Position numbers and translations under genes: made by a program
Notes under the pieces: model-generated
Told to the model about the DNA's origin: nothing
Seen by the model: the letters and a program-made list of their open reading frames with translations, nothing else
Database searches by the model: none
In this document: piece by piece, positions 1 to 64,000 of the stretch
Layout of the letters: the number at the start of each line of letters is the position of its first letter
Numbering within the stretch: the first letter of the stretch is position 1
Origin: a bacterium
Lineage (GTDB): Bacteria; Pseudomonadota; Gammaproteobacteria; GCA-002705445; GCA-002716945
Reading direction: 5' to 3'
NCBI GenBank assembly: GCA_029979505.1
Contig: JAPOHH010000006.1
Span: 1,237-65,236, forward strand
Length of the DNA stretch: 64,000 bases

Positions 1-1
1 T

Positions 2-373
2 ATTGATTATCAAGATGCTGTAATTGGACCTGTTACATACGATTTAGTATCACTACTTAAAGACTGTTATATCAATTGGAATGATGGATTAATCGAAGAC
101 ATGTTGGAAAGTTTTTTTAATAGAATGAAATCAAATGCGATAAATAATATTTCAGATTTCAGATACTGGTTTGAAATAACTGGATTGCAAAGACATATTA
201 AAGCTGTTGGTATATTTTCTAGATTAAATTACCGTGATGATAAAAATAGCTATTTAAAGGATATACCTAGAACATATACTTATATTGAAAAAGTGCTAGA
301 TAAATATGAAGAATTATCAGGACTAAATGAAATTTTTAGTGATTTAAAAGTTAGTAATAAGATTAATATATGA
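2..373 (+). CDS. amgK: Anomeric MurNAc/GlcNAc kinase AmgK (aminoglycoside phosphotransferase family), 5' truncated by window edge
   Basis: Frame is open from base 2: IDYQDAVIGPVTYDLVSLLKDCY and LQRHIKAVGIFSRL motifs; overlaps the start of murU. Confidence 0.85.
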   Translation: MDYQDAVIGPVTYDLVSLLKDCYINWNDGLIEDMLESFFNRMKSNAINNISDFRYWFEITGLQRHIKAVGIFSRLNYRDDKNSYLKDIPRTYTYIEKVLDKYEELSGLNEIFSDLKVSNKINI

Positions 374-1011
374 AAGCGATTATTTTATCCTCTGGTAAAG
401 GCAAAAGAATGATGCCGCTTACTAAAGACATACCTAAACCTATGTTAGAAATACATGGTGAAACGCTGCTTTTAAATAAAATAAAAATGTTAGAAAAGAT
501 ATCTATCGATAGTATCTTTGTGAATGTTGCTTATAAAAAAGAAATTATAAAACAATACATAACAAATCTTACTCAAGATATTAACATCGTAGATGAAGGA
601 AATGAGCCTCTAGGAACAGCTTCGGGTATTAGAAATATTACTCAAAATTTCAATAGTGAATCATTTATTGTTATCAACAGTGATGTCATAACTGATTTTA
701 ATCTCAAAATAATTAAAGACTTAGATTTAGGGCATAAACTAGCTCATATAGTGTTGGTTGAGACTCCTGATTATCTAGATGGTGATTTTGAAGTTGAAAA
801 TAATAATATTGTTAAAGGTATAAAATATACTTTCACAGGTATTGGTAAATATCATACGGAGCTTTTTAAAAAATATAATAATCAGGACTTAGGCGATATC
901 TTAAGAGCAGAGAAAGACATAGGATTTACTATTTATGATGGCCAATGGATGGATATAGGGACTCCTGAGCGTCTAGAAAAAGTCAGGCAACTAATACAAA
1001 GCCCCAAGTAA
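370..1011 (+). CDS. murU: MurNAc-alpha-1-phosphate uridylyltransferase MurU (NTP transferase)
   Basis: MKAIILSSGKGKRMMPLTKDIPKPML nucleotidyltransferase N-terminus, EPLGTASG, WMDIGTPERL; coupled to amgK. Confidence 0.85.
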   Translation: MKAIILSSGKGKRMMPLTKDIPKPMLEIHGETLLLNKIKMLEKISIDSIFVNVAYKKEIIKQYITNLTQDINIVDEGNEPLGTASGIRNITQNFNSESFIVINSDVITDFNLKIIKDLDLGHKLAHIVLVETPDYLDGDFEVENNNIVKGIKYTFTGIGKYHTELFKKYNNQDLGDILRAEKDIGFTIYDGQWMDIGTPERLEKVRQLIQSPK

Positions 1012-1909
1012 TTAAAAAGGCACCTACTACTCTTCTGTAAGCTAACGGATAATTGTAGGAAAGTTTCTCAAATAAAACGAATATTGTTAGCACAATTACC
1101 CAGAGTATATTCATTACACCTAATGCAAAGAGAGTAAGCATTAATGCCCAGCAGCATCCCACACAATAAAACCCATGTTTGTACCCAACAATAAATGCTC
1201 CTAGCTTACCATCTTGCCAATTGTTTGTTAGAAAACTCAAAGGTGACTGACAGACATTTAAGCAAGCATCTTTATATGGTGTAAATTGATAAATCCCTGC
1301 CATTATCAAGACAAATGCAGCCAAGTATGCGTGCATAGGTTCCATCATCATATTAAGGTAACCATTGGTATGAAGAAAATATTGTGGAAATGTAATAAAT
1401 AGACTAAACAAAATCCAACTAGACAGATAACCTGACAGGAGAATCATTGGAGATGCAGATTCCTGGCCTTGCATTTTCTTACGTGCATTAAGTGTCGTAT
1501 ATAACAATAACATTGGTAGAATTGATGGTGTCATCATGGCTATCATCATCACAGACCACATCATAAATAAAAGAAAGAAATCACTAAAGACCCACATATT
1601 ACCCATTGGGGGCATCCAAGTTAATACCTCTGTGATAATATTTGAATCTGTATTCATGGCCATAGGTTTATCCATGTTCATGGATTTATTCATATCGCTA
1701 TTATCTGTATTCATTTTATCTTTCTCCATATCCATGGAGTTTGAAGACATGTCCATACTCATAGTCGATGGATTATCTAAAAATGGAAGAGTGTTCATGT
1801 GCCATCCCATTCCCAGGATGTAAAGCCAAGAAAACAGTAAAACAAAAGTAACCCCAATATAAACAATCATTCGATCTTTAAGTGGGGCTTGCATAGTCTT
1901 GTCTATCAT
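983..1909 (-). CDS. DUF2182 family predicted metal-binding integral membrane protein with Met-rich loop
   Basis: MWSVMMIAMMTPS, YQFTPYKDACLNVCQSP, GFYCVGCCWALM, GVMNILW motifs; downstream of DUF1326 partner. Confidence 0.85.
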   Translation of the reverse strand: MIDKTMQAPLKDRMIVYIGVTFVLLFSWLYILGMGWHMNTLPFLDNPSTMSMDMSSNSMDMEKDKMNTDNSDMNKSMNMDKPMAMNTDSNIITEVLTWMPPMGNMWVFSDFFLLFMMWSVMMIAMMTPSILPMLLLYTTLNARKKMQGQESASPMILLSGYLSSWILFSLFITFPQYFLHTNGYLNMMMEPMHAYLAAFVLIMAGIYQFTPYKDACLNVCQSPLSFLTNNWQDGKLGAFIVGYKHGFYCVGCCWALMLTLFALGVMNILWVIVLTIFVLFEKLSYNYPLAYRRVVGAFLITWGFVLVA

Positions 1910-1917
1910 AGGTATCT

Positions 1918-1952
1918 CAAAAAAATATGGCCTGCAAGAATGCAGGCCATAT
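1918..1952 (-). terminator. Intrinsic terminator between DUF1326 and DUF2182 genes
   Basis: 12-bp stem ATATGGCCTGCA (1925-1936) / TGCAGGCCATAT (1941-1952), 4-nt loop, A-run at 1919-1925 gives a U-tract on the minus strand. Confidence 0.75.
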
Positions 1953-1967
1953 AATATATGCTCAAAA

Positions 1968-2747
1968 CTATACTTCTATAGCTTCTTGTTTGTTTGCACC
2001 ATCAAAGTAAACGAATGGTGAACTTAAGCCGTTTCCACCTTCCCATGAATGGCTAATTCCATGATCATTGTATGTAAGCTTTGAAGCTTTACTTACAGTA
2101 ATTGGGTAAGGGGGAGCAACCGCTAGAGGTGTGTCGTGTACTACGACTGGACGACCGCCCGCGCCTCCAAGTTGTTCCATTTTATTTTCAGCAATACCTT
2201 CTACAATCACATGTCTTGTAGGAGAATTTACCATATATGTAATTTTTGCTCTTTTAGTTGGAAGATATTCACGAGGAGCACCTTTCTCACCTTTACCTAA
2301 ACTAGCGATGACACCTAAGTGTCCGCCGTGGGCTCCGTGATAAGCTTCTCTTAATGCATTAAATTGTGCATTATTTGCTCTCTGGTCAATATACACTGCC
2401 ATCTCAAATTGTCCCTTTAAAAGATTCTCTGGTGCGTTCAACCACATAGATACATTCAAGCCGCTCACATCTACATTTCCAACGTGGCCTTTTTCAATAT
2501 TCCAAGTTAAGAAAGCTTTGCAGAAACCTTGCGTAGGATCTAAAAGAAGAAGACATGGACATATCGTATCACATGTACATGATTCAAAATATGTACCTTT
2601 CAAGTACATAGTATGATCAGCTTTAGCGGCTTTAGCATCATCAGAACCAAACATAGAACCAATGATAGGTGTAGCTGCAGCTACAGTGCCTAAACCTTTA
2701 AGGAAACCTCTCTTAGAATCTGAGACTTTTTTATTGTCTTTTTTCAT
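1968..2747 (-). CDS. DUF1326 family protein with N-terminal Tat-like signal peptide
   Basis: GTYFESCTCDTICPC and CKAFLTWNIEKG match DUF1326; N-terminus SKRGFLK plus hydrophobic stretch plus AKA cleavage site. Confidence 0.8.
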   Translation of the reverse strand: MKKDNKKVSDSKRGFLKGLGTVAAATPIIGSMFGSDDAKAAKADHTMYLKGTYFESCTCDTICPCLLLLDPTQGFCKAFLTWNIEKGHVGNVDVSGLNVSMWLNAPENLLKGQFEMAVYIDQRANNAQFNALREAYHGAHGGHLGVIASLGKGEKGAPREYLPTKRAKITYMVNSPTRHVIVEGIAENKMEQLGGAGGRPVVVHDTPLAVAPPYPITVSKASKLTYNDHGISHSWEGGNGLSSPFVYFDGANKQEAIEV

Positions 2748-2776
2748 ATTTTTTTTCCATTTAATTAAATGTGCAA

Positions 2777-2794
2777 TATAAGCAAATGCTAATA
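2777..2794. promoter_or_regulatory. Candidate operator, TATTAG-N6-CTAATA palindrome copy
   Basis: TATAAGCAAATGCTAATA, 30 nt upstream of DUF1326 start. Confidence 0.4.
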
Positions 2795-2994
2795 ATGCAT
2801 TACCCCTCTAATATTTTAGTCATAAATTTTGTTAATATCAAAATATATTATTAGTTACTTACCACATTTTAGATCTGTTATGGTAACAACGAGCTATTAC
2901 GAGTGATTAATATGCCATTAGAGGCATAAATATATATAAATGATGATTTGAATTATGATAAAGTAGAAGATGTAATTACGACTAAGGGGGTCAA

Positions 2995-3213
2995 ATGAGA
3001 CATTTTAAACTTCTATCTGTACTGTTACTTACAGGAATTATCACTGCATGCGGTGGTGGAACATCTGCTCCATCAGAATATATGGTGAAAGTTTACCCAA
3101 TTGAAAATGATTTCGATCGTTTCGAAGAAGTTGGTCCTGTATCATCTCGCGATGCATGTACAGCTAAGGCTATGGAAATGAAAGCAGCAGCTTACGAATG
3201 CCAGCCTAAATAA
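2995..3213 (+). CDS. Small predicted lipoprotein, unknown function
   Basis: Signal peptide ending in lipobox ITAC; SD-like AAGGGGG upstream; own terminator downstream. Confidence 0.7.
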   Translation: MRHFKLLSVLLLTGIITACGGGTSAPSEYMVKVYPIENDFDRFEEVGPVSSRDACTAKAMEMKAAAYECQPK

Positions 3214-3241
3214 ATATTTACGTTTTTTTACGTAAGATTAT

Positions 3242-3274
3242 AAACCGCTAAATTCTAGATTTAGCGGTTTTTTT
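3242..3274. terminator. Intrinsic terminator between convergent lipoprotein and dat genes, possibly bidirectional
   Basis: Stem AAACCGCTAAAT (3242-3253) / ATTTAGCGGTTT (3259-3270) followed by T-run. Confidence 0.8.
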
Positions 3275-4136
3275 ATGAGTAAAATTCTTTAATAAAATCC
3301 TGAGTATAATCATACATTTTCATGGAAATAGGCCCAGCCTCTTCCGAAACTATCATATTATCCAATTTGGTTATTGGAACAACAGGATTAGTTGAACTTG
3401 AGCAAAATATTTCATCAGAATCAAACAAGTCCTTTTCTGAAATTTCACATTCAGAAAATTCAAGATTATGTTTTTTAATTAAATCAGTTAGAAATTTTCG
3501 TGTAATGCCAGGCAGTAACTTATTGCTAAGTAGAGGTGTTTTTATAACGTTATCATTTACAATAAAAACATTACTCGCAGAACCTTCGGTAAGGTAACCG
3601 TCACGTATCAGTAAAGCTTCGTATGCTGCTTCGTTGTAGGCTTTGTTCTTAATCAATACATTAGCTAATAGTGAAGTAGACTTAATATTAGACCTGAGCC
3701 ATCTATAATCATTCTCTGTAATTGCGTGTTTACCTTTTTGAATATCTTGTTTACTGAAAGGAGTATAATTTTCTCCCATGATGAGTACGGTTGGCTTACA
3801 TGATTTAGTGTATATATGATTCCTAGCCTCATCTACACCTCTTGAGATATGAATGTAAATATAATGGTTCACATAATTATTCTTAATAATAAGTTCTTTT
3901 ATTATGTCTATTATTTTTATGTCTTCAATGATGGATGGATTAATATGAATTAAGTCCAAACTATTTTTTAATCTCTTAATATGGTTTTCGATATAAAAAA
4001 TATGCTGATTGTATACCGGAATTAGTTCATAAACACCATCACCGAACAAAAATCCCCTGTCTAATACAGAAAGCTTTGCTTTCTCTTTTTGAGTATAGTT
4101 TCCGTTTAAATAAACAGTTTCGTTCTGAGACATCAT
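3273..4136 (-). CDS. dat: D-amino acid aminotransferase (PLP class IV)
   Basis: SVLDRGFLFGDGVYE, RWLRSNIKSTSLL (PLP Lys), TEGSASNVF, LPGITR; directly downstream of dacA. Confidence 0.85.
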   Translation of the reverse strand: MMSQNETVYLNGNYTQKEKAKLSVLDRGFLFGDGVYELIPVYNQHIFYIENHIKRLKNSLDLIHINPSIIEDIKIIDIIKELIIKNNYVNHYIYIHISRGVDEARNHIYTKSCKPTVLIMGENYTPFSKQDIQKGKHAITENDYRWLRSNIKSTSLLANVLIKNKAYNEAAYEALLIRDGYLTEGSASNVFIVNDNVIKTPLLSNKLLPGITRKFLTDLIKKHNLEFSECEISEKDLFDSDEIFCSSSTNPVVPITKLDNMIVSEEAGPISMKMYDYTQDFIKEFYS

Positions 4137-5260
4137 AGATCCATTAATAAAGAATCTACTGTTCTTCTGTATAAAGACCCCTGGTTTATATTCTCAAGTG
4201 CAGACAACTCATAGGTTTGTATAATTTTGTCTTTAATTTTTACATGTAGAAATCCGATAGCTTCATTCTTTTTAATTGGTGCTGTTAACTTTCTATCTAT
4301 CACATATTGATATTTTAAGTTTTTCTTTTGGCGTCTTGGTATAGTTATTGACTTATCTTCATCGACGCCAAATTTGATTTCAGTTTTGTCCCCACCATAT
4401 ACATTGGCACTTGATATTGTCTCGTGTTTTTTAAATAGCTTATGAGTTTCAAAAAATCTAAAGCCATATTCTAGTAATGTCCGGCTTGATTGAATTCTTA
4501 CATCTGGATTAGGTGCCCCCATGACAACAGCAATTAATCTGCGGGAACCACGTTTTGCAGAACTAGCCAAACAATACCCTGCGGCTTTAGTAAACCCTGT
4601 TTTAATTCCATCAACATTATCATCAATGAACAAAAGTTTATTCCGTGAGTATTGTTTAATTTCATTAAAAGTATACGACTTGGTTGAATATAGTTTGTAT
4701 AAATTAGGAAAATTTATAATTAGTGATCTTGACAATTTTGCTATATCTTCTGCAGTCGTATAAAGACTGTCATTTGGAAGACCTGTTGCATTTGTATAAT
4801 TCGTGTTTTCGAGGCCTATATTTTCGGCAACCTGATTCATATAAGTTGCAAATGTCTTCTCATCGCCTGAGATATGTTCAGCAAGTGCTACGCTGGCATC
4901 GTTGCCTGATACAGTAATGACTCCTTGCAAGATGTCTCTTAACTTGATTTTTTTACCCACTTCTATAAACATTTTTGAACCGCCCGTCTTCCATGCTTTT
5001 TTGCTTACTAAAATATCTTCGTCTAAAGAAATATTTTTCTCATTAAGTTCTGTAAATGCAATATAAGCTGTCATCATCTTGGTGATACTTGCAGGGGGAA
5101 GTGTTAAATCCTTATTCGATGATGCTAATATCATTCCACTGTCAAAGTCCATTATTACATAAGACTTTACATTTAATTTCGGAGCAGGAGGGATAGGTGA
5201 TGCATATGCAATAGCTACAACCGACAGACTTAGTATAATTGAACTTAAATATTTAAACAT
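4133..5260 (-). CDS. dacA: D-alanyl-D-alanine carboxypeptidase (PBP5/6 family)
   Basis: PPASITKMM (SxxK), SGNDA (SxN), DGIKTGFT (KTG); signal peptide. Confidence 0.92.
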   Translation of the reverse strand: MFKYLSSIILSLSVVAIAYASPIPPAPKLNVKSYVIMDFDSGMILASSNKDLTLPPASITKMMTAYIAFTELNEKNISLDEDILVSKKAWKTGGSKMFIEVGKKIKLRDILQGVITVSGNDASVALAEHISGDEKTFATYMNQVAENIGLENTNYTNATGLPNDSLYTTAEDIAKLSRSLIINFPNLYKLYSTKSYTFNEIKQYSRNKLLFIDDNVDGIKTGFTKAAGYCLASSAKRGSRRLIAVVMGAPNPDVRIQSSRTLLEYGFRFFETHKLFKKHETISSANVYGGDKTEIKFGVDEDKSITIPRRQKKNLKYQYVIDRKLTAPIKKNEAIGFLHVKIKDKIIQTYELSALENINQGSLYRRTVDSLLMDL

Positions 5261-5291
5261 AGTATTTATATTATCATAACAAGTTGAAGTC

Positions 5292-6299
5292 TTATCTTAT
5301 TTTTATTTCCTCAGCTAATGTATGAACAGCCAAAGCATAGAGTCTGCTCCTATTATATCTAGTAATCGTATAAAAATTATTATGCCCAAAGCTATACACA
5401 TTCTCATTTCCCTCTATTCTTTTAATTACTGAAAGTTTTTCCTTAAAATCTATATCTTCTTCAGACTTGATATTATCTTTATATAAACTCTTATAAGTCA
5501 TATGTGGTTTATAAGTTCTCTTTGACAGTCTCTCAAGATATGATTGATTATTGTCCTTTGTTAAATCTGTTAGTATTTTTCCATTTCTTTTCCATCCATT
5601 TTTTTTAAGATAATTAGCCACACTTCCAATAACATCAGCATTAGAACCCCATAAATCTGCATACTTATCCCCATCAAAATCAATTGCATAATTTCTATAT
5701 GAGCTTGATATAAACTGTGGCTTTCCAAGTGCTCCAGCATAAGATCCTTTTATGACAGATGGGTCTAAATTATTTTCCCTACATAATAATAAAAAGTTCT
5801 CGAGCTCACTCTTATAAAATTCATGCCTTCTCCCTTTATTTGGACCCAGAGATAGAGATGCAAGTGTGTCGAAAGTTTTAAACTTACCTAAATTTTTACC
5901 ATATCTAGTTTCAATGCCAATGATTGCAGTAATAATTTCTTTTGGTATCCCAAAAACATCTGAAGCTTTATTTAAAAGCTTTAAATTTTCCGAAATGAAT
6001 AATCTACCATTCTCAATGTTTGATTTGTTTACAAAAAGCCCTTTATAATTGATGCATTGTTTTTCCTTAGATTCACATCCATTCCATGTGAGTCTACGTT
6101 CAGGGGCTTTTTTAAAGAACTTTTTTAGTTTTTTTTCTTCTTTTATCTGATTGAATAATTTTTGTAGTTTTTGCTTTTCAAAACTATGTTTATCATACAT
6201 CTCATCAATGAAATCATTTACTATCTTCGTGTTATATGAGCTGTTTGCAGTTACATGCAAACTTGCAAATATTGTAAAAAATATAATTACATACTTCAT
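5292..6299 (-). CDS. mltB: Lytic murein transglycosylase B
   Basis: AIIGIETRYG, GSYAGALGKPQFISSSY, NFYTITRYNRSRLYA; follows rodA. Confidence 0.9.
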   Translation of the reverse strand: MKYVIIFFTIFASLHVTANSSYNTKIVNDFIDEMYDKHSFEKQKLQKLFNQIKEEKKLKKFFKKAPERRLTWNGCESKEKQCINYKGLFVNKSNIENGRLFISENLKLLNKASDVFGIPKEIITAIIGIETRYGKNLGKFKTFDTLASLSLGPNKGRRHEFYKSELENFLLLCRENNLDPSVIKGSYAGALGKPQFISSSYRNYAIDFDGDKYADLWGSNADVIGSVANYLKKNGWKRNGKILTDLTKDNNQSYLERLSKRTYKPHMTYKSLYKDNIKSEEDIDFKEKLSVIKRIEGNENVYSFGHNNFYTITRYNRSRLYALAVHTLAEEIKIR

Positions 6300-7402
6300 T
6301 ACTTCCTCATTAATCTTTGGTGAGATTTAATTGACATTATAATTCCAAGTGCAGCAAATACGGTCAACATTGACGTACCACCATAGCTCATAAATGGTAG
6401 GGGCGCTCCAACTACCGGCAGAATACCAACAACCATACCTATATTTACGAGTACATATAAGAAAATAGTTAATATTAAAGTCCCAGATAATATTCTTGAG
6501 AAATTATCTGTTGCTTTGATAGATATACTCATACCTCTATAAACAGCTAAGACGTACAACAGGATTAATATAAAAACCCCTACAAACCCGAACTCTTCCC
6601 CAAAAGCAGAAAATATGAAGTCTGTATGATTTTCGGGGAGGAAGTCTAACTTGGATTGTGTACCATTATTATAGCCCTTTCCGAACATCCCTCCTGATCC
6701 AAGAGCAATTTTTGACTGAGCCAAATGATACCCTGAACCCAAAACGTCTTGGTTAGGACTAAAGAAAGATAATATCCTTGCTTTCTGGTAGTCGTACATA
6801 AATGACCAAAGAAGAGGTATTGCTCCTATTGCTAAAGCTGAACCCAAGAAGATATGAGACAGTTTGATGCCTGATAGTAAGATAGCAATTATGCCTGAAC
6901 TAGTAATTAAAATAGCTGTTCCTAAGTCTGGCTGTTTAGCTATTAGAATTGCAGGTACTATAATAATAATAACAGCAACTACAAGATTCTTGAATCTAGG
7001 AGGTAATGATTTATCTGAATAAAATGATGCAATCATAAGAGGTACAAAGAGTTTCATCAATTCAGATGGTTGAAACCTAAAAAAGTAAAAGTCTAGCCAA
7101 CGATCAGCAGATTTTCCCACTCCAAAAAATATTGTAAGAATTAATAAAAGTATACCGGTTGCATATAAAGCAGGAGAAAATAGTCTAAAGTTATCTGGAT
7201 GAATTTGAGCAAGAAATACCATTGCAGCCATACCAATTAAGACTCTGACGATTTGTTTGATGACTAAATTAACATCACCATTTGAAACACTATACAGAGT
7301 AATTAACCCTATAAAGACTATAGACATTACAAGGATGAATAGTTTTACATCCAATTTAAATAGCGATGAAAAACCACCAAATTGAGTTGAATCATACCTC
7401 AT
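6299..7402 (-). CDS. rodA: Rod shape-determining peptidoglycan polymerase RodA
   Basis: FQPSELMK, QPDLGT, GSGYHLAQSKIALGSGG, LPENHTDFIF, PFMSYGGTS. Confidence 0.95.
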   Translation of the reverse strand: MRYDSTQFGGFSSLFKLDVKLFILVMSIVFIGLITLYSVSNGDVNLVIKQIVRVLIGMAAMVFLAQIHPDNFRLFSPALYATGILLLILTIFFGVGKSADRWLDFYFFRFQPSELMKLFVPLMIASFYSDKSLPPRFKNLVVAVIIIIVPAILIAKQPDLGTAILITSSGIIAILLSGIKLSHIFLGSALAIGAIPLLWSFMYDYQKARILSFFSPNQDVLGSGYHLAQSKIALGSGGMFGKGYNNGTQSKLDFLPENHTDFIFSAFGEEFGFVGVFILILLYVLAVYRGMSISIKATDNFSRILSGTLILTIFLYVLVNIGMVVGILPVVGAPLPFMSYGGTSMLTVFAALGIIMSIKSHQRLMRK

Positions 7403-9294
7403 TGTATAGCTACTTGTCCTTTTGTATTTTTAAAATAGAAATTTATTATATCTCTGGCAATAGGAGCTGCAACAGCAGATCCGCTTCCTCCGTTATCAAC
7501 TATAACTGATACAACAATCTCAGGATCCTCAAAAGGGGCAAAACTTATGAATAAAGCATGATCCTGAAGAGATTCTTTTCCAGTTTTTCCTTTGTCTAAA
7601 TTATAAACTTGTGCAGTACCTGTTTTACCTGCATATTCCATCCCTTCAATTTTTTTTACATGAGAAGCCGTTCCAATTTTTTTATCGTTAATAACTCTCC
7701 ACATTGATTCATTCACAACATGCAAACTATCATGGTCAATATTAATTATATTTTTATTGTCATTATAATTATATTGTTCTATTTCTTTATTATTCATACT
7801 CATTAGAAATAAGTGGGGAGTGATGCTTTCGCCTCCGCTTGCTAATAACGCGGTTGCGTTAGCTAATTGTAATGGTGTAACAAGAAAATATCCCTGGCCA
7901 ATGCCTATGTTTAAAGTTTCCCCCGGATACCATGGTGCTTGTCTGTATTTGTTTTTCCATTCACGTGATGGGAGTAAGCCTTCTTTTTCTCCATACAAAT
8001 CAATAAAAGTTTTTTCACCAAAGCCAAATTTTTGTAATTTTTCATGCATAAAATCTATTCCTGATACTTTGGCAAGGTGATAGAAAAATACATCACATGA
8101 TCCAGCAACTGCTGAGGATAAATTTACATCTTTATGTCCATCTTTTTTCCAGCACTTAAATGGTCTTTTATAATTTTTTAATTTGTATGCTCCTGAACAA
8201 CCAATAAACTTTGACTTGTCAATTATGTTATCCTCTAATGCTACTAAACCAAAAAACGGTTTTAGTGTAGATCCTGGTGGATATTGACCTATAAGAGCTC
8301 TATTAAAAAGCGGCCTGGCTTTATCATTCAAGAGTTTTTTATAATCAGTTGATGATATTCCTCTTGCAAACAAATTATTATCATATCCTGGATGACTAAC
8401 GAATGTTAAAACATCTCCATTTTTTGGATTCATAACAATTATGCTGCCTTTTTTATCTTTTAATAACCCATAGGAAAAGTTTTGAAGTTTCACATCAACA
8501 GTAAGAAAAACATCTTGACCTTTCAGAGCAGGTTTTTTTTCTAAAACTCTGATAATTTCATTGTTTGCATTTGTTTCTAATTTTTCATATCCAGGAGATC
8601 CAGATAAAAGATTTTGATAAAATCTTTCAATACCAATTTTACCAACACTGGTCATACCATCTTTTAGTTCAATAACTGAATCAAAATCTTTATCAGATAA
8701 CTTGCCAGTATATCCAAGCAAATGAGATGTGGCCTCAGGATATATATATCTTCTATTTGATTTTATTATTAATTCCATCTCTGGGAGTAAATATTGATCA
8801 ACAGATAATTTTGTAAATTCCTCAATTGTAGTGTTCTTTTTTAAGGTTATTTCTTTTAATTTTTTGTTTGAAAATTGAGATTTTATTTGATTGATTTGCT
8901 TTGTATTTAATGTAAAAACCTTGTTAACATTCATTAAAAATTTTTCAGATGATTTAATATTTTCTTTCTTTGCAATAATATCAAATGTATCAAAGCTCTC
9001 TGCTAAAATGATGCCATTTCTATCATAGATATTTCCACGGATGGGTTCTATTGGTCTGATGCGTATTCTATTATCCTCTGCCTTTACAGTGTAAAGTTCA
9101 TGATTTGTAATTTGTATGTTATAGATATGACTTAAGTAAAACAGTGCAATGATTGATACGATTGCAACTGCGAATAATGCTCTAACTTTATGTGAGGCTC
9201 TGTCTTCAATGGGATTATTAATTTCTTCCCAGCCAGTTTTTTCTTCAAACCTTCTCTTTTTTCTGATAGTCTCATTTCGATACTTACTTACCAT
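7399..9294 (-). CDS. mrdA: Penicillin-binding protein 2
   Basis: N-terminal TM, PIRGNIYDRNG, YPPGSTLKPF (SxxK), SCD, AGKTGTAQV. Confidence 0.93.
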   Translation of the reverse strand: MVSKYRNETIRKKRRFEEKTGWEEINNPIEDRASHKVRALFAVAIVSIIALFYLSHIYNIQITNHELYTVKAEDNRIRIRPIEPIRGNIYDRNGIILAESFDTFDIIAKKENIKSSEKFLMNVNKVFTLNTKQINQIKSQFSNKKLKEITLKKNTTIEEFTKLSVDQYLLPEMELIIKSNRRYIYPEATSHLLGYTGKLSDKDFDSVIELKDGMTSVGKIGIERFYQNLLSGSPGYEKLETNANNEIIRVLEKKPALKGQDVFLTVDVKLQNFSYGLLKDKKGSIIVMNPKNGDVLTFVSHPGYDNNLFARGISSTDYKKLLNDKARPLFNRALIGQYPPGSTLKPFFGLVALEDNIIDKSKFIGCSGAYKLKNYKRPFKCWKKDGHKDVNLSSAVAGSCDVFFYHLAKVSGIDFMHEKLQKFGFGEKTFIDLYGEKEGLLPSREWKNKYRQAPWYPGETLNIGIGQGYFLVTPLQLANATALLASGGESITPHLFLMSMNNKEIEQYNYNDNKNIINIDHDSLHVVNESMWRVINDKKIGTASHVKKIEGMEYAGKTGTAQVYNLDKGKTGKESLQDHALFISFAPFEDPEIVVSVIVDNGGSGSAVAAPIARDIINFYFKNTKGQVAIQ

Positions 9295-9355
9295 ATATGT
9301 ATTATAAGTAAGAAAATTAAAAGAAAAACTAAAAATAGAGAAACGGTGATTTAAT

Positions 9356-11383
9356 ATGGATTTAATACCAATAATACTTGGATTTTTAGGTCTTCTAACG
9401 GCCTACATACTATACGCAGTAGTAAAGAAATACCCAGCTGGTGATAAAAATTTAACTGATATTTCGGATGAAATTCACTTAGGTGCAATGGCATTTATGA
9501 AGAAGGAATACTCTATTTTATTCATGTTTTCAATAATCTTGATATTTGGCATATATATAGGACTTGGTTTAGACAGCACAATTGCATTTATTGTTGGTGC
9601 TTTAAGTTCATCAATTACTGGGTTTATAGGTATGTACACTGCAACTAAAGCAAATGTTAGAACAGCAACTGCCGCACAAAATTCAGGTGTAAGTGATAGT
9701 CTATCGGTAGCTTTCTTTGGAGGCTCAATTATGGGACTAACAGTAGCAGCTATGGGACTACTTGGTCTTGGACTTCTATATATATTATATGGCTCTGATC
9801 CTGAAACTGCTTCTACCATACATGGCTTTGGTATGGGAGCATCTACAGTTGCATTATTTTCAAGAGTAGGTGGAGGTATCTTTACAAAATCAGCTGATGT
9901 TGGTGCTGATTTAGTAGGTAAAGTTGAAAAAAATATCCCGGAGGATGATCCTAGAAACCCTGGTGTTATTGCAGATAACGTAGGAGATAATGTTGGTGAT
10001 GTAGCCGGAATGGGTTCTGATATTTTCGAATCATATTGCGGTGCTATTATTGCAACAATAGCTATTGCATCAACAATGGTTCAGGCAGATTTAGTTCAGC
10101 TAGGAACAAGAGAAACGCTGATGTTTCTTCCCTTATCTCTAGCATCATTGGGATTGATATGCTCGATAATAGGTATTCTCATAATAAAGTCATTAGCTAC
10201 TAGACAAGGTAGTGATGAGACAAATATAGCAAATTCACTAAGAGGTGGAACTTTTGCTGCTGCAATTTCATTTATCATATTAGCTTACTTTCTGATTATT
10301 TCACTTGGTGTTACAGCAAATGCATTCTATGCAGTTTTATCCGGAACAGTTGGTGGAATTATAATTGGTCTAGTAACAGAATATTATACTGGTGGTGCAC
10401 CGGTTAGAAAAATTGCAGAACAAGGTCAAACCGGATCTGCAACTGTTATTACAACAGGCTTATCAATCGGCCTTCAATCTGTTGTGATTCCAATACTAAC
10501 TCTTGTTATTATTATTTTCTTATCAAATCATTTTGCTGGATTATATGGTGTTGGAATAGCTGCAGTAGGGATGTTGGCGACTGTAGGAATAACTATGGCT
10601 ATTGATGCCTATGGTCCTATCGCAGACAACGCAGGCGGAATAGCTGAAATGGGCGCACTTGGAGAAAATACTAGAAAAATCACTGACAGCCTTGATGAAG
10701 TAGGAAATACAACAGCTGCCATTGGAAAGGGTTTTGCTATAGGGGCAGCCGCACTAGCTGCTTTGGCTATAATAACTGCATTCGTTCAAGAGGTTAATCA
10801 TAGTCACACACTATCAGGAAAAGAACCAATAGAATTATTGCTCACTGATACAAATGTACTCATAGGCTTATTTATTGGGGGTATGATTCCATTTCTAGTA
10901 GGATCACTCACCATAACAGCTGTCGGCGATGCAGCGTACACAATGATCAATGAAATTAGAAGACAGTTTAGAGAAATTCCTGGCTTACTTGAAGGTACCG
11001 GTAAACCAGATAATCAAAAATGTGTAGAGATAGCTACAGAAGCTGCATTGAAAAAAATGGTACTTCCTGGAGCTATTGCTGTTTTCTCCCCAGTTATTGT
11101 AGGACTTGTGTTTGGTCCGGAAATGTTAGGAGGTCTTCTTGGTGGCGGACTAGTAAGCTGCATACTCCTAGCTCTTACAATGTCTAATGCCGGAGGTGCT
11201 TGGGACAATGCAAAAAAATACGTTGAGAAAGGTAATCATGGAGGTAAAGGATCTGATACACACAAAGCAACAGTAGTTGGAGATACAGTGGGTGATCCTT
11301 TAAAAGATACTTCAGGACCATCAATGAATATACTTATTAATGTTATGGCGATTGTAAGTCTTGTCATAGCGCCATTACTTTAA
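9356..11383 (+). CDS. hppA: Membrane-bound ion-translocating pyrophosphatase, K+-dependent type, probably Na+-pumping
   Basis: [44 protein letters not shown]; GNTTAA (Ala variant) and SDIFES. Confidence 0.93.
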
Positions 11384-11402
11384 ATAAAATAGGAGAACGA
11401 GA

Positions 11403-12047
11403 ATGAATGTACTTTTTTTAGGTGCGCCCGGATCAGGCAAAGGAACCCAATCAAAAAAAATTGAGACCGAGTTTAATATTCCTCAAATTTCAACAGGTGA
11501 TTTACTCCGAGCAGAGACAGCCTCGGGCTCCGACATGGGTGAAGAGTTAAAAAAAATAATGTCATCAGGAAAGTTTGTCAGCGATGAAGTTGTATTAGAA
11601 TTAGTTTCTAAAAAAATAACATCAGATGAATGTAAAAATGGCTTTATTTTAGATGGTTTCCCAAGAAATTTATCACAGGCATCTAGTCTAGATACGTTAT
11701 TAACTAATTTGAATGTTTCTCTAGAATATGTATTTTTAATAGATGTACCGACGGATCTTATAATAAAAAGATGTGTTGGAAGAGTCACATGTAACAAGTG
11801 CGGTAAAATAGAAAATGAATACTTCTCGGATATCAAAGAAGGTGATACATGTGAAGATGCGGGAGTTTATGTTAAAAGAGCTGACGATAATGAGGAAACT
11901 GTTACAAACAGACTAAAAGTATATGGCGAACAAACTGAGCCAATCATTAATTTTTATGAAGAAAAAGGGATATTACATAGAATTATAGGTGGTGAAGATG
12001 GTCCACAAAGATTAACTGACGAGATTATATCAATTATCAAAAGTTGA
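11403..12047 (+). CDS. adk: Adenylate kinase
   Basis: GAPGSGKGTQ P-loop, STGDLLR, DGFPR, KRADDNEE. Confidence 0.95.
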   Translation: MNVLFLGAPGSGKGTQSKKIETEFNIPQISTGDLLRAETASGSDMGEELKKIMSSGKFVSDEVVLELVSKKITSDECKNGFILDGFPRNLSQASSLDTLLTNLNVSLEYVFLIDVPTDLIIKRCVGRVTCNKCGKIENEYFSDIKEGDTCEDAGVYVKRADDNEETVTNRLKVYGEQTEPIINFYEEKGILHRIIGGEDGPQRLTDEIISIIKS

Positions 12048-12089
12048 ATATGTGACTGATGTAGTCAGAAGATGTTATAATTCAGCACA

Positions 12090-14783
12090 ATGAAGTTAAT
12101 CAGTTATCTTAAAGTACTACCTTTTTTAATTCTTGCACTAGCATCCATAAATACTAGTGCAAGCACAAATGGTTTTTTTAGTTCAATATCATCATATGTA
12201 GAAAAAACTCTCACTGAACACAGTGTAAAGCCATTTGTTATAGCTATCGAACAAGGCAAGCTAATAAGTGATGATAAGCTGAATAAAATCGACACAGGCT
12301 TGTCTAAAGAGCAAGTTCTATACCTACTTGGTAAACCATCTTTATCAAGTCCTTTTTTATCTGATCAGTGGAATTATCTATATTTTAACAACACAAATCA
12401 AAAAGAAGTAAGGAAACTTACTATTCATTTTAAAAATGAAAAGGTTTATGAAGTTCTAGTTCAAAATGAAATCTATAAAAAAGTTGGATTGAAAATTACT
12501 GAAGCACCATCACTAAACAATGGACCTATCTATGTGCAAGAGTTAAATGCTGAGGATGATATCAAACCTATAGTATTAACTGTAGAGAATAATATGACAT
12601 CAAAAAATGTAGCAGATGTCTGTAATGTTAATGATTTCCAAACATTTGCGGATGTAAGAACATTGTATGATAGTGATGATACAACGCTAGAAATAAGAGC
12701 TGATAATCAGAGTCAAATTGAAAGTGAATTTAAAGCAGAAGGAAATGCTGAAGCGGAAAGAGAAAAGGATCTCTTAAGAGCTGATACAATAATTTATAAT
12801 ACATCTAATAAAAATCTATCAGCATCTGGAAATGTAAAATATTTCGAACAAGACATATCAGTTTATTCAAAAAACGCAAACTACTTAAGCAGTAAAAATG
12901 AAATTAACTTTTCTAAGGCTAAATATTACTTATCTGATAAAAGTGGCTCGGGTAATGCGGATGATATTCTTATTAAAGGTAACAAAGATATAATTTTGAA
13001 AGATGGAACATTTACTTCATGTAGTATCGCTGATCCAGACTGGGAGCTTACATCAACAACTACAACACTGTACAATGATATAGACAGGGGTCATTCTTAT
13101 AATATGTTGCTTAAATATAAAAATGTTCCTGTATTCTACTCACCATTTATAAGTTTTCCGTTATCAGATGATAGACAATCCGGTATATTAACACCCTCTT
13201 TTGGATCCGCTGGAGATAGTGGAACATATTTTTCCGTTCCATATTATTTTAACCTTGCAAAAAATTATGACTTAACTGTTGAAGTAAAATCACTGAGTGA
13301 TCGTGGGATTTTTATTGATAATGAATTTAGATACCTAGGTTCCAAAGGCTCATCGCTGATCAATTTTACACATTTAGAAAATGATGATGAATTTGGTGAT
13401 GACAGATATTTATATTCACTGAATGATAAAAGGAGTTTAATAGATACCTTAAATAGATCAGGACAATCAACTAATGGAATGACATTGAATACTAATATTT
13501 CATATAGCCGAGTGTCAGATATAGATTATTTCGATGACTTTGGGAATTCTTTGAGTACGGCAAGTCAATCAAGCGTAAAAAGAGACCTAAGAATATTCGG
13601 AGCAAAATATCTAAATAATAACAAACTGAATTATGAAATATCTTCGGTTACATATCAGCCATCGCAATCGGGAGTTTCAGAACAGTATGAAACCAGTCCA
13701 TCAATACTGCTTAACTATAATAATATTGAGACTAATGAAAGATATATATATAGCATCAAAACCAGATTTGATGAATTTAAGCATAAAGATAATTCAAAAG
13801 TTGAGGGAAGTAGGTATGTACTTTATCCAAGTTTGCAAATGCCTATAATTAGAGAAGGTTGGGAGTTGCATCCTAAACTAGGAATTAGATATATTGATTA
13901 CAGTCTAAATAATAGCTCGAATAGTTCATCATCTAAAACTACACCAATTGCTAGTCTGAGAGGTAAATTATATTTTGATAAACAGATTGGAGACAGATTA
14001 TATACAATGGAACCAGAAGCATATCTATTATATGTTCCTGTGGGGAATCAAGACAATAATCCTATTTTTGATAGTGGACTAAAAGAATTTAAATATTCAC
14101 TATTTTCTGAGAATCAGTTTTACGGGGAAGACAGGCTTAACGATGCTAAACAATTAGCTTTAGCTTTAACGCACAGAATAATTGATGAAGACTCTGGTAA
14201 TGAACTTTTTACTGGTACAATCGGACAGATATTATACTTTGACGATCGAGATGTTCATTTAACATCTGGAACCAAAAAACACTCTGACGCATCAAATATA
14301 ATTGGTTTAGTTAGTGCACAAATTAGTGAAAAAAGTCTTCTATCACTTGGTTCTGTTTTTAATCCTCATGCCGGACATGGAATGAGGAGTGCATTTAGAT
14401 ACCGTTACAACAACAGCACAGGCTTTAGAAATAAAATCTTTAACGCTGATTATAGATTTATTAGAGGTGATGAAGAAGAAATAGATTTATCTGGTGTTTA
14501 TTCTTTTAATAGGAACTTATCGGTTGTTGGAAAATTTAATTATTCATTCTCAAATAATAGAGCCAATGCAGAAGATTTAATTGATACCATGTTTGGTATT
14601 GAAATGAATAGCTGCTGCTATGCTATGAAAATAGTTGCGAGAGACTACTGGACTGGTACAAAAAAAGATAATATTTTATATTTTGAATTTTTACCAAAAG
14701 GATTAACAACAACAAACAACAGCACAGCGTCGCTTCTCAGAGAGGGTATACCTGGCTATGAGGATAAAACCAAATATGAATAA
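12090..14783 (+). CDS. lptD: LPS assembly protein LptD carrying an extra N-terminal BamE/SmpA-like domain
   Basis: aa 47-122 resemble SmpA/OmlA; remainder LptD: FTSCS..W, RQSGILTP, PYYFNLAKNYD, terminal SCCY Cys pair; first gene before surA-pdxA-rsmA. Confidence 0.88.
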   Translation: MKLISYLKVLPFLILALASINTSASTNGFFSSISSYVEKTLTEHSVKPFVIAIEQGKLISDDKLNKIDTGLSKEQVLYLLGKPSLSSPFLSDQWNYLYFNNTNQKEVRKLTIHFKNEKVYEVLVQNEIYKKVGLKITEAPSLNNGPIYVQELNAEDDIKPIVLTVENNMTSKNVADVCNVNDFQTFADVRTLYDSDDTTLEIRADNQSQIESEFKAEGNAEAEREKDLLRADTIIYNTSNKNLSASGNVKYFEQDISVYSKNANYLSSKNEINFSKAKYYLSDKSGSGNADDILIKGNKDIILKDGTFTSCSIADPDWELTSTTTTLYNDIDRGHSYNMLLKYKNVPVFYSPFISFPLSDDRQSGILTPSFGSAGDSGTYFSVPYYFNLAKNYDLTVEVKSLSDRGIFIDNEFRYLGSKGSSLINFTHLENDDEFGDDRYLYSLNDKRSLIDTLNRSGQSTNGMTLNTNISYSRVSDIDYFDDFGNSLSTASQSSVKRDLRIFGAKYLNNNKLNYEISSVTYQPSQSGVSEQYETSPSILLNYNNIETNERYIYSIKTRFDEFKHKDNSKVEGSRYVLYPSLQMPIIREGWELHPKLGIRYIDYSLNNSSNSSSSKTTPIASLRGKLYFDKQIGDRLYTMEPEAYLLYVPVGNQDNNPIFDSGLKEFKYSLFSENQFYGEDRLNDAKQLALALTHRIIDEDSGNELFTGTIGQILYFDDRDVHLTSGTKKHSDASNIIGLVSAQISEKSLLSLGSVFNPHAGHGMRSAFRYRYNNSTGFRNKIFNADYRFIRGDEEEIDLSGVYSFNRNLSVVGKFNYSFSNNRANAEDLIDTMFGIEMNSCCYAMKIVARDYWTGTKKDNILYFEFLPKGLTTTNNSTASLLREGIPGYEDKTKYE

Positions 14784-15996
14784 AAGTGTGTTGGTAACAT
14801 TATTATTTATGCTTACTCTAAGCATTGAGTCTTTCTCATATGAGGATAAGATTATTGCAATTGTAAACGATAATGTAGTTCTTGAGTCAGAACTTGCTGA
14901 GAAGCTTGATTCCATAAATTCACAGAATATGAATAAACTACAGTTAACTAAACTAAGAAATGATGTATTAGGTAAATTGATAGAGGAATCTTTATTAGAA
15001 CAGGCTGCAAACAGATTAGGAATAAATATCTCAGATATAGATTTGAGAAATGCAGTAAAACAGATTGCTCAAAGTCAGAACTTAACAGTGCTTCAACTTA
15101 AAGATGCGGTGGAAGCACAAAATATAAGCTACCCAAAATATCTGGATAATCTTAGAAAAAAAATACAAATTCAAGAACTATTTAGAACTCAATTCACTAG
15201 CAGAGCATATATATCTGAAGAAGAACTAAAAAGTTACTTGAAGAATAATAATCGGACAAATGAGATAGATGCTAAAATCAACCTTACCGAATATCTCATA
15301 GAAGATGAAGATAATAGAATAGATTCTGCAAAGATAGATATTATTGTTAGAAGCCTAAAAGTTAATGGTTATGCAGATACTGAGAAAAGATATCCAAATT
15401 ATAAAATAGTTATTAATAATATGAAGGATGTTTTACTAAAAAATCTCCCTGATATATATCAAAGCAACTTAAAAATTCTAGATGCAAAAAAGTTTAGTAA
15501 TTTTTTTAGGACTGGAAAAGGATATGTCTTATTAAAGGTAGACAGTGATGATATTTTAGTAGAAGAATACAAAGTAAGTCATATATTATTGAAAACTAAT
15601 CCGATGGAAGATAATGAATATATAAAAAATAAACTCTATGAAATTAAGAATCAAGCAATAAAAAATAATGATTTCTCTGGTTATGCTAGAAAACACTCCC
15701 TGGATTCTGCTTCTGCGATAAAAGGCGGCTCATTGGGATGGATAGAAAAAAAATTAGTTGTACCAAAATTTGGATCTGTAATGGCGACTATAGCAATAGG
15801 AGAAATTAGCGAACCATTCAAAACTCAATATGGATGGCATATTTTGTATTTGGAAGACAAAAGAACTAGAAATATTACAGATAATTTAATTAGAAATAAA
15901 GCTGTTAGTGTACTTAAAGAAAGGAAGGTCAAAGTTGCAAAAAGGGAATGGTTGACAAAATTGAAAGATCAAGCATACATCGAAATTGTAGAATGA
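14776..15996 (+). CDS. surA: Periplasmic chaperone SurA
   Basis: DKIIAIVNDNVVLESEL N-domain; YKVSHILLK..FSGYARKHSLD..GGSLGW..PFKTQYGWHI parvulin domain; start placed at second Met. Confidence 0.88.
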   Translation: MNKSVLVTLLFMLTLSIESFSYEDKIIAIVNDNVVLESELAEKLDSINSQNMNKLQLTKLRNDVLGKLIEESLLEQAANRLGINISDIDLRNAVKQIAQSQNLTVLQLKDAVEAQNISYPKYLDNLRKKIQIQELFRTQFTSRAYISEEELKSYLKNNNRTNEIDAKINLTEYLIEDEDNRIDSAKIDIIVRSLKVNGYADTEKRYPNYKIVINNMKDVLLKNLPDIYQSNLKILDAKKFSNFFRTGKGYVLLKVDSDDILVEEYKVSHILLKTNPMEDNEYIKNKLYEIKNQAIKNNDFSGYARKHSLDSASAIKGGSLGWIEKKLVVPKFGSVMATIAIGEISEPFKTQYGWHILYLEDKRTRNITDNLIRNKAVSVLKERKVKVAKREWLTKLKDQAYIEIVE

Positions 15997-16973
15997 GTAA
16001 AAATATTGCAATCACACTTGGCGATCCTGGAGGTATTGGCCCCGACATAGCGGTTATGATGGCCGAAAAGCATATAAAGAGCCACCATATCATTTTAACA
16101 GATCCTAAACTGCTAATTGAAAGCTCTAAAAATCTTAATATAAAAATTACTATCAATGAACTTAAAGACATAAATGATAGCCCCTTAAGAAAGAAAGGTA
16201 TACTGAATGTCCTACCCATTAAGTTAATAAAAAAAAATAAACCAGGATATATGAATCCTGAGAATGCTCCTTTTGTCATAAATGCAATTGAAGAAGCAGC
16301 AAAAGGATGTTTGAATAAAAATTTTGGTGCTATGGTTACAGGTCCAATATCCAAGTACATTCTTAATAAAGGCGGATTCAAGATTTCCGGGCATACAGAG
16401 TTTCTTGCTAAGATATGTAAATCAAAATCAATAATGATGCTGATGAATGATAGATTGAAAGTAACTTTACAGACTATACATATTCCTCTTCATAAGGTTT
16501 CGAAGAATATCACTCAGAAAAATATTATCGAGAAAGTTACAATCATAAATGATGATATGAAAAATAAATTTGGATATAAAAAACCTAGAATACTAGTCTG
16601 TGGTCTGAATCCACATGCTGGTGAGGATGGCATTCTAGGCAATGAGGAGATTGATATTATCAAGCCTGCAGTGAAATTGTTAAGGAAGTCAGGAATTGAT
16701 ATTGACGGTCCTGTTCCTGCAGATACAGCTTTTATTGAAAAGTTTATTAGCCAATATGATGTAATACATACAATGTATCATGACCAGGGATTACCTGTAA
16801 TAAAATATGATGATTTTAGTAAAACTACAAATGTAACACTTGGTCTTCCTATTACACGAGTATCTGTTGATCACGGCACAGCTACAGAACTTGTTGGCAA
16901 AGGTACAGTCAATATTTCAAGCTTTGTTCAAGCACTTAAAGTTGCTAGAGATATTATAAAAAGTGCATCATAA
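15993..16973 (+). CDS. pdxA: 4-hydroxythreonine-4-phosphate dehydrogenase
   Basis: IAITLGDPGGIGPD, SGHTEFL, GLNPHAGE, MYHDQGL, RVSVDHGTA; start placed at ATG 15993. Confidence 0.93.
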   Translation: MSKNIAITLGDPGGIGPDIAVMMAEKHIKSHHIILTDPKLLIESSKNLNIKITINELKDINDSPLRKKGILNVLPIKLIKKNKPGYMNPENAPFVINAIEEAAKGCLNKNFGAMVTGPISKYILNKGGFKISGHTEFLAKICKSKSIMMLMNDRLKVTLQTIHIPLHKVSKNITQKNIIEKVTIINDDMKNKFGYKKPRILVCGLNPHAGEDGILGNEEIDIIKPAVKLLRKSGIDIDGPVPADTAFIEKFISQYDVIHTMYHDQGLPVIKYDDFSKTTNVTLGLPITRVSVDHGTATELVGKGTVNISSFVQALKVARDIIKSAS

Positions 16974-17727
16974 AAAGAAACTCGGCCAACACTTCTTGGT
17001 AGATCAGAACATAATAAATAAATTAGTAAAATATATTGCACCACATCAGAATGATATAGTTTTAGAAATAGGACCTGGTGATGGCGCATTGTCTAAAGCA
17101 ATTATTCCATTAATAAGAAAGTTTTATCTTATAGAAAAAGATAAGGACTTATTAAACGAACTTAATTTTCTTTTCGATGAAAACCCAAACGGAACAATTA
17201 TAAATTGTGATATTTTAGGATTTGACTTTTCATCTATACAGGAGAAGTTAAGGGTGATAGGTAATCTTCCTTACAACATATCAACAGAAATAATTTTCAT
17301 GATATGTAAAATTAGAAATATTACAGATATACATTTTATGTTACAAAAAGAAGTTGTAGACCGAATAATCTCAAATCCTAATACTAAAACTTATGGAAGA
17401 CTAAGTGTGATGACACAAGCCTACTTTTATACTACCAAGCTGTTTGATATTTCAGAAAATGTTTTTATGCCTAAGCCAAAAGTAAAATCATCATTCATAA
17501 GATTATTACCTAAAGAATTTATTTTTGATGATAATTATCATGAGAAAATATTTTATAATATTGTAAAAAAGGCTTTTGAAGGGAGAAGAAAAATGATTAG
17601 AAGCTCGCTTAATGAATATTTTAATGAAAAAGATTTTGATATTATCCAAATTGATGCTAAAAAAAGAGCAGAAAATCTTAATATTGATGATTATCTGCTT
17701 CTTAGTCGTTATGTTAATAAAAATTAG
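16963..17727 (+). CDS. rsmA: 16S rRNA m6,2A dimethyltransferase
   Basis: KKLGQHFL, EIGPGDG, GNLPYNIST, FMLQKEV, YGRLSV. Confidence 0.95.
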   Translation: MHHKKKLGQHFLVDQNIINKLVKYIAPHQNDIVLEIGPGDGALSKAIIPLIRKFYLIEKDKDLLNELNFLFDENPNGTIINCDILGFDFSSIQEKLRVIGNLPYNISTEIIFMICKIRNITDIHFMLQKEVVDRIISNPNTKTYGRLSVMTQAYFYTTKLFDISENVFMPKPKVKSSFIRLLPKEFIFDDNYHEKIFYNIVKKAFEGRRKMIRSSLNEYFNEKDFDIIQIDAKKRAENLNIDDYLLLSRYVNKN

Positions 17728-18379
17728 TACTTTTATATTATTCTATAATTTCTTATATCATTATTTTGATTTTTTTATGTGGTATCTTAGTGATAACCAG
17801 ATTCAAATTGAGTATGCATTCCAAAAAGGTTCATTAGCTTTTATAGCTATGTTGTTTTTTATAATCTTCACCCACATCGCTTTTTTCCCAAAACAACTTA
17901 TTGATGCTCCTAAAATAAAAACATTTCCTCCATTGATAATGCTTTTTTCAATGAATTTAGGATTTGGAATTGGAATATATAATCTGTATGTATCTCAATT
18001 ATATTCTCTTCCGAACTTTCTTGACTATTTAAGATCGAGAGAATTAGGCATAGCATTGATATTATCATCTTTTATGCTTATTTATTTTTCAGTTAAGCTA
18101 TTTAAACACCATCAAGAAGATCCAAATCCAACTAATAAATCAAATAAACTTATTACGAGTGGAATTTTCAAACATATTAGAAATCCAATGTATCTGTCAC
18201 TGATATGTTTTCAATTAGGTATAGGCGCTTTACTAAGCTTCATTCATATTAGCTTATTTTCAATAATAACATTCTGTATCTTACATTTTCATATAGTTAA
18301 AAATGAAGAAACTTATTTAAGAAAAAAATTTGGTGAGCACTATATTTTATATATGAAGAGTTCAAGAAGATGGATTTGA
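17711..18379 (+). CDS. Isoprenylcysteine carboxyl methyltransferase / PEMT-like membrane protein (start uncertain, 17711 or 17777)
   Basis: LITSGIFKHIRNPMY and [25 protein letters not shown]-terminal motifs; multiple TM segments. Confidence 0.75.
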   Translation: MLIKISTFILFYNFLYHYFDFFMWYLSDNQIQIEYAFQKGSLAFIAMLFFIIFTHIAFFPKQLIDAPKIKTFPPLIMLFSMNLGFGIGIYNLYVSQLYSLPNFLDYLRSRELGIALILSSFMLIYFSVKLFKHHQEDPNPTNKSNKLITSGIFKHIRNPMYLSLICFQLGIGALLSFIHISLFSIITFCILHFHIVKNEETYLRKKFGEHYILYMKSSRRWI

Positions 18380-20956
18380 TTGAAGCTGATTGTAATCTTG
18401 AGAAAATATAAGTTTTTCATCCTTGAAAGAAAAAACATAACTACATCCCTTAACAATCTCATCTGAGATAATAAATCTTGATAATTTATTTTCTATAAGT
18501 GTTTGAATCCTTCTTTTTATAGGTCTTGCACCGTATATATTATTGTCTCCGATTTTAGAAATATTATTTATAACTGATTGGTCAAATGTGATATGAATAT
18601 TTAATTCATTTCTTATTCTAGTAGAAAGCTCATGGAGTTGTCTTAGAGTTATTTTGTTTAGATCATCTTTTGACAATTGGTTAAAAGCAATTATATCATC
18701 TATTCTGTTTATAAATTCAGGTTTGAAACTAGCCTCTATAACATCTTTAATTTTGTCTTTGATATTAATTTTTGATTGAGTAAAGTGCTCTGCCCCAAGA
18801 TTAGATGTCATAATGATAATAGTATTTTTAAAATCAACTACTCTACCCTGTCCATCCGTTAATCGTCCATCATCAAACACTTGTAGAAGTATATTTAATA
18901 TCTCAGGATGAGCTTTTTCAATTTCATCGAGAAGTATTACAGAATAGGGTTTTCTTCTTATAATCTCTGTTAGTGCTCCACCTTGTTCATATCCAATATA
19001 GCCAGGAGGTGATCCAATGAGTCTTGAAACGTTATGTTTTTCTGAAAACTCTGACATATCAAATCTGACAAGAGAATCATGATTATCAAATAACGCTGAC
19101 GATAATTCTTTTGTAAGTTCTGTTTTTCCAACTCCAGTAGGACCTAGAAATAAAAATACGCCATTAGGTCTATGGGGATCTGATATTCCAGCACGCGATC
19201 TTCTAATTGCATTACTCACTGAACTCACAGCACTGTCTTGACCTATAATTGAAAGTGCTAATTTATTCTCAAGATTTAATAATTTTGTCTTCTCAGACAT
19301 CATCATTGTAGATACTGGAATACCTGTCCATCTTGAGACTACTGTAGCAACTATTTCTTCAGTAACTTTATTACGAAGCATATTCAAACTTTGATAATCA
19401 GTTTTATCTGAATCTTTAATTTTATTTTCTATTGTTGGTATTACTCCATGTTTTAGTTCTGCCATTTTCATTAAATCTGAGTTTCTTTTAGCTGTATCTA
19501 GTTCACGTCTAGCTATCTCTAGTTGAGTTTTTAATTCATTAGCAGTTGTAAGAATTTCCTTGTCTTTAGTCCAAACTTTCTCTAACTGTTGATATTTTGA
19601 TTCTAATTTTTCTAATTTGTCCTTTATTTTTTCTTTTGCTTCAGTCGCTTCATCAGCGTTTTTATCTAGAGCTTTTTCTTCTATTTTCAAAGTAATTATT
19701 TTTCTTTCTAGTTCATCTAAGTCTTCAGGTTTAGAATCAATTTCAATCCTAATTAAACTAGCTGCTTCATCAATAAGGTCAATTGCTTTATCTGGTAAGT
19801 TTCTGTCGGGAATATATTTAGTTGATAATCTTACTGCAGCGATAATTGATGAGTCTAAAATAGATACTCCATGATGAATTTCATACTTATCTTTTATTCC
19901 TCTCAAAATAGCAACTGTATCCTCTTCAGATGGTTGCTCGATTAAAACTTTTTGAAATCGTCTTTCTAGAGCAGGATCTTTTTCAATGTTTTCTCTAAAC
20001 TCATCAAGTGTAGTAGCTCCTATACAATGCAATTCACCTCGAGCTAATGCAGGTTTTAACATGTTTCCAGCATCCATAGACCCCTCAGCCTTACCTGCTC
20101 CAACCATAGTATGAATTTCATCAATAAATAATATATATTGATCATTATTTTGTTCAATTTCTTTGATTACAGTTTTTAACCTCTCTTCAAAGTCACCTCT
20201 AAATTTTGATCCTGCTAACATTGCAGCAAGATCTAATTGCATAATTGTCTTATTCTTCAAACCAGATGGAACTTCATTATTAATAATTCTTTGAGCTAAA
20301 CCCTCTATAATAGCTGTTTTACCAACTCCAGGATCACCTATAAGTATAGGATTATTCTTAGTTCTCCTTTGAAGTACTTGAATAGTTCTTCTAATTTCTG
20401 TGTCTCTTCCTATTACTGGATCAAGCTTGCCTTGATTTGCTCTTTCTGTGACATTAATTAAATATTCTGACAATGAATTTTTAATATCTTCAGATGATGA
20501 TGTATCAATTTTATTATTTTCTCTATCTAATGAAATTATTTTCTGTAACTCACTAATATCTACATCAAGCTTTTCATGAATAAAATTTGATTCATCTTTA
20601 TTTTCTAATATGGCTAATATGATTAAATCAGTTGCGACAAATTTGTCACCTAATTCATAGGCTTTATTTTGTGCGTTTTTTAATATATTTGACAAATTAA
20701 CTGTCAGTTCTGTTTTATCAATATTAGTGCTTGATGTAGGAAATAGTTTAATTTTATTTCTAATAGCTTTTTTTAGTTTATTCATATCCAAACCAAGTTT
20801 TACAAGTAGTGATTTTCCTAGACATGAAGTCTCAACAATTGATTCAAGAATATGAGCAGTATCAATATGTAAGTTTTTATTGTTTTGAACTTTTCCTTGA
20901 GAAATAGTAAATATTTCCCTAACTTTATCTGTAAAATTAATATTATTTATATCCAT
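18362..20956 (-). CDS. clpB: Chaperone/disaggregase ClpB
   Basis: Two AAA+ modules ([16 protein letters not shown]), LDPVIGRD, coiled-coil M domain, 864 aa. Confidence 0.95.
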
Positions 20957-21002
20957 GCAATAAATGTAAGGACTAATTTTAAAAAAACAAGATTAGGTAA
21001 TG

Positions 21003-21518
21003 TTAATGGCTGTGATTATGATCGTGATTGTGGTTATGATTATGATCTTTATGAGATGTTTCTTGTCTCATGTCAACTACTGTAAACTTGAGCATAAACC
21101 TTCTTTCCAGAGAATCTTGAGCAATCATAAGAATTTTCTCTCCTGCTTGCACGTCACGACGCGGGCCTATTAGCATTAAATGAGCCCCACCCGGCTTTAG
21201 TTCTACACTTGAGTTCGCTGGAACTAATATTTTCGACACTTGTTTCATTTTAGCAGAACCTGATTTAGTCTCAGTAATATGCATTTCTACGCTGTCATAA
21301 ACAGGACTAGTAAAATTATGGAATTCAACGTCTTTTTCAGAAGTGTTAGTAAATTTGACGTATCCTGCATTTACAGAAGCACTCGCAGGTGCAAGTGGTA
21401 TTGTAGCACCTATGATTTCAAGTTCGCCTTGTGTGTCTCGACTTGGATCAATGCCGCTCATGAATGCCATGGATGACAAACTAAAGCACAATAAAACTAG
21501 TAAGTTAACAAATCTCAT
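21003..21518 (-). CDS. Periplasmic copper chaperone PCu(A)C with His-rich tail
   Basis: EMH-x10-M..LKPGGAHLML Cu motif; signal peptide; C-terminal HKDHNHNHNHDHNHSH. Confidence 0.88.
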   Translation of the reverse strand: MRFVNLLVLLCFSLSSMAFMSGIDPSRDTQGELEIIGATIPLAPASASVNAGYVKFTNTSEKDVEFHNFTSPVYDSVEMHITETKSGSAKMKQVSKILVPANSSVELKPGGAHLMLIGPRRDVQAGEKILMIAQDSLERRFMLKFTVVDMRQETSHKDHNHNHNHDHNHSH

Positions 21519-21591
21519 CGAGATAGATTATTGCATATAAAATCACTAATTTCACTTGATATTTAATCAATATGAAATATATTTTTTTAGT

Positions 21592-21765
21592 ATGAATAAT
21601 CAATTATTAAAAATACTTGTTTGTCCCAAGTCGGGCGGAAAGCTAGAGTATAACGAAAATAATAATGAACTAGTATGCAAAGAATCTAATTTAGCCTATC
21701 CTATAGTAGATGGCATACCTATTATGCTCATAGACAAGGCAAGAAATATATCAAAAGAGGACTAA
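21592..21765 (+). CDS. Trm112/YcaR family protein
   Basis: LLKILVCPKSGGKL..LAYPIVDGIPIML; start at ATG 21592. Confidence 0.88.
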   Translation: MNNQLLKILVCPKSGGKLEYNENNNELVCKESNLAYPIVDGIPIMLIDKARNISKED

Positions 21766-21766
21766 C

Positions 21767-22237
21767 ATGGCACATGGCAAGATAAATACAAAAGTTAAAG
21801 ATATGGATATCGAGTGTACTGATGATAAAAAGAAAAAGTTATATGACTTTCTTGATAAAAAATTAGTTCTATATTTTTATCCGAAGGATATGACGCCTGG
21901 ATGTACTACCGAAAGTATTGAATTTAATGAAAACCTACAAAAAATTAAACGTCTTAAAGCAAACGTGGTTGGTGTGTCTAGAGACAAATTAAGTTCACAT
22001 GAGAAATTTATAAATAAACATAATTTCAAGTTTCCATTAATATCTGATACAGAAGAAAAATTATGTAATAGCTTAGATGTAATTAAAGAAAAAAGTTTAT
22101 ATGGAAGAAAATATATGGGCGTTGATAGATCAACATTTATAATAAATGAGGATGGAAAAATTTTACACTCTTGGCGAGCTGTTAAGGTTAAAGGTCATGT
22201 AGATGAAGTTATAGATAAACTTAAGGAGTTATCATGA
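21767..22237 (+). CDS. bcp: Peroxiredoxin Bcp/PrxQ
   Basis: LYFYPKDMTPGCTTE, GVDRSTFII, VKVKGHVDEV. Confidence 0.9.
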   Translation: MAHGKINTKVKDMDIECTDDKKKKLYDFLDKKLVLYFYPKDMTPGCTTESIEFNENLQKIKRLKANVVGVSRDKLSSHEKFINKHNFKFPLISDTEEKLCNSLDVIKEKSLYGRKYMGVDRSTFIINEDGKILHSWRAVKVKGHVDEVIDKLKELS

Positions 22238-22464
22238 AACTAGTTGCATTTTTACTATTCGTAATGATTGTCTTGACATTAATTAATGGTTTAGTATTCA
22301 TGAAAAAACTTATTAAATTACAGCAAGAAAATAATGAGCTGTTAAAAAAGATTGCAGAAAATAAAACAAGTGAAAATAAAGATGAGAATGTACCAATGCC
22401 ACATACAGAATTAGAGAAATATAAAACGCAGTTTATGCAAAATCCTTATCAACCACCTAAATAA
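22234..22464 (+). CDS. Small single-TM hypothetical protein
   Basis: Coupled by overlap to bcp and hinT; N-terminal hydrophobic helix. Confidence 0.6.
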   Translation: MKLVAFLLFVMIVLTLINGLVFMKKLIKLQQENNELLKKIAENKTSENKDENVPMPHTELEKYKTQFMQNPYQPPK

Positions 22465-22802
22465 TGTCTGGAACAATTTTTACAAAAATAATTAATAGAG
22501 AGATTCCATCTAATATAATTTTTGAAGATGAAATATGTATAATAATTGAGGATATAAGTCCTCAAGCACCTTTACATTACTTGGCGATACCAAAAAAAGA
22601 AATAATAGGTGTGTCAGATTTGAATGATAAAGATAACGTCATAATAAGTCATCTTTTGTTAACTATAAAAAAACAAATGCAGAGTATCAATGTGTCTGAT
22701 TATAGATTAGTCATTAACAATGGTAGTGAAGCTGGACAAACAGTCTTTCATCTTCATATTCACATTTTGGCTAATAGGACACTTGGTTGGCCCCCAGGGT
22801 AA
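22464..22802 (+). CDS. hinT: HIT family purine nucleoside phosphoramidase
   Basis: TIFTKII, PQAPLH, GQTVFHLHIHIL histidine triad, LGWPPG. Confidence 0.9.
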   Translation: MSGTIFTKIINREIPSNIIFEDEICIIIEDISPQAPLHYLAIPKKEIIGVSDLNDKDNVIISHLLLTIKKQMQSINVSDYRLVINNGSEAGQTVFHLHIHILANRTLGWPPG

Positions 22803-23567
22803 TTATTTTTTTTTGAAAAATGATAGAAATTTGTCTAAAGCATCCTGAAACGGGTTAACTCTAAGTTTTTCTGATTCTACGCTTATTTCATCTATACATT
22901 TAACTGATCTTGCAGGATAAGGTCCATGAGCTGTTTCTTGATAGAGCGCTATCAAATCAAATCCTTCCTCAAGGGTGTGGCCAATCTCAAAATTTTCATC
23001 TCTAGATTGAACCTGTCCTTTCATAAGAGTTGGAATCAGTGCTAGGTAAATAGGCTCACAGTTATTTTCTTTAGATCTCTTAACAATGTTATCATCGTGG
23101 ATAACTTTTGAATCTAATTCAATCATAGAGTAATCACACTCTGCGAAAAAGTCATCTAAGTCACTAGTTTCATGACCATTTTTAACTCTTACACAAATTT
23201 TTATACTATTATTTAATTTAGATTTAATACTTTTAAAAAAATCAATCCCATTAGAAATATCAAATGTCATTATTTCAGGTAAAACTTCATTACCAAAATT
23301 AATATAATCATCTGTAATTTTATCATCTGTGTCTAAGTAGACTGATGTAGACAAATTTCTTTTCTTAGACTGTTCTCTAAATAAATCTATTCTATTTTTT
23401 GCGACATCACTACCATCACTAAAAAGGACACGTGCTATGTCAACACCATCTGTCCACTGGCGAGCAATACCGGCCATTAACATAGTTATTAATTCTTTTT
23501 CATTATCAGTCGATGGACCAAGTGTCGCTATTATCAAACTAAGACGATGTCTATCTGAATTTGTCAT
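22803..23567 (-). CDS. Degenerate pyruvate-kinase-like protein (barrel domain only; B and C domains and catalytic residues missing)
   Basis: IIATLGPST, ARVLFSDG, VYLD and GFDLIALYQETAHGPYPARSV align by eye to PK IVATLGP, RLNFSHG and GTDAVMLSGETAxGxYPxEAV. Confidence 0.7.
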   Translation of the reverse strand: MTNSDRHRLSLIIATLGPSTDNEKELITMLMAGIARQWTDGVDIARVLFSDGSDVAKNRIDLFREQSKKRNLSTSVYLDTDDKITDDYINFGNEVLPEIMTFDISNGIDFFKSIKSKLNNSIKICVRVKNGHETSDLDDFFAECDYSMIELDSKVIHDDNIVKRSKENNCEPIYLALIPTLMKGQVQSRDENFEIGHTLEEGFDLIALYQETAHGPYPARSVKCIDEISVESEKLRVNPFQDALDKFLSFFKKK

Positions 23568-23612
23568 AAAGTAAGTATATCAGTAATGTCTGGTAAAATG
23601 ATATAATCAAGT

Positions 23613-24404
23613 ATGACTATTGAGACATTAACAACATTAAAAGTATCTTTTTTCGTACTTGGATTTATTATATTTCTTCTTATCGAAACATATCACCCAA
23701 ATAGAGAATGGAATACACCAAGATATAAAAGGTTATTATTTCATTCGGTTATAGCTGTTTTCAATACTGCGCTTATGCGAATACCAATTATTTTTATTTT
23801 AATGCCTGTATTAATTCTAATAACCGAGTCACAATATGGTTTGTTATTTATAATTACAGAACAAAATTCTATTAAATTTCTATTAAGCTTTATTATTTTA
23901 GACTTGTCATTATATTGGTGGCATAGATTAAATCATACAAACCAATTTCTCTGGAAGTTTCATTATGTTCATCATGTGGATACGCATATGGATGTTGGAA
24001 CATCGGTCCGTTTTCATATAGGAGAGTTAATATTATCTACTATATACAAAGCGGTAATAATATACATATTTGGTATTACACTGGCTGAATATCTTTTTTA
24101 TGAAATACTTTTAGTGCTATCGATTCAATTCCACCACAGTAATATATTGCTGCCTTCTAAAGTTGAAAAAGTACTGTCTAGAATTCTTGTGACACCTATA
24201 TATCATACCAATCATCATACAACTGCCCGTAGTTCAAGAGAGGCAAATTACTCAAGTATCCTGACAATTTGGGATAAATTATTTTTATCATATGTAGATG
24301 CGAAAGATGAAGAAAGATTACATATGGGTTTAGAAAACAGAGAAATAGAACTCAAATTAATCGAAAATATAATGTATCCCTTCAAAAAAAATGTTGACAG
24401 ATAA
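23613..24404 (+). CDS. Sterol desaturase / fatty acid hydroxylase family membrane di-iron enzyme
   Basis: His boxes YWWHRLNH, FHYVHH, FHHSN, HTNHH; NYSSILTIWDKLF. Confidence 0.85.
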   Translation: MTIETLTTLKVSFFVLGFIIFLLIETYHPNREWNTPRYKRLLFHSVIAVFNTALMRIPIIFILMPVLILITESQYGLLFIITEQNSIKFLLSFIILDLSLYWWHRLNHTNQFLWKFHYVHHVDTHMDVGTSVRFHIGELILSTIYKAVIIYIFGITLAEYLFYEILLVLSIQFHHSNILLPSKVEKVLSRILVTPIYHTNHHTTARSSREANYSSILTIWDKLFLSYVDAKDEERLHMGLENREIELKLIENIMYPFKKNVDR

Positions 24405-24425
24405 CAGACGGAGTGTTTGAATAGG

Positions 24426-24473
24426 TTACGCCTATTTGAAATCAGCTTGCAGGCGTAAAAGAGCTAAAGCGAT
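24426..24473 (+). ncRNA. SAM-II class riboswitch aptamer (upstream unit of tandem)
   Basis: P1 TTACGCCT/AGGCGTAA; L1 ATTTGAA; pseudoknot ATCAGCTTGC pairs with GC[T]AAAGCGAT; AUUUG..UUGC..GCUAAA signature. Confidence 0.8.
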
Positions 24474-24477
24474 CGGT

Positions 24478-24512
24478 AACCATCATTAGCTTTTGCGTGA
24501 TGGTTTTTTTTT
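24478..24512 (+). terminator. Riboswitch expression-platform terminator
   Basis: AACCATCA (24478-85) / TGATGGTT (24498-505) plus 9 T; TTAGCTTTTGCG (24486-97) is complementary to 24454-24467 of the aptamer (antiterminator). Confidence 0.8.
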
Positions 24513-24569
24513 GGCATTTGAACTCTAGATTGTGTGCCAATACTGATCAGTATAAACACTAAAGAGGAG
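24511..24569 (+). ncRNA. SAM-V class riboswitch aptamer overlapping the Shine-Dalgarno
   Basis: P1 TTGGCA/TGCCAA; TTTGAA loop; TTGTG pairs with CAC[T]AA; CTCT pairs with AGAG of SD GAGGAG (24564-69); inner hairpin TACT-gatc-AGTA. Confidence 0.82.
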
Positions 24570-24575
24570 AAATAA

Positions 24576-24938
24576 ATGAGTAATCATGAAACAAATATTG
24601 AACTTGATAATCCATTAAGTTCGGCAAAGATTGGTGCATATTCGGGATCAATTAAAGCTAAATTTTATAAATCAGGTAAAGTTTTTAAAGGTATACCCGC
24701 TGTTGATATCCACAGTGAACTTAGGTCTGTTTTATGTAATAGCAAAATTAAAATACAACCGTATAATGTTTCATATAAACATGGTCAATTACAGATTGAT
24801 TTACCTAGCAATATTAAAGGTAGTCTTGCTAACTTAATCATAGTAAAAACACTTACGACCGTTGGCTTAAGATATAAATGTATTAGTTGTAAGCTAGAAC
24901 TTGATAATATTACTAAAACTATATGTTTCCATTACTAA
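24576..24938 (+). CDS. Hypothetical protein (120 aa) under riboswitch control
   Basis: Strong SD GAGGAG 6 nt before ATG; ORF ends at terminator hairpin; no family recognised; contains CISC. Confidence 0.7.
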   Translation: MSNHETNIELDNPLSSAKIGAYSGSIKAKFYKSGKVFKGIPAVDIHSELRSVLCNSKIKIQPYNVSYKHGQLQIDLPSNIKGSLANLIIVKTLTTVGLRYKCISCKLELDNITKTICFHY

Positions 24939-24965
24939 AAAAACACCCCCTCAGTTGAGGGGGTG
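24938..24965. terminator. Intrinsic terminator between convergent genes (U-tract on minus strand, for the monooxygenase)
   Basis: CACCCCCTC-agtt-GAGGGGGTG (24944-24965) preceded by an A-run. Confidence 0.8.
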
Positions 24966-24999
24966 CATCAAGTCCTTTTGATCCTTGATATTTCCTATA

Positions 25000-26193
25000 T
25001 TAATTTTCTATTGGGAAAGAAAGTTCATCGTCCTTGAATGAAGTTCCTTCGTAACCAACTTCTTTGTTGATTCTATCAGAAATTGCTTTCTCTTCTGCAG
25101 TCGCAAATTTAGCATCCCATGTTGCTAGTCTTTTGCGCATGTACCAGTGCCATAGTGGTGGTACTAATGCAAGAGCGAAAATTGTAAAGTATCCCCAACC
25201 TGTGTTAGGTGCACCTACGTTTTCAAGTTCCCAGAAATGTGTTTCTCCACGGTCATGGTGGTCAGCTTGACGACCAATTTCGATGAAGAACCAGCTTGTA
25301 AATAATGTGTTGTTGTCCCAGTTATGACGATAGTCAATTGGTTGGTCTTTCACACGTACTAAACCGTAATGCTCTAGATAGTTCAATGCTTCAAGTTCGA
25401 AGTTTGAAATTACCCATACAGTAGCAAGTGCTGCTATACCAATCCATCCGCCAGCCATGAAGAATAATACAGCTGATGGTACTGACATCATATAACCACG
25501 AATCCAACGGTTTTGCCATGAAATGAAAGGTACTCCCATTCTTGAAAGTCTTTCTTTTTCCATGTTAAACACAAATTTTGATTGTCCTAGGTATGAAAGT
25601 AAATAATGACCATAAATAGTACGACCGCGTGGTGCAGTTGCAGGATCATCTTCACTTGCAAGCTCTAAGTGATGGTTGTATACGTGTGCGTAGCAGAAAT
25701 GTGCTGATCCTGAAAGACCCATTGTCATTCTTGAAATAATGAATGCAAAGCCTTTGCAATGTGATAGCTCATGTCCATAAATGATACCTATACCAGCAAA
25801 GATACCAGTTGAAAGCACAGCACCGATTAAATCTAATGAGGTAATTCCGCTGTATACAGGGATTAGATTAAACCATGTTGATGTTACTTCTACAGGTACT
25901 CCTGACATAAATCCGCTTATTCTCCATGCTAGTGCAAGTTGTAATAATACGAATACTGGTAACATTAGATACATTACCATGTTTTGGAATGTTGGAGATG
26001 CTTTAGTTGTGCCGTCATCTTTGTGCATTGCACTTGATGCTTGCTTACGTAATATAGTATCAACTACTACACCTACGCCTAAAAGCGCTACTCCGATCCA
26101 AGAAAGTAATCCACCTGCAAGTACACCAAAAAATGTTACCAAAATTAGTGATGGTGCAAGCAAATACTTAATGTTTGCAAATATTGTTGACAT
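25000..26193 (-). CDS. AlkB/XylM-type membrane di-iron monooxygenase
   Basis: YGHELSH, AHVYNHH, NYLEHYGL (HYG motif), ADHH, DPATAPRG; start set at ATG 26193 after SD GGAGG. Confidence 0.85.
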   Translation of the reverse strand: MSTIFANIKYLLAPSLILVTFFGVLAGGLLSWIGVALLGVGVVVDTILRKQASSAMHKDDGTTKASPTFQNMVMYLMLPVFVLLQLALAWRISGFMSGVPVEVTSTWFNLIPVYSGITSLDLIGAVLSTGIFAGIGIIYGHELSHCKGFAFIISRMTMGLSGSAHFCYAHVYNHHLELASEDDPATAPRGRTIYGHYLLSYLGQSKFVFNMEKERLSRMGVPFISWQNRWIRGYMMSVPSAVLFFMAGGWIGIAALATVWVISNFELEALNYLEHYGLVRVKDQPIDYRHNWDNNTLFTSWFFIEIGRQADHHDRGETHFWELENVGAPNTGWGYFTIFALALVPPLWHWYMRKRLATWDAKFATAEEKAISDRINKEVGYEGTSFKDDELSFPIEN

Positions 26194-26248
26194 TATTGCC
26201 TCCTTTGTCCGCATTTTGTCAATTTATTAGTAGATTAGTGTATTAATA

Positions 26249-26266
26249 TATAAGTTTTGTCTAATA
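26249..26266. promoter_or_regulatory. Candidate operator, TATTAG-N6-CTAATA palindrome copy
   Basis: TATAAGTTTTGTCTAATA, 56 nt upstream of monooxygenase start. Confidence 0.3.
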
Positions 26267-26360
26267 TATTTATACTTTGTCTACTTTCTGTCCATAACAA
26301 TATTATAGCAAAACAGTTATGTCAACATTATTTTTAAAATAATTTTAGTAATAGTAGGGT

Positions 26361-26606
26361 TTACTTTTTAGAGTATTTTTTCTTGAATTTAGCAACACGA
26401 CCCTCTTTTGTTTCTATTCTACCTTTGCCGGTATAAAAAGGATGTGATTCTGAGGATGTTTCTACTTTATAGACTGGATATTCGTTTCCGTCTTCATATT
26501 TCATCGTCTCAGTTGTTTTAACTGTGGATGAAAGTAAAAAACTTTTATTACAAGTTACATCATGAAATATAACTGGTTTGTAGTCTGGGTGTATATCTTT
26601 TTTCAT
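26361..26606 (-). CDS. rpmE2: 50S ribosomal protein L31 type B (zinc-independent)
   Basis: MKKDIHPDY, EDGNEYP, SSESHPFYTGK; lacks Zn-ribbon Cys pairs. Confidence 0.9.
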   Translation of the reverse strand: MKKDIHPDYKPVIFHDVTCNKSFLLSSTVKTTETMKYEDGNEYPVYKVETSSESHPFYTGKGRIETKEGRVAKFKKKYSKK

Positions 26607-26670
26607 AATCAGGTCTGTAATATATCACATTTTTTAAGAAAATTAAGAGCTATGTGCTATAAAATAGTTT

Positions 26671-27423
26671 ATGGATATAGCTCATATAACTGATCTTCAT
26701 ATTTCTAAAGATATTACTCAGAAAAAGCATAGCTGTGTGGCTTATCAGAGCTTAATTGATACTCTCTCAGCAATAGAATCTAACCATAAAAATATTAAAA
26801 ATCTTGTTATAACTGGCGATTTATCAAGCGATTATTCACTAGAATCTTATTTACACATAAAGAACTTATTAGGAAAGTATCCTTTTAAAGTATCTCTGCT
26901 GCCAGGTAATCATGATGACCTTAAAAAGATGGAGATGATATTAGATGAACAGATATCAATTGAAAATATAGATTTATCAGATATAAAGATATTGGCTTAC
27001 AACTTTGATACACATGTACCTGGTAGAGTTCATGGTAAACTTCAAGAATCTGATATAAAAAATCTAATGCAGGAATTAAACAATCTAAAAACGACTAATC
27101 AAATCATTTTATTTACTCACCATCCATTAGTACCAGTTGGTTCAAAATGGATTGACGAACATATTTGTGAAAATAGTGAATTTTTGATTGAAACGCTTCT
27201 ATCTTATAAAAAATTAAATTTTCAAATATTCTGCGGACACGTACATCAAGATTCTTATTTAAAAAAAAATAATATTGAATTTTATTCAACACCATCTACC
27301 TGCTATCAATTTAAACCATATTCAGATGAGTTTGATATAGATAAGAATGTATCTTATGGTTACCGTGTAATTTCTTTACAAGATACAGCGATAAATTCTA
27401 AAGTAATACGAGTTGTTAGGTAA
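26671..27423 (+). CDS. CpdA-like metallophosphoesterase (cAMP phosphodiesterase family)
   Basis: HITDLH, ITGDLS, LPGNHD, FTHHP, CGHVH, TPSTCYQF. Confidence 0.82.
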   Translation: MDIAHITDLHISKDITQKKHSCVAYQSLIDTLSAIESNHKNIKNLVITGDLSSDYSLESYLHIKNLLGKYPFKVSLLPGNHDDLKKMEMILDEQISIENIDLSDIKILAYNFDTHVPGRVHGKLQESDIKNLMQELNNLKTTNQIILFTHHPLVPVGSKWIDEHICENSEFLIETLLSYKKLNFQIFCGHVHQDSYLKKNNIEFYSTPSTCYQFKPYSDEFDIDKNVSYGYRVISLQDTAINSKVIRVVR

Positions 27424-27433
27424 TAAAAGCTTA

Positions 27434-27466
27434 AACAAGCACATTGAAGTATCGAATGTGCTTGTT
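27434..27466. terminator. Terminator-like hairpin between convergent cpdA-like and amtB genes
   Basis: 12-bp stem AACAAGCACATT / AATGTGCTTGTT. Confidence 0.65.
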
Positions 27467-27482
27467 ATTAAAATGAAGTAAT

Positions 27483-28778
27483 TTAATTATAGCTTGACTC
27501 TCCATGGTCTGATATATCAATACCTGTCTCTTCATTTTCAGAACTTACTCTTATATCACCAGTAAATATTTCTGCAATTTTAATTGCTACGATTGTAAAA
27601 ATACCACACCATATAATTGTAAATATAACTCCAAAAAGCTGAATCATAAATTGATCAGAAATGGAATTTTCTAGACCCAATCCACCGAATTGTGATGACG
27701 CAAATACAGCTGTAAGTAGTGTGCCTAAAATACCCCCAACTCCATGTACTGGGAATACATCCAATGAATCGTCAATCTTTAGTTTGTTTTTGATATATTG
27801 AGTTGCTTCATAACAGATTAAACCAGCGAGAATACCAATAGCTAGCGCTCCCATTGGACCAACAAACCCTGAAGCCGGTGTGATAGTACCAAGACCGGCG
27901 ACCATACCAGTAACAATTCCTAATACACTTGGTTTACCAACTTTGATCCATTCTCTAAACATCCAAGCGAGTGATCCAGAAGCGGCACCTATATGTGTTA
28001 CGAGCATAGCCATGCCTGCAGATTGATCTGCTGCTAGAGCTGAACCAGCATTAAATCCAAACCAGCCTACCCATAACATAGAAGCTCCAGCAACTGTCAT
28101 ACTTAAATTATGAGGTGGCATTGGTACTGATTGAAACCCATTTCTATTGCCTAGATAAATTGCAAGTATGAGTGCAGCAACACCAGCATTAATATGTACA
28201 ACTGTGCCACCAGCAAAATCCATCACACCCATTTCACCTAAAAATCCTCCGCCCCATACCATATGGCAAATTGGAGCATAAACTAATATCATCCAAATTA
28301 AACTGAAAAGAAACATTGAAGAAAATTTCATTCTTTCAGCGAAACCACCAACAATTAATGCAGGAGTAATGATTGCAAATGTAAGTTGAAACATTACAAA
28401 TACTGTTTCAGGTATATCCCCAGATAGTGAGTTTATTGATAGACCAGCTAAAAATGAATTGTTTAGCCCACCAATATATGAATTCATTGATCCGCCATCT
28501 CCAAATGCAAGACTGTACAAAAAAGCTACCCACATTACACTTACTAAACATGCCAAGCTAAAGCATTGCATCAAAACAGACAATACATTTTTACTACGTA
28601 CTAATCCACCATAAAAAAAAGCTAGACCCGGTAATGTCATAAATAAAACTAATGCTGTCGATGTGAGTATCCAAGCAGTATTTGCGTTAGATATAACTTC
28701 TTCAGCATACACATTTTGGGATTGTAAAGTTATACCCAAAAACACCACGGCATAAAAAAATATATTCTTAATATTCAT
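27483..28778 (-). CDS. amtB: Ammonium transporter
   Basis: LAFFYGGLVRSKN, DFAGGTVVH, WVGWFGFNAGS, DDSLDVFPVHG. Confidence 0.95.
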   Translation of the reverse strand: MNIKNIFFYAVVFLGITLQSQNVYAEEVISNANTAWILTSTALVLFMTLPGLAFFYGGLVRSKNVLSVLMQCFSLACLVSVMWVAFLYSLAFGDGGSMNSYIGGLNNSFLAGLSINSLSGDIPETVFVMFQLTFAIITPALIVGGFAERMKFSSMFLFSLIWMILVYAPICHMVWGGGFLGEMGVMDFAGGTVVHINAGVAALILAIYLGNRNGFQSVPMPPHNLSMTVAGASMLWVGWFGFNAGSALAADQSAGMAMLVTHIGAASGSLAWMFREWIKVGKPSVLGIVTGMVAGLGTITPASGFVGPMGALAIGILAGLICYEATQYIKNKLKIDDSLDVFPVHGVGGILGTLLTAVFASSQFGGLGLENSISDQFMIQLFGVIFTIIWCGIFTIVAIKIAEIFTGDIRVSSENEETGIDISDHGESSYN

Positions 28779-28808
28779 TGAAATTTCCTCATTAGTTACA
28801 TATTTGGA

Positions 28809-28824
28809 TGCAATAATTGTGCCA
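28809..28824 (-). promoter_or_regulatory. Sigma-54 (-24/-12) promoter of amtB
   Basis: Minus strand TGGCAC-AATTA-TTGCA, exact consensus spacing, 31 nt upstream of the ATG. Confidence 0.8.
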
Positions 28825-28948
28825 AAATGGTGCTATTAAGTTAAATACGAAAATAGTTTGTAAATAATGACTATCTGCATTACTTTAATTTAGATTAGTT
28901 TTTATTTTTTTAAAAAAATGCATTAATTATAAACATAATGCACAAATT

Positions 28949-30058
28949 ATGAGCATAGATACTATAAAAACAGATATTTTAATCGTAGGTGCAGGACCTT
29001 CAGGGTGTATGCTTGCCAATACATTAATAGAAGCAGGTAAAGATGTCTTGCTGATTGACAAACATAATTTTCCCAGACATAAGCCTTGTGCAGGCGGTCT
29101 AACTCCCAAGACTGTAAATTTACTACCATTTAACATAAATCATCTCAAACAACATGATTCTGAAAAGATGCTTTTTAAATTCACTAATGGAAAGACTGTC
29201 GATCTAAATCATATTGAGGGTGCTTGTAAAATGGTTGTTCGAGAAGATTTTGATAATTATTTTTTTGATTATGTGACAAGTAAAGGTGCAAAATATTTGA
29301 ATAATAAAATTATAAGCGTAGATGATTTGAATAATAAAATTAACGTAAAAACTAATAAACAAGATATTAATTGTAATTTTTTAATAGGTGCTGATGGTGC
29401 TAACAGTACCGTGAGAAGATTGACAACTAATCTTAATTTTAAGAACCCAGTATTTGCATTTGAAGGACTTATTGATAAAAAGGCTTGTAAGGCTAATATA
29501 CCAACAAAGTTTGTATTTAATAAACTTGGCTATGGTTGGGTTTTCCCTAAAAATGATCATTATAATATAGGAATAGGCAACCTGGTTTATGATCCATCTC
29601 AACCAAAACCGAAAAAAAAAGATTTATTCAAATTTGCTCAAGAAGAACTAGGTACAGATGAAATACGGGATATTACTGGTTTCCCCATTGGTACCGAAGG
29701 CCTTGATTATATTCCGAGTTCAAAAAAAATATATTTAGTAGGAGATGCTGCTGGATTAGCAGAAACTTTATTAGGAGAAGGTATTTATAATGCTGTAGTA
29801 TCTGCAAAGTATCTTGGTGATGCAATCGTATCAAGCGCAACTCATGATGAGGTATTCAATAAATACACTAACTTTCTTGTTGGTATGAAAAAAGAATTAT
29901 CTCTATACAATCGTGGTTCAAAAATTCTATACAAAAAACAAAGACTAAGTTATTGGATGCTTAAATTATTCTTTGGGAAGAAATTCATGGACGGTTATTC
30001 AGAAGGTAAAACTTTATCTGAAATCATTAAAGGGAAATATCCTTTTCCATCTATCTAG
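28949..30058 (+). CDS. Geranylgeranyl reductase family FAD-dependent oxidoreductase
   Basis: VGAGPSG, PRHKPCAGG, GADGANS, GYGWVFP, VGDAAG..GEGIY. Confidence 0.85.
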   Translation: MSIDTIKTDILIVGAGPSGCMLANTLIEAGKDVLLIDKHNFPRHKPCAGGLTPKTVNLLPFNINHLKQHDSEKMLFKFTNGKTVDLNHIEGACKMVVREDFDNYFFDYVTSKGAKYLNNKIISVDDLNNKINVKTNKQDINCNFLIGADGANSTVRRLTTNLNFKNPVFAFEGLIDKKACKANIPTKFVFNKLGYGWVFPKNDHYNIGIGNLVYDPSQPKPKKKDLFKFAQEELGTDEIRDITGFPIGTEGLDYIPSSKKIYLVGDAAGLAETLLGEGIYNAVVSAKYLGDAIVSSATHDEVFNKYTNFLVGMKKELSLYNRGSKILYKKQRLSYWMLKLFFGKKFMDGYSEGKTLSEIIKGKYPFPSI

Positions 30059-31010
30059 TTCTAAGAGCACAAAACTTAGTCAAGCCTGCTAGCATGTTCT
30101 TAGCTAAACCTTCAAAATTGTCTAAAGACTTCATTGCTTTATTTGAATATTTATCAATCTGGCGCTGCGTGTAAATATCAGATTTATTTTTTTTAAAAAT
30201 CTCTAGTAATTTTTCTGATTCTGAAATGATTTTATTATTAAAAATATTTTTCAGAATTTCCTTATCTTGATTATTAGACGCATTAAAACTATGAATTAGT
30301 GGCAAGGTTGATTTGCCCTCAGATAAATCCTCAGCAATATTTTTACCAGTTTTATTCTGATCACCAAAATAATCCAGATAATCATTCCTGAGTTGATAGG
30401 CAATACCAAAATTTTTACCAAAACTACTTGCAGTATCTAAATGTTCTGCTCCTGCTAGTTCTGCGGCAACGAGTGCTGACGCCTCAAATAACTTGCCAGT
30501 TTTTAAGTATATTATGTCAAGATATTTTTTTTCATTATCCATTATTTTATCTTTTATCATTAATTGCATTACTTCGCCTTGTGAAATTTTATTAGTAGTT
30601 TCTGCAAGAATTTTATATATATTTTCCTCATTGACTTCGACAATTAATTCAAAAGCACGAGAATATAAAAAATCTCCAACTAATACTGCACTATCATTAC
30701 CCCATAGTTTATTGGCAGTTTTTATGTTGTGTCTGATATCTGATTGGTCCACTACATCATCATGAAGAAGTGTAGCAGCATGTATTAGCTCTAATATTGC
30801 TCCTGCTTGAAGAATATGCTTATCATTACCTAACATTCTAGACATCAAAATCAATATTATTGGTCTAATCCTTTTTCCTCCACTTTCTATCATGTGTTCC
30901 GAGAGCATATTTATCAGAGGGACATCGGTTTTAGTAGCATTTTTGAGAAAACGGTTTAGATTGTCTAAATCAGAGGCTAGGGATTTACTAATTTCATCAA
31001 AATCAAGCAT
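30051..31010 (-). CDS. ispB: Polyprenyl (octaprenyl) diphosphate synthase
   Basis: GGKRIRP, LLHDDVVD (FARM), VLVGDFL, KTG, second Asp-rich motif NDYLD; divergent from rplU; start set at ATG 31010. Confidence 0.88.
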   Translation of the reverse strand: MLDFDEISKSLASDLDNLNRFLKNATKTDVPLINMLSEHMIESGGKRIRPIILILMSRMLGNDKHILQAGAILELIHAATLLHDDVVDQSDIRHNIKTANKLWGNDSAVLVGDFLYSRAFELIVEVNEENIYKILAETTNKISQGEVMQLMIKDKIMDNEKKYLDIIYLKTGKLFEASALVAAELAGAEHLDTASSFGKNFGIAYQLRNDYLDYFGDQNKTGKNIAEDLSEGKSTLPLIHSFNASNNQDKEILKNIFNNKIISESEKLLEIFKKNKSDIYTQRQIDKYSNKAMKSLDNFEGLAKNMLAGLTKFCALRTR

Positions 31011-31105
31011 TGTCTCGAAATATATCATATTTAGATAACCTAAATACCCATAAAATGGTTTATTATTTAAAAAAATCAAGGTAGAATCACACAACTTAAA
31101 GCAAT

Positions 31106-31414
31106 ATGAACGCAATTATTAAACAAGGTGGACATCAATATAACGTAACTGAAGGTGACGTAATCCGCGTTGATTTAATTTCTAAGCCAGAAGGTACTGA
31201 AATTGAGCTTGATAATGTAATTATGGCATTCGATGATAAAGATTCTCTAATTGAAAAGAAGGCTCTTGAATCATTAAAAATTAAAGCAACTATTCAAAAA
31301 CACGGTAGATATCCTAAAATAAGAATAGTAAAATTTAAGAGAAGAAAACACTACATGAGAACGCAAGGTCACAGACAAGGTTTCTCAGAAATTAAAATAG
31401 AGTCGATTAAGTAA
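31106..31414 (+). CDS. rplU: 50S ribosomal protein L21
   Basis: [20 protein letters not shown]. Confidence 0.95.
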
Positions 31415-31415
31415 A

Positions 31416-31679
31416 ATGGCACATAAGAAAGCAGGTGGTAGTACAAAAAACGGTAGAGATTCTGAGTCTAAGAGACTTGGTGTCAAAAAATACGGCAGTG
31501 AATTTGTACATGCAGGCAACATTATTTTGAGACAAAGAGGAACGCCTGTTAAAGCTGGTGACAATGTTGGCTGTGGTAGAGACCATACTCTTTTTGCGAC
31601 TAGCGATGGTTATGTCCATTTCCATAAAAAAGGTCCTAACAAACATAAATTTGTTAGTGTTCTTCCAACAAAACACTAA
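31416..31679 (+). CDS. rpmA: 50S ribosomal protein L27
   Basis: [24 protein letters not shown]. Confidence 0.97.
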
Positions 31680-31691
31680 AAACTCCAGATC

Positions 31692-32708
31692 ATGAAATTC
31701 ATTGACGAGACTGTTATTACAGTTAGAGCCGGTAATGGCGGATCAGGCTGTCTCAGCTTTAGAAGGGAGAAATATATTCCATTTGGAGGTCCTGATGGTG
31801 GAGATGGAGGAGATGGTGGTTCTGTAATAATAAAAGGAACAGATACTCTTAATACACTTGCAGATTTTAGAAATAAAAGTTTATACAAAGCAGAAAATGG
31901 TAAATCTGGGGGTAGCAAAAATAAACATGGAAGAAATGGTGAAGATTTAATAATAAATCTTCCACTTGGATGTGTAATTTATGACAATGAAAGTGATGAG
32001 GAGTTATATGACCTTGATGATGAATCTAAGTCATTCACAATAGTTAAAGGTGGAGAACATGGCTATGGAAATGTTAGATTTAAAACATCTACTAATAGAG
32101 CACCTAGAAAGAAAACAAATGGCAAAGAGGGAGAATTTAAAGAGATAAAAATAATTCTGAAAGTTCTTGCTGATGTTGGACTCGTTGGCTTGCCAAATGC
32201 AGGTAAAAGTTCTTTTCTGAAGTCTGTAAGTATGGCCAAACCAAAAGTTGCAGATTATGAATTTACTACGTTAACACCTAATTTAGGTGTAGTGCTTTAT
32301 TCAGACTATGAAAAATTTGTTGTAGCAGATATTCCTGGAATTATTGAAGGCGCATCGAAAGGGGTTGGATTAGGAATAAGGTTTTTAAAACATATTAGTA
32401 GAACAAAAATGCTTTTGAATCTAATTGATTGTTCATTTAAAACATATGAAGATATTATTAAAGAAATCGATAAGATTAAAAATGAATTAAATAGTTTTGA
32501 TGAAGAATTAATAAAAAAAGATAAATGGATTGTTATAAATAAAATAGATCTTCTGGACGAAGAAAAGTTATCTGATCTTAAAAATAGATTTAAAGAAACT
32601 GATTTTCACGTTTACTTTATATCAACAGTTAATAAAGCAGGTATCAAAGAACTTACAGATAACATATATGAGTATTTAAAATATGAAAATAGAATTAAAG
32701 AAATCTAA
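31692..32708 (+). CDS. obgE: GTPase ObgE
   Basis: Gly-rich Obg domain GGPDGGDGGDGG, GLPNAGKS, DIPG, NKID. Confidence 0.96.
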   Translation: MKFIDETVITVRAGNGGSGCLSFRREKYIPFGGPDGGDGGDGGSVIIKGTDTLNTLADFRNKSLYKAENGKSGGSKNKHGRNGEDLIINLPLGCVIYDNESDEELYDLDDESKSFTIVKGGEHGYGNVRFKTSTNRAPRKKTNGKEGEFKEIKIILKVLADVGLVGLPNAGKSSFLKSVSMAKPKVADYEFTTLTPNLGVVLYSDYEKFVVADIPGIIEGASKGVGLGIRFLKHISRTKMLLNLIDCSFKTYEDIIKEIDKIKNELNSFDEELIKKDKWIVINKIDLLDEEKLSDLKNRFKETDFHVYFISTVNKAGIKELTDNIYEYLKYENRIKEI

Positions 32709-33792
32709 AAAAGTTATAGTTAAAATTGGTAGCTCAGTAATCAATAATTCTAATGAAGAAGATTACCTATCTGATATTTGTAATGAATTAAGTCGCCTAG
32801 CCAAGAAAGAAAAAGATATTGTTTTAGTAACTTCTGGTGCAATCAGTGAGGGTATGAAAATACTTAATATAAATGAAAAACCAAATGACATAAAAAAATT
32901 ACAGGCTCTTGCAGCAGTTGGGCAACAGAAGTTAATGCTTTCTTATGAGAAGATATTCTCTAATAATAATATTAATACAGCTCAGCTTCTAATTACTCAC
33001 AACGATATCAATGATCGTGTAAGTTACTTAAACATTAAAGGTACTATAGAAGAACTACTCTCAAATGAAATAATACCAATAATAAATGAAAATGACGTTG
33101 TATCTACAGAGGAGATAAAGTTAGGTGACAATGATAATCTAGCATCAATGATTGCAAATCTTATTAACGCAGACTTGTTAATTATACTCACAGACCAAGA
33201 TGGTATGTTTGATAAGAATCCAGATAATTTTGCAGATGCTAAATTAATTAAAAAATTAAATGTGAATGATCTTAAAAATTATGACTCTGACTTTAGTACT
33301 AATAGTGTTATTGGAACAGGTGGTTTTTCAACAAAAATTCAAGCTGTAAGAAGGGCAGCACTTTCCGGTACACTCACACTTATTGCAAATGGATTTCAGA
33401 AAGGAATTGTTCAAGATATATTCAATGAGAATAACTTTGGTACACTATTTATACCAGAAAAAAAAATAATCAGTTCAAAGAAACAATGGCTTGATACAAC
33501 AGAAAATGAAGGTTCAATAATAATTGATAATGGAGCTTGTAAAGCTTTAAGCAATAGTAATAGTCTACTTTTCGTAGGCATCATAGATATAATCGGATCG
33601 TTTGACAAAGGGGATGTGATAGACTGTTTAGATAAACATCATAATTGTGTAGCAAAGGGTATTGCCAATTACAGTTCTAATGAGATTCTTTTATTGAAGG
33701 GTAAAAGTTCTGTCGACATTAAATCCGAATATCATGATAAATATACTAAAGAAGTAATTCACGCGGATAACTTAATTTTTATAGAGACTTAA
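32683..33792 (+). CDS. proB: Glutamate 5-kinase with PUA domain
   Basis: VKIGSS, VTSGA, INENDVV, GDNDNL, GTGGFSTK. Confidence 0.93.
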   Translation: MKIELKKSKKVIVKIGSSVINNSNEEDYLSDICNELSRLAKKEKDIVLVTSGAISEGMKILNINEKPNDIKKLQALAAVGQQKLMLSYEKIFSNNNINTAQLLITHNDINDRVSYLNIKGTIEELLSNEIIPIINENDVVSTEEIKLGDNDNLASMIANLINADLLIILTDQDGMFDKNPDNFADAKLIKKLNVNDLKNYDSDFSTNSVIGTGGFSTKIQAVRRAALSGTLTLIANGFQKGIVQDIFNENNFGTLFIPEKKIISSKKQWLDTTENEGSIIIDNGACKALSNSNSLLFVGIIDIIGSFDKGDVIDCLDKHHNCVAKGIANYSSNEILLLKGKSSVDIKSEYHDKYTKEVIHADNLIFIET

Positions 33793-34039
33793 TCTTACTA
33801 TTTAATCTTGATTTATGCCTTGCAGCTTTGTTTTTATGAATAAGCCCTTTTGCAGCAAGTTTATCGATACATGACACTGCTGTAATATAATCTTTTTTTG
33901 ATTGCTCTGCATTTTTATCAGAAATTGAGCTAAGCACCTTTTTAATGCTTGTTCTAAATTCAGATTTTTTAGCGGCATTGCTTATTCTTGCTTTAGCAGC
34001 TTGTCGTACTCTTTTTCTAGCTTGTACTGTATTTGCCAA
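33779..34039 (-). CDS. rpsT: 30S ribosomal protein S20
   Basis: ANTVQARKRVRQ, KGLIHKNKAARHKSRL; TTG start at 34039 with SD GGAG. Confidence 0.95.
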   Translation of the reverse strand: MANTVQARKRVRQAAKARISNAAKKSEFRTSIKKVLSSISDKNAEQSKKDYITAVSCIDKLAAKGLIHKNKAARHKSRLNSKIKSL

Positions 34040-34119
34040 TGTAATTTTCTCCAATAATAGGTAAAATAAGTGAAGATTATCTCAGTCAAGTGAGCTACTG
34101 TCAATATAATACATCCTTT

Positions 34120-35688
34120 ATGGCAAAAGAATCAGAAAAAACAAGGTCAATCATAAAATCGTCTAGTCATTTTGGCTTGACTACTCTAATTTCGCGTATG
34201 AGTGGCTTTATAAGGGATGTTTTATTTGCAAGCTATTTTGGAGCAAATTCGAGTACTGATGCATTTTTTGTTGCATTTAAGATACCAAATTTTTTTCGTA
34301 GACTATTCGCTGAAGGAGCATTTTCTCAAGCATTTATTCCAGTATTACAAGAATATCGTATAAAAAAACAAAACTTGCTTATTAATTTTGTACAAAATGT
34401 CTTCGGGAATTTATTTTTTGTTTTGGTTATTATTACATCTCTAGGTATGTATTTTTCACATGAGTTAGCATACATTTTCGCTCCAGGTTTCGTGGGTGAC
34501 AATGAAAAAATAAACTTAACAGCAGAAATGCTTTTTATAACATTTCCTTACTTATTATTCATTTCCCTAACAGCAATGTGCGCAGGAATTTTCAATTCTT
34601 ATAATCGTTTCATTTTATCTGGCATAACACCTGTCTTTTTAAACTTAAGCTTAATTATTTTTACAATATTTTCTTCAACTTTATTTGTTATCCCTATATT
34701 GTCACTTTCATATGGCGTTCTCGTAGCAGGTATAGTTCAGTTATTAATACAACTCCCTTTAATGTATAAACTAGGATTTCTCAATATGCCGAAAATTAAT
34801 TTTTATAATCATGGATCTATAAAAATTATAAAATTAATGGGCCCAGCAATTCTTGGAACAGCTGCAGTACAAATAAACCTTTTAATAGATACAATTGTAG
34901 CGTCTTTATTAGTTACTGGAAGCATTAGTTGGCTATATTTTTCTGACAGGCTGATAGAGTTGCCTCTGGCAGTTTTCGGAATAGCTATATCAATTGTAAT
35001 ACTTCCTGTTTTATCTGAGCACTTTCAAAAAAATGAACCATGTGCATATTCAGCTACACTAACAAAGTCAATTAAATTAGCAACAGCAATTGCTATACCT
35101 TCTATGATTGGGCTAATAGTTCTCTCTGGTTCTATCGTGTCTTCATTATATATGTATGGAAGTTTTGATATGTTTGATGTTGGAATGACAGTTCTAAGTT
35201 TAATAACATATAGTCTTGGTTTACCCGCATTCTTCTTTTTGAAAATATTAGTTACAGCTTTTTATTCAAGACAAGATACTAAAACTCCTGTAATTTATTC
35301 ACTCATAGGTATAAGTGTAAACATTATCGCTAACCTTACAGTGCTCTATTATTATATGGAATCACCATTCGAAGGTGCTCATGCTTTAGTTGCATTGGCA
35401 ACATCATTATCTGCATGGCTACAAGTAGTATTGATGGTATTTAAACTTAGGAGAATTGAGATAATAAAAGATAATTTATTTTTAAATTTCTCTACGTTAA
35501 AAGTGATTATAGCGACATCATTTATGCTCGCAGTTTTATTTTTATATGGATACACCATGCCATTCGAAAATTATATAAGCTTTTATGATAGAATTTTCTA
35601 TCTAGTTTTAAATTTAATTATGGGTGCTGTAATTTATTTTTTATCACTAATTGCTATGGGTGTCACATTTAAAAGCTACAGAATATGA
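34120..35688 (+). CDS. murJ: Lipid II flippase MurJ
   Basis: SRMSGFIRD, KIPNFFRRLFAEGAFSQAFIP, YFSDRLIELP, AFYSRQDTKTP. Confidence 0.93.
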   Translation: MAKESEKTRSIIKSSSHFGLTTLISRMSGFIRDVLFASYFGANSSTDAFFVAFKIPNFFRRLFAEGAFSQAFIPVLQEYRIKKQNLLINFVQNVFGNLFFVLVIITSLGMYFSHELAYIFAPGFVGDNEKINLTAEMLFITFPYLLFISLTAMCAGIFNSYNRFILSGITPVFLNLSLIIFTIFSSTLFVIPILSLSYGVLVAGIVQLLIQLPLMYKLGFLNMPKINFYNHGSIKIIKLMGPAILGTAAVQINLLIDTIVASLLVTGSISWLYFSDRLIELPLAVFGIAISIVILPVLSEHFQKNEPCAYSATLTKSIKLATAIAIPSMIGLIVLSGSIVSSLYMYGSFDMFDVGMTVLSLITYSLGLPAFFFLKILVTAFYSRQDTKTPVIYSLIGISVNIIANLTVLYYYMESPFEGAHALVALATSLSAWLQVVLMVFKLRRIEIIKDNLFLNFSTLKVIIATSFMLAVLFLYGYTMPFENYISFYDRIFYLVLNLIMGAVIYFLSLIAMGVTFKSYRI

Positions 35689-36602
35689 ATATAAAAAATA
35701 AAATCGATGATCTATCTAGCGCTCCAAAAGTTGTAACAATCGGTAATTTTGATGGCGTGCATAAAGGACATCAATCTCTTATAAATAAAGCTTGCGATAT
35801 AGCATCTAAAAATGAGTTCGAATCTCTAGTATTTACTTTTGATATATTGCCTGAAGAAATATTTAACCATCATAAATTTCAAAGACTTTATAGCAATCCT
35901 CTTAAATATAAATATATAAACTCATTTGATATTGATACATTACTATCAATTGATTTCCATTTGATGAAAGATTTTTCAGCAACTTATTTTTGTGAGGAAA
36001 TTCTTCTTAAACAGCTAAATACAAAATATTTAGTTATAGGTGATAATTTTAAATTTGGTAAAGGTAGAAAAGGAAATATAGAAAAGCTTCGTGAGTATGA
36101 GCATTCAAATGATTTTCATCTAATTATCCCTAAATTAGAGCAATATGAAAATAAGAACATAAGCAGTACTAGAATTAGAAAACTAATAAATGATGGTAAG
36201 TTTATTGATGTTGAAAACTGTTTAGGAAGGAAATATATAATTGAGGGAACTGTAACTCATGGAGAAAAATTAGGCCGAAAGCTAGGTTACCCAACTGCGA
36301 ATATCTCTTTAGATTATGACTACCCACTAGATGGCATATATTTCTCTCAAGTTTCTCTAGATAACAAAAAATATTATGCATTATCATCTGTGGGGAATAA
36401 ACCTACATTTAATGGAACAAAAAAATTATTGGAAGTCTTCATATTAGATTTTAATGAAGATATTTACGGAAGCAAAATTGAAGTCTCATTCCTGGAGTTA
36501 ATGAGAAGACAAATTAAATTCTCTGATGAAGATGCTCTAATTAAACAAATGAATGAAGATCATAAATATGCAATAATCAATAGCAAAAATTATGGAATAT
36601 AA
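35685..36602 (+). CDS. ribF: Bifunctional riboflavin kinase / FAD synthetase
   Basis: IGNFDGVHKGH, GDNFKFG, ISSTRIR, GRKLGYPTAN, GNKPTF. Confidence 0.95.
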   Translation: MNIKNKIDDLSSAPKVVTIGNFDGVHKGHQSLINKACDIASKNEFESLVFTFDILPEEIFNHHKFQRLYSNPLKYKYINSFDIDTLLSIDFHLMKDFSATYFCEEILLKQLNTKYLVIGDNFKFGKGRKGNIEKLREYEHSNDFHLIIPKLEQYENKNISSTRIRKLINDGKFIDVENCLGRKYIIEGTVTHGEKLGRKLGYPTANISLDYDYPLDGIYFSQVSLDNKKYYALSSVGNKPTFNGTKKLLEVFILDFNEDIYGSKIEVSFLELMRRQIKFSDEDALIKQMNEDHKYAIINSKNYGI

Positions 36603-39369
36603 AGAGACATTAAACCTACCGAAAACTGATTTTCCTATGAAAGGGAATCTGCCACAAAGAGAACCTGAAATACTCAAGAAATGGAGTGAAATGTCAGTGT
36701 ATCAGAGAAATTTAGAGGAATCAGAAAACAAAAAATCGTACATATTACATGATGGTCCACCATATGCAAATGGTGATATTCATATAGGACATGCTGTAAA
36801 TAAGATTCTTAAAGATTTTATAATTAAATCCAAGATGATGTCTGGTTATCATGTTCCTTTTATTCCGGGATGGGACTGTCATGGTCTACCTATTGAATTA
36901 CAAGTTGAAAAGAAATTTGGTAAATCCAAATTTAGAGATAACCCAAAAGCTTTCATTGCAGCTTGTAGAGAATTTGCTGAAAAACAAATAAAAAAACAAA
37001 AAGAGGATTTTATCAGATTGGGAATATTTGGTTTGTGGGATAACCCATATACAAGTATGGATAAAGATATAGAATCAGAAATTGTAAGTAGTTTATCTAG
37101 AATGATTAAAAATGGACATATCTACTATGGTTCTAAGCCTGTACATTGGTGCATTGAGTCCTCCTCAGCATTAGCAGAGGCGGAAGTTGAATATAAAGAT
37201 ATTATATCTCATGCTGTTTGTGTTAATTTTAAAGTTCTCAACAAAAAAGATATATCAATATACAAAGAAATAGATAGTAATATTGATGTATACATCCCAA
37301 TATGGACTACCACTCCATGGACACTACCTGCAAATAGAGCTGTTGCATTAAGTTCTTCAATTGAATATTCGTTTGTGAGACTTGAGGATAAGTATCTCAT
37401 ATTAGCAAAAAATTTAATTACATCTGTTATGGATAAAGCAAGTATTACTAATTATGAAATAATATGTGACTTTAATAATGAAGATTTTTCAAAATTAAAT
37501 CTTCAACATCCATTTTATGATTTTAAAGTACCGGCAATAATTGCAGATCATGTTACAGATGAAAATGGAACAGGTGCAGTGCACATCGCACCTGGGCATG
37601 GCACAGATGACTATCTTGCAGGCTTAAAACACAATCTTGAAATTTATAATCCTGTAAATGACTACGGTATATTTCATGATTCATTACCTATTTTTGGTGG
37701 AAAGAAAATCAGAGACTGCAATGATGAAATAGTAGAACTACTAAAAGAAAATAATAGTTTATTATTTTCTGAAAAATACGAACATTCTTATCCTCACTGC
37801 TGGAGATATAAAACTCCGTTGATATTTAGAGCAACGCCACAATGGTTTATGAGTATGGATAATTCTGGTCTAAGAGATTCTATGAAGAATGGAATACCTA
37901 ACGTTAACTGGATGCCTTCTTGGGGACAAGATAGAATATTTAATATGATTGAAGGAAGGCCTGACTGGTGTTTATCGAGGCAGAGAAACTGGGGAGTGCC
38001 CTTACCTCTATTCCTTCATAAAGAAACTAATAAATTACATCCTGATACACAATTAATTCTGGATGAAGCATCAAAGATAATCAAAGAAGGTAACATAGAA
38101 GCTTGGATTGATTATGATAAAAAATTATTAGTTAAAGATATTGAAAGCTATAGCGAAGTAAAAGACACCTTAGATGTATGGTTTGATTCTGGCGTGACAC
38201 ATCAGTCAGTTCTTAAAAAAAGAGGCATAATGGAAACGGCTGATTTATATCTTGAGGGGTCAGATCAACATAGAGGATGGTTTCAATCATCTTTAATAAC
38301 ATCTCACGCTATGTATAAAAAATCACCATATAAAAATGTTCTGACGCATGGATTTGTTGTAGATAAGGATGGTCAGAAAATGTCTAAATCTATTGGTAAT
38401 ATAATCTCACCCCAAAAGATTATTAAAGATAAAGGTGCAGATATTTTAAGGCTTTGGGTTGCTATGACAGATTACTCAAAAGAAATGACAATTTCAGATG
38501 AAATTGTTAATAGAGTCTCTGAATCATATAGAAGAATAAGAAATACATCTAAGTTTCTTCTGTCAAATATAAGTGACTATGATGAAAAAGGAATTAGTTT
38601 TGATGATATGGTGCAAATCGATAAATGGATAATCCATAAAGCAAAAAAGCTCGATATACAAATACAAAATGATTATAAAGAATTCAAATTTCATAAATTG
38701 ATACAAGATATTTTAAACTTTTGCACCCTAGAGCTAGGAGGCTATTATCTTGATATTATCAAAGATAGACTATACACATCAAAAAGTGATGGCATACCAA
38801 GAAAATCAGCTCAAAAAACTTGTCACATACTAATGAGTTATCTGAATTCTTGGATTGCACCGATTCTGACATTTACAGCTGAAGAAATATATTCGAAGAT
38901 GCCTAATAGTAAAGATAGTATTTATCTCACAGAATGGTTTGATGTTGATCTTTGTCTAAAAAATCACGAAGTAGAAGTTTATGATAGTTTATATTCAATT
39001 AAACCACTTGTATCTAGAATGATTGAGGATGCTAGAAATAACAATACGGTTGGTTCTTCTCTTGAATGTAAATTAGATATACTTTGTAACGATCAACTAT
39101 ATACAAAATTGAACAGTATTTCTGATGAGTTAAAATTTGTATTTATTGTTTCAGAATGTACACTCAGATTAGGTAATGACAACGATAGCTACTCAATGGA
39201 TAAAGATTCATATAAACTATCAATATCCATATCAAAATCACAAAATGAAAAATGTGAAAGGTGCTGGCATTTAAATGAAACCGTAGGAACGATTGAAGAC
39301 CATCCCACAATATGTAAAAGATGTTCCGACAATGTGTATGGTGACGGAGAATGCAGAAAATTCGCATAA
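36592..39369 (+). CDS. ileS: Isoleucine-tRNA ligase
   Basis: HDGPPYANGDIHIGH, WTTTPWT, EGSDQHRGWF, KMSKS, C-terminal CERCW zinc finger. Confidence 0.97.
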   Translation: MEYKETLNLPKTDFPMKGNLPQREPEILKKWSEMSVYQRNLEESENKKSYILHDGPPYANGDIHIGHAVNKILKDFIIKSKMMSGYHVPFIPGWDCHGLPIELQVEKKFGKSKFRDNPKAFIAACREFAEKQIKKQKEDFIRLGIFGLWDNPYTSMDKDIESEIVSSLSRMIKNGHIYYGSKPVHWCIESSSALAEAEVEYKDIISHAVCVNFKVLNKKDISIYKEIDSNIDVYIPIWTTTPWTLPANRAVALSSSIEYSFVRLEDKYLILAKNLITSVMDKASITNYEIICDFNNEDFSKLNLQHPFYDFKVPAIIADHVTDENGTGAVHIAPGHGTDDYLAGLKHNLEIYNPVNDYGIFHDSLPIFGGKKIRDCNDEIVELLKENNSLLFSEKYEHSYPHCWRYKTPLIFRATPQWFMSMDNSGLRDSMKNGIPNVNWMPSWGQDRIFNMIEGRPDWCLSRQRNWGVPLPLFLHKETNKLHPDTQLILDEASKIIKEGNIEAWIDYDKKLLVKDIESYSEVKDTLDVWFDSGVTHQSVLKKRGIMETADLYLEGSDQHRGWFQSSLITSHAMYKKSPYKNVLTHGFVVDKDGQKMSKSIGNIISPQKIIKDKGADILRLWVAMTDYSKEMTISDEIVNRVSESYRRIRNTSKFLLSNISDYDEKGISFDDMVQIDKWIIHKAKKLDIQIQNDYKEFKFHKLIQDILNFCTLELGGYYLDIIKDRLYTSKSDGIPRKSAQKTCHILMSYLNSWIAPILTFTAEEIYSKMPNSKDSIYLTEWFDVDLCLKNHEVEVYDSLYSIKPLVSRMIEDARNNNTVGSSLECKLDILCNDQLYTKLNSISDELKFVFIVSECTLRLGNDNDSYSMDKDSYKLSISISKSQNEKCERCWHLNETVGTIEDHPTICKRCSDNVYGDGECRKFA

Positions 39370-39833
39370 GAGGTTTAATTGCTCTTTTCATTATTCTAGG
39401 AATATTTGTAGTTGATTATTTATCTAAACAGTATGCTCTGACATTAACCGGAACTCATACTATTAATTCATTTGTGACTTTTCAAACTTTAAACAATTAT
39501 GGTATTGCCTTTAGCTTATTTAATGACATTGAAGATAGTTATTTATGGCTATTATCGTCTCTGATATTTTTTATATTAATGTATATATGTATAGAGCTGT
39601 ACAAAAACCTGTCTAATGACTTTATATATATTATTTCTTTGTCTTTAATATTAGGTGGTGGTTGGGGGAATTTCTTCGATAGATTAGATAACTTTTCGGT
39701 CACAGATTTTATAATCATTCACTATGATGATATATACTTTCCAGCAATATTTAATATTGCTGATTTATCTATTTCTTTTGGTGCAATTTTCATGATTATT
39801 CACTTTTACAAAACTAGAAATGAACATAATTAA
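39351..39833 (+). CDS. lspA: Lipoprotein signal peptidase
   Basis: NYGIAFS, GGWGNFFDR, VTDFI, FNIAD. Confidence 0.9.
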   Translation: MQKIRIRGLIALFIILGIFVVDYLSKQYALTLTGTHTINSFVTFQTLNNYGIAFSLFNDIEDSYLWLLSSLIFFILMYICIELYKNLSNDFIYIISLSLILGGGWGNFFDRLDNFSVTDFIIIHYDDIYFPAIFNIADLSISFGAIFMIIHFYKTRNEHN

Positions 39834-40251
39834 GTATAACAGTAGAGTTATTTTAAATTATTCATTAAAAGGTAACGGAGTTTTATTTGAAACAACATTT
39901 GATAAATCACCTATAGAGATAATAATTGGACAATGTAACTTACCTCAAATAATAGAAGCGTCTTTATACAATATGAAATGTGGGGAAAAGAAAAAATATA
40001 AATTTGATTCTAAAGAGGTTTTTGGAATATTCGATGAAAAAAAAGTTACTAAGACATCTCTAAAAACTTTTAAGAATAATAAAAATATTAAACCAGGTGA
40101 CATTATAGAAACAATCGAAGATGGCAAATCCTATTTTATAACTGTGATAGAAGTACTAAATGATGAAATTATAATTGATATGAATCATCCTTTGTGTAAT
40201 AAAGATATTATATTCGAAGTAGAAATTTTAGAGATATTCAATGATTCTTAA
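39820..40251 (+). CDS. fkpB: FKBP-type PPIase SlpA/FkpB
   Basis: IDMNHPLCNKDIIFEVEI; position between lspA and ispH. Confidence 0.85.
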   Translation: MNIIKYNSRVILNYSLKGNGVLFETTFDKSPIEIIIGQCNLPQIIEASLYNMKCGEKKKYKFDSKEVFGIFDEKKVTKTSLKTFKNNKNIKPGDIIETIEDGKSYFITVIEVLNDEIIIDMNHPLCNKDIIFEVEILEIFNDS

Positions 40252-41188
40252 AAATTGTCAATTATTACTAACTGAACCTAGAGGTTTTTGTGCAGGTGTG
40301 GAACGAGCCATAGGTATAGTCAATAGAGCAATAGAAATGTTTGATGAAAAAATATATGTAAAACATGAGGTTGTGCACAATAAAAATGTGATAGAGGAAC
40401 TCACAAAAAAAGGTGTTGAGTTTATAGAGTCTATAGAGGAAATACCAGATAAATCTATACTGATATACAGTGCGCATGGTGTATCAAAAGAAGTAAGTGA
40501 TATTGCTCAAAGAAAAGATTTGAAAATTTTTGATGCTACTTGTCCTCTTGTAACTAAAGTACATATAGAAATACATAAATACGCGCTTACCAATACGGAT
40601 GTAATATTAATAGGCCATTATGGGCATCCTGAGGTTGAAGGTACTATGGGTCAATATAGCTCTCACAAAGGAAAAATTCATCTCATTGAAAATATTTATG
40701 ATGCAGAGAAATTAGACATAAAAAACGACAAGATAGCATACGTCACTCAAACAACCTTATCAGTAGATGATACGAAAAATATTATTAATTACATTCAAAC
40801 AAAGTATCCAAACATTATAGGCCCTAGAAAAGACGATATATGTTACGCTACGCAAAATAGACAAGAAGCTGTTAAAAGAATCTTAAATTATTGTGATTGT
40901 CTTATAGTAGTAGGATCACAAAATAGTTCGAATTCACAAAGACTTAAAGAGATTGCAATTCAAGATGGTAAGAGAGCTTACCTAATTGATCATGAAAGTC
41001 AGCTTGATATCTCATGTTTAAAAAATAGAAAGGTTATTGGTATAACTGCTGGAGCATCAGCACCTGAGCACACAGTACAATCAATAATCAAATATTTAGT
41101 TGCAGAGGGTGCAAAAATGTCAACCGAGCAAATAGAGTTCAAACAGGAGGCAGTGACTTTTTCTCTACCAAAATCACTCAGAAAGTAA
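40241..41188 (+). CDS. ispH: 4-hydroxy-3-methylbut-2-enyl diphosphate reductase
   Basis: PRGFCAGVERA, DATCPLVTKVH, ICYATQNRQ, SSNS, TAGASAPE. Confidence 0.96.
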   Translation: MILKNCQLLLTEPRGFCAGVERAIGIVNRAIEMFDEKIYVKHEVVHNKNVIEELTKKGVEFIESIEEIPDKSILIYSAHGVSKEVSDIAQRKDLKIFDATCPLVTKVHIEIHKYALTNTDVILIGHYGHPEVEGTMGQYSSHKGKIHLIENIYDAEKLDIKNDKIAYVTQTTLSVDDTKNIINYIQTKYPNIIGPRKDDICYATQNRQEAVKRILNYCDCLIVVGSQNSSNSQRLKEIAIQDGKRAYLIDHESQLDISCLKNRKVIGITAGASAPEHTVQSIIKYLVAEGAKMSTEQIEFKQEAVTFSLPKSLRK

Positions 41189-41191
41189 TTA

Positions 41192-41548
41192 TTAATTTAA
41201 CTCGTGAGTAGTATTACTATCTAAAGATTCATCTGGTTTTTTATAATCAGGGTCATTAGGGTTTATAAAAATAAACTGCTTATCATTACTATCTAGTTCA
41301 ACATAGTCAAGCTTAGTATTTTTAAGATTAATCATAGAATTTGGGTCAATTAGTATATTTATACCGTTTATCTTCAATTGTAAATCTTCTTCTTTAGATT
41401 GATCAAATCCCATAAGATAGTTAAACTTCCCATTATCATCTACACTTAGGGATATACGTAAAGGCCAATCTGAGCTTTCAGAAATTTCTGATGCTTTTTT
41501 AATTTGCTTCGCTGCTTGATCTGTTATTTCAAAAATTTGTTGTACCAT
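41192..41548 (-). CDS. dsrR: IscA/HesB-like protein DsrR (no Cys)
   Basis: IscA-like ITDQAAKQI..YLMGFD..FIFINPN without Fe-S Cys; last gene of dsr operon. Confidence 0.8.
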   Translation of the reverse strand: MVQQIFEITDQAAKQIKKASEISESSDWPLRISLSVDDNGKFNYLMGFDQSKEEDLQLKINGINILIDPNSMINLKNTKLDYVELDSNDKQFIFINPNDPDYKKPDESLDSNTTHELN

Positions 41549-42893
41549 TAACTTTCTCTACGAATTTAATAAAATACTCTACCCAATTAAACGCATCTGT
41601 TGATCTAAGATGAGAAAATGATGCGACAGTATTTTTATAGATTAAACCATCTACTTTTCCATTTATACCATAGCCTCTTTTTATATCAAATGCATAATTG
41701 TAATTCTTTTTTCCGTTTACTAAAGAGGAATAGTGAAATTCATGAGCATGTATCTTGCTATTTTTAATTCCCCATGGATGAGATTGAGGTTGTAATACAG
41801 TATAACCTCTACCAATCGGTTTATCATTCATATTAATATCAATATCAAATACATTACACATTTTATTCATATTATTTTCATATTTTAATCTTTTACACAG
41901 ATACATTAGTCCACCGCATTCTGCATAAACAGGTAAATTATCTTCAATTAGTTTTTTTATAAACTTTCTCATATTAATATTGGACTCGAGTTTCTTTGCT
42001 TCAGTTTCAGGAAAGCCTCCTCCTATAAATAGGGCATTAATTTTTGGCAAACTTTTATCTTTTATGAGATTGATGAATTTTACTTTGTGACCTAATGCAC
42101 GAATATTTTCGAGATCATCCTCATAATAGAAACCAAATGCAGAATCCTTAGCGACTCCAATCGTCATACTATGCTTGTTTTTTAATGGAATTTTATGTGG
42201 CGAAACTTTTATTGTTTCATTTTTATGTTTTGGATATATTTTTTTATAATCAATATTATTTTTAATCATTGTTGTAAGATTTCTAATTATTTTTCCTTTA
42301 TTAGGATGTTGGAATGCTGGTATTAATCCTAAATGTCTTTCATTAATCATGTTCTTAATTAGAGGTATTGACCCAATAATTTTAAGATTTGTATATTCTT
42401 TCACTGCTGATATAAGTTTTATTTCATGCCTAGATGTGGAAACATTATTAAGGATAATATTCTTAATTTTTAACTTTTCATCAAATTTACTATAACCTAA
42501 CAATAATGGAGCAATTCCACGCGTCATGCCGTTACAATCAATAACTAAAATTATTTCTACATTTAGTATCTTTGCCATTTCAGCATTACTATCTTGACCT
42601 GAAGTAGATACACCATCAAACAGCCCTTTTGTTCCTTCTATCAATGAAAAATCAATATTTCTTGATTTATTACGATAATTTAATAACAACTCTTTATTAT
42701 TCATTGTGTTGAAATCTAGATTATAACAAGGCGTTTTTGAAGCTGCTGCTAACCACGACGGATCTATAAAATCAGGACCTTTTTTAAATGTTTGTGTTGT
42801 ATATCCAAGTTCCCTGGCTAGTCCAGCTAAACCAATTGATACAATTGTTTTGCCAGATGACTTTTTTGTCGATGATATCAGAGTAGATTTCAT
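41529..42893 (-). CDS. dsrN: Siroheme amidase DsrN (CbiA-like)
   Basis: SSGKT, KKGPDFID, IEGTKGLFDG, YAECGGLMYL, HEFHYS; after dsrP. Confidence 0.88.
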   Translation of the reverse strand: MKSTLISSTKKSSGKTIVSIGLAGLARELGYTTQTFKKGPDFIDPSWLAAASKTPCYNLDFNTMNNKELLLNYRNKSRNIDFSLIEGTKGLFDGVSTSGQDSNAEMAKILNVEIILVIDCNGMTRGIAPLLLGYSKFDEKLKIKNIILNNVSTSRHEIKLISAVKEYTNLKIIGSIPLIKNMINERHLGLIPAFQHPNKGKIIRNLTTMIKNNIDYKKIYPKHKNETIKVSPHKIPLKNKHSMTIGVAKDSAFGFYYEDDLENIRALGHKVKFINLIKDKSLPKINALFIGGGFPETEAKKLESNINMRKFIKKLIEDNLPVYAECGGLMYLCKRLKYENNMNKMCNVFDIDINMNDKPIGRGYTVLQPQSHPWGIKNSKIHAHEFHYSSLVNGKKNYNYAFDIKRGYGINGKVDGLIYKNTVASFSHLRSTDAFNWVEYFIKFVEKVNGTTNF

Positions 42894-42907
42894 TTAAATA
42901 GTATGTG

Positions 42908-44080
42908 CTATTTTTTTGCAGGTATAAATTTCAAATTGGTTATTAATATTAGTATGATAATCAATGCTAGAGATGTACCACCAATACCAAGCCCAAACTC
43001 ATAAATAGATGGAGTATATCCATGTATATTATTATCAAAGAATGATGATTCAATAATAGTATGATCAGGAAATATATTGAGAGGAAATGCTTGGCCACCA
43101 ATAATAATAACTGCTACAGCAAAGAAGCCGCCTACTATTACCATTATAGATGTTAACGTTAAGGGGAAATCTCTATTGTCTTTATTAGTTAATTCAAAAA
43201 ACAGTGGAATTAATAAACCAAAACCAACCTGGCCTAACCAAAACATAGTTGTATAACCACCGCCATCGAGCAGTATAAATTTTTCTATAGCAATCTGCTT
43301 GGATATATATAAATTGGTTATATGGTATAAGATAAGAAAATAGATGTTAGCTAGTAAAAATATTATTATTAGTTTACGTATATTGACGGTAATTTCTGAC
43401 GGGATAGTTATGTTTTGCATTTTCGATATTATTCGTAATAATAAATAAAATACCGCTGTGCCATATAATAGTGACATTATTATAAATAAAGGAGCTAAAA
43501 CTGCTGTAGAATAAGCTTCCCTTGCAACAAGAAAACCAAATATTGATCCAGTACCTGTGGTCAATATAATTCTCCATCCAAAGGCAAGTTTACCAACTAC
43601 TGATGAAAATTTACTTACATTGAAGTCCAGCATAGTCCAAATATATATAGATAAGATTACAAAAAAACCTGAGTACAAAAAGATATTCCAAGCAAATATT
43701 GACTTAAAATTATAAGTTGTCATTGCAACTATTAACCTGTCTGGTCTTCCCAAATCAAGGACTAATATAATCAACCCAGAAACTAGAAAAGCTATTGCGA
43801 AAAGAGCAGACAATGGCGCTAGTGGCTTATATAGTTTTTTATCAAATGCAGACGACATAGATGCTATATTAAGAACACCGGATGCTATGACTATTAATGT
43901 TACTGCAAATATATGAGGTAAGCCCCATACAATCTGATTATTCATTCCGGTTACATAGTGACCTTCATGTTCCATGTAAGCTGATGATGCCAATCCAAGT
44001 AATACAAGAAATCCTAAAAAAAGGAAAGTTCCCCAATACAGATATCTACATGTTTTAAGTTTTTCTAGAGTATAGTTCAT
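42908..44080 (-). CDS. dsrP: NrfD/PsrC-type membrane subunit DsrP
   Basis: VTGMNNQIVWG, LDLGRPDRL, polytopic; after dsrO. Confidence 0.92.
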   Translation of the reverse strand: MNYTLEKLKTCRYLYWGTFLFLGFLVLLGLASSAYMEHEGHYVTGMNNQIVWGLPHIFAVTLIVIASGVLNIASMSSAFDKKLYKPLAPLSALFAIAFLVSGLIILVLDLGRPDRLIVAMTTYNFKSIFAWNIFLYSGFFVILSIYIWTMLDFNVSKFSSVVGKLAFGWRIILTTGTGSIFGFLVAREAYSTAVLAPLFIIMSLLYGTAVFYLLLRIISKMQNITIPSEITVNIRKLIIIFLLANIYFLILYHITNLYISKQIAIEKFILLDGGGYTTMFWLGQVGFGLLIPLFFELTNKDNRDFPLTLTSIMVIVGGFFAVAVIIIGGQAFPLNIFPDHTIIESSFFDNNIHGYTPSIYEFGLGIGGTSLALIIILILITNLKFIPAKK

Positions 44081-44805
44081 ATATTTGAATAAAAGACTTT
44101 TTGGTCAAGATTTAGATCGTTCCTAAGCCTTCTGGGATTATTAGAATTCATGGCTAATGATATTTTACTGTTTTTATCATTTAAATCTCCAAATGTAATA
44201 GCAGAGTGTCCTAAATTATTACAAGCATCCTCACACGCAGTTGTTTCTGATCCATGATCAATTCTGTTAACACATAAATTGCAACTCTCAACACAGCCCT
44301 TACCTCTAGGCGCATTTGTATTTTGTTGTGTTAGTGTTTCATGGACAAAAGAACGAGCCTTAAAAGGACAAGCCATCATACAATATCTGCAACCGATACA
44401 TGTATGTTGATTCACCATTACTATACCGTCTATTCTTTTAAATGAAGCACCTGTTGGACAAACATCGCAGCATGGTGGGTTTTCACAATGCTGACACATT
44501 AGAGGCATGGTGGTAATTTTATCAGTAGTGTTACTTTTGACTGTAACTTTTCGTATCCATTGTGAATCAGTTTCTGGTCTTCCAAAACCTGTTAAACCAT
44601 TTTCTTCATTACATGCATCTACACATGCAGTACATCCGTCTATACATTTTGATGTGTCTATGTGAATACCCCAACTTTGTTTATCTGATACTTTTTCTGC
44701 TAGTGGTTTTTTAGCATGTGCTTTATTCGAGATTATAGATGGCACGACAAAAGTTATAGCTAAAGCAGTAGCAGATTTCACAAGAAATTTTCTTCTATTT
44801 ATCAT
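44077..44805 (-). CDS. dsrO: Periplasmic ferredoxin DsrO
   Basis: Tat RRKFL; CIDGCTACVDAC, CQHCENPPCCDVCP, CIGCRYCMMACP. Confidence 0.93.
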   Translation of the reverse strand: MINRRKFLVKSATALAITFVVPSIISNKAHAKKPLAEKVSDKQSWGIHIDTSKCIDGCTACVDACNEENGLTGFGRPETDSQWIRKVTVKSNTTDKITTMPLMCQHCENPPCCDVCPTGASFKRIDGIVMVNQHTCIGCRYCMMACPFKARSFVHETLTQQNTNAPRGKGCVESCNLCVNRIDHGSETTACEDACNNLGHSAITFGDLNDKNSKISLAMNSNNPRRLRNDLNLDQKVFYSNI

Positions 44806-45247
44806 ATGTAATGTTATTAGCTAATTCATTTATTTCTTTAACAGAACTACTAGTTATATTTTTATGTTTAGGATAACGAGGTTCTGCAGCATGACATGAA
44901 AAACATGTGATATTTGTAGCTGTTTTTACATGGCATTCCTGGCAAAATTGTCCTTCAGCATTAATAGGTATTGCTTTACCTTGATTATCATATGAAACAT
45001 GACAATCTACACAATTTGCTAAACTATGCTGTTTTGTCCTTACACCATCTATTACAGTTTCATCTCTTTGATGCAGTAAGAACATATAATGCTCTTTTCG
45101 CATTAGATCAGTTGGTTCAACACATGCTTCTTGAGAATCTGCTTTAGACTTCCCTGGAGATACATGTGGATTACCATCATGCGCTTCTACGCCGAGTATA
45201 CCTGCCATTAAGATAAATATCAGAAAAGATATTTTGAGGTGTTTCAA
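44795..45247 (-). CDS. dsrJ: Triheme cytochrome c DsrJ
   Basis: CVDCH, CQECH, CFSCH; CVEP..MRKEH..LLHQRD. Confidence 0.9.
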   Translation of the reverse strand: MKHLKISFLIFILMAGILGVEAHDGNPHVSPGKSKADSQEACVEPTDLMRKEHYMFLLHQRDETVIDGVRTKQHSLANCVDCHVSYDNQGKAIPINAEGQFCQECHVKTATNITCFSCHAAEPRYPKHKNITSSSVKEINELANNITYDK

Positions 45248-45277
45248 TTATTTTCCCCTGATTAAAAGGCGAGTTTT

Positions 45278-47251
45278 TTATTCGCCGAGCCCCATTTTAA
45301 TATAACCAGTTGGACATACATCAGCACAAATATGACAGCCAATACATTTGTTGTAATCTGTATCTACATACCTGCCTAATGTTGCTTCGTCTTTTTTAAC
45401 TCTGAAGACAGCATCTTGTGGGCAGTAAATTACACAATTATCACATTCAAAACACATGCCACAACTCATACATCTAGAAGCCTCCTTAATTGCCTCTTCT
45501 TCTGTAAGTCCTATTATTCTATCTTTGTAATTATCAATGACCTCATCTCCACTAGGTACATCCTCTCCACGTTTAAGTCTATCTTCGTGTTTAAAATGAC
45601 CTAAGAATAATTCAGTTGATGGAATAATTTCTTGTGCAGAACGGTCTTCATAATTATGCAACACATTCTTGCTTGTATCTGAGCCTCTGTATAAATCAGG
45701 GTCTATAGGTGCTGTATAAGGCTCTGGCTCTAAATCAGTTTCTCTCAATTTATCTAGAAGATTAAAATGATGTACATCAACTTTTGGTCTCCTTTTAAAA
45801 TCATTATTTTCGAAATAGCTTTTGATTGTTTGCGAGACTATAGATCCTTGCCCTATCGCTGTTGTGAGTAAGTGTGGTCTGATAATATCACCTGCAACAA
45901 AATGACCTTCTTTTGTTTTATGTCTGTAATAATCGTCGACTTCAAAAAACCCTCTTTCATTACCAAGCTCATCTATACCTTCAATGTCAGGTGACTGACC
46001 AATAGCAGCTACAATCAAGTCAGCTTCAATTCTTTTCTCAGTCCCTTCTACAGGAACTGGAATATTATTTTCATCAAATGTGCATTCTGCAACAATCATC
46101 GCTACTGCTTTGTTATCGTCATTTTTTTCAATTTTAACTGGCATAACACCATTAAGAATTGTTACTCCTTCGTGCATAGCGTCATTTACCTCTTGCTCTG
46201 CAGCAGTCATTTCTTCTTTAGCAAACAATGATGTCAAGGTAACATCTGCACCTTCTTTCGCAGCAGATTCTGATACATCTTGAGCTACATAACCATGAAC
46301 AATGTTTTCTGGAGTATCTTGTTCATTCATTTTAGAGATGTGGCCTAGACGTCGTGCGACTGAGACTACATCAATAGATGTATCTCCACCTCCAACGCAA
46401 ATTACTTTTTTTGAACCCACCTTAAGTCTTCCATCACAAAATGCTTCAAGGAAGTCTACACCTGTTATGCAATTGGTAGCGTCACCACCTTCTACAGGTA
46501 TTGCTTTCCCGTTCCAGCATCCTATTGTCCAAAGAACTGCATCATGAGATTTCTCTATATCATCTAAAGGTAAATCTTTTCCAACACGCTTTCCTAATAC
46601 AACTTCGATATCTCCTAAATTTAAGATTCGTTCTATTTCTTTATCAAGTAAATCTCTAGGAGTTCTGTATCCAGGGATACCGTAGCGCATCATACCTCCA
46701 AGTTCTTTTCTTTCTTCAAAGACTGTTGAGGCGTAACCCATTTTTCTTAGTTGATAAGCTGCAGATAAACCTGCAGGTCCACCACCTATTATCGCTACTC
46801 TCTCTTTATTAAGTTTAGGTGCTTCATCAAATGAATAACCTTCTTCAATAGCTTTATCGCCTATGAATTGCTCAACGGCATTAATTCCTACATAATCATC
46901 AACTTCATTTCTATTACATCCACTCTGGCAAGGTGCGGGGCATACTCTACCCATTTGTGACGGAAACGGATTAGCTGTTGTAGATCTTCTAAATGCATAT
47001 TCTGACATTGACATGTCTTGTGGTGGTTGCTCTATACCTTTTATAATTTGAAGCCATCCTCGGATGTCTTCACCAGAAGGACAGCTACCTTGGCATGGTG
47101 GAGTTTTATGGACATAAGTCGGACATTTATGAGAATGGTCCTGCTCAAAGATTGCCTCTGAGAAATCACTATATGTATGATCTCCCTCATTATACCTTTT
47201 ATAGGTATTTTCCTCTTTCATCAAGTTGATTGTCTTTTCTAATTTAGTCAT
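45278..47251 (-). CDS. dsrL: Iron-sulfur flavoprotein DsrL
   Basis: PPCQGSCP, GGGPAG, GGGDT, C-terminal 2x[4Fe-4S] (CMSCGMCFECDNC; CIGCHICADVCP); TSLF where NADPH types have YRR suggests NADH type. Confidence 0.93.
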   Translation of the reverse strand: MTKLEKTINLMKEENTYKRYNEGDHTYSDFSEAIFEQDHSHKCPTYVHKTPPCQGSCPSGEDIRGWLQIIKGIEQPPQDMSMSEYAFRRSTTANPFPSQMGRVCPAPCQSGCNRNEVDDYVGINAVEQFIGDKAIEEGYSFDEAPKLNKERVAIIGGGPAGLSAAYQLRKMGYASTVFEERKELGGMMRYGIPGYRTPRDLLDKEIERILNLGDIEVVLGKRVGKDLPLDDIEKSHDAVLWTIGCWNGKAIPVEGGDATNCITGVDFLEAFCDGRLKVGSKKVICVGGGDTSIDVVSVARRLGHISKMNEQDTPENIVHGYVAQDVSESAAKEGADVTLTSLFAKEEMTAAEQEVNDAMHEGVTILNGVMPVKIEKNDDNKAVAMIVAECTFDENNIPVPVEGTEKRIEADLIVAAIGQSPDIEGIDELGNERGFFEVDDYYRHKTKEGHFVAGDIIRPHLLTTAIGQGSIVSQTIKSYFENNDFKRRPKVDVHHFNLLDKLRETDLEPEPYTAPIDPDLYRGSDTSKNVLHNYEDRSAQEIIPSTELFLGHFKHEDRLKRGEDVPSGDEVIDNYKDRIIGLTEEEAIKEASRCMSCGMCFECDNCVIYCPQDAVFRVKKDEATLGRYVDTDYNKCIGCHICADVCPTGYIKMGLGE

Positions 47252-47275
47252 TTAATTCATCACTTTATATAAGTT

Positions 47276-47293
47276 TATTATACTTTTCTAATA
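47276..47293. promoter_or_regulatory. Candidate operator, TATTAG-N6-CTAATA palindrome copy (internal dsr promoter region)
   Basis: TATTATACTTTTCTAATA, 25 nt upstream of dsrL in the 78-nt dsrK-dsrL gap. Confidence 0.5.
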
Positions 47294-47329
47294 CATCAAT
47301 TTTAAAAGTATAGCATAAGATTTTTTGAG

Positions 47330-48829
47330 CTAAACCTCTTTTTTGTTCATTATTATTGCATTACTTACTAGCTGATGAAGGCTAACAATTTGGTCTAATT
47401 CCAGATCATAGTATTGAAATACCTTACTAAATTGACTCTTACAAATTGCACATATAGCTGCCATGTGCGTGACGCCTTTCTCATCAATTAGTTGTTTTAA
47501 AGCTTCCATTCTAGGTAGTGCACCCTTTACTCTTAATTCCATCAAATCATCAGTCAGTAGGCCACCACCGCCACCACAGCAGTATGTTTTCTCTCTGATT
47601 GTCTCCTCATCCATATCGTAAAAGTTATTAACAACAGTTTTGATGATTTTTCTGGGTATAGTAAATTGTCCCCCCATTACTCCTCCCATATTTGAAGCAC
47701 GAGCAACATTACAAGAGTCATGATAAGTTAGTGTCATGTCATCATTTGCGCTTTTATCAAACTGTAGGACATTTTGATCAATTAATGAATTAGTGATTTC
47801 ACAGATATGTTGAGGCACTGGATACCTTGGATCTAGGAAATCGAAAGGACCAGCTAAAGTATTTAAAAAGCTATATGCTACTCTCCATGCATGACCACAC
47901 TCACCAAATACAATCCTTTTTACATTAAGCTCTAATGCTGCTTCTCTAATCCTCATAGCAAGTTTTTTCATGTTGTCGTAACTTCCTATAAACATTCCAA
48001 AATTTGCAGCTTCACTAGCATGCGAACTTAGCGTCCAGCTTATTCCTGCTTGGTGAAACACTTTCGCATAGCCTATAAGCCCGTCAACATGTGGTTCGGC
48101 AAAAAAATCTGCAGATGGAGTTACAAGAAGAACTTCTGAATCTTTTACATCTAATGGAAATTTAACATCAACTTCGATATCATCAAGAACATCCTCTTCT
48201 AAGCCTTCAAGTGTATCTGCAAGTGCAGGTTCTGGTAAACCGAGATTATTTCCAATTTTATGAACTTTACTAATTATTTCGTTACAATATTTTTGACCAA
48301 CACCAATAGAATCCATGACTTCTCTTGCTGCCATTGAAACCTCAGCAGTATCAATACCAATAGGACAAAAAACTGCGCACCTTCTGCATTGAGAGCATTG
48401 ATGATAGTAAGAATACCAGTCAGCTAGAACTTCTTTTGTTAAATCCTTTGCACCAACAAGTTTTGGAAAGTACTTTCCTGGTAATGTAAAATATCTTCTG
48501 TACACACTTCGCATTAGATTCTGTCTGCCTACAGGCATATTTTTTGGGTCTTTAGTTCCTTGGTAATAGTGACACTTATCTGTGCATGCGCCACACTGTA
48601 TACAAGAGTCTAAATAAACTCTAAGTGATCTGTATTTGCCTAACAAATCACCCATCTTATCGATAGCTTTTTCTTGCCAGTTATCTACTAATTCTCCAGG
48701 GTAACCAAGACTTGTCTGAAATTCCTCTTTTGATTTAAATGGAGACAGGTGTGCAGTAGCACTATTTTCCAATTTTGGAATAACAGGGAAAGTCCTTACT
48801 TCAGGTGTTTCAAATGTGTTTTTAGCCAT
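47330..48829 (-). CDS. dsrK: DsrK (HdrD-like)
   Basis: CIQCGACTDKC, CSQCRRCAVFCP, GECGH, YHDSC, CCGGGGG, CAIC. Confidence 0.95.
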   Translation of the reverse strand: MAKNTFETPEVRTFPVIPKLENSATAHLSPFKSKEEFQTSLGYPGELVDNWQEKAIDKMGDLLGKYRSLRVYLDSCIQCGACTDKCHYYQGTKDPKNMPVGRQNLMRSVYRRYFTLPGKYFPKLVGAKDLTKEVLADWYSYYHQCSQCRRCAVFCPIGIDTAEVSMAAREVMDSIGVGQKYCNEIISKVHKIGNNLGLPEPALADTLEGLEEDVLDDIEVDVKFPLDVKDSEVLLVTPSADFFAEPHVDGLIGYAKVFHQAGISWTLSSHASEAANFGMFIGSYDNMKKLAMRIREAALELNVKRIVFGECGHAWRVAYSFLNTLAGPFDFLDPRYPVPQHICEITNSLIDQNVLQFDKSANDDMTLTYHDSCNVARASNMGGVMGGQFTIPRKIIKTVVNNFYDMDEETIREKTYCCGGGGGLLTDDLMELRVKGALPRMEALKQLIDEKGVTHMAAICAICKSQFSKVFQYYDLELDQIVSLHQLVSNAIIMNKKEV

Positions 48830-49564
48830 TTATTTACTCTCCATTTTTTTGGCCCACTCTGCCACATGTCTTTTGCTTCTTGCATTATCAACCTGATTTC
48901 TTGTAGGGCTGAAGAACAATCCAGGTGCATGTAATAGTTTACTGTAAGGAAAGATTATCATTAATGCAATGACCAAAGATAGATGAATCAACAAAACTGT
49001 ATCACTTGGTAGTTCAGAAAAATTAAAGGATAACAATCCAGTAAAAAAAAGTTTAATTGCTAGGATATCTGATGGATACCATTTCATTAAAAGACCGGAA
49101 CCAGCTATTGCAATAATTAGAATCAGAATTAAATAATCAGATGGTGAAGAGATATACCTAACTCTATCAACGAATACACGTCTTGCAAATAAACCTAATA
49201 AGCCTGCCAACATAAGATATGCTGCATAATGCCCAGCAACTTGCACTAATTCAAAAGAAACCCAAAACCACACTGGGTCGGTAAAATATTTCAAATGTCT
49301 AAATGCAGCTAATAGAAGTGCTAGGTGGAAGATCCAACTAAAGAGCCATGTCCATTTAGTTGCAGAGAAAAGACTTTCAAAAAAAACAACTTCTCGAAAT
49401 ATTCTAATAGCCACACCTTTTTGAGTCATTGGTGCTGGTGGTGTAGGTATTTTTAGAGGTGCAGGTATGGTTGAGTACTCATATATTCTATAGGCCAACC
49501 CAATAAACAATATTGCAGCAGCGAAGTAGAACAACGCTGCATACAATATAGTTACAAATGACAT
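48830..49564 (-). CDS. dsrM: Membrane cytochrome b DsrM
   Basis: FHLAL, RHL, IHL, FPYSKLLHAPG. Confidence 0.92.
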   Translation of the reverse strand: MSFVTILYAALFYFAAAILFIGLAYRIYEYSTIPAPLKIPTPPAPMTQKGVAIRIFREVVFFESLFSATKWTWLFSWIFHLALLLAAFRHLKYFTDPVWFWVSFELVQVAGHYAAYLMLAGLLGLFARRVFVDRVRYISSPSDYLILILIIAIAGSGLLMKWYPSDILAIKLFFTGLLSFNFSELPSDTVLLIHLSLVIALMIIFPYSKLLHAPGLFFSPTRNQVDNARSKRHVAEWAKKMESK

Positions 49565-49591
49565 TGGCTATCCCTGACCTTGTGATTATTA

Positions 49592-49924
49592 TTATACGCA
49601 ACCAGTTGGTTTAGGAAGACCTGCAAATTTACATGCTTGTTTGCCTGGACCATATGGGAATAGTTCGTATAGATACTTACTGTTTCCTTTTTCTTTACCA
49701 AGTTTTTTACCAACAGCTTTTGTAAGCACTCTTACTGCTGGTGCTATTTGATATTCTTCGTAATATTCACGCAGGAAGTTAATTATTTCCCAGTGATCAT
49801 CACCTAGTTCAATGTCATCTTCCTTTGCCATTACTGTAGCAATATCTTTTTCCCAATCATTTAGATTGGACAGATATCCTTCTTCATCTACTTCTATTTG
49901 TCTGCCATTTACTTCTAATGCCAT
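49592..49924 (-). CDS. dsrC: DsrC with both C-terminal cysteines
   Basis: YELFPYGPGKQACKFAGLPKPTGCV. Confidence 0.96.
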   Translation of the reverse strand: MALEVNGRQIEVDEEGYLSNLNDWEKDIATVMAKEDDIELGDDHWEIINFLREYYEEYQIAPAVRVLTKAVGKKLGKEKGNSKYLYELFPYGPGKQACKFAGLPKPTGCV

Positions 49925-49944
49925 TTTCTTCTCCTAAATTAAGA

Positions 49945-50247
49945 TTAAAGCCAATTTTGTGTTTTTTCATTATCCGCTACTAATTTAACGAAACCTTTAT
50001 AATCCACTATTTCTATATTAGTAGTAAGATTAGAATTATCAAGTCCTCTTGCTTCTAAATCAGGTCCTAAAACATAGAACTTTATATCTCCCTGATGATC
50101 GTGTATATCTTTTTCAAACTGAGTACCTTTAGTGCAGGCATAAACAGCATCCTCAATAAAAAGTATAGATGCTCCTTTTTGAGCATATCGTAAACAGGTG
50201 GTTAAGCTGTCTTTTTCAAATGGTGATTTATTAATTGTATGTAACAT
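49945..50247 (-). CDS. dsrH: Sulfurtransferase subunit DsrH
   Basis: MLHTINKSPF, FIEDAVY, DLEARG. Confidence 0.93.
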   Translation of the reverse strand: MLHTINKSPFEKDSLTTCLRYAQKGASILFIEDAVYACTKGTQFEKDIHDHQGDIKFYVLGPDLEARGLDNSNLTTNIEIVDYKGFVKLVADNEKTQNWL

Positions 50248-50627
50248 TAGAAATTAAAAAATACCTCTGATTCATTGAATAAATTTTTTAAGTCTGATGC
50301 AGGCAATATTTCTACATCAACAGATAAGTCCTCTTCGCTTAGACCTCTTGCTTCTAAAGACTCTTTTTCAACATACAATTTCTCTACATCATACATATCA
50401 AGTGCGCCAAATGTCTTACTAAAGTTTTTAGTGGCAATTCCATCAGTATTTTGTCCTTTTTTTAGCTGATAAACACCATCATCTATAAATGCTAAAGCTA
50501 CATCTTGTTCAAAAGCAGCAGCAATTAGTACTACCTCTAAAGCTTCATGAGCATATATTGTTCCATGAGGAGCTTTCCTGTTTACGTAAATAAATTTTTT
50601 AATTATGCCTGATTCTTGTTCTTCCAT
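50247..50627 (-). CDS. dsrF: Sulfurtransferase subunit DsrF
   Basis: RKAPHGTIYAHEALE, FIDDGVYQL, SLEARGL; start set at 50627. Confidence 0.93.
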   Translation of the reverse strand: MEEQESGIIKKFIYVNRKAPHGTIYAHEALEVVLIAAAFEQDVALAFIDDGVYQLKKGQNTDGIATKNFSKTFGALDMYDVEKLYVEKESLEARGLSEEDLSVDVEILPASDLKNLFNESEVFFNF

Positions 50628-50628
50628 A

Positions 50629-51021
50629 TCAATCACCAAATGTAATCATGCGATCAGCTTGTATACCAGCCTCGATAAGTTGTCCTAAGCCTGAAATTCT
50701 AAATTTGTCCGCAATATTATTTGCATCTTTTTTATTACGTTCCATTTCACCTTGATCTACCATTCCGCGTCTTTGTGCAGCTGCTACACAAAGAACTAAG
50801 TCTAGGTTATGTTTTTCAGCTAATTCAGTCCATCTGTTTGGTATGTGACGGTCATCTTGAGGTGGAGTTGCTAGACGAGTTCCATTATTAACGCCATCAT
50901 GATAGAAGAATACACGATATATTTCATGTCCTTCAGCTATTGCAGCCTCTATAAATTTATAAGCTGAATCAGATGCTTGATGCTGATAGGGGCCTTCATT
51001 GATTAAAACTCCAAACTTCAT
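50629..51021 (-). CDS. dsrE: Sulfurtransferase subunit DsrE
   Basis: GPYQHQAS, FFYHDGV, active Cys in LCVAAAQRRG, SGLGQL. Confidence 0.95.
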   Translation of the reverse strand: MKFGVLINEGPYQHQASDSAYKFIEAAIAEGHEIYRVFFYHDGVNNGTRLATPPQDDRHIPNRWTELAEKHNLDLVLCVAAAQRRGMVDQGEMERNKKDANNIADKFRISGLGQLIEAGIQADRMITFGD

Positions 51022-51033
51022 AAACTGTTTGTA

Positions 51034-52119
51034 CTAAAAACGTACGTAAGCTGATGAGTTAAGTGTTTTTCTTCCACCGCGCCAGTTATCAATATGATAC
51101 TTAGTAAACGGTAGCTCTGTGAGTTCAAAGAATCTAGGCCATCCAATTCTCTCTATCCAATCGTTTATGCGCTCCCAGTCTCTGGCGTCTTCTTTGTATG
51201 CAGAAAGGATTCGCTTAACAATAGCTGTTGCTTCAGGCCATCTTGGTGGATTGTTAGGAATACCAGCAGCTACAAGTTTTTGAAATGATGGTTTGCTTCT
51301 TGCATTAGAGTGATTACCACCAACCCAAATAGCTAGTTTACTGTGCTCCGGATCATTAATTTGCATAGGAGGGCATGGTGGAAAACATGCGCCACAACAT
51401 ATACATTTTTTTTCATCAACTTCTAATGATGGTTTACCGTTAACCATAGCAGGTCGAATCGCAGCTACAGGACAACGAGCCACAACAGATGGTCTCTCAC
51501 ATACGTTTGATACTAAATCATGATTAATTTTGGGTGGTTTTGTATGTTGGATGTTAATAGCAATGTCACCTTGGCCACCGCAGTTAATTTGACAACAAGA
51601 TGTGGTTAAATGAACTCTATTTGGCATTTCATTGTTTCTAAACTCGTCGATAAGTTCATCCATCATTGCTTTTACTACACCAGATGCATCTGTACCTGGA
51701 ATATCACAATGCAGCCATCCTTGTGTATGAGATATCATTGCAACCGAATTCTTTGTGCCTCCTACGATAAAGCCTTCTTTCTCAAGCGCTTCAATCAAAG
51801 GCTCAACTTTAGATTTATCTTTTACCATGTATTCAATATTGCTTCTGATAGTAAATCGTACATAACCATCTGCATATTCGTCGCCTATGTCACATAGTGT
51901 TCTAAGTGTAAATACATCTAATATTCTTTGAGTACCTGCTCGAACAGTCCAAATTTCCTCACCACTGTTAGCGTAATGTACTAGTACACCTGGTCTTGGA
52001 TGTTCATGATATTTCCATTGACCAAAATTTTTACGCATCGTTGGATGCATATACTGAAATCCATCCGGTGCACCTGTTTCAATTGGTGTTCTCATTTCTT
52101 TTTTTGCATTTTCACTCAT
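51034..52119 (-). CDS. dsrB: Reverse dissimilatory sulfite reductase beta subunit
   Basis: HTQGWLHCDIPGTDASG, TSCCQINCG, CICCGAC, WERINDWIERIGW. Confidence 0.97.
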   Translation of the reverse strand: MSENAKKEMRTPIETGAPDGFQYMHPTMRKNFGQWKYHEHPRPGVLVHYANSGEEIWTVRAGTQRILDVFTLRTLCDIGDEYADGYVRFTIRSNIEYMVKDKSKVEPLIEALEKEGFIVGGTKNSVAMISHTQGWLHCDIPGTDASGVVKAMMDELIDEFRNNEMPNRVHLTTSCCQINCGGQGDIAINIQHTKPPKINHDLVSNVCERPSVVARCPVAAIRPAMVNGKPSLEVDEKKCICCGACFPPCPPMQINDPEHSKLAIWVGGNHSNARSKPSFQKLVAAGIPNNPPRWPEATAIVKRILSAYKEDARDWERINDWIERIGWPRFFELTELPFTKYHIDNWRGGRKTLNSSAYVRF

Positions 52120-53372
52120 TATGCTGAATCCTTTTTCTTATCGGCTTTTTCATACCATTTTACTGCTTCATCATCCCAGTCATCTGTTCTTACATAAGAA
52201 CTTTCCCTTGGATTAGCTACCATATTTGGATCTACATCTATGCCAATACCTTCAAGGAAATTAACTAGTCCAATCCTTTCAATCATTTCACCGCATCTTT
52301 CATGCTCTAATGCATTATCTGCCCAGAAATCTATAGTTTCCTCAGCGATTTCCACAAGTCTTTCCCAATCTTCCTCTTTTTCAAGTTTCATGAATGGAAC
52401 AATAACTGTACCCATTAAATCACCAATCTTAAGTGTCCTTTTTCCACCAATGAGAATAGTCACGCCTTTATCATCACCTGGATGAAGTGCTTTAGGAACA
52501 ACGTTCAGACAGTGCATACATTTAACACAATTTTGATTATCAATATCAATTGAATCATCATCGTTAAGTGATATGGCATTAGTAGGACATCTTGTAACAA
52601 TGTTATCAATAACATATTTACGACCTTTCATTTCTACATATTTTTTGAATTCTTCTTGATCAACCTTGATATTATCTCTCCATGTACCTATGACAGACAT
52701 ATCTGCTCTTTCAATAGAGTTCATGCAATCATTTGGACATCCTGATACTTTAAATTTGAATTTATATGGTAGTGCTGGTCTATGCATATCATCCATGAAG
52801 TTATTTACGAGCAATCTGTGCGCTTTATGTTCATTTACATTAGACATTTCACATCTACCTGCGCCGACACATGACATTGCAGTTCTAACACAAGGTCCGG
52901 CACCGCCTAAGTCCCAGCCTTTTTCATTGATATCATCAAAGAAGTGTTGTGTTGATTCTGTTGTAGATCCGATGAACATTATGTTACCTGTTTGCCCATG
53001 GAATGTTACTAGACCAGAGCCATGCTTTTCCCATGAATCAGCTAAGTCACGCAGTGATTCTGTTGTGTAATAGTTTCCAGCAGGTGGCTGCACTCTTAAT
53101 GTATGAAATTCTTTTGATTTAGGGAAAGCATCACCAACTTCAGAAAATCTAGGTATAATACCACCACCATAACCGTAGACACTGACAGTACCACCTTTCC
53201 AATATCCTTTACGCGTTTCATAAGAATGCTCAAGTTGACCTAAAAGGTCATTTGTCATTTCATTAATTCTTTTCTCAGGATGAGTATCTCTGAGTCTTTT
53301 TATTCCGCTGATGAAACTCGGCCATGGGCCATTCTCTAGCTCATCAATCATAGGTGTATCATGTTTTTTCAC
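52119..53372 (-). CDS. dsrA: Reverse dissimilatory sulfite reductase alpha subunit
   Basis: TPMIDELENGPWPSF, EFHTLRVQPP, CVRTAMSC..GCPNDC siroheme motif; GTG start. Confidence 0.97.
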   Translation of the reverse strand: MKKHDTPMIDELENGPWPSFISGIKRLRDTHPEKRINEMTNDLLGQLEHSYETRKGYWKGGTVSVYGYGGGIIPRFSEVGDAFPKSKEFHTLRVQPPAGNYYTTESLRDLADSWEKHGSGLVTFHGQTGNIMFIGSTTESTQHFFDDINEKGWDLGGAGPCVRTAMSCVGAGRCEMSNVNEHKAHRLLVNNFMDDMHRPALPYKFKFKVSGCPNDCMNSIERADMSVIGTWRDNIKVDQEEFKKYVEMKGRKYVIDNIVTRCPTNAISLNDDDSIDIDNQNCVKCMHCLNVVPKALHPGDDKGVTILIGGKRTLKIGDLMGTVIVPFMKLEKEEDWERLVEIAEETIDFWADNALEHERCGEMIERIGLVNFLEGIGIDVDPNMVANPRESSYVRTDDWDDEAVKWYEKADKKKDSA

Positions 53373-53415
53373 AATTTATCCCCTGAAATCCGTTGGTATA
53401 CAATGTATATTATTT

Positions 53416-53433
53416 TATCATTAGTTTCTAATA
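53416..53433. promoter_or_regulatory. Candidate operator, TATTAG-N6-CTAATA palindrome copy
   Basis: TATCATTAGTTTCTAATA in the divergent dsrA / tauD-like intergenic region, 44 nt upstream of dsrA. Confidence 0.45.
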
Positions 53434-53516
53434 TGTCCATGAGAAGTTAATATTGCACCGATATGAAATAAAAAACAAGTGTTAAAATTCACTATGAAAG
53501 TCCATTATATAGAATC

Positions 53517-54347
53517 ATGATATTAAGCGCAAAATCAAAGGATTTCATTGAATGGGCAGCTAATAAAGAGCTGAATATCCCTTTAAATATTAATGATTTG
53601 AAGGTTAATTTGCGTGATATTAACCATGTTTCAAAGACTGAAATATCTCAAATCAAAGAGAAGTTAACAAAATTCAATTGTTGTATATACATATCAGACA
53701 GTAATCTTAAGGAAGACGATAATATTATGAAATTTGCAATGTCTCTAGGTATGAGAACATTCGATTCTCATAATATAGACGATAGTAACATTAGCACGAT
53801 TTCAGCAGATAAAACTGAGAATAATATTAGATATATACCGTATACGAATAAAGCATTAAATTGGCACACAGATGGGTACTATGATAGTAAACCAATTTTT
53901 TCATGGTTACTTCACTGTGTCGAACCAGCATCATCAGGTGGAGAAAACTTCTTATTAGATCATGAGCTTGCAATCAGAGAATATATACTTAAGCATGATG
54001 ATATTTCATGCTTAATGAGTAATAACGCATTTTCTATTCCTAAAGATAAAGTTGCTGAACGGGAAGTTACTTCGAATTATGTTTGTGATGTAAATAATGA
54101 GTATAAAAAGTTACATATGAATTTCTCAATGAGAAAGGAAAATATTAAAATTAACAAGAATTCAAAATCTGCTGTGTCAAAATTGATAAAAATCATAAAA
54201 GAGGATTGTAAAAAATATCATTTAACCTATAAACTTTCGAAAAGTGAAGGTATTGTTAGTAATAATATATTACATGGAAGAAATTCATTTAAAGACGGTC
54301 CAACTATGAGAAAAATTCTTAGAATAAGATCCCACGAGAGATTGTAG
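53517..54347 (+). CDS. TauD/TfdA-like 2-oxoglutarate-Fe(II) dioxygenase family protein
   Basis: LNWHTDGYY (HxD), LLHC..GGEN, NNILHGR. Confidence 0.78.
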   Translation: MILSAKSKDFIEWAANKELNIPLNINDLKVNLRDINHVSKTEISQIKEKLTKFNCCIYISDSNLKEDDNIMKFAMSLGMRTFDSHNIDDSNISTISADKTENNIRYIPYTNKALNWHTDGYYDSKPIFSWLLHCVEPASSGGENFLLDHELAIREYILKHDDISCLMSNNAFSIPKDKVAEREVTSNYVCDVNNEYKKLHMNFSMRKENIKINKNSKSAVSKLIKIIKEDCKKYHLTYKLSKSEGIVSNNILHGRNSFKDGPTMRKILRIRSHERL

Positions 54348-54541
54348 TGTTATACCTGAGCGCAATATTAATAGAAAGAAAAGATGTAGAAACATTTGAA
54401 GATTTTCTTGAAGTGATCAAAGAGAAAGCTGCAAGTGGTGAGCGCTTCATCAGGTTTGACCTGAAACCTCCATTTCCAGATACACCATCAAATTGGGAAG
54501 ATCGCGTTGAAAGTGCATTTAGTGGTTATATAAAAAAATAA
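54347..54541 (+). CDS. Small conserved protein of sulfur oxidizers, unknown function
   Basis: DLKPPFPDTPSNWEDRVESAF motif recalled from dsr-associated small proteins; coupled to neighbours. Confidence 0.65.
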   Translation: MLYLSAILIERKDVETFEDFLEVIKEKAASGERFIRFDLKPPFPDTPSNWEDRVESAFSGYIKK

Positions 54542-54543
54542 CT

Positions 54544-55221
54544 ATGTGGCAGGAAAAGACAGAAAAAAAATCAATTGCAGAACAATCAGAAATGATTGAC
54601 CTTTCATTTTCAGTTAATTGCAAAGAACTTCCTTATGACCATGCATATGAACTTTCCTCTGAAATTATCAATCTTATACCTGATATTGTGAATGATAAAA
54701 GAAACGCAATTCAAACGCTTCATGGTCCAATGTCTGGTAATGGATGGGTAAGAGCAGATGGAGAAAATATTTTTTTATCAAAAAGAGCCAAGCTTTGTTT
54801 AAGAGTAAATAAATTACAAGTTGATAAAATACGAAACATAGAAGGTAAAAAAATTAAATTGTTCGGCAATGACCTTAGTATAGGTAAGTCGAAGACTAAA
54901 GTATTCTTAGTTGTTAGAGATCTGTTCTGTAGATTCGTCTCATGCCAGGAAGACCTACCTGAAGATATATTTTTAGAACAGGTTCAAAAAGAATTAGGAG
55001 CACATAATGTTCATATCAATAAAGCATTATGTGGACAATCTAAAAGAATCATATTTGGTGATGAAACTTTGCATACGAGGTCTTTAATGATAGCTGATTT
55101 GTCAAAAGAGGAGTCAATTAGGTTACAAGAAGAGGGTGTTGGTGGTCAAAGATTATATGGCTGTGGAATTTTTCTACCTCATAAATCAATAGACGCAGTT
55201 AGTAACTTCAAAGAGGACTAA
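54544..55221 (+). CDS. Stand-alone Cas6/Cmx6-like RAMP protein
   Basis: LPYDHAY N-terminal His motif; C-terminal Gly-rich loop GVGGQRLYGCGIFLP; no other cas genes or array in window. Confidence 0.75.
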   Translation: MWQEKTEKKSIAEQSEMIDLSFSVNCKELPYDHAYELSSEIINLIPDIVNDKRNAIQTLHGPMSGNGWVRADGENIFLSKRAKLCLRVNKLQVDKIRNIEGKKIKLFGNDLSIGKSKTKVFLVVRDLFCRFVSCQEDLPEDIFLEQVQKELGAHNVHINKALCGQSKRIIFGDETLHTRSLMIADLSKEESIRLQEEGVGGQRLYGCGIFLPHKSIDAVSNFKED

Positions 55222-55260
55222 TATTTACCTAATTACCAACTAGACTTATAGTTATTAGTA

Positions 55261-55278
55261 TATTAGAATTTTCCAATA
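55261..55278. promoter_or_regulatory. Candidate operator, TATTAG-N6-CTAATA palindrome copy
   Basis: TATTAGAATTTTCCAATA, 29 nt upstream of the DsrC paralog; 15/18 identical to the dsrL copy. Confidence 0.5.
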
Positions 55279-55306
55279 TTGATGAAATCTTTATGGAGTT
55301 TTATGT

Positions 55307-55645
55307 ATGAAAGTTGAAGTTAATGGAAATGAAGTCTCTACAACGGAAACTGGTTTTTTAGTTAATATTGAGGACTGGACTGAGGATGTTGCTCAGGTTA
55401 TAGCATCTCAAGAAGGTATAGTCCTTGAACAGAGGCACTGGGATGTAATTAATTATTTAAGAGATGAATTTATAAATAATAAAGAAAATCAACCAAATAC
55501 TAGAAATATGATTAAAGACATGGGAAAGTTATGGGGGGAAAAGATTGACTCAAAAACATTATTTGACTTATTCCCTGGTAATCCAAGTAAACAAGCTGGG
55601 AGAATAGGCGGTTTGCCTGAGAGTAGGAGAAAAGGTGGATACTAA
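55307..55645 (+). CDS. DsrC/TusE family paralog with no cysteine (RspA-type)
   Basis: TETGFLVNIEDW, HWDVINYLR, LFP..PSKQA..GGLP fold motifs; ends ESRRKGGY. Confidence 0.85.
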   Translation: MKVEVNGNEVSTTETGFLVNIEDWTEDVAQVIASQEGIVLEQRHWDVINYLRDEFINNKENQPNTRNMIKDMGKLWGEKIDSKTLFDLFPGNPSKQAGRIGGLPESRRKGGY

Positions 55646-55878
55646 TGACTGATGCTAAAAACGAAAAAGAATTGCAAGAAGAGAGAAAACAGATAATCAC
55701 TCGCCTCTTGGAAATACAAAAAAATTTTATGGAACTTGAAAGAGAGAAAGGTGTTACTGAAAAAGACATACACCATAATCCAAAAGGTGTAATCAAAGAA
55801 TATAAAGAAGAGCATGAAAAATTAGCGAACAGACTAGTAGATATTGCTCATCAAATTAAGGGGTCGATAAGAACATAA
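55645..55878 (+). CDS. Small hypothetical helical protein
   Basis: Coupled (TAATG overlap); LVDIAHQIKGS C-terminus. Confidence 0.65.
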   Translation: MTDAKNEKELQEERKQIITRLLEIQKNFMELEREKGVTEKDIHHNPKGVIKEYKEEHEKLANRLVDIAHQIKGSIRT

Positions 55879-56072
55879 TGAACCAAGAATATTTTGATAA
55901 AGTAACAGAATTGGAAAAAATGAATGCTAATGATCAATACGTTTTAGGATGGCAAGAGGGCTATCAAGGTGCACCTGAAGTCGAAGAACAACGTATAACA
56001 GACGCATATAGTGCAGGCTACGAAGACGGAAAAAATAATAATTTCGAAAACGTCGATAAATTCAAAGGCTAG
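55878..56072 (+). CDS. Probable Alvin_2107-family sulfur-oxidation protein
   Basis: YVLGWQEGY..EEQRITDAYSAGYEDG pattern recalled for this family; coupled to upstream gene. Confidence 0.6.
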   Translation: MNQEYFDKVTELEKMNANDQYVLGWQEGYQGAPEVEEQRITDAYSAGYEDGKNNNFENVDKFKG

Positions 56073-56073
56073 A

Positions 56074-56637
56074 TTAAGTCTTTGTAACAGAATCGTAAAC
56101 TTCTAATATCTTTTTTAATATTTCTACTGAATCAATATCAATAATTTGATCCATAACCCATTTATTAGTTTGACTATAGCCCATTACATCTTGACACTTT
56201 TTTGATAAGTGTCTGTAAAGCGAGTAGTTGCTTCCTTTTCTTGAAAATTCAAATTCTGAATATTCTGATGACCGTAAATTAAGTGTATTTATATATCCGC
56301 TCTTATAATCACCTGGTCCAAATAAGTCCTCGCAATTTTCTTGCATTATCCTCGAGGATTGTTTCCCTAGAGAGTTCATAACTTCTGATCGTAATTGATT
56401 ATCAGCATTATCTTCAAATAGTAATCTGTCAACTAAGTGAACTTGAAAGGACATGTACTCCACGATAATTGATACTCTTTGATGGTCATTTTTATATTCA
56501 AAATCTTCACCATGCAGTGTCTTTGCCTTATCTAAAGAAAGCCTCCAGGAAATATATGAAAGCGCACTTCCAAAGTCCTCTGGAGTTTTGCTTCTTTTTA
56601 CCGTTTTTGACCACTTGCTTTTAATTCTTATTGCCAT
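56074..56637 (-). CDS. Conserved hypothetical protein
   Basis: MAIRIKSKW start; long ORF filling the gap; start set at 56637. Confidence 0.65.
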   Translation of the reverse strand: MAIRIKSKWSKTVKRSKTPEDFGSALSYISWRLSLDKAKTLHGEDFEYKNDHQRVSIIVEYMSFQVHLVDRLLFEDNADNQLRSEVMNSLGKQSSRIMQENCEDLFGPGDYKSGYINTLNLRSSEYSEFEFSRKGSNYSLYRHLSKKCQDVMGYSQTNKWVMDQIIDIDSVEILKKILEVYDSVTKT

Positions 56638-56677
56638 AATATTCAGATGATAACATTTACAATGTAATATAAATAAT

Positions 56678-57277
56678 ATGAGTAATAAAATTAAAATAGA
56701 AAAAAGATTAATTGAAAGTGCACCCGGTAGTTTCATTTATGAATTTGACAATGAGATTTCTCCCCAAAAGTGTAATGAAATTATAGAAAGATTTGAGCAA
56801 TCTAAAGATGATCACTATAGAGGAAGAGTTGGACCAAATTTTGAACAAAATGATACAGTAAAAAAATCAACAGATATGGTAATTAGTGGAAAAGATTCAT
56901 GGAAAGATATAGATGAGCTATTTTTTGTAAGCTTGTCAAAGGCATTATCTAAAATGAAAAAAGAATTTGATTACTTTAACGGAAAATTTAAAGACATTGG
57001 ATACGCGATTCAAAGAACTGATGAAGGAGAATATTTTCATTGGCACATTGATACTGGAAGTCATCAAATGAGTGATAGACAACTTGTAGCTATATGGTAC
57101 CTGAACGATGTTGAAGGCCCTGGTGGTGAAACAGAGTTCCTACATCAAAAAGTTAAAATTAAACCACAACAAGGAAAGCTTATAATCTTTCCACCGTTTT
57201 GGACGCATGAGCATCGTGGTGTTACACTTAAACGAGGTTCGAAATATATCGCAACAACATGGATAGTCTTTAAATGA
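56678..57277 (+). CDS. 2OG-Fe(II) oxygenase (prolyl-4-hydroxylase-like)
   Basis: FHWHID (HxD), WYLND..GGET.F, FPPFWTHEHRG, KYIATTW. Confidence 0.88.
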   Translation: MSNKIKIEKRLIESAPGSFIYEFDNEISPQKCNEIIERFEQSKDDHYRGRVGPNFEQNDTVKKSTDMVISGKDSWKDIDELFFVSLSKALSKMKKEFDYFNGKFKDIGYAIQRTDEGEYFHWHIDTGSHQMSDRQLVAIWYLNDVEGPGGETEFLHQKVKIKPQQGKLIIFPPFWTHEHRGVTLKRGSKYIATTWIVFK

Positions 57278-58380
57278 ATGATAATAAATTAAATCCTCAA
57301 CAAAATATGAAATCAGTCATTCAGAGGATAGCTACTGGACCAGAGCTAAGTAAAAATATTTCAAGAGAAGAAGCTAAACAAACAATGCTAGATATTCTCA
57401 ATGGAGAAATTGATCCTATACAAGCAGCCATATTTTTAATCGCACTCCGAATGAAAAGAGAAACTATGGACGAAAATCTAGGTGTTCATGATGCAATTAT
57501 AGACACTACAAACACTGTTAATATTAATACTGATAGGCTTATAAATATTGCAGATCCATATGATGGCTTTTCTAGAAATCTACCCTCATCGTTATTTTTA
57601 CTACCTGTATTGTCAGAATTAGGATACCCGATATTATCCCATGGTGTTTTAACTGTAGGGCCAAAGTATGGATGCACTCATCACTTGACTCTAAAAGAGC
57701 TTGGGTACAACCCAATGAATACACAAGAAGAGATAGCACAACGCCTTGAGAATAAAGGAATAGGATGGGCCTATGCGGATCAGGCAGTATTCAATCCAAG
57801 GCTTCATGGTCTTATGGGATTAAGAGAAAAAATTATAAAAAGACCTGTAATCACAACTGTCGAAGTTTTAGTAAAGCCTATTCAGTCAAAAAATGATGCA
57901 TTTTTTACAGGTTTTGTTCATAAACCATATCCTCCAATTTATTTAGAATTATCAAGAAATGCTAAATTTAATTCATCAAGTGTAATCAGAGGTACTGAAG
58001 GTGGAATCATACCTTCACTGAGACAAACAGGAAAAGTTCATTTTTATGACTCTTCTTCAGATAATCAAATTTTTGAGATTAGACCAGAAGAACTGGATAT
58101 AGTCGAGCTATCGAGAGCCGTAGATTTACCCAATAATTTAAAGAAAAAAGAAACGACAGATAAGATTGAAACAAAAGTATCTGCTCTAGATGTTGCTAAG
58201 GCTTCTGCTAAACAGGGAATAGAGGCATTGACGGGTAAAAATGGAGCTATGAAATCATGCATACATCTTGGTGCTACAATTATTCTTCAAAGAATGACGG
58301 GTAATAATATCTCTGAATGCTCGAGGGAAGTACTTAAAGTATTAGATAGCGGGTCAGCTGCCAACAGGATGAAATTATGA
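57274..58380 (+). CDS. TrpD/YbiB-like (glycosyltransferase family 3 fold) protein; candidate DsrS
   Basis: ISREEAKQTM, AIFLIALRMKRET, SHG, GWAYADQ; lacks the TrpD GTGGD motif. Confidence 0.7.
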   Translation: MNDNKLNPQQNMKSVIQRIATGPELSKNISREEAKQTMLDILNGEIDPIQAAIFLIALRMKRETMDENLGVHDAIIDTTNTVNINTDRLINIADPYDGFSRNLPSSLFLLPVLSELGYPILSHGVLTVGPKYGCTHHLTLKELGYNPMNTQEEIAQRLENKGIGWAYADQAVFNPRLHGLMGLREKIIKRPVITTVEVLVKPIQSKNDAFFTGFVHKPYPPIYLELSRNAKFNSSSVIRGTEGGIIPSLRQTGKVHFYDSSSDNQIFEIRPEELDIVELSRAVDLPNNLKKKETTDKIETKVSALDVAKASAKQGIEALTGKNGAMKSCIHLGATIILQRMTGNNISECSREVLKVLDSGSAANRMKL

Positions 58381-58679
58381 TTATCACTTTATGTTCTAAA
58401 GATGATTTTAACGAGAATAATATGCTGGAAATTATTCATGAAAATCATTCTTACCTAGTGGCAAAAGTTAATGAAGACTACTTTGCTGTAGATAATATGT
58501 GCAGTCATGAGAATTCAGAACTAATTCTAGGGTGTCTTAAAGATAAAACTATAAAGTGTTCATTGCATGGCAGTTACTTTGATTTAGAAACAGGTAAAGC
58601 TCTTAACGAACCTGCAGATGAACCAATAAAGACCTACCCAACTATAATTAAAAATAATAACATTTGTATAGAAATATAA
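58377..58679 (+). CDS. Rieske [2Fe-2S] ferredoxin
   Basis: CSH..CSLHGSYFD Rieske ligands. Confidence 0.88.
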   Translation: MIITLCSKDDFNENNMLEIIHENHSYLVAKVNEDYFAVDNMCSHENSELILGCLKDKTIKCSLHGSYFDLETGKALNEPADEPIKTYPTIIKNNNICIEI

Positions 58680-59125
58680 TGTTTGCCGTATTAGACAAAA
58701 CTATTGATTGGAATTGTATTAGTACATGGAAACAATCTGCTTACAATACAATGTGGTGCTTGATAGGTTGTAGTATAGGTGATATGGGAACAATATATTA
58801 CTTTCAAGTTAATCAGATTCCCTGGAGTACACTGTCAATAATGTTACTAGCGATGACTAATGGAATTCTAACCAGTATTATTTTAGAAACAATAATTATG
58901 CTAAAGCAGATGGATCTGAAAAGTGCTTTCAGAACAGCTATTGGTATGAGTCTCATCTCTATGATTAGCATGGAGATAGCAATGAACCTAGTGGATTACT
59001 TAGTTACTGGTGGAGCTAAAATAAATCTAATGGTTATGCCTTTGATGTTGATTGCGGGTTTCCTGACACCATGGCCTTATAATTACTGGAGATTGAAAAA
59101 GTTTAATAAAGGTTGTTGTGCTTAA
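58679..59125 (+). CDS. DUF4396 family membrane protein
   Basis: NTMWCLIGCSIGD, SMISMEIAMNLVDY, AGFLTPWPYNYW; TAATG coupling. Confidence 0.8.
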   Translation: MFAVLDKTIDWNCISTWKQSAYNTMWCLIGCSIGDMGTIYYFQVNQIPWSTLSIMLLAMTNGILTSIILETIIMLKQMDLKSAFRTAIGMSLISMISMEIAMNLVDYLVTGGAKINLMVMPLMLIAGFLTPWPYNYWRLKKFNKGCCA

Positions 59126-59748
59126 TTCATGTGCGCTGTTAAAAGCTTAGTTACCGAGTGTTCAATATTAATTTTTAATCTTTCGTTTGTAGCGCGGAAA
59201 TAACTTTCAAAAAGAACAGTAGGTATAGCAACGGACAATCCTACGGCAGTAGTTAGTAAAGCTTCCCAGATACCTCCTGACAAAGTTGAAGGGTTAATAT
59301 TGTTTCCAGCCATCTCCATTTGTTGAAATGCATCAATCATCCCAAAAACTGTCCCAAGTAAACCCAACAATGGAGCTACCATTGCAATGACCTTGAGTGT
59401 ATCTAAATTTGAATCATAGTACTCCAAGCGCTCTTGGCTTAATCTTGATACTTCTTCTCTAAGGTATCTCTCTTTGTCACCATCAATGTTATTTTTAAGC
59501 AGGTGGTACATAGTGAAAGATACAACCTCTTTCTGAGGATGTGTGTCTTTAGATATGTTTGCATAGGCTTCCTCTTTATTATTATTTAGCCACATACTCA
59601 CACTAGAATCAGTCACATCCTTAGTAAAGAAATTTACTTTAAACAAGATATGTAATTTATAAATTACAATAGATAATACATATACGGAAAGTCCAAGTAA
59701 AATGTAGACTACAGGTCCGCCTTTAATTAGAAGTGAAGCAAATTCCAT
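59122..59748 (-). CDS. MotA/TolQ/ExbB proton channel family protein
   Basis: KGGPVV, APLLGLLGTVFGMI, SGGIWEALLTTAVGL; start set at 59748. Confidence 0.88.
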   Translation of the reverse strand: MEFASLLIKGGPVVYILLGLSVYVLSIVIYKLHILFKVNFFTKDVTDSSVSMWLNNNKEEAYANISKDTHPQKEVVSFTMYHLLKNNIDGDKERYLREEVSRLSQERLEYYDSNLDTLKVIAMVAPLLGLLGTVFGMIDAFQQMEMAGNNINPSTLSGGIWEALLTTAVGLSVAIPTVLFESYFRATNERLKINIEHSVTKLLTAHMN

Positions 59749-59767
59749 ATTTTTTATTACAGAAACA

Positions 59768-59799
59768 TAGTCTAACAGAGATTTCACTCTGTTAGACTA
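59768..59799 (-). terminator. Terminator-like hairpin after TonB-dependent receptor
   Basis: 13-bp stem TAGTCTAACAGAG / CTCTGTTAGACTA, 6-nt loop; weak U-tract. Confidence 0.6.
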
Positions 59800-59808
59800 A
59801 ATATTTAT

Positions 59809-61788
59809 TTAGAACTCATAATTTATAGAGCCAAATAAGCTTCTACCTGGCTCATCTGTTCTATCTGCAGCTGAATCTAAATTATTAGTGGTATTCAAAT
59901 GAGTCGCATATCTTTTATCAGTTATATTACTCATACCTACAGTAAAGCGAAGATTTGGTGAGGGTTCAAATCCTGCGAATATATCATAAACTGTATATCC
60001 ACCTGTGCCACCAGCAACATCTAAGACTTTTGAATCAAATCGATCCTGTGAATCAGCGAAATTAATCCTCAAACCATAATTACTTTTTGCTGATTTAATC
60101 TCAAAGGTTAAATCACCTGCTAGAGGCATAATCTGTGGCAGTGGTCTATTTTGTGTATCATCTTCACCTCGGGTGTAATTAAGATTCAATGTAGTATCAA
60201 TGCCTAACATCATACGGTGTGCAGTGATTTCATAGCCATATAATGTGGCATCAACGTTCTTGTATGTTCTTGTGCCCATAGCTGCATCAGCTACTCTATG
60301 AGTTGTGACATAATCATCTACATCATTATAAAAAACTGAGCCTGTAATATGATTTCCAAGGAACATACCTTCATGCCCTAGTTCTATAGTCATGTGACGC
60401 TCAGAAGATAAATGTGGGTTACCAACATGTCTCATCATTGCGCTGCTATTTTGTTTCGCATTAAAAAGCTCTGTGGCATCTGGCGCTCTTTCATTAATAC
60501 TTACATTAAGATATGAAGATCCACCAATAAGATTGCTGAACCTCAGGAAACCGCTTATATTATCAAAATCTCTTTTGGTTGCAGCTGCATAACCGCCATT
60601 GGCTGCTACTGCATATACAGTGTTTGCCGAATGTTGCATCATACCTCCCCCAGTATCAACATTAGCTCTTGTGGGGTCTAACTCTACTTGATCATATCTA
60701 AGTCCATAAGAAATATTATTCATATCTTTTTCGAAGAATAGTCCTAATTTTTCAGTTTCTACATCAGGCCATAAATATGTATTCAATGTACCACCCATAG
60801 TTTGTTCAGCATTTTTTGTATTATGCTCATAGTCCAAACCAGCTCTAATATTAGTACCGATAGTTCCAATAATCCTTCCGCCATATGTATCGGATGATGT
60901 CGGTGTGGCCATAGCCGTACCGCCACTTCTCAATGTTCTATTGTCCATAAGATGATCAATATCTGTATTAAACAATTCGAGATTCATATTCGAAAAAATA
61001 CCAATAGGTGTAACCCTATGATACTTAAACGTGTACATATCAGTATAACTGTAAACAATATCCATCATTAATCCTGGATATCCAACTTTATCTTGTCGGT
61101 TATTAGAATAATTTAACTCTATTTTAGAACCATCTGATAAAAGGGTACCGAGTATGATTGTGTAATCAGTTGTCGAATATTCAGTTAAGGGTTTAATTCC
61201 AGTGCCTGTTTCATAATTGCCAGCATTTGTAGCTGAACCGTTAAGTCTTAAATATGAAGATGATGATAATGGAAATATCATATTCCCGCTTGTTGTATAA
61301 GCACCTGCATTAGAATCAAAGTTCTGTCCAATTCTAAATTCAGGTTTAGTGACTGGGTTTGTGACACGTTTAAAACTTACTACACCTCCAGGACCTCCTG
61401 CTCCAAATAAGACAGATTGTGTCCCTTTTATAACTGTGACAGAGTCATAGTTATTAACATTAGCATAAGTACTAGCTGGATCCATTTTTGCAGAACAAGC
61501 CCCATAGACCATAGCGCCATCTAAAAATGTATTTAAACGTTGATCACTTTGTCCACGGATTACTGCATCAAGTCCATGTCCACCTCTTCTAATAGTATTT
61601 ACGCCATTAATATTTTTAAGCAAGTCACCGCCATCAACTGCATTTCTTGTGTCGACTTCTTCAATAGCCTCATTGCTTATAGTAGCTTTATCCATTACAG
61701 GACTACTTATTTGTATATCGGTTAATTCTTCAGCTGAAACATTCGTTATAAGTGTAATGCTGAAGACGAAAAATAATAATCTGTTCAT
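59809..61788 (-). CDS. TonB-dependent receptor, OprC/NosA-like copper type
   Basis: Plug GACSAKMDP (CxxxM Cu motif), Met-rich loops (GGGMMQH, SAMMRH), C-terminal EPGRSLFGSINYEF. Confidence 0.85.
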   Translation of the reverse strand: MNRLLFFVFSITLITNVSAEELTDIQISSPVMDKATISNEAIEEVDTRNAVDGGDLLKNINGVNTIRRGGHGLDAVIRGQSDQRLNTFLDGAMVYGACSAKMDPASTYANVNNYDSVTVIKGTQSVLFGAGGPGGVVSFKRVTNPVTKPEFRIGQNFDSNAGAYTTSGNMIFPLSSSSYLRLNGSATNAGNYETGTGIKPLTEYSTTDYTIILGTLLSDGSKIELNYSNNRQDKVGYPGLMMDIVYSYTDMYTFKYHRVTPIGIFSNMNLELFNTDIDHLMDNRTLRSGGTAMATPTSSDTYGGRIIGTIGTNIRAGLDYEHNTKNAEQTMGGTLNTYLWPDVETEKLGLFFEKDMNNISYGLRYDQVELDPTRANVDTGGGMMQHSANTVYAVAANGGYAAATKRDFDNISGFLRFSNLIGGSSYLNVSINERAPDATELFNAKQNSSAMMRHVGNPHLSSERHMTIELGHEGMFLGNHITGSVFYNDVDDYVTTHRVADAAMGTRTYKNVDATLYGYEITAHRMMLGIDTTLNLNYTRGEDDTQNRPLPQIMPLAGDLTFEIKSAKSNYGLRINFADSQDRFDSKVLDVAGGTGGYTVYDIFAGFEPSPNLRFTVGMSNITDKRYATHLNTTNNLDSAADRTDEPGRSLFGSINYEF

Positions 61789-61827
61789 TTTTCCTCCAGA
61801 TTAATCGTTAAATTAAAAAATAAATAA

Positions 61828-62238
61828 TTATACGATTGGAGGAGCTCTAACTTGATTTGTATATGGTGTTAACGATTTTACGTTAGGAGCGTAAAAAAAA
61901 TAGTTGATTGAAGGTTTTTGATTTAATACTAAAGTAATGTTTGATGGAGAGATAATTAAGTCTATTGAGGCTGTATCTACAGATTCACAACATACACAAT
62001 CAACTTGCATATCACTTAAAATAGCTGTGTTTATTTTATCTAGTAAATTAGATATCTTTTGAGCATGAGAGATTGATCCTGAATATTTGCTACCACATAG
62101 TTCGGCATGTAGATGCTCAAATCCATTTCCATCATTTACTTTATTGAGTCCAATAATCGTATAGCTATGCAGTGGTTGCAAAGCTACAAGAAGAACTAGA
62201 AATATTTTGAATAAGTTTTTAATTTTTAAATACCCCAA
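61828..62238 (-). CDS. DUF2946/CruR-like leader protein with CxxC and C-terminal RAPP
   Basis: Hydrophobic N-terminus, HLHAELC, CVCC, QVRAPPIV-stop; 39 nt upstream of receptor. Confidence 0.65.
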   Translation of the reverse strand: MGYLKIKNLFKIFLVLLVALQPLHSYTIIGLNKVNDGNGFEHLHAELCGSKYSGSISHAQKISNLLDKINTAILSDMQVDCVCCESVDTASIDLIISPSNITLVLNQKPSINYFFYAPNVKSLTPYTNQVRAPPIV

Positions 62239-62273
62239 AGATAAAGTATCAAATATTTAATTAATTTAAAAGA

Positions 62274-62388
62274 GAAGATACTCAGAATAGGGAAATAAGG
62301 AAGCTGAGTATCTTCGATCTAAAGCCTGGTCGCAGGGAATCCGACCAGGCTCATTCATATCATCGGAGAACGATATAAAATATTTTTT
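62274..62388 (+). ncRNA. Candidate small RNA: three tandem hairpins with GGA in or next to each loop (Csr/Rsm-like)
   Basis: Stems 62274-85/62304-15 (12 bp), 62323-32/62342-51 (10 bp), about 62358-65/62371-77; loops AGGGAA..AAGGAA, CAGGGAA, GGAG; T-run follows. Confidence 0.45.
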
Positions 62389-62390
62389 GC

Positions 62391-63998
62391 TTAAAAGTCT
62401 AGTGATATGCCTGCCATCACAGTCTGTGGTTTGTTAGCTCTAAAGCCATAGTTGTGTGCAGAAGCAATGTATTCTTTATCAAATAAATTATCAATGTTTA
62501 AGAATGCTCGTGCTCCTGTATAGCCCATTGAGTCTAGACTCATACCACTTCTAAAGTCATATATCCAAGCGCTTTCTGTTTTATCAGAGCTACTTGAACC
62601 TTTGTTATAGACTTCATCGTTGTATTTTGCAGATAACTGCATATCCCAGTTATTTGTCTCAGCACCAAGAGAAACATAATAGATCTCCTCTGGTGTGTAC
62701 GCTATTCTAGCTCCGTCCACAAACTCACCACTGTTCGTAGTTACATCATGTTCTGCTTCCTGAAGCGTTACAGATATAGCCATTGGATATCTGATCCCAG
62801 ACCCAGCAGCTTCAGCACCTTTCATTTGAGGAGCCGCAAATAAGTTGTTGACTCTGTATAAGAATTCAATACCTGTTACATGAGCTTCACCAGCACTTTT
62901 TGCGTCCTGAGATGCGTCAGCACAACCTGATGCAATATTACATGTCTCATTTAGGTTCTCATAATCTACATGGAATCCAATAATTTCCATTTGACTATTA
63001 GCACCCATTGAACGATAACCTATTTCATAATTGTCAGATTCTTCTGGTTTTGCTCCTCCATTACCTGAAGGCATATAACCTTGGCTATATCCTATAAATG
63101 CAGATGCACCATTGCCCATGTTATATACTGTACTTGCAGCAAGCATAGTTTCACTGTTTTCAGCTGTACGAGAGTCTCCTGCAACACTATAGTTGTATTC
63201 CCAGTATTCTACATCTTCATGTCTTAAACCAAGTGTTGTAACAAAGTTACCATGTGTAATGCGGTCTACAAGACTTACAGACACTGCAGACGCATAATCA
63301 TCATTAGCATTACCTGAGTTTACGTAATCAGATGATACCAATGACATAGTGTTATTTGATCCGAGTGTATAATACTCAGAAATACCACTATCTAGTCTGT
63401 CACGATAATCTCTGTGACTTCTAAGTCCAAATGTAATGTCATGTGCACCCATGATTGTATTAAGACGTAAGTCATAACCATACATACCATAGTCTCTATG
63501 TCCAAGTGAACGTTTGATTTTTTCGCCTGTAAGCATAGCTGCTTGATTAGTTACAATGTTACATGCTCTAACTAGTGTATTCGATGCATGGACACAATCA
63601 GTAGCCCAGTCAATTGCAGACAATTTTACAGTTGTCGCTCCATTTGAGTAATCTGAACCATCAGTAGCAACACTTATTTCACCAACTTTTTTCCAGTTAC
63701 GGCTGTATTTAGCTTTATATACTTTAGCGACCAAGTTTGTTGTTGGACTTATGTCCAGTCCATACGTAAAGATATATCTGTGATAATCATTATCCATTTT
63801 ATCTCTAGAAGAAATTGCATATCTTCTATATGGGTTAGCAAGAAAATCTGTTCTTGTTACACCAATGTATGATGCATGTGATGTTTCAGAAGTATTCTGA
63901 CTAGAAAATTCCATGAAAGAACTTGGCATGGTATATCTAATTTTGAATAAATCTGAATTTTTTCTAAAACCAGAATTAGTATCATTACCGGCACCTGC
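62391..63998 (-). CDS. TonB-dependent receptor (FecA-like), 5' end outside window
   Basis: Frame open to window edge; PEESDNYEIG, NIDNLFDKEY, terminal ISLDF barrel strand. Confidence 0.85.
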   Translation of the reverse strand, partial: AGAGNDTNSGFRKNSDLFKIRYTMPSSFMEFSSQNTSETSHASYIGVTRTDFLANPYRRYAISSRDKMDNDYHRYIFTYGLDISPTTNLVAKVYKAKYSRNWKKVGEISVATDGSDYSNGATTVKLSAIDWATDCVHASNTLVRACNIVTNQAAMLTGEKIKRSLGHRDYGMYGYDLRLNTIMGAHDITFGLRSHRDYRDRLDSGISEYYTLGSNNTMSLVSSDYVNSGNANDDYASAVSVSLVDRITHGNFVTTLGLRHEDVEYWEYNYSVAGDSRTAENSETMLAASTVYNMGNGASAFIGYSQGYMPSGNGGAKPEESDNYEIGYRSMGANSQMEIIGFHVDYENLNETCNIASGCADASQDAKSAGEAHVTGIEFLYRVNNLFAAPQMKGAEAAGSGIRYPMAISVTLQEAEHDVTTNSGEFVDGARIAYTPEEIYYVSLGAETNNWDMQLSAKYNDEVYNKGSSSSDKTESAWIYDFRSGMSLDSMGYTGARAFLNIDNLFDKEYIASAHNYGFRANKPQTVMAGISLDF

Positions 63999-64000
63999 AT

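Follow-up and report, generated by a model that had tools for sequence, protein, structure and literature searches.

Genes, boxes and promoters in the window

The window, i.e. the whole 64,000-nucleotide stretch of DNA that was analysed, carries the dsrABEFHCMKLJOPNR operon of the reverse dissimilatory sulfite reductase (rDsr) pathway on the reverse strand (41192..53372; Pfam assignments). The same strand holds a putative target operon (983..2747) encoding a DUF1326 protein (1968-2747; PF07040 at 6.5e-39) and a PpoB2/DUF2182 protein (983-1909; PF09948 at 7e-61), as well as a gene for an FA_desaturase/AlkB-like monooxygenase (25000..26214; PF00487 at 1.7e-28). On the forward strand, a DsrC/TusE-family paralog is encoded at 55307..55645 (PF04358 at 2.1e-32). 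When compared with true DsrC, the translation of this paralog lacks both C-terminal cysteines and ends ...GGLPESRRKGGY. Predicted operator boxes of 18 nucleotides precede the DUF1326, monooxygenase, dsrL, dsrA and DsrC-paralog genes. An earlier, sequence-only reading had listed these five 18-mers with their positions, their gene names and their matches to the consensus TATTAGAAnnTTCTAATA (13, 12, 14, 13 and 15 of 16); the sequences and coordinates are exact, the recount gave the same numbers and Pfam supports the names.

Two of the boxes lie downstream of their predicted promoters. The DUF1326 box (2777..2794, reverse strand) reads TATTAGCATTTGCTTATA in gene orientation, with one mismatch to TATTAG-N6-CTAATA, and is located at approximately +7 to +25 from a predicted sigma-70 promoter (TTGATA-17-TAAAAT; 2813..2841, reverse strand) that is a consensus match only. 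The box in the monooxygenase leader (26249..26266, reverse strand; TATTAGACAAAACTTATA in gene orientation, one mismatch) is located at approximately +24 to +41 from a predicted promoter (TTGACA-17-TATTGT; 26297..26325, reverse strand), the TTGACA of which is invariant in the alignment of orthologous promoters. Translation of the monooxygenase probably starts at the ATG at 26193, behind an AAGGAGG ribosome-binding site.

The other boxes share nucleotides with predicted promoter elements. In the dsrK-dsrL gap, the right arm of the box (47276..47293, reverse strand; TATTAGAAAAGTATAATA in gene orientation, one mismatch) is also a TATAAT -10 element. Two candidate internal dsrL promoters were found here on the reverse strand. 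One is TTTAAA-18-TATAAT (47306-47277), and the other is a conserved -10 of the extended type, TGCTATACT (47315-47307), 13 nt upstream of the box; TATGCTATAAT at the dsrL candidate promoter is nearly invariant in an alignment of 17 genomes. The dsrA box (53416..53433, reverse strand; TATTAGAAACTAATGATA in gene orientation, two mismatches) has a consensus left arm and an off-consensus right arm fused to an extended -10. It fills the spacer and part of the -10 of the predicted dsrA promoter, TGGACA-16-(TG)n-TAAAAT (53412..53439, reverse strand; 10/12 matches plus the TG extension). For the DsrC paralog, the left arm of the box (55261..55278, forward strand; TATTAGAATTTTCCAATA, one mismatch) overlaps the -10 TAGAAT of the predicted promoter TAGACT-17-TAGAAT (55241..55269, forward strand). 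The gap from box to start codon is 29 nt for DUF1326, 34 nt for the monooxygenase (55 nt if the ATG at 26193 is used), 24 nt for dsrL, 43 nt for dsrA and 28 nt for the DsrC paralog. As the boxes overlap or closely follow predicted core promoters, their placement fits repression.

Enrichment and conservation of the motif

The genome is approximately 0.9 Mb in size and 90% complete, with 31% G+C. The consensus TATTAGAAnnTTCTAATA, which has a fixed AA..TT spacer, was not significant in the window, where 6 matches with up to 3 mismatches were found against 2.69±1.76 and 7 of 100 shuffles reached 6 matches. The arms-only motif TATTAG-N6-CTAATA, allowing up to one mismatch, has 8 sites in the intergenic DNA of the whole genome, and order-1 and order-3 Markov models predict approximately 0.85-1.0; none of 150 simulations reached 8. 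A 14-position version of the motif gave 5 intergenic sites where 0.1-0.2 were expected. The fixed AA..TT spacer is no part of the motif, and this component of the earlier consensus was not conserved.

An independent matrix was trained on orthologs of the DUF1326 gene and of the regulator gene described below only, leaving out the dsr, monooxygenase and DsrC-paralog sites, and was used to score 917,035 positions. The DUF1326 box ranks 2nd in the genome (PWM score 20.7), the monooxygenase box 4th (16.2), the DsrC-paralog box 5th (16.0) and the dsrL box 9th (13.6). The dsrA box is weak by this matrix, with a score of 9.1 and a rank of 48. At a score of at least 14, there are 6 intergenic and 2 coding matches, although there is about 20 times as much coding sequence. 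Further window matches at 5113 and 61122 are inside genes and look like chance. No sox site was recovered in the matrix scan of the genome.

Each window box is conserved in front of the orthologous genes of 14-29 genomes, which span six genera, while the flanking sequence has diverged; arm identity is 0.76-1.0 compared with 0.47-0.78 in other intergenic columns. At the DUF1326 promoter (29 genomes), identity is 0.90 in the arms, 0.57 in the spacer and 0.47 in other intergenic columns, and the spacers vary freely (CATTTG, CAAACG, AAAATA, TAATTA, AGTTCT and others). Conserved arms around a free spacer are the signature of a dimeric DNA-binding protein. Similarly, ATATATTAGACAA is invariant in 14 orthologous monooxygenase promoters, TATTAG and AATAAnCTTATAT are invariant at dsrL in 17 genomes, ATATTAGaAAnnAATGATAA is nearly invariant at dsrA in 20 genomes of 6 genera, and AGTATATTAGAATT is invariant at the DsrC paralog in 19 genomes, in which the TAGAC-to-box spacing is also constant. 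Site conservation at orthologous promoters holds for seven promoters; at petA, at a third DsrC-like gene and upstream of acs, the candidate sites are weakly conserved, not conserved, or conserved in close relatives only. At the four window sites that are downstream of or overlap promoters, the invariant arm is the 5' arm in gene orientation, a feature that a purely symmetric operator would not predict; at dsrA and dsrL it is explained by the overlap with -10 elements. The intergenic enrichment over a composition-matched background (8 sites against about 0.9), the conservation across six genera and the promoter positions all support the earlier proposal that one dimeric regulator, probably a repressor, may join rDsr, the AlkB-like monooxygenase and DUF1326/DUF2182.

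Candidate regulator

The candidate regulator is a 113-residue ArsR/SmtB-family protein encoded outside the window, on contig C6 of the same genome (G000; C6:34147-34488). The profile search of the genome, in which the transcription-factor inventory covered the HTH_5 and GerE families, found it to be the only ArsR-type (HTH_5) protein (PF01022 at 3.2e-13; 80.9 bits with the NCBIfam ArsR/SmtB subfamily model NF033788, the cut-off of which is 55). Its best solved relatives are BigR (3PQJ, E=1.5e-21), SqrR (6O8K, E=1.8e-15) and YgaV. In the alignment, C43 (in LMILCKL) and C109 (in VFCSK) match the cysteine pair of BigR (LMLVCTL, FCAQ), SqrR and YgaV, and both are invariant in 80 orthologous loci. 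The protein scores 89.3 bits with the BigR equivalog model NF040642, under the cut-off of 155, and is by this measure a relative rather than an equivalog of BigR; its signal could therefore differ from that of BigR.

The sole perfect copy of the motif in the genome, TATTAGTTTTGGCTAATA, is located 18 nt before the ATG of the regulator gene. This box adjoins a TATAAT, overlaps the -35 region and is invariant in 24 genomes. The next gene encodes a rhodanese-like membrane protein that, as read by eye, has Asp at the catalytic Cys position.

The association of box and regulator extends to distant taxa. Among regulator loci from other families and orders, a box scoring at least 10 is present just upstream in 14 of 69, compared with 0 of 610 control windows (p=3.5e-15). 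The recognition region of the regulator, VGTSQSNISQHLAILRDKGIL, is letter-for-letter invariant in 80 of 80 loci, which include free-living purple sulfur bacteria, Thiothrix, Beggiatoa-like bacteria, Sedimenticola and invertebrate symbionts. In a second family, with genomes of 3-3.9 Mb, the region upstream of dsrA carries a box, ATATAAG-N6-CTAATAC, in all 3 genomes compared; the boxes align with each other and vary in the spacer. No box was found within 300 nt of dsrA in the class-level relatives G036 and G033.

Proposed explanation and alternatives

The five AT-rich palindromes appear to be real, conserved regulon sites and are most likely binding sites of one BigR/SqrR (ArsR)-type repressor. 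It is likely, judging from the motif and the protein together, that TATTAG-N6-CTAATA, which can be written as ATTA-N8-TAAT, is the operator of the genome's single ArsR/SmtB-type BigR/SqrR/YgaV relative, and that this relative is a sulfane-sulfur-responsive repressor of the regulon. In the proposed mechanism, the reduced homodimer would occupy the operator at or just downstream of core promoters and block transcription of its own gene, of the dsrA and internal dsrL promoters, and of the gene for the Cys-less DsrC paralog. Further targets would be two DUF1326 loci, one with DUF2182/PpoB2, and the AlkB-like monooxygenase. As sulfane sulfur (persulfide or polysulfide) accumulates, a C43-C109 bridge would form, the dimer would leave the DNA and the regulon would be induced. 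The palindromes at the regulator's own gene and at DUF1326 would be the tightest sites, whereas the dsr sites, with one consensus arm and the other arm shared with the -10 element, would respond in a graded manner. We infer the binding, the repression and the sulfur signal. The regulator class is known; rDsr, DUF1326/DUF2182 and the AlkB-like enzyme would be new targets for it.

Another transcription factor could be the true owner of the box, with the ArsR-type gene being merely one more target. A second conserved factor that controls this gene would also produce the association of box and regulator across taxa, and the inventory was restricted to two families. This alternative is nevertheless unlikely. 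The strongest and most invariant site belongs to the promoter of the regulator gene itself, as is usual for autoregulating ArsR-family repressors, and the geometry is that of the SqrR/YgaV site. In addition, the recognition helix does not vary among the loci at which the box recurs, and a genome of approximately 0.9 Mb has few regulators.

A very improbable alternative is that the sequence functions as RNA or by way of a dsr-linked protein. A leader hairpin, UAUUAG-loop-CUAAUA, would be bound by a CRISPR-less Cas6-like protein (54544-55221), or the box would be a DNA site of the Cys-less DsrC paralog; DsrC of Allochromatium reportedly binds dsr promoter DNA. Transcription probably covers four of the five window sites, invariance in gene orientation is seen in the 5' arm, and the Cas6/Cmx6-like protein (TIGR02807, 1.4e-34) and the DsrC paralog are beside dsrA in 19 of 19 relatives examined. 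However, the folding energies of the dsrL, dsrA and DsrC-paralog sites (-0.5 to -0.8 kcal/mol) do not improve on those of shuffled sequences, the registers of the folds differ, and substitutions in the arms disrupt pairing rather than compensate. The best site is upstream of the -10 of the regulator gene and so is probably not transcribed, and in distant taxa the box is found together with the ArsR ortholog.

It is even less probable that the boxes are chance matches or common AT-rich promoter elements, for example -10-like variants of TATAAT, which resemble one another in a genome of this composition (31% G+C). This explanation draws on the lack of significance of TATTAGAAnnTTCTAATA in the window, on the 8-mer TATTAGAA, which has no intergenic enrichment (10 of 175 copies), and on the dsrL and DsrC-paralog boxes, where one arm is the predicted -10. 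It is countered by the retention across six genera of both arms, of G and C at fixed positions and of the fixed 6-nt spacing while spacers and flanks vary, by the approximately ninefold enrichment over Markov backgrounds, and by the recovery of the sites with the independently trained matrix.

The LetA consensus is TNAG-AAATTT-CTNA and GacA boxes have a hexamer-N6-hexamer layout. The LetA/GacA box is, like the box here, an 18-bp palindrome with an AG...CT core, and the TTAG-N6-CTAA core agrees with both. Even so, the LetA/GacA-type (NarL family) response-regulator site suggested by the sequence-only reading has almost no probability and the resemblance appears coincidental, because the genome has no NarL/GerE domain: translated in six frames, the 90%-complete genome contains no match to PF00196 (GerE) at E<=0.01, while the same search gave matches in 13 of 14 control genomes. 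The variable spacer and the site positions also rule against this identity, as neither an AAATTT-like centre nor a location at Rsm/Csr small-RNA genes was found and the sites are at repressor positions 24-55 nt before protein-coding starts rather than at upstream activating positions.

Significance

Papers on related systems note how little is understood of the sensing of inorganic sulfur by sulfur oxidisers (PMC10451225), and no regulator assigned to reverse-Dsr genes in Gammaproteobacteria was found in the literature searched. The protein described here is a candidate for the switch of the sulfur-oxidising dsr genes in small marine bacteria. The outcome is a defined operator motif of 18 bp, a candidate repressor of 113 residues and a small set of promoters, all of which can be tested without culturing the organism. 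DUF1326, DUF2182/PpoB2, the Cys-less DsrC paralog and the stand-alone AlkB-like enzyme each gain a functional lead by being tied to a predicted sulfane-sulfur response. The analysis suggests that in abundant marine sulfur oxidisers with genomes of approximately 1 Mb, much sulfur-dependent control may be exerted by one regulator. More tentatively, and somewhat doubtfully, the ArsR-type protein may be a conserved sulfane-sulfur switch of rDsr across gammaproteobacterial sulfur oxidisers, beyond the small-genome family. If this is true, the conserved co-targets of the protein, which are the DUF1326/DUF2182 pairs, the cluster of the Cys-less DsrC paralog and the AlkB-like di-iron enzyme, would be unrecognised components of sulfur-oxidation physiology.

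Comparison with known systems

SqrR of Rhodobacter capsulatus, a persulfide-responsive master repressor, is likewise a small ArsR-type winged-helix protein with the same two cysteines (C41/C107 in SqrR), and it occupies repressor positions on promoters of sulfur-oxidation genes, as predicted from sequence here. In the 2017 work of Shimizu et al., its targets are reportedly sqr and photosynthesis-linked genes, whereas rDsr, DsrC paralogs, DUF1326/DUF2182 and the AlkB-like enzyme are predicted here. The SqrR/YgaV recognition site is ATTC-N8-GAAT (PMC9774250); its geometry is shared with ATTA-N8-TAAT, although the half-site differs (ATTC compared with ATTAG here).

BigR of Xylella, Agrobacterium and Acinetobacter (C42/C108) is the best match among solved structures, and YgaV of E. 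coli also matches. Both BigR and YgaV autoregulate at their own promoters, as we infer for the candidate here. BigR controls a persulfide dioxygenase operon whereas dsr is the predicted target in this genome. The E. coli ygaVP operon consists of the ygaV regulator gene and a gene for a rhodanese-like membrane protein (PMC9774250). The same order is found here, but the neighbour has Asp in place of the catalytic Cys.

SoxR and sHdrR of Hyphomicrobium denitrificans, and SoxR of Paracoccus, Pseudaminobacter and Cupriavidus, are ArsR-type repressors that respond to sulfane sulfur (PMC10451225, PMC12423496). They bind several promoters within sulfur-oxidation gene sets, and several such promoters carry the box here. 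In Alpha- and Betaproteobacteria, these proteins control the Sox and the sHdr-LbpA pathway, whereas the pathway predicted here is rDsr in small marine Gammaproteobacteria. PSOS-2, a predicted sulfide operator of Chlorobiaceae, came from phylogenetic footprinting of the promoters of dsr (dsrC) and sox genes (bioRxiv 10.1101/172254). It overlaps the -10 or +1 and is read as a repressor site, like the boxes here. PSOS-2 belongs to a different phylum and has no assigned binding protein, whereas the motif described here has a specific regulator candidate.

The box and its putative target genes

A shared palindromic operator had been proposed from the DNA alone for five intergenic 18-mers in the window. 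Re-reading the window confirmed the coordinates and sequences of all five, along with match counts of 13, 12, 14, 13 and 15 of 16 to the consensus of the sequence-only reading, and its gene names hold. Each box lies upstream of its gene, 24-43 nt from the ORF start. The DUF1326 gene (1968-2747, minus strand) is followed by the PpoB2/DUF2182 gene (983-1909, minus). The FA_desaturase/AlkB-like monooxygenase gene occupies 25000-26214 (minus), although translation probably begins at an ATG at position 26193, preceded by AAGGAGG. A complete dsrABEFHCMKLJOPNR operon, encoding the reverse dissimilatory sulfite reductase pathway (rDsr), runs from 53372 to 41192 (minus). Divergent from dsrAB, and after p220 in the gene order, is a cluster (53517-55878) consisting of p77, the DsrC/TusE-family paralog (55307-55645), a Cas6-like gene and a TauD-like gene. 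The paralog lacks both C-terminal cysteines, p77 is the 77-residue protein beside it, and the Cas6/Cmx6-like protein matches TIGR02807 at 1.4e-34. Within this cluster the DsrC-paralog gene alone has a box of its own, and gene order around dsrA is identical in 19 of 19 relatives examined. The host genome (G000, in which the window is C9:1237-65236) comprises 917 kb in 15 contigs at 31% G+C and is an estimated 90% complete; its family has genomes of ~1 Mb and at least six genera.

Statistical significance of the motif

The 16-position consensus of the sequence-only reading, with its AA..TT spacer fixed, did not prove significant: at up to three mismatches the window holds 6 matches against 2.69±1.76 when shuffled, and 7 of 100 shuffles attain 6. 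It was therefore dropped for a version defined by the arms, TATTAG-N6-CTAATA. The candidate monomer unit TATTAGAA was likewise discarded, since 10 of its 175 genome copies are intergenic, which is no enrichment. With genes called crudely as the longest non-overlapping ORFs, the 44 kb of intergenic DNA contain 8 matches to the arms-only motif at no more than one mismatch, and the 873 kb of coding DNA contain 11. From Markov models of the intergenic DNA (order 1 and order 3), 0.85-1.0 intergenic occurrences would be expected, and 8 were attained in 0 of 150 simulations under each model. The extended form ATATTAG-N6-CTAATAT was seen 5 times between genes, against 0.1-0.2 expected.

Because four of the eight intergenic sites were already those of the sequence-only reading, a non-circular test was made with a symmetrised matrix built from other genomes' orthologs of two sites only, at the DUF1326 gene and at a regulator gene outside the window. 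Among 917,035 positions in the genome, this matrix ranks the monooxygenase site 4th, the DsrC-paralog site 5th, the dsrL site 9th and the dsrA site 48th. Scores of at least 14 are reached by 6 intergenic and 2 coding matches. The coding matches lie in a sugar-isomerase-like gene (C14:45374) and a RibD-like gene (C8:142442), identified by eye; with their TATTAT arms and T-rich spacers they were judged to be chance, as was a perfect match at C3:575 of the relative G013, which falls within a small ORF.

Conservation at orthologous promoters

Orthologous upstream regions were compared in up to 30 genomes of the host family. All five sites are in place across these promoters while the flanking intergenic DNA has diverged, with mean column identity of 0.76-1.0 in the arms versus 0.47-0.78 in other intergenic columns. 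Upstream of DUF1326 (29 genomes) the alignment anchors solely on (A)TATTAG-N6-CTAATAT(A), where a free spacer (CATTTG, CAAACG, AAAATA, TAATTA, AGTTCT and others) separates conserved arms. Among 14 monooxygenase orthologs of at least 78% identity, ATATATTAGACAA is invariant and is followed by (C/T)T(T/A)ATAT. The dsrK-dsrL gap (17 genomes) contains an invariant TATTAG plus AATAAnCTTATAT, 3' of a conserved TGCTATAAT. At dsrA, ATATTAGaAAnnAATGATAAnATAATA is nearly invariant (20 genomes), and at the DsrC paralog AGTATATTAGAATT is invariant with a fixed distance to TAGAC (19 genomes).

Other elements were observed near these boxes. The monooxygenase leader (26215-26330, minus) carries six copies of a (T/G)(A/G)GACA(A) word over ~130 nt, namely TTGACAT, GGACAGA, TAGACAAAG, TTAGACAAAA (within the box), TTGACAAAA and CGGACAAAGG. 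Most of them are conserved in 14 orthologous leaders, and they may be sites of a second regulator or an RNA-level element. Most relatives also have a 71%-identical monooxygenase paralog (L093-L104, L107-L109), of which the host genome has no copy. Its upstream region is quite different and itself conserved, with TTGACN, a GGGAA-N-TTCCC hairpin and further paired stretches, and contains no box in most genomes at these loci; it looks like a structured leader, either a riboswitch or an attenuator. Beside the dsrA box (53405-53425, minus), AATGATAA is invariant in the dsrA upstream regions of L011-L018, and the stretch reads ATAATGATAATATAAT in three genera. The latter matches 11 consecutive bases of the E. 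coli Fur-box consensus, so the Dsr enzymes, rich in Fe-S clusters and sirohaem, may be under iron control.

A candidate regulator

The only perfect copy of the palindrome in the genome, TATTAGTTTTGGCTAATA (C6:34111-34128), precedes by 18 nt a 113-codon gene (C6:34147-34488) whose product carries an ArsR-type HTH_5 domain and is the candidate binder of the box. Among solved structures its best matches are BigR (3PQJ, E=1.5e-21), SqrR (6O8K, 1.8e-15), YgaV and HlyU. Its two cysteines, one within LMILCKL and the other within VFCSK, line up with those that serve as the sensing pair in BigR, SqrR and YgaV. As its score of 89 bits falls under the cut-off of 155 for the NCBIfam BigR equivalog model, the protein is regarded as a BigR relative and not as an equivalog. 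All 16 of the 16 high-quality family genomes carry the gene, as a single copy. Both arms of its box, TTATTAG-N6-CTAATATAG, are invariant in 24 genomes and TATAAT follows 6 nt later, so that the box would span ~-36 to -19 of the predicted promoter. In the host genus the regulator ATG is 6 nt past TATAAT, suggesting a leaderless mRNA. Downstream of the regulator gene come a gene for a rhodanese-like membrane protein, in which by eye Asp replaces the catalytic Cys, and then secB (C6:34111-35337).

The regulator is the sole HTH_5 match in a six-frame search of the genome. No GerE-type domain is encoded there, which defeats the analogy with LetA of the NarL family drawn in the sequence-only reading. 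Binding of the box by a different factor is unlikely.

Promoter geometry and proposed mechanism

Promoters were predicted by consensus scan. At dsrA (TGGACA-16-(TG)n-TAAAAT) the box takes up the spacer and extends into the -10, at dsrL (TTTAAA-18-TATAAT) its right arm coincides with the -10, and at the DsrC paralog (TAGACT-17-TAGAAT) its left arm overlaps the -10. An alternative for dsrL is a conserved extended -10, TGCTATACT, 13 nt upstream of the box. The boxes of DUF1326 (TTGATA-17-TAAAAT) and the monooxygenase (TTGACA-17-TATTGT) lie at ~+7 to +25 and ~+24 to +41. As judged from these predictions, the box positions at all six promoters, including that of the regulator gene, are of the repressor type. 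The right arms at dsrA and dsrL are conserved yet off-consensus because one arm doubles as a -10 element.

A palindrome could also act at the RNA level, as a hairpin recognised by the Cas6-like protein encoded nearby, or the DsrC paralog could itself bind DNA; both are very improbable, and against a hairpin stand the folding of the dsr sites, which is no better than that of shuffles, arm substitutions that are non-compensatory, and the location of the best site upstream of a -10. An origin by chance, or as generic -10 elements, is highly improbable, being contradicted by the intergenic enrichment, the fixed spacing and the conservation of both arms.

For an ArsR-type repressor, the most likely mechanism follows from the established behaviour of SqrR, BigR, YgaV, SoxR and sHdrR (PMC9774250, PMC10451225, PMC12423496). 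A reduced dimer of the regulator would sit on the box and repress transcription; sulfane sulfur, the presumed signal, would bridge its two cysteines, and the bridged protein would leave the DNA, inducing the regulon.

Predicted regulon membership

A predicted core regulon conserved across genera is well supported by the promoter alignments and comprises the regulator gene, DUF1326-DUF2182, a second DUF1326 paralog, the monooxygenase, dsrA, dsrL and the DsrC paralog. The second DUF1326 paralog is divergent from a DsrL/GltD-like flavoprotein gene and has its box ~75-93 nt upstream, perfect in three relatives (G004, G006, G013) and degraded in G000 and G005. The other intergenic promoters of the host genome examined with the matrix gave no score above 9.3, and none of the boxes precedes a sox gene.

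Membership is weak or lineage-specific for four further candidates. petA (the Rieske subunit of the cytochrome bc1 complex) was not retained in the core, as outside two genera only TATATATTA is conserved; nor was a third DsrC-like gene, with a site in G000 and G005 only, or an acs-upstream site, whose counterpart was not found in the one other genus examined. G013, from another genus, has a perfect TATTAGTATATTCTAATA (C1:738315-738332, L140) in the interval separating queA from a 146-residue gene, and the ortholog of this gene in the host genome (C8:229900-230343) has no box, so regulon membership varies between genera.

Distribution beyond the family

When one genome per species was scanned, regulator orthologs of 65-81% identity turned up in Chromatium, Allochromatium, Thiococcus, Thiothrix, Thiolinea, Parabeggiatoa, Thiomargarita, Thiodiazotropha, Sedimenticola, Thioalkalivibrio and tubeworm symbionts. 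All 80 loci, drawn from many orders of gammaproteobacterial sulfur oxidisers (L209-L288), share an unchanged recognition region VGTSQSNISQHLAILRDKGIL and the same two cysteines, a far stricter constraint than is usual for a small regulator. Sufficient flank was available at 69 loci outside the family; 14 of these have a box scoring at least 10 within 290 nt before the regulator gene, versus 0 of 610 control windows drawn from the same loci (Fisher p=3.5e-15), and many of the remainder have looser TATAAT-N6-nTTATA forms.

In three genomes of a second family (f3; genome sizes 3-3.9 Mb) the sequences upstream of dsrA can be aligned on ATATAAG-N6-CTAATAC, with spacers TGTTTG, TGATTA and CATATA and scores of 11.7, 16.6 and 18.7. 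No box was found within 300 nt of dsrA in two other class-level relatives. In each of the three f3 regions (L022, L292, L293) a perfect inverted repeat, ATATCTC-N4-GAGATAT, also overlaps the box's left arm, and a conserved CCCATCAGCrGGATTCT comes after the box.

Comparison with known systems

Repression of sulfur-oxidation genes by ArsR-type sensors of sulfane sulfur is already known from SqrR, SoxR and sHdrR (PMC9774250, PMC10451225, PMC12423496), and PSOS-2 is a predicted operator, with no assigned binder, on dsr and sox promoters of green sulfur bacteria (bioRxiv 10.1101/172254). The literature covered, which is incomplete and does not include the original BigR and SqrR papers, yielded neither a link between a BigR/SqrR-type regulator and rDsr in Gammaproteobacteria nor this operator. 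What is new here is thus a set of informative predicted targets for a known regulator class. The gene order at the regulator locus resembles E. coli ygaVP, where a regulator gene is likewise followed by one for a rhodanese-like membrane protein, and the rhodanese-like gene with secB resembles E. coli yibN-secB. The SqrR/YgaV recognition site, as quoted in a citing paper, is ATTC-N8-GAAT (PMC9774250); the box, ATTA-N8-TAAT, has equal geometry and shares three of four bases per half-site.

What the first reader, a model, noticed from the sequence alone, without database searches (positions are those of the whole stretch)
12090..14783. BamE-like domain fused to the N-terminus of LptD
Seen: one 897-aa ORF. 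aa 47-122 (nt about 12228-12455, IEQGKLIS..GLSKEQVLYLLGKPSLSSPF.SDQWNY) match SmpA/OmlA/BamE, then a linker, then LptD with Cys at the expected positions. The signal peptide has no lipobox Cys. Established: BamE is normally a separate lipoprotein of the BAM complex, and LptD is a slow-folding BAM substrate that depends on SurA, the next gene. Inference: a physical link between the BAM and LPT machines, or a built-in assembly/lipid-binding domain in a streamlined envelope.
Basis: partly seen in the sequence, partly recalled or inferred. Interest (0 to 1): 0.66.

Follow-up and report, generated by a model that had tools for sequence, protein, structure and literature searches.

The report
LptD with built-in, lipid-free BamE
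In a whole order of tiny-genome marine sulfur-oxidising bacteria, the small helper protein BamE of the outer-membrane protein-folding machine is no longer a separate lipoprotein but is fused, without its lipid anchor, to the front of LptD, the pore that inserts lipopolysaccharide. This points to a direct link between the two machines that build the outer membrane.

Summary
ORF 12090-14783 (+) encodes an 897-aa protein with five parts:
- a type-I signal peptide without a lipobox;
- a BamE domain (Pfam PF04355, 56 bits against a cut-off of 23; the AF2 model hits BamE structures);
- a roughly 50-aa low-confidence tether;
- the LptD jellyroll;
- the LptD barrel, with the four conserved LptD cysteines.

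It is not an assembly artefact. 34 of 37 genomes of the order (6 genera) carry exactly one BamE match, and 30 of the 35 matches lie in open frames of about 860-956 aa. The 120 best-scoring protein clusters listed from public assemblies all have both domains.

No separate bamE exists in this genome. Its usual site between rnfH/ratB and fur is empty, while BamA, BamB, BamC, BamD, Skp and SurA are all present. In the listed BamE and LptD matches from a sample of about 300 other Gammaproteobacteria, the two are on different contigs or far apart.

The BamE domain is as conserved as the LptD jellyroll and keeps 15 of 19 signature positions of stand-alone BamE. The tether keeps its length but not its sequence.

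Most likely LptD replaces the lipid as BamE's membrane anchor and the domain still docks on BamA/BamD. That step is inferred, not shown. No paper found describes this fusion. It is a new variant of known parts.

The parts
12090..14783 (+). Whole bamE-lptD fusion gene (897 aa plus stop)
12090..12164 (+). Signal peptide, aa 1-25. It is type I (..TSA|S) with no Cys and no lipobox.
   Evidence: Sequence. There is no Cys before aa 178. 57 of 59 homologues have no Cys in their first 45 aa, and the other two have a mid-h-region LAAC. KD(15) maximum is 2.2.
12165..12227 (+). Acidic, weakly amphipathic pre-domain segment, aa 26-46. It is a predicted helix that stand-alone BamE lacks.
   Evidence: AF2 helix at aa 26-43 with low pLDDT. 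muH is 0.2-0.5 and mean pairwise identity 0.34. Compared with stand-alone BamE.
12228..12482 (+). BamE domain, aa 47-131 (Pfam core aa 56-119). It has the alpha-alpha-beta-beta-beta fold plus a conserved extra beta-hairpin (aa 118-131).
   Evidence: Pfam 56.3 bits. PDB sequence hits to BamE. AF2 pLDDT 66-86. Foldseek top hits are all BamE. 15 of 19 BamE signature positions are kept.
12483..12620 (+). Tether, aa 132-177. It is low-confidence, variable in sequence and conserved in length.
   Evidence: pLDDT 31-43. Identity 0.26. The distance from FKNE to the first Cys is 63-68 aa in 56 clade-1 proteins and 65-66 aa in 4 clade-2 proteins.
12621..13079 (+). LptD N-terminal beta-jellyroll, aa 178-330, starting at invariant Cys178 and containing invariant Cys311
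   Evidence: Pfam LptD_N. AF2 pLDDT 76-87 and Foldseek hits to LptA and LptD. Invariant Cys residues.
13080..14780 (+). LptD beta-barrel, aa 331-897, with the invariant Cys842-Cys843 pair (nt 14613-14618)
   Evidence: Pfam LptD 2.8e-52. PDB LptD 4e-62. Foldseek to LptD structures 1e-25.
14758..15996 (+). surA. Its start overlaps the lptD end by 26 nt. It begins the conserved lptD-surA-pdxA-rsmA operon.
   Evidence: Pfam families of the syntenic gene in L014
11403..12047 (+). adk, the conserved upstream neighbour, separated from the fusion gene by a 42-nt spacer

Best explanation
Shown:
- This is a real gene fusion present across all six genera of one order, consistent with vertical inheritance.
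- The stand-alone lipoprotein gene bamE has disappeared from its usual site between rnfH/ratB and fur.
- The only BamE of these roughly 1-Mb genomes is a domain without a lipid anchor. It is exported behind a type-I signal peptide.
- A length-conserved tether of about 50 residues joins it to the first conserved cysteine of LptD.

Inferred:
- In E. coli that cysteine is disulfide-bonded to the periplasmic rim of the barrel. [quoted passage not shown]
- LptD thus takes the place of the lipid as BamE's membrane anchor.
- The domain most likely still binds the BamA-POTRA5/BamD junction, as BamE does.
- During biogenesis the BamE domain is the first part of the chain to reach the periplasm. It would dock the slow-folding, 26-stranded LptD onto BAM in cis.
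- After release it could keep the finished LptDE translocon next to a BAM complex and supply that complex with its BamE subunit.
For: The fusion is real and conserved:
- 34 of 37 genomes of the order have one BamE match (one has two).
- 30 of the 35 matches lie in frames of about 860-956 aa. The other five frames are only 145-263 aa.
- The 120 best protein clusters, down to 58% identity, all carry PF04453 plus PF04355.
- Synteny is identical on a 1.2-Mb contig at 62% identity.
- Two divergent subclades, 43% identical, both carry the fusion.

It is the only BamE:
- The own genome has one match.
- rnfH and fur abut with no gap at G000:C8:70253-70990. Outgroup G181 has a lipobox bamE between them.

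The domain is BamE:
- Pfam scores 56 bits.
- BamE chains score better than TpgA in NCBIfam and in the PDB.
- Foldseek's top 3 and most of its top 28 hits are BamE, with TMt about 0.6-0.7.
- 15 of 19 signature positions of 86 stand-alone BamEs are kept, and the conservation profiles correlate (rho 0.54).
- Core positions whose mutation sensitises E. coli to vancomycin are retained.

Selection:
- Mean pairwise identity is 0.59 for the BamE domain, 0.60 for the jellyroll and 0.26 for the tether.
- Tether length is constant.

Partners are present:
- BamD, BamB and BamC are lipobox lipoproteins.
- BamA and Skp lie in the canonical rseP-bamA-skp-lpxD cluster. This rests on gene order and a by-eye VRGF motif, without an HMM check.
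- LptE is in 34 of 37 genomes of the order.

A C-terminal extension of BamE is tolerated. The standard BAM expression plasmid pJH114 carries a C-terminal His tag on BamE (PMC13048289).
Against: - No binding test was possible. AF2 monomer models give no inter-domain or inter-protein contacts, and the full-length model is poor (pTM 0.36).
- Three conserved surface positions differ from stand-alone BamE: N36 to R/K, D66 to S, R72 to Q.
- The NCBIfam BamE equivalog cut-off is not reached (39 against 93 bits).
- BamE is dispensable in E. coli, and 19 of 300 sampled Gammaproteobacteria lack it. Loss of the BAM role would therefore be tolerable.
- BamE-fold domains can bind other barrels. TpgA-N binds the AtaA barrel (9vnj).
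- If LptD is much rarer than BamA, most BAM complexes would lack BamE.
Confidence: 0.55

Rival explanations
1. Repurposed module. The BamE fold no longer serves BAM. It has become an LptD-specific periplasmic domain. It might bind LptD's own barrel rim, LptE, or the jellyroll edge, acting as a cap, an assembly clamp or an LptM-like stabiliser. It might instead bind phosphatidylglycerol or peptidoglycan. BamE function proper would then have been lost in this order.
For: - The lipid anchor is lost.
- There are family-specific surface switches at N36, D66 and R72, and fused-only conserved positions.
- There is a precedent for a BamE-like domain binding a non-BAM barrel: TpgA-N with AtaA (9vnj, best rmsd 2.9 A).
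- BamE is absent from 19 of 300 sampled Gammaproteobacteria.
- The length-conserved tether would also fit a fixed intramolecular docking site.
Against: - The domain scores better against BamE than against TpgA.
- It keeps 15 of 19 BamE signature positions. The conserved stretches lie in the N-terminal PY..QG motif and in beta1/beta2. These are the regions that the TpgA paper, citing Kumar and Konovalova 2023, names as the BamA/BamD interface.
- BamB, BamC and BamD are all retained, so there is no sign that BAM is being simplified.
Confidence: 0.3
2. Polyprotein. The fusion only serves co-expression and co-export. A periplasmic protease cuts the tether and releases a soluble, non-lipidated BamE that joins BAM on its own, plus an ordinary LptD.
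For: - The tether is predicted with low confidence, is variable in sequence and would be accessible to proteases.
- Other LptD fusions noted in this scan were read as cleaved polyproteins.
Against: - There is no internal signal peptide or recognisable cleavage motif.
- A constant tether length across two clades that are only about 21-26% identical in this stretch is not expected for a mere cleavable spacer.
- A released BamE would have neither a lipid nor any other anchor.
Confidence: 0.1
3. Artefact. A frameshift, a missed stop or a chimeric assembly joined two separate genes.
For: None found.
Against: - The same uninterrupted frame occurs in most of the 34 BamE-positive genomes of 6 genera (30 of 35 matches).
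- It also occurs in hundreds of independently assembled metagenome contigs from JGI, ENA, NCBI, Tara and Logan, and on a 1.2-Mb contig.
- The LptD part has no signal peptide of its own.
Confidence: 0.01

Closest known systems
BamE (SmpA/OmlA), the lipoprotein subunit of the beta-barrel assembly machine (E. coli BamE in 5D0O chain E; N. gonorrhoeae 5WAM; Xanthomonas OmlA 2PXG)
   Same: - It has the same Pfam family and fold.
- The PY..I.QG motif is kept, as are the G-[ML]-[ST]..Q and LG.P...PF...W.Y.Y signature and the F of beta2.
- It is the only BamE-type sequence in the genome.
   Different: - It has no lipobox and no lipid anchor.
- It is not a separate protein of about 110 aa. It is covalently joined at its C-terminus to LptD.
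- It has an extra acidic N-terminal segment and an extra beta-hairpin.
- Surface positions N36, D66 and R72 are changed.
- It is absent from the usual rnfH/ratB-fur site.
LptD (Imp/OstA), the outer-membrane LPS translocon with LptE (for example 4Q35, 5IV9, 7OMM)
   Same: - It has a jellyroll plus a barrel.
- The four Cys residues are at equivalent positions.
- The lptD-surA-pdxA-rsmA operon is the same.
- LptE is present in the order.
   Different: About 150 extra residues lie between the signal peptide and the first Cys. They comprise the pre-helix, the BamE domain and the tether.
TpgA N-terminal SmpA/OmlA-like domain bound to the barrel of the trimeric autotransporter AtaA (9VNJ; PMC12523085)
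   Same: It is a non-lipidated BamE-fold domain working as part of a larger protein at the periplasmic face of an outer-membrane barrel. It is also a close structural match (rmsd 2.9 A).
   Different: - The sequence match is weaker than to BamE (NCBIfam 21.6 bits against a cut-off of 350; PDB 22 bits against 30-37 bits for BamE).
- There is no OmpA_C domain.
- TpgA coexists with a normal BamE, whereas here no other BamE exists.
N-terminal extensions of LptD in other Gammaproteobacteria (P. aeruginosa LptD, 924 aa, 8H1R; outgroup genome G181 with a Pro/Ala-rich extension)
   Same: Extra sequence sits between the signal peptide and the jellyroll.
   Different: In G181 the extension is a Pro/Ala-rich, low-complexity stretch, and a separate lipobox bamE lies at the fur locus. 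In the other sampled genomes the only listed BamE match lies elsewhere than lptD. The P. aeruginosa extension itself was not scanned here.

Membership tests
BamE / SmpA_OmlA (PF04355) | Matches the family HMM above the curated gathering score | tested here: met
   56.3 bits against 23.2, E = 2.8e-15, profile positions 1-66 of 71. 60 bits in the six-frame genome search.
BamE / SmpA_OmlA (PF04355) | alpha-alpha-beta-beta-beta two-layer fold | tested here: met
   AF2 elements H38-42, H50-57, E70-76, E84-92 and E95-101 with pLDDT 66-86. Foldseek hits 5wam_B at 1.7e-6 and E. coli BAM chain E with TMt 0.62-0.70.
BamE / SmpA_OmlA (PF04355) | Signature residues of stand-alone BamE | tested here: met
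   15 of 19 positions conserved in 86 stand-alone BamEs carry the same residue. N36, M50 (now L), D66 and R72 differ.
BamE as BAM lipoprotein subunit | N-terminal lipobox Cys (lipoprotein) | tested here: not met
   There is no Cys in aa 1-177. 57 of 59 homologues have no Cys in their first 45 aa. The closest stand-alone BamEs read by eye carry a lipobox, and 86 more passed a regex filter.
BamE as BAM lipoprotein subunit | NCBIfam equivalog score (PRK11548) | tested here: not met
   39.3 bits against a cut-off of 93
BamE as BAM lipoprotein subunit | Binds BamA POTRA5 and BamD | not testable with these tools
   Only monomer prediction is available. The partners BamD, BamA, BamB and BamC are encoded.
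LptD (PF04453 + PF03968) | Matches the LptD and LptD_N HMMs above the gathering scores | tested here: met
   178.8 bits against 22.4, and 21.5 bits against 20.4. PDB LptD chains match at 4e-62.
LptD (PF04453 + PF03968) | NCBIfam LptD equivalog cut-offs | tested here: inconclusive
   290 bits against 944, and 280 bits against 683, over aa 188-892. This is full-length homology below clade-specific trusted cut-offs. The lineage is divergent and AT-rich.
LptD (PF04453 + PF03968) | Two N-terminal Cys residues plus a C-terminal Cys-Cys pair for the inter-domain disulfides | tested here: met
   C178, C311, C842 and C843, invariant in 59 sequences
LptD (PF04453 + PF03968) | LptE partner encoded | tested here: inconclusive
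   PF04390 is absent from G000, but leuS is missing too, which indicates an assembly gap. LptE is present in 34 of 37 genomes of the order.
LptD (PF04453 + PF03968) | lptD-surA-pdxA-rsmA gene order | tested here: met
TpgA-like SmpA/OmlA-OmpA_C proteins | NCBIfam TpgA model and a C-terminal OmpA_C domain | tested here: not met
   21.6 bits against 350. There is no OmpA_C domain.

The most novel reading that the evidence does not exclude
The tethered BamE domain stays bound to BamA/BamD after LptD is released. These cells would then run a covalently coupled BAM-LptDE supercomplex. Protein and LPS insertion into the outer membrane would be spatially locked together, and BAM would receive its BamE subunit only through LptD. 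By Rosetta-stone logic, the fusion would also predict a so far unnoticed direct BamE-LptD contact during LptD assembly in ordinary bacteria such as E. coli.
Probability: 0.25. Interest if true: 0.8.

Novelty: new variant of a known kind. Interest (0 to 1): 0.6.

Why it matters
BAM and Lpt are the two essential machines that build the Gram-negative outer membrane, and both are antibiotic targets. How their activities are coordinated in space is an open question.

This natural fusion is kept across a whole order, and it replaces the separate bamE gene. It is a ready-made genetic argument that BamE and LptD work next to each other. It also shows that BamE can do without its lipid anchor if it is tethered near the membrane.

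It gives clear experiments that can be done in E. coli K-12:
- Test whether a lipid-free BamE fused to LptD complements delta-bamE.
- Test whether that fusion drags BAM and LptDE into one complex.

It also matters for annotation. In these genomes bamE would be scored as missing, and LptD as unusually long.

Tried and rejected
- **Read mapping across the junction.** I used independent assemblies instead.
- **LptE replaced by the BamE domain.** Rejected. LptE is missing from this assembly only because the leuS-lptE region is not assembled. It is present in 34 of 37 genomes of the order. A candidate 166-aa lipoprotein turned out to lie behind ORFs that look like soxXYZA by eye, not beside leuS.
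- **Fusion by read-through of adjacent genes.** Not supported. In the listed matches from a sample of about 300 Gammaproteobacteria, bamE and lptD are on different contigs or far apart. In outgroup G181, bamE sits at the fur locus.
- **The pre-domain helix as an amphipathic membrane anchor replacing the lipid.** Weak. It is acidic, with mean hydrophobicity near 0 and muH of only 0.2-0.5.
- **Internal signal peptide, as in the LptF-LptD and TatC-LptD fusions noted elsewhere in this scan.** None is present.
- **Full-length AF2 model.** It is of low quality (pLDDT 57.7, pTM 0.36). No coordinates or PAE are returned, so docking of the BamE domain could not be judged.
- **Interface residues of BamE.** The primary papers (Knowles 2011; Kumar and Konovalova 2023) are not held. 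I used the mutation table in PMC10135246 and a statement in PMC12523085.
- **Naming the organism.** The records only say 'MAG: Gammaproteobacteria bacterium'.
Full report
**1. Observation**

The window holds one uninterrupted ORF at 12090-14783 (+), 897 aa. The open frame extends only 3 codons upstream of the ATG (open frame 900).

Family matches:
- Pfam gives BamE (PF04355) at aa 56-119 (E = 2.8e-15; 56.3 bits, cut-off 23.2).
- Pfam gives LptD_N at aa 202-323.
- Pfam gives LptD at aa 458-807 (E = 2.8e-52).
- The NCBIfam LptD models align over aa 188-892, and the BamE model over aa 52-119.
- The first 200 residues hit solved BamE/OmlA chains by sequence (2pxg 2e-8; E. coli BamE about 2e-6).
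- The rest hits solved LptD chains (7omm 4e-62).

Other features:
- The N-terminus is a type-I signal peptide.
- There is no Cys before residue 178.
- The only cysteines are C178, C311, C842 and C843, and they are invariant in 59 homologues.
- Their spacing resembles that of C31, C173, C724 and C725 of E. coli LptD. I recalled the E. coli sequence from memory. That memory is consistent for BamE, where every residue in the published mutation list matched my recalled numbering.
- There is no hydrophobic stretch between aa 45 and 330, so there is no internal signal peptide.

**2. It is real and conserved**

- The window lies in a 917-kb, 15-contig genome that is 90% complete.
- Its GTDB order holds 37 species genomes in one family and six genera, all about 0.6-1.2 Mb.
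- 34 of the 37 have a BamE match. 33 have exactly one, and one fragmented assembly has two.
- 30 of the 35 matches lie in open frames of about 860-956 aa. The other five frames are short (145-263 aa), perhaps cut by contig ends, which I did not check.
- Among 5.8 billion public proteins, the 120 best clusters, down to 58% identity, all carry both Pfam domains and are about 840-905 aa long. They come from JGI, ENA, NCBI, Tara and Logan assemblies.
- A 1.2-Mb contig at 62% identity shows the same neighbourhood: mrdB, mrdA, H+-PPase, adk, the fusion, surA, pdxA, rsmA, a PEMT-like gene, clpB.
- The other genera carry a second, divergent form (43% identical overall) with a different pre-domain segment, and it is fused in the same way.

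An assembly artefact is excluded for practical purposes.

**3. It is the only BamE, and the old bamE site is empty**

- The own genome has no second BamE match. The only other hit scores 12 bits and contains a stop codon.
- Outgroup genome G181 has a lipobox BamE (..LVTGC|SSFPYKIDIQQGN..) between fur and an rnfH/ratB-like gene, next to ratA and recN. E. coli and Pseudomonas show the same general association. For Pseudomonas, see the omlA-fur reference cited.
- This genome has ratA, rnfH and fur at G000:C8:69862-70990. The rnfH stop codon is followed directly by the fur ATG, with no room for a gene.
- In a sample of about 300 genomes from about 230 families of the class, 281 have BamE.
- Only the roughly 150 best matches of each search are listed. 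Where both BamE and LptD were listed, they lie on different contigs or tens to hundreds of kb apart.
- The only fused cases in that sample are the two genomes of this family.
- Among the best 150 of 1,715 hits in 1.84 billion representative proteins, the only long proteins are the two forms of this fusion, plus one 639-aa fragment of it.

**4. The domain is a BamE, not just a BamE-like fold**

- An AF2 model of aa 24-200 gives the alpha-alpha-beta-beta-beta fold at pLDDT 66-86.
- Foldseek's best PDB matches are BamE from N. gonorrhoeae and chain E of E. coli BAM (TMt about 0.6-0.7). TpgA-N, OsmE and BLIP rank lower in E-value.
- I aligned the domain with 86 stand-alone BamEs that passed a lipobox filter. 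The fused family keeps 15 of the 19 positions conserved in those proteins: P27, Y28, Q34, G35, G49, Q54, V55, L59, G60, P62, F68, W73, Y75, Y77 and F95 (E. coli numbering).
- The conservation profiles of the two groups correlate (Spearman 0.54, p = 6e-7).
- Three polar surface positions are consistently different: N36 to R/K, D66 to S, R72 to Q.
- Most core positions whose substitution makes E. coli vancomycin-sensitive (Knowles 2011, as tabulated in PMC10135246) are identical or conservatively replaced.
- The best-conserved stretches are the N-terminal PY..I..QG motif and beta1/beta2. PMC12523085, citing Kumar and Konovalova 2023, names these as the BamA/BamD-binding parts of BamE.

**5. Selection and anatomy**

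Mean pairwise identity by region:

| Region | Mean pairwise identity |
|---|---|
| Signal peptide | 0.30 |
| Pre-domain segment | 0.34 |
| BamE domain | 0.59 |
| Tether | 0.26 |
| Jellyroll | 0.60 |
| Barrel | 0.69 |

- The BamE domain is therefore as constrained as an essential part of LptD.
- The tether is predicted with low confidence (pLDDT about 31-43), yet its length is fixed.
- The distance from the FKNE motif to the first Cys is 63-68 residues in 56 proteins of one clade and 65-66 in four of the other.
- Two additions are specific to the fused forms. One is an acidic helix of about 20 aa after the signal-peptide cleavage site. The other is a conserved extra beta-hairpin (aa 118-131).

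**6. Context**

- The genome keeps BamD (PF13525, 7e-59), BamB and BamC, all with classical lipoboxes. It also keeps an M48 lipoprotein.
- It keeps the canonical cdsA-dxr-rseP-bamA-skp-lpxD-fabZ-lpxA cluster (read by eye from gene order and the VRGF motif).
- It keeps SurA and an M48 protein that I read by eye as BepA-like, with no HMM check.
- Lipoprotein biogenesis evidently works. The loss of BamE's lipid is therefore specific to BamE and not a general loss.
- LptE was not found in this assembly. LeuS, its usual neighbour, is also missing, and LptE is present in 34 of 37 genomes of the order. This is an assembly gap.

**7. Mechanism**

Shown: the only BamE of the order is a lipid-free domain joined by a fixed-length tether to the first Cys of LptD.

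Inferred:
- In E. coli that Cys is disulfide-bonded to the Cys-Cys pair in the last periplasmic turn of the barrel. This is established knowledge and was not tested here.
[quoted passage not shown] That is the level at which BamE sits on BamA-POTRA5/BamD.
- LptD would thus replace the lipid as the anchor.
- BamE's C-terminus tolerates extensions. The standard BAM plasmid pJH114 carries a C-terminal His tag on BamE (PMC13048289).
- The domain may act only in cis while LptD folds on BAM, or it may stay bound and couple LptDE to BAM. These data cannot decide between the two.

Odds:
- About 0.55 that BAM binding is retained.
- About 0.3 that the fold was repurposed for an LptD-specific role, with TpgA-N bound to the AtaA barrel as a precedent (9vnj).
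- About 0.1 that the tether is cleaved.

**8. Novelty**

- Full-text searches for BamE together with LptD and fusion or domain-architecture terms found no description of this architecture.
- A recent cluster analysis of SmpA/OmlA-family architectures lists OmpA_C and DUF partners but no LptD (PMC12523085).
It is not independent evidence.
- The parts are known and the combination is not. I class it as a new variant of a known kind, of solid interest to outer-membrane biogenesis research.

Noticed in passing
window 14758-14783: The surA start codon lies 26 nt inside the end of the fusion gene. pdxA overlaps surA, and rsmA overlaps pdxA. The whole lptD-surA-pdxA-rsmA operon is tightly packed.
   Followed up: partly
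window 12048-12089: The 42-nt adk-lptD spacer holds an inverted repeat (TGACTGATGTAGTCA) and a promoter-like GTGACT-18-TATAAT with an extended TG. Its -10 element ends 9 nt before the ATG. There is no obvious Shine-Dalgarno sequence, so the mRNA may be short-leadered or leaderless. This is a consensus match only.
   Followed up: no
G000 whole genome (not in window): leuS and lptE are both absent from this 90%-complete assembly. Their shared locus is probably in an assembly gap.
   Followed up: yes
G000:C8:69862-70990 (not in window): ratA-rnfH(ratB)-fur, with the rnfH stop codon immediately followed by the fur ATG. This is the place where related Gammaproteobacteria keep bamE, and here it is cleanly empty.
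   Followed up: yes
window 2995-3213 (G000:C9:4231-4449): A 72-aa predicted lipoprotein (lipobox ITAC at Cys19) with three further Cys residues and no Pfam family.
   Followed up: partly
L010 5647-6147 (G000:C13:34646-35146): An orphan 166-aa lipoprotein with no Pfam family. It lies directly downstream of four small ORFs that look like soxXYZA by eye.
   Followed up: partly
window 17612-18379: A PEMT/ICMT-like membrane methyltransferase gene follows rsmA. It keeps this position in a relative that is 62% identical (L014 11646-12284).
   Followed up: no
P0089, P0092 (homologues, 62% and 61% identical): Two homologues with identical N-termini have LAAC in the middle of the signal-peptide h-region (Cys14). 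Their close relatives have L or F at that position. It is probably a chance lipobox look-alike.
   Followed up: partly
L015 1474-3999 (outgroup genome G181): The closest non-fused LptD in the class sample (36% identical) has an N-terminal extension of about 130 aa that is rich in Pro and Ala and of low complexity. LptD N-termini therefore accept insertions in other lineages too.
   Followed up: partly

Follow-up and report, generated by a model that had tools for sequence, protein, structure and literature searches.

A probable two-layer SAM switch with SAM-II-type and SAM-V-type aptamers in the leader of an orphan gene of marine sulfur-oxidising Gammaproteobacteria

Why would a streamlined bacterium place two SAM aptamers of different classes in series upstream of a single small gene? 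The arrangement has a precedent: as two papers describe it, the leader of Pelagibacter bhmT carries a SAM-II aptamer, a hairpin with poly-U and a SAM-V aptamer in this order (PMC11508383, PMC5069961), and no sequenced organism other than Pelagibacter was said to have the tandem (PMC5069961). A sequence-only reading of the DNA analysed here (a stretch of 64,000 nucleotides, hereafter the window) proposed the same tandem upstream of a different gene. All features named in that reading exist, displaced by a few bases at most. At 24428-24569 on the + strand, a SAM-II-type aptamer is followed by an antiterminator/terminator with a tract of nine U, and this by a SAM-V-type aptamer whose 3' strand reaches into the Shine-Dalgarno (SD) sequence of a 120-aa ORF at 24576-24938. 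The leader is very probably a two-layer SAM OFF-switch made of two aptamer classes of the SAM-II/SAM-V family, with SAM the presumed ligand of both. The tandem itself is thus known from Pelagibacter; the lineage and the gene context are new.

The locus and its host

The host is a gammaproteobacterium with a genome of 917 kb, and its family consists of uncultured marine Gammaproteobacteria, sulfur-oxidising and with tiny streamlined genomes; the earlier description of the host as a sulfur oxidizer is borne out by the reverse-DSR sulfur-oxidation genes dsrAB and dsrMK within the same window. The features of the locus are, in order:

24394-24422, + strand: promoter, read from the sequence (-35 TTGACA 24394-99, 17-nt spacer, -10-like TTGAAT 24417-22 preceded by TGT)
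24428-24469, + strand: SAM-II-type aptamer (RF00521, 23 bits; compensatory change in P1; core common to metN/metZ/metE leaders)
24459-24494, + strand: antiterminator, the predicted SAM-free state (minimum free energy (MFE) fold of the nascent RNA; conserved terminator-loop box)
24478-24512, + strand: intrinsic terminator (stem AACCAUCA 24478-85 with UGAUGGUU 24498-505, 12-nt loop, U-tract 24504-12; fold -12.1 kcal/mol)
24511-24569, + strand: SAM-V-type aptamer (RF01826, 37.8 bits; P1 variation; layout as in the metY SAM-V structure, PMC6061858)
24563-24578, + strand: SD AGAGGAG 24563-69 and start codon ATG 24576-78, read from the sequence (ACACUAAAGAGGAG invariant across all orthologues)
24576-24938, + strand: regulated gene, an ORF for a 120-aa orphan protein, conserved in six genera
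24943-24966, - strand: terminator of a convergent fatty-acid-desaturase-family gene (25000-26214, -), with a 10-bp stem of which 7 pairs are G-C, and a T-run

The promoter is missing from the scanner list because its -10 element lacks an A at position 2. In orthologous loci TTGACA likewise stands 163-168 nt from the SD box, with TGTAAT, TTAAAT or TTTAAT as the -10; this conserved promoter suggests that transcription likely starts near A24428, directly at P1 of the first aptamer. At the other end, the unit stops after the 120-aa ORF at the 24943-24966 terminator, so that in this genome the ORF is its sole gene.

Two aptamers and the terminator between them

The first aptamer has the H-type pseudoknot of SAM-II, in which the 3' part of the P1 hairpin loop pairs with a 3' tail. 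The AUUUGAA loop and the UUGC:GC[U]AA pseudoknot of the earlier reading are both there: AUUUGAA (24434-40) is the third strand, or L1, and UUGC (24447-50) pairs with GC[U]AA (24463-67) as P2, paired in 100% of the sequences compared and invariant. The 8-bp P1 of that reading exists in the genomic sequence (TTACGCCT 24426-33 with AGGCGTAA 24451-58); in the RNA it is probably 6 bp, given the likely start near A24428, and only ACGCCK/MGGCGT (24428-33/24451-56) is conserved, paired at 95.5% with one compensatory change from U-A to G-C. The pocket sequences AUUUGA, GCUUGC and GCUAAAG match the Rfam consensus in the alignment and do not vary among 22 sequences. The element thus shares with SAM-II (RF00521; the metX aptamer, PDB 2QWY as cited by PMC11508383) the H-type pseudoknot, the AUUUGA strand, the GCUUGC...GCUAAAG core and use as an OFF-switch; it differs from the alphaproteobacterial seed in a shorter P1 and L1, and in its platform, which is a terminator/antiterminator here and SD sequestration in the reference.

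The terminator, with nine T from 24504 to 24512, was overlooked by a consensus scanner because that program limits loops to 3-8 nt and this one has 12. Its complementarity to the aptamer tail, from which a mutually exclusive antiterminator had been proposed, is real: in the nascent RNA, AAGAGCUAA (24459-67) pairs with UUAGCUUUU (24486-94) and GAU.GG (24471-76) with CCAUC (24480-84), so that the antiterminator occupies the 3' strand of the pseudoknot plus the 5' arm of the terminator. P1 plus antiterminator is the MFE fold of the nascent RNA without the terminator 3' arm in 15 of 15 sequences (the window and 14 orthologues), and the terminator-loop box GCUUUAG is kept among orthologues while the stem varies.

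The second aptamer begins inside the U-tract, as had been read. Its P1 (UUGGCA 24511-16 with UGCCAA 24535-40, the first base lying in the U-tract), third strand (AUUUGAA 24516-22, which holds the UUUGAA of the earlier reading) and P2 pseudoknot (UUGUG 24530-34 with CAC[U]AA 24557-62, with a bulged U, invariant) are all present, and the combination of P1, bulged-U P2 and AUUUGA strand agrees with the published SAM-V consensus. A P3 hairpin (UACU-GAUC-AGUA, 24541-52), an addition to the earlier feature list, is followed by an A-stack (AAA 24554-56); in other genera it reads ACC-GAUCA-GGU, the hairpin being kept in a shifted register and therefore only 63.8% paired in fixed columns. The proposal that CUCU pairs with the SD stands in part: CUCU (24523-26) can do so, forming P2a, but its partner is GGAG (24566-69), not AGAG. 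The AGAG register fails in 16 non-g1 sequences, where a C would face an A; with GGAG the helix works across all genera, and two one-sided changes (CUCU or CUUC with GGAG) leave it 100% paired. The SD lies directly 3' of P2, with the ATG at 24576 within about 10 nt.

These are the elements of the solved metY SAM-V riboswitch (PMC6061858): P1, a bulged-U P2 triplex, a 3-4-bp P3, the A-minor adenines of the A-stack and P2a onto the SD; in SAM-V the SD stands no more than 10 nt from the start codon (PMC6061858, PMC2704228), as here. The window aptamer departs from the reference in a longer segment between third strand and P2 (CUCUAGAU), a U-A instead of a C-G closing pair in P2, and another host class and gene; in the supplements to the 2009 SAM-V alignment, the exact strings of the aptamer element are absent. 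Its nested fold is no more stable than that of shuffled sequences (z=-0.03), as expected because the structure is a pseudoknot.

Why, then, is the region unannotated? At gathering cut-offs, Rfam returns zero matches in the whole window. Searched by E-value, both models named in the earlier reading do match, over their full length and at the two proposed aptamers: SAM_V (RF01826) at 24503-24572 with 37.8 bits against a cut-off of 41 (E=8.3e-5 in a short stretch), and SAM_alpha (RF00521) at 24420-24488 with 23.0 bits against 36 (E=0.003 in a 301-nt search). In the whole 917-kb genome the SAM_V site is the unique match (E=6.1e-5). A whole-genome SAM_alpha search did not return the window site; a 15-bit SAM_alpha site in contig C8 was set aside as AT-rich noise that has no P1. 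The SAM_alpha cut-off reflects the annotation limit of an alphaproteobacterial seed and not a structural criterion, because the same core, where it precedes metN and metZ in Chromobacterium, Neisseria and Bdellovibrionia, scores below it as well.

How would such a leader work? At low SAM, the tail of the first aptamer (AAGAGCUAAAGCGAUCGG) would be free and would pair with CCAUC...UUAGCUUUU as this emerges from the polymerase; the antiterminator would sequester the 5' arm of the terminator and allow read-through. The SAM-V aptamer, unliganded, would keep its third strand disengaged and P2a unformed, the SD AGAGGAG would stay open, and the 120-aa protein would be made. At high SAM, the ligand would lock the UUGC:GC[U]AA pseudoknot of the SAM-II aptamer together with its AUUUGA triplex strand; with the tail unavailable, the 24478-24512 terminator would form and most transcripts would stop in the U-tract. 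Those that escape would be silenced by the SAM-V aptamer, in which bound SAM would stabilise P2 and P2a and occlude the SD. The full-length RNA folds into the terminator, and equilibrium folding yields the terminator with the pseudoknot strands blocked as well as free; the switch must therefore be kinetic. Such a kinetic competition is presumed, as are different set-points for the two layers.

Conservation in the family and in other lineages

An exact-motif search finds the unit, including the promoter with TTGACA and its 17-nt spacer, in 28 of the 37 family genomes (species), a single copy in each, and in all six genera, always upstream of the same ORF family. A contig end truncates one further copy; of the remaining eight genomes, which have no element, seven also lack the flanking gene, and in one this gene runs off the end of its contig. 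In other genera, SAM_alpha and SAM_V matches recur as a pair about 85 nt apart, in the same order, upstream of the orthologous ORF (SAM_alpha 18-25 bits, SAM_V 25.8-40.1 bits). The ORFs are only ~24% identical across the six genera, while element and promoter are conserved.

The proposed pairs are paired in 93.8% of alignment cells, against 32-53% for controls with slid partners. Compensatory changes, which go back to few independent events because the genomes are related, occur in P1 of both aptamers (in the second: C-G in 11 sequences, U-A in 10, U.G in one) and in the terminator stem, at two positions (C-G in 12 and U-A in 10 sequences; A-U, U-A or U.G). The earlier reading had named covariation in P1 and P2 as a check: among the family genomes, covariation is seen in the P1 helices and in the terminator, but the P2 pseudoknots and most ligand-pocket bases are invariant, so that covariation cannot support them. 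Inside the family, a model built from it reaches 155-184 bits; elsewhere it reaches at most 63 bits.

The first half of the leader has a wider distribution. Of 400 class-level genomes, 112 have one copy each of an identical SAM-II core followed by a terminator with GCUUUAGC; at the loci inspected, which belong to other gammaproteobacterial families, metN, metZ or metE lies downstream, and this ties the aptamer type to methionine genes. Met leaders of Chromobacterium, Neisseria, Vogesella and other Gamma- and Betaproteobacteria have a near-identical core (CGCCGAUUUGA..CAGCUUGC.GGCG..AGCUAAAGCG) and, as here, GCUUUAGC in the loop or 5' arm of the terminator, and they too are missed at the Rfam gathering threshold. 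Unlike the window, they have no second aptamer, and recognisable methionine genes follow them. The SAM-V half, and with it the tandem, was found only in this family: SAM_V has no match outside it in the 400-genome class sample.

Could the leader, then, work through the SAM-II aptamer and terminator only, with the second element a conserved SAM-V-like translation leader or an aptamer that has decayed and lost SAM binding? That sample marks SAM-V as a class otherwise foreign to the lineage; in no genome does SAM_V reach the Rfam cut-off, three genera scoring 26-30 bits, and two g2 genomes have no match at E<=0.001; the insignificant nested fold also fits decay. Against this, the better scores (37.8-40.1 bits) cover the full model, the pocket (AUUUGA, AUUGUG, ACUAAA) is invariant over six genera while P1 and P3 change compensatorily, and P3, A-stack and the P2a/SD layout are those of the crystal structure (PMC6061858); a plain leader would have no need to retain a pseudoknot. 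A second element of this kind is thus improbable. Less probable still is that both aptamers sense another ligand (SAH, a SAM analogue or a sulfonium compound) on which the orphan protein acts. The regulated gene is no known Met or SAM gene, and two sub-threshold scores could mark variants; yet the core of the first aptamer is base for base that found before metN, metZ and metE elsewhere, and the U:A.U triple and bulged-U positions with which SAM-V reads the sulfonium and adenine of SAM (PMC6061858) are conserved here. That an ordinary AT-rich intergenic region with the terminator of the upstream gene should resemble two short models by chance, as small motifs sometimes do weakly (the site in contig C8 is one), is scarcely credible in view of an E-value of 6e-5 per genome, an element kept with its own promoter in six genera before such divergent ORFs, the compensatory changes and the gap between the scores of the family model inside and outside the family.

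The two-layer SAM switch thus remains the preferred reading, and its closest relative is the Pelagibacter bhmT leader. The literature agrees with the earlier reading that this precedent lies upstream of a methionine-cycle methyltransferase (PMC5069961, PMC11508383), and, as described there, the two leaders share the order of SAM-II, linker hairpin with poly-U terminator and SAM-V ending at the SD, a pair of OFF-switches of which one acts on transcription and one on translation, and a streamlined marine genome. They differ in the host (a gammaproteobacterial sulfur oxidiser here, SAR11 there), in the gene (a 120-134-aa orphan here, betaine-homocysteine methyltransferase there) and in layout, which is more compact in the window: SAM-V P1 starts in the U-tract, whereas the Pelagibacter linker, as described, runs to about nt 110, past U82-U90. 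A point against the switch as drawn here is that, in the full-length Pelagibacter RNA, the SAM-II domain was unresponsive to SAM in vitro (PMC11508383). The SAM-II half in the window is of a type common to other Gammaproteobacteria, which suggests that the two tandems were assembled independently.

The orphan gene and the meaning of the switch

What does the switch control? As the earlier reading had it, the gene differs from that of the Pelagibacter tandem: the product is an orphan without family match and not a methionine-cycle methyltransferase. The protein is lineage-restricted, 120-134 aa long across the family, with 21 representatives among 1.84 billion proteins, and has two invariant cysteines (C54 and C105). 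It contains no internal Met (0 of 3121 residues in 25 orthologues, against 2.1% genome-wide), which fits a product made under Met/SAM shortage. Searches of Pfam, NCBIfam, PHROGs and PDB sequences place it in no family; Foldseek, run with an AF2 model of pLDDT 75, finds no fold match at E<=0.001, and sequence and fold searches together reveal no recognisable link to methionine or SAM. Weak Foldseek matches to ferredoxin-like/ACT folds and to a phage SAM lyase (TM 0.41-0.51, rmsd 6.5-8.9) do not indicate homology, and a SAM-degrading role would be illogical for a gene turned on at low SAM. Elsewhere in the genome, tblastn with MetE and MetN of other lineages finds no MetE and, for MetN, only generic ABC ATPases; there is one MetZ/MetY-like gene (C5:12493-13743).

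Its paired switch makes the orphan a candidate for a new role in methionine/sulfur metabolism. A more specific proposal is tentative, and we would sooner bet against it in full: the Met-free, two-Cys protein may be a new component of methionine/SAM or reduced-sulfur metabolism, for example a persulfide/sulfide carrier that feeds direct sulfhydrylation or a small regulator of met genes, and the single output of SAM sensing in the lineage, its dual switch having arisen, separately from that of SAR11, when an ancestral gammaproteobacterial SAM-II/terminator module gained a SAM-V aptamer.

The locus offers a second natural case, independent of the first, more compact and with a clear antiterminator, in which the cooperation of the two layers can be studied, and it shows that Rfam thresholds miss both the tandem element and a widespread gamma/beta SAM-II subtype. 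If the leader works as its sequence suggests, the orphan protein could be labelled, in physiological terms, as a product of low SAM only, and its function would be open to direct test; the tandem that would confer this label is fixed across a whole family of uncultured marine Gammaproteobacteria.

Layout of the leader and its two aptamers

The leader of the 120-aa ORF carries, between the ORF and a fatty-acid-hydroxylase-family gene, a SAM-II-type aptamer 1 (24428-24469, +), a terminator hairpin and a SAM-V-type aptamer 2 (24511-24569, +).

Features of the leader and its borders (window positions; P1, aptamer stem; P3, mini-hairpin in aptamer 2)
23613-24404, +: fatty-acid-hydroxylase-family gene
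24394-99 and 24417-22, +: promoter-like boxes TTGACA and TTGAAT, 17-nt spacer, read from sequence
24428-33 with 24451-56, +: aptamer 1 P1 hairpin, ACGCCU with AGGCGU, loop AUUUGAAAUCAGCUUGC
3' of this hairpin: tail of aptamer 1, AAAAGAGCUAAAGCGAUCGG
24478-85 with 24498-505, +: terminator hairpin, AACCAUCA with UGAUGGUU, 12-nt loop, nine U at 24504-12
24511-16 with 24535-40, +: aptamer 2 P1 hairpin, UUGGCA with UGCCAA, loop UUUGAACUCUAGAUUGUG
24541-52, +: P3, UACU-GAUC-AGUA
3' of P3, +: UAAACACUAAAGAGGAG, then ATG at 24576
24576-24938, +: 120-aa ORF
24943-66, -: terminator of a convergent gene

The putative transcript start is placed from the promoter-like boxes only; their distance to the element is maintained at orthologous loci. 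The next feature 3' of the ORF is the convergent gene's terminator, so the ORF is the sole gene of its unit in the window. The leader's own terminator is absent from the terminator scanner output because its loop exceeds the 3-8 nt that the scanner accepts. Aptamer 2 P1 begins within the terminator U-tract.

Are these aptamers what they resemble? At gathering thresholds, the whole window matches nothing in Rfam. The sequence-only reading had predicted matches to models of SAM-II as well as SAM-V, and in E-value mode the top two matches in 24350-24650 are exactly those, both full-model and both under their cut-offs: SAM_V (RF01826) covers 24503-24572 with 37.8 bits against a cut-off of 41 (E=8.3e-5), and SAM_alpha/SAM-II (RF00521) covers 24420-24488 with 23 bits against 36 (E=0.003). 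The SAM_V match is the sole one in the 917-kb genome (E=6.1e-5). The window's site is missing from a genome-wide SAM_alpha search, a loss taken to be due to filtering; the 15-bit site returned instead reads as plain AT-rich noise and was rejected.

In the solved metY SAM-V structure, P1 is accompanied by a P2 pseudoknot with a triplex in its major groove, where a bulged U forms a pair with SAM's adenine; the structure further has a general 3-bp P3 stem-loop, adenines that are conserved and dock into P1, and a phylogenetically supported P2a helix that occludes the Shine-Dalgarno (SD) sequence (PMC6061858). The published consensus, RGGY-AUUUGA-A-CYRUAU-UGUGCRCCY-(hairpin)-RAAGY-ACUAA-AAARGRR, agrees element for element with aptamer 2, UGGC-AUUUGA-A-CUCUAGAU-UGUGUGCCA-(UACUGAUCAGUA)-UAAAC-ACUAA-AGAGGAG, including a U-A pair where C-G closes P2 in the consensus.

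Conservation and covariation

Orthologues of the ORF occur in 29 of 61 relatives, all in one family of ~1-Mb genomes, and cover six genera at identities down to ~24%. At nearly every orthologous locus, a weak SAM_V match (25.8-40.1 bits) lies immediately 5' of the ORF, with a weak SAM_alpha match ~85 nt upstream of it. The exact motif GCTAAAGCG, 60-90 nt, ACACTAAAGAGGAG is found once per genome in 28 of the 37 family genomes and in 6/6 genera; its reversed control pattern matches none of the 37. In the other nine, the element is truncated at a contig end (one), or the flanking gene is also missing (seven) or severed by a contig end (one); these absences thus look like assembly gaps. Many metagenome-assembled (MAG) contigs stop inside the riboswitch/ORF locus or within a few hundred bases (L008, L012, L017-L019, L021, L029 and L169, loci in other genomes), which suggests that an assembly-breaking variable region adjoins it and recalls Pelagibacter, where SAM riboswitch genes lie in a hypervariable region (PMC5069961).

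When the proposed pairs, both pseudoknots and the SD helix included, were counted on a 22-sequence alignment, 93.8% of pair cells were paired, versus 32-53% with partners slid by 1-3 columns. Six pairs are altered on both sides, with changes in aptamer 1 P1 (U-A in the window's genus, G-C elsewhere), the terminator stem (C-G in 12 sequences, U-A in 10; closing pair A-U, U-A or U.G) and aptamer 2 P1 (C-G in 11, U-A in 10, U.G in one). The covariation anticipated for P1 and P2 is thus seen in both P1 helices, but both P2 pseudoknots are invariant, which is compatible with the model yet lends it no covariation support; they are proposed from this invariance and by analogy with solved structures. 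Two other early details survive in part: the 8-bp P1 of aptamer 1 (24426-58) is present, but this extension is restricted to the window's genome; and CUCU pairing with the SD holds in all sequences as CUCU/CUUC with GGAG (24523-26 with 24566-69), via two one-sided changes, whereas the AGAG register breaks outside the window's genus. Since the compensatory changes represent few events among related genomes, covariation backing of the proposed structure is moderate, not overwhelming.

A candidate switch in the first aptamer

Folded at full length (aptamer 1 to the end of the U-tract), the RNA adopts the terminator in every case (-11 to -15 kcal/mol). When the RNA is cut before the terminator 3' arm, P1 and a long imperfect antiterminator helix are predicted in the window and in 14/14 orthologues, bearing out the mutually exclusive antiterminator complementary to the aptamer 1 tail that had been proposed. 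This helix joins the tail to the terminator 5' arm and loop (24459-67 with 24486-94 and 24471-76 with 24480-84 in the window; AGCUAAAGC(GAUCGG) with (CCAYC)..GCUUUAG in orthologues). Such pairing would explain two odd conservations: the GCGAUCGG box after aptamer 1, and the GCUUUAG box in the loop of a terminator whose stem varies. As the helix occupies the same GCUAA as the SAM-II pseudoknot, aptamer 1 would form a classic mutually exclusive pseudoknot/antiterminator/terminator platform. Since the terminator is favoured at equilibrium, the choice between it and the antiterminator would have to be made kinetically. This agrees with what is reported for the Pelagibacter tandem, where the linker masks the SAM-II domain of the full-length RNA in vitro (PMC11508383).

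GAUC is kept twice in the leader. The first copy (24472-24475) belongs to the box that follows aptamer 1 (GCGAUCGG/GCGAUCAG) and is accounted for by the antiterminator pairing, which explains this copy only; the second (24545-24548) is the P3 loop in nearly all orthologues.

Relatives of the element and its orphan target

The aptamer 1 core, searched exactly, is present at 87 loci in 185,579 species genomes: the family, Chromobacterium, Aquitalea, Vogesella, Neisseria, Bdellovibrionia and others. R1, the covariance model derived from the family's copies of the element, scores 24-63 bits in 112 of 400 class-level genomes, usually at a single site in each. Outside the family, R1 alignments comprise a SAM-II aptamer and a terminator with GCUUUAGC, followed by no SAM-V-like sequence; at the loci inspected, the next gene is metN, metZ/metY or metE, and therefore the tandem's first half, judged by sequence, appears to be an ordinary gamma/betaproteobacterial methionine riboswitch. 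All these units fall short of the SAM_alpha cut-off. Loci of this subtype (L152-L168, L062-L148) score under that gathering value and are not found at E<=1 in a 48-kb search; the subtype is probably unannotated in most genomes. By contrast, the tandem scores 155-184 bits with R1 in the family, the sole place where it was detected: a 400-genome phylum sample gave no further match at E<=1e-6, and SAM_V at E<=0.001 in 400 class-level genomes matched only the window.

RF02424 (Bp2_287, a Burkholderia sRNA predicted by SIPHT) matches the strand opposite the SAM-II aptamer and terminator.

RF02424 matches (L, loci in other genomes)
L084:3522-3684, +
L108:407-589, -
L130:1036-1166, +
L021:856-971
window 24428-24498, -

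Its consensus is the reverse complement of GCGUCGAUUUGAU..GCUUGCGGACGC..AGCUAAAGCG, so this "sRNA" family is apparently a SAM-II riboswitch leader assigned to the wrong strand.

What does the tandem control? The 120-aa protein has no family in Pfam, NCBIfam or PHROG and no PDB sequence relative, and only 21 sequences among 1.84 billion representative proteins match its profile; the tandem thus precedes a different gene than in Pelagibacter, as had been suggested. Invariant residues are P41, R50, C54, I74, K91, L98, K101, C105 and Y120. A moderately confident AlphaFold2 model (pLDDT 75) has a disordered N-terminus and a hairpin-helix-hairpin-helix-hairpin order; Foldseek finds nothing at E<=0.001, and weaker matches (ferredoxin-like/ACT domains, phage SAM lyase; TM 0.4-0.5) were dismissed as generic fold resemblance. 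Internal Met is absent from 25 orthologues (0/3121 residues vs 2.07% genome-wide; only 13% of similarly sized ORFs are Met-less), which fits a protein made under methionine/SAM shortage. That it is a sulfur carrier or regulator is speculation.

In 7/37 family genomes (those of genera g4 and g6, plus two species of g1, the window's genus; e.g., L115:5193-5543, +; L101:527-889, -), the riboswitch-controlled ORF is followed, with a ~30-nt overlap, by another conserved orphan ORF of ~117-121 aa; the latter has no family match, is not paralogous to the former and is absent from the window's genome. A 254-aa protein (22803-23567, -), about half normal length, matches only the pyruvate kinase N-terminal barrel and a later fragment; it is conserved at this position in all the genera of the family. 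A 225-aa TIGR02807 (Cas6/Cmx6) protein (54544-55221, +; 119.8 bits, cut-off 98.85) adjoins dsrAB.

Family records, MAGs and single-amplified genomes (SAGs) from marine samples, are labelled uncultured Gammaproteobacteria or "Ectothiorhodospiraceae". The window encodes dsrA, dsrB, dsrM and dsrK, so its earlier description as belonging to a gammaproteobacterial sulfur oxidizer is reasonable. The invoked precedent is also on record: in the Pelagibacter tandem ahead of bhmT, termination is attributed to SAM-II and translation to SAM-V, the two differing in affinity, a pairing stated to be unique to Pelagibacter among sequenced organisms (PMC5069961). Apart from the 2009 discovery paper, a full-text literature search turned up no account of SAM-V in Gammaproteobacteria. 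The Pelagibacter join is less compact, and the sharing of the terminator U-tract with SAM-V P1 is a new aspect of the family's tandem; also new are its lineage and its target gene.
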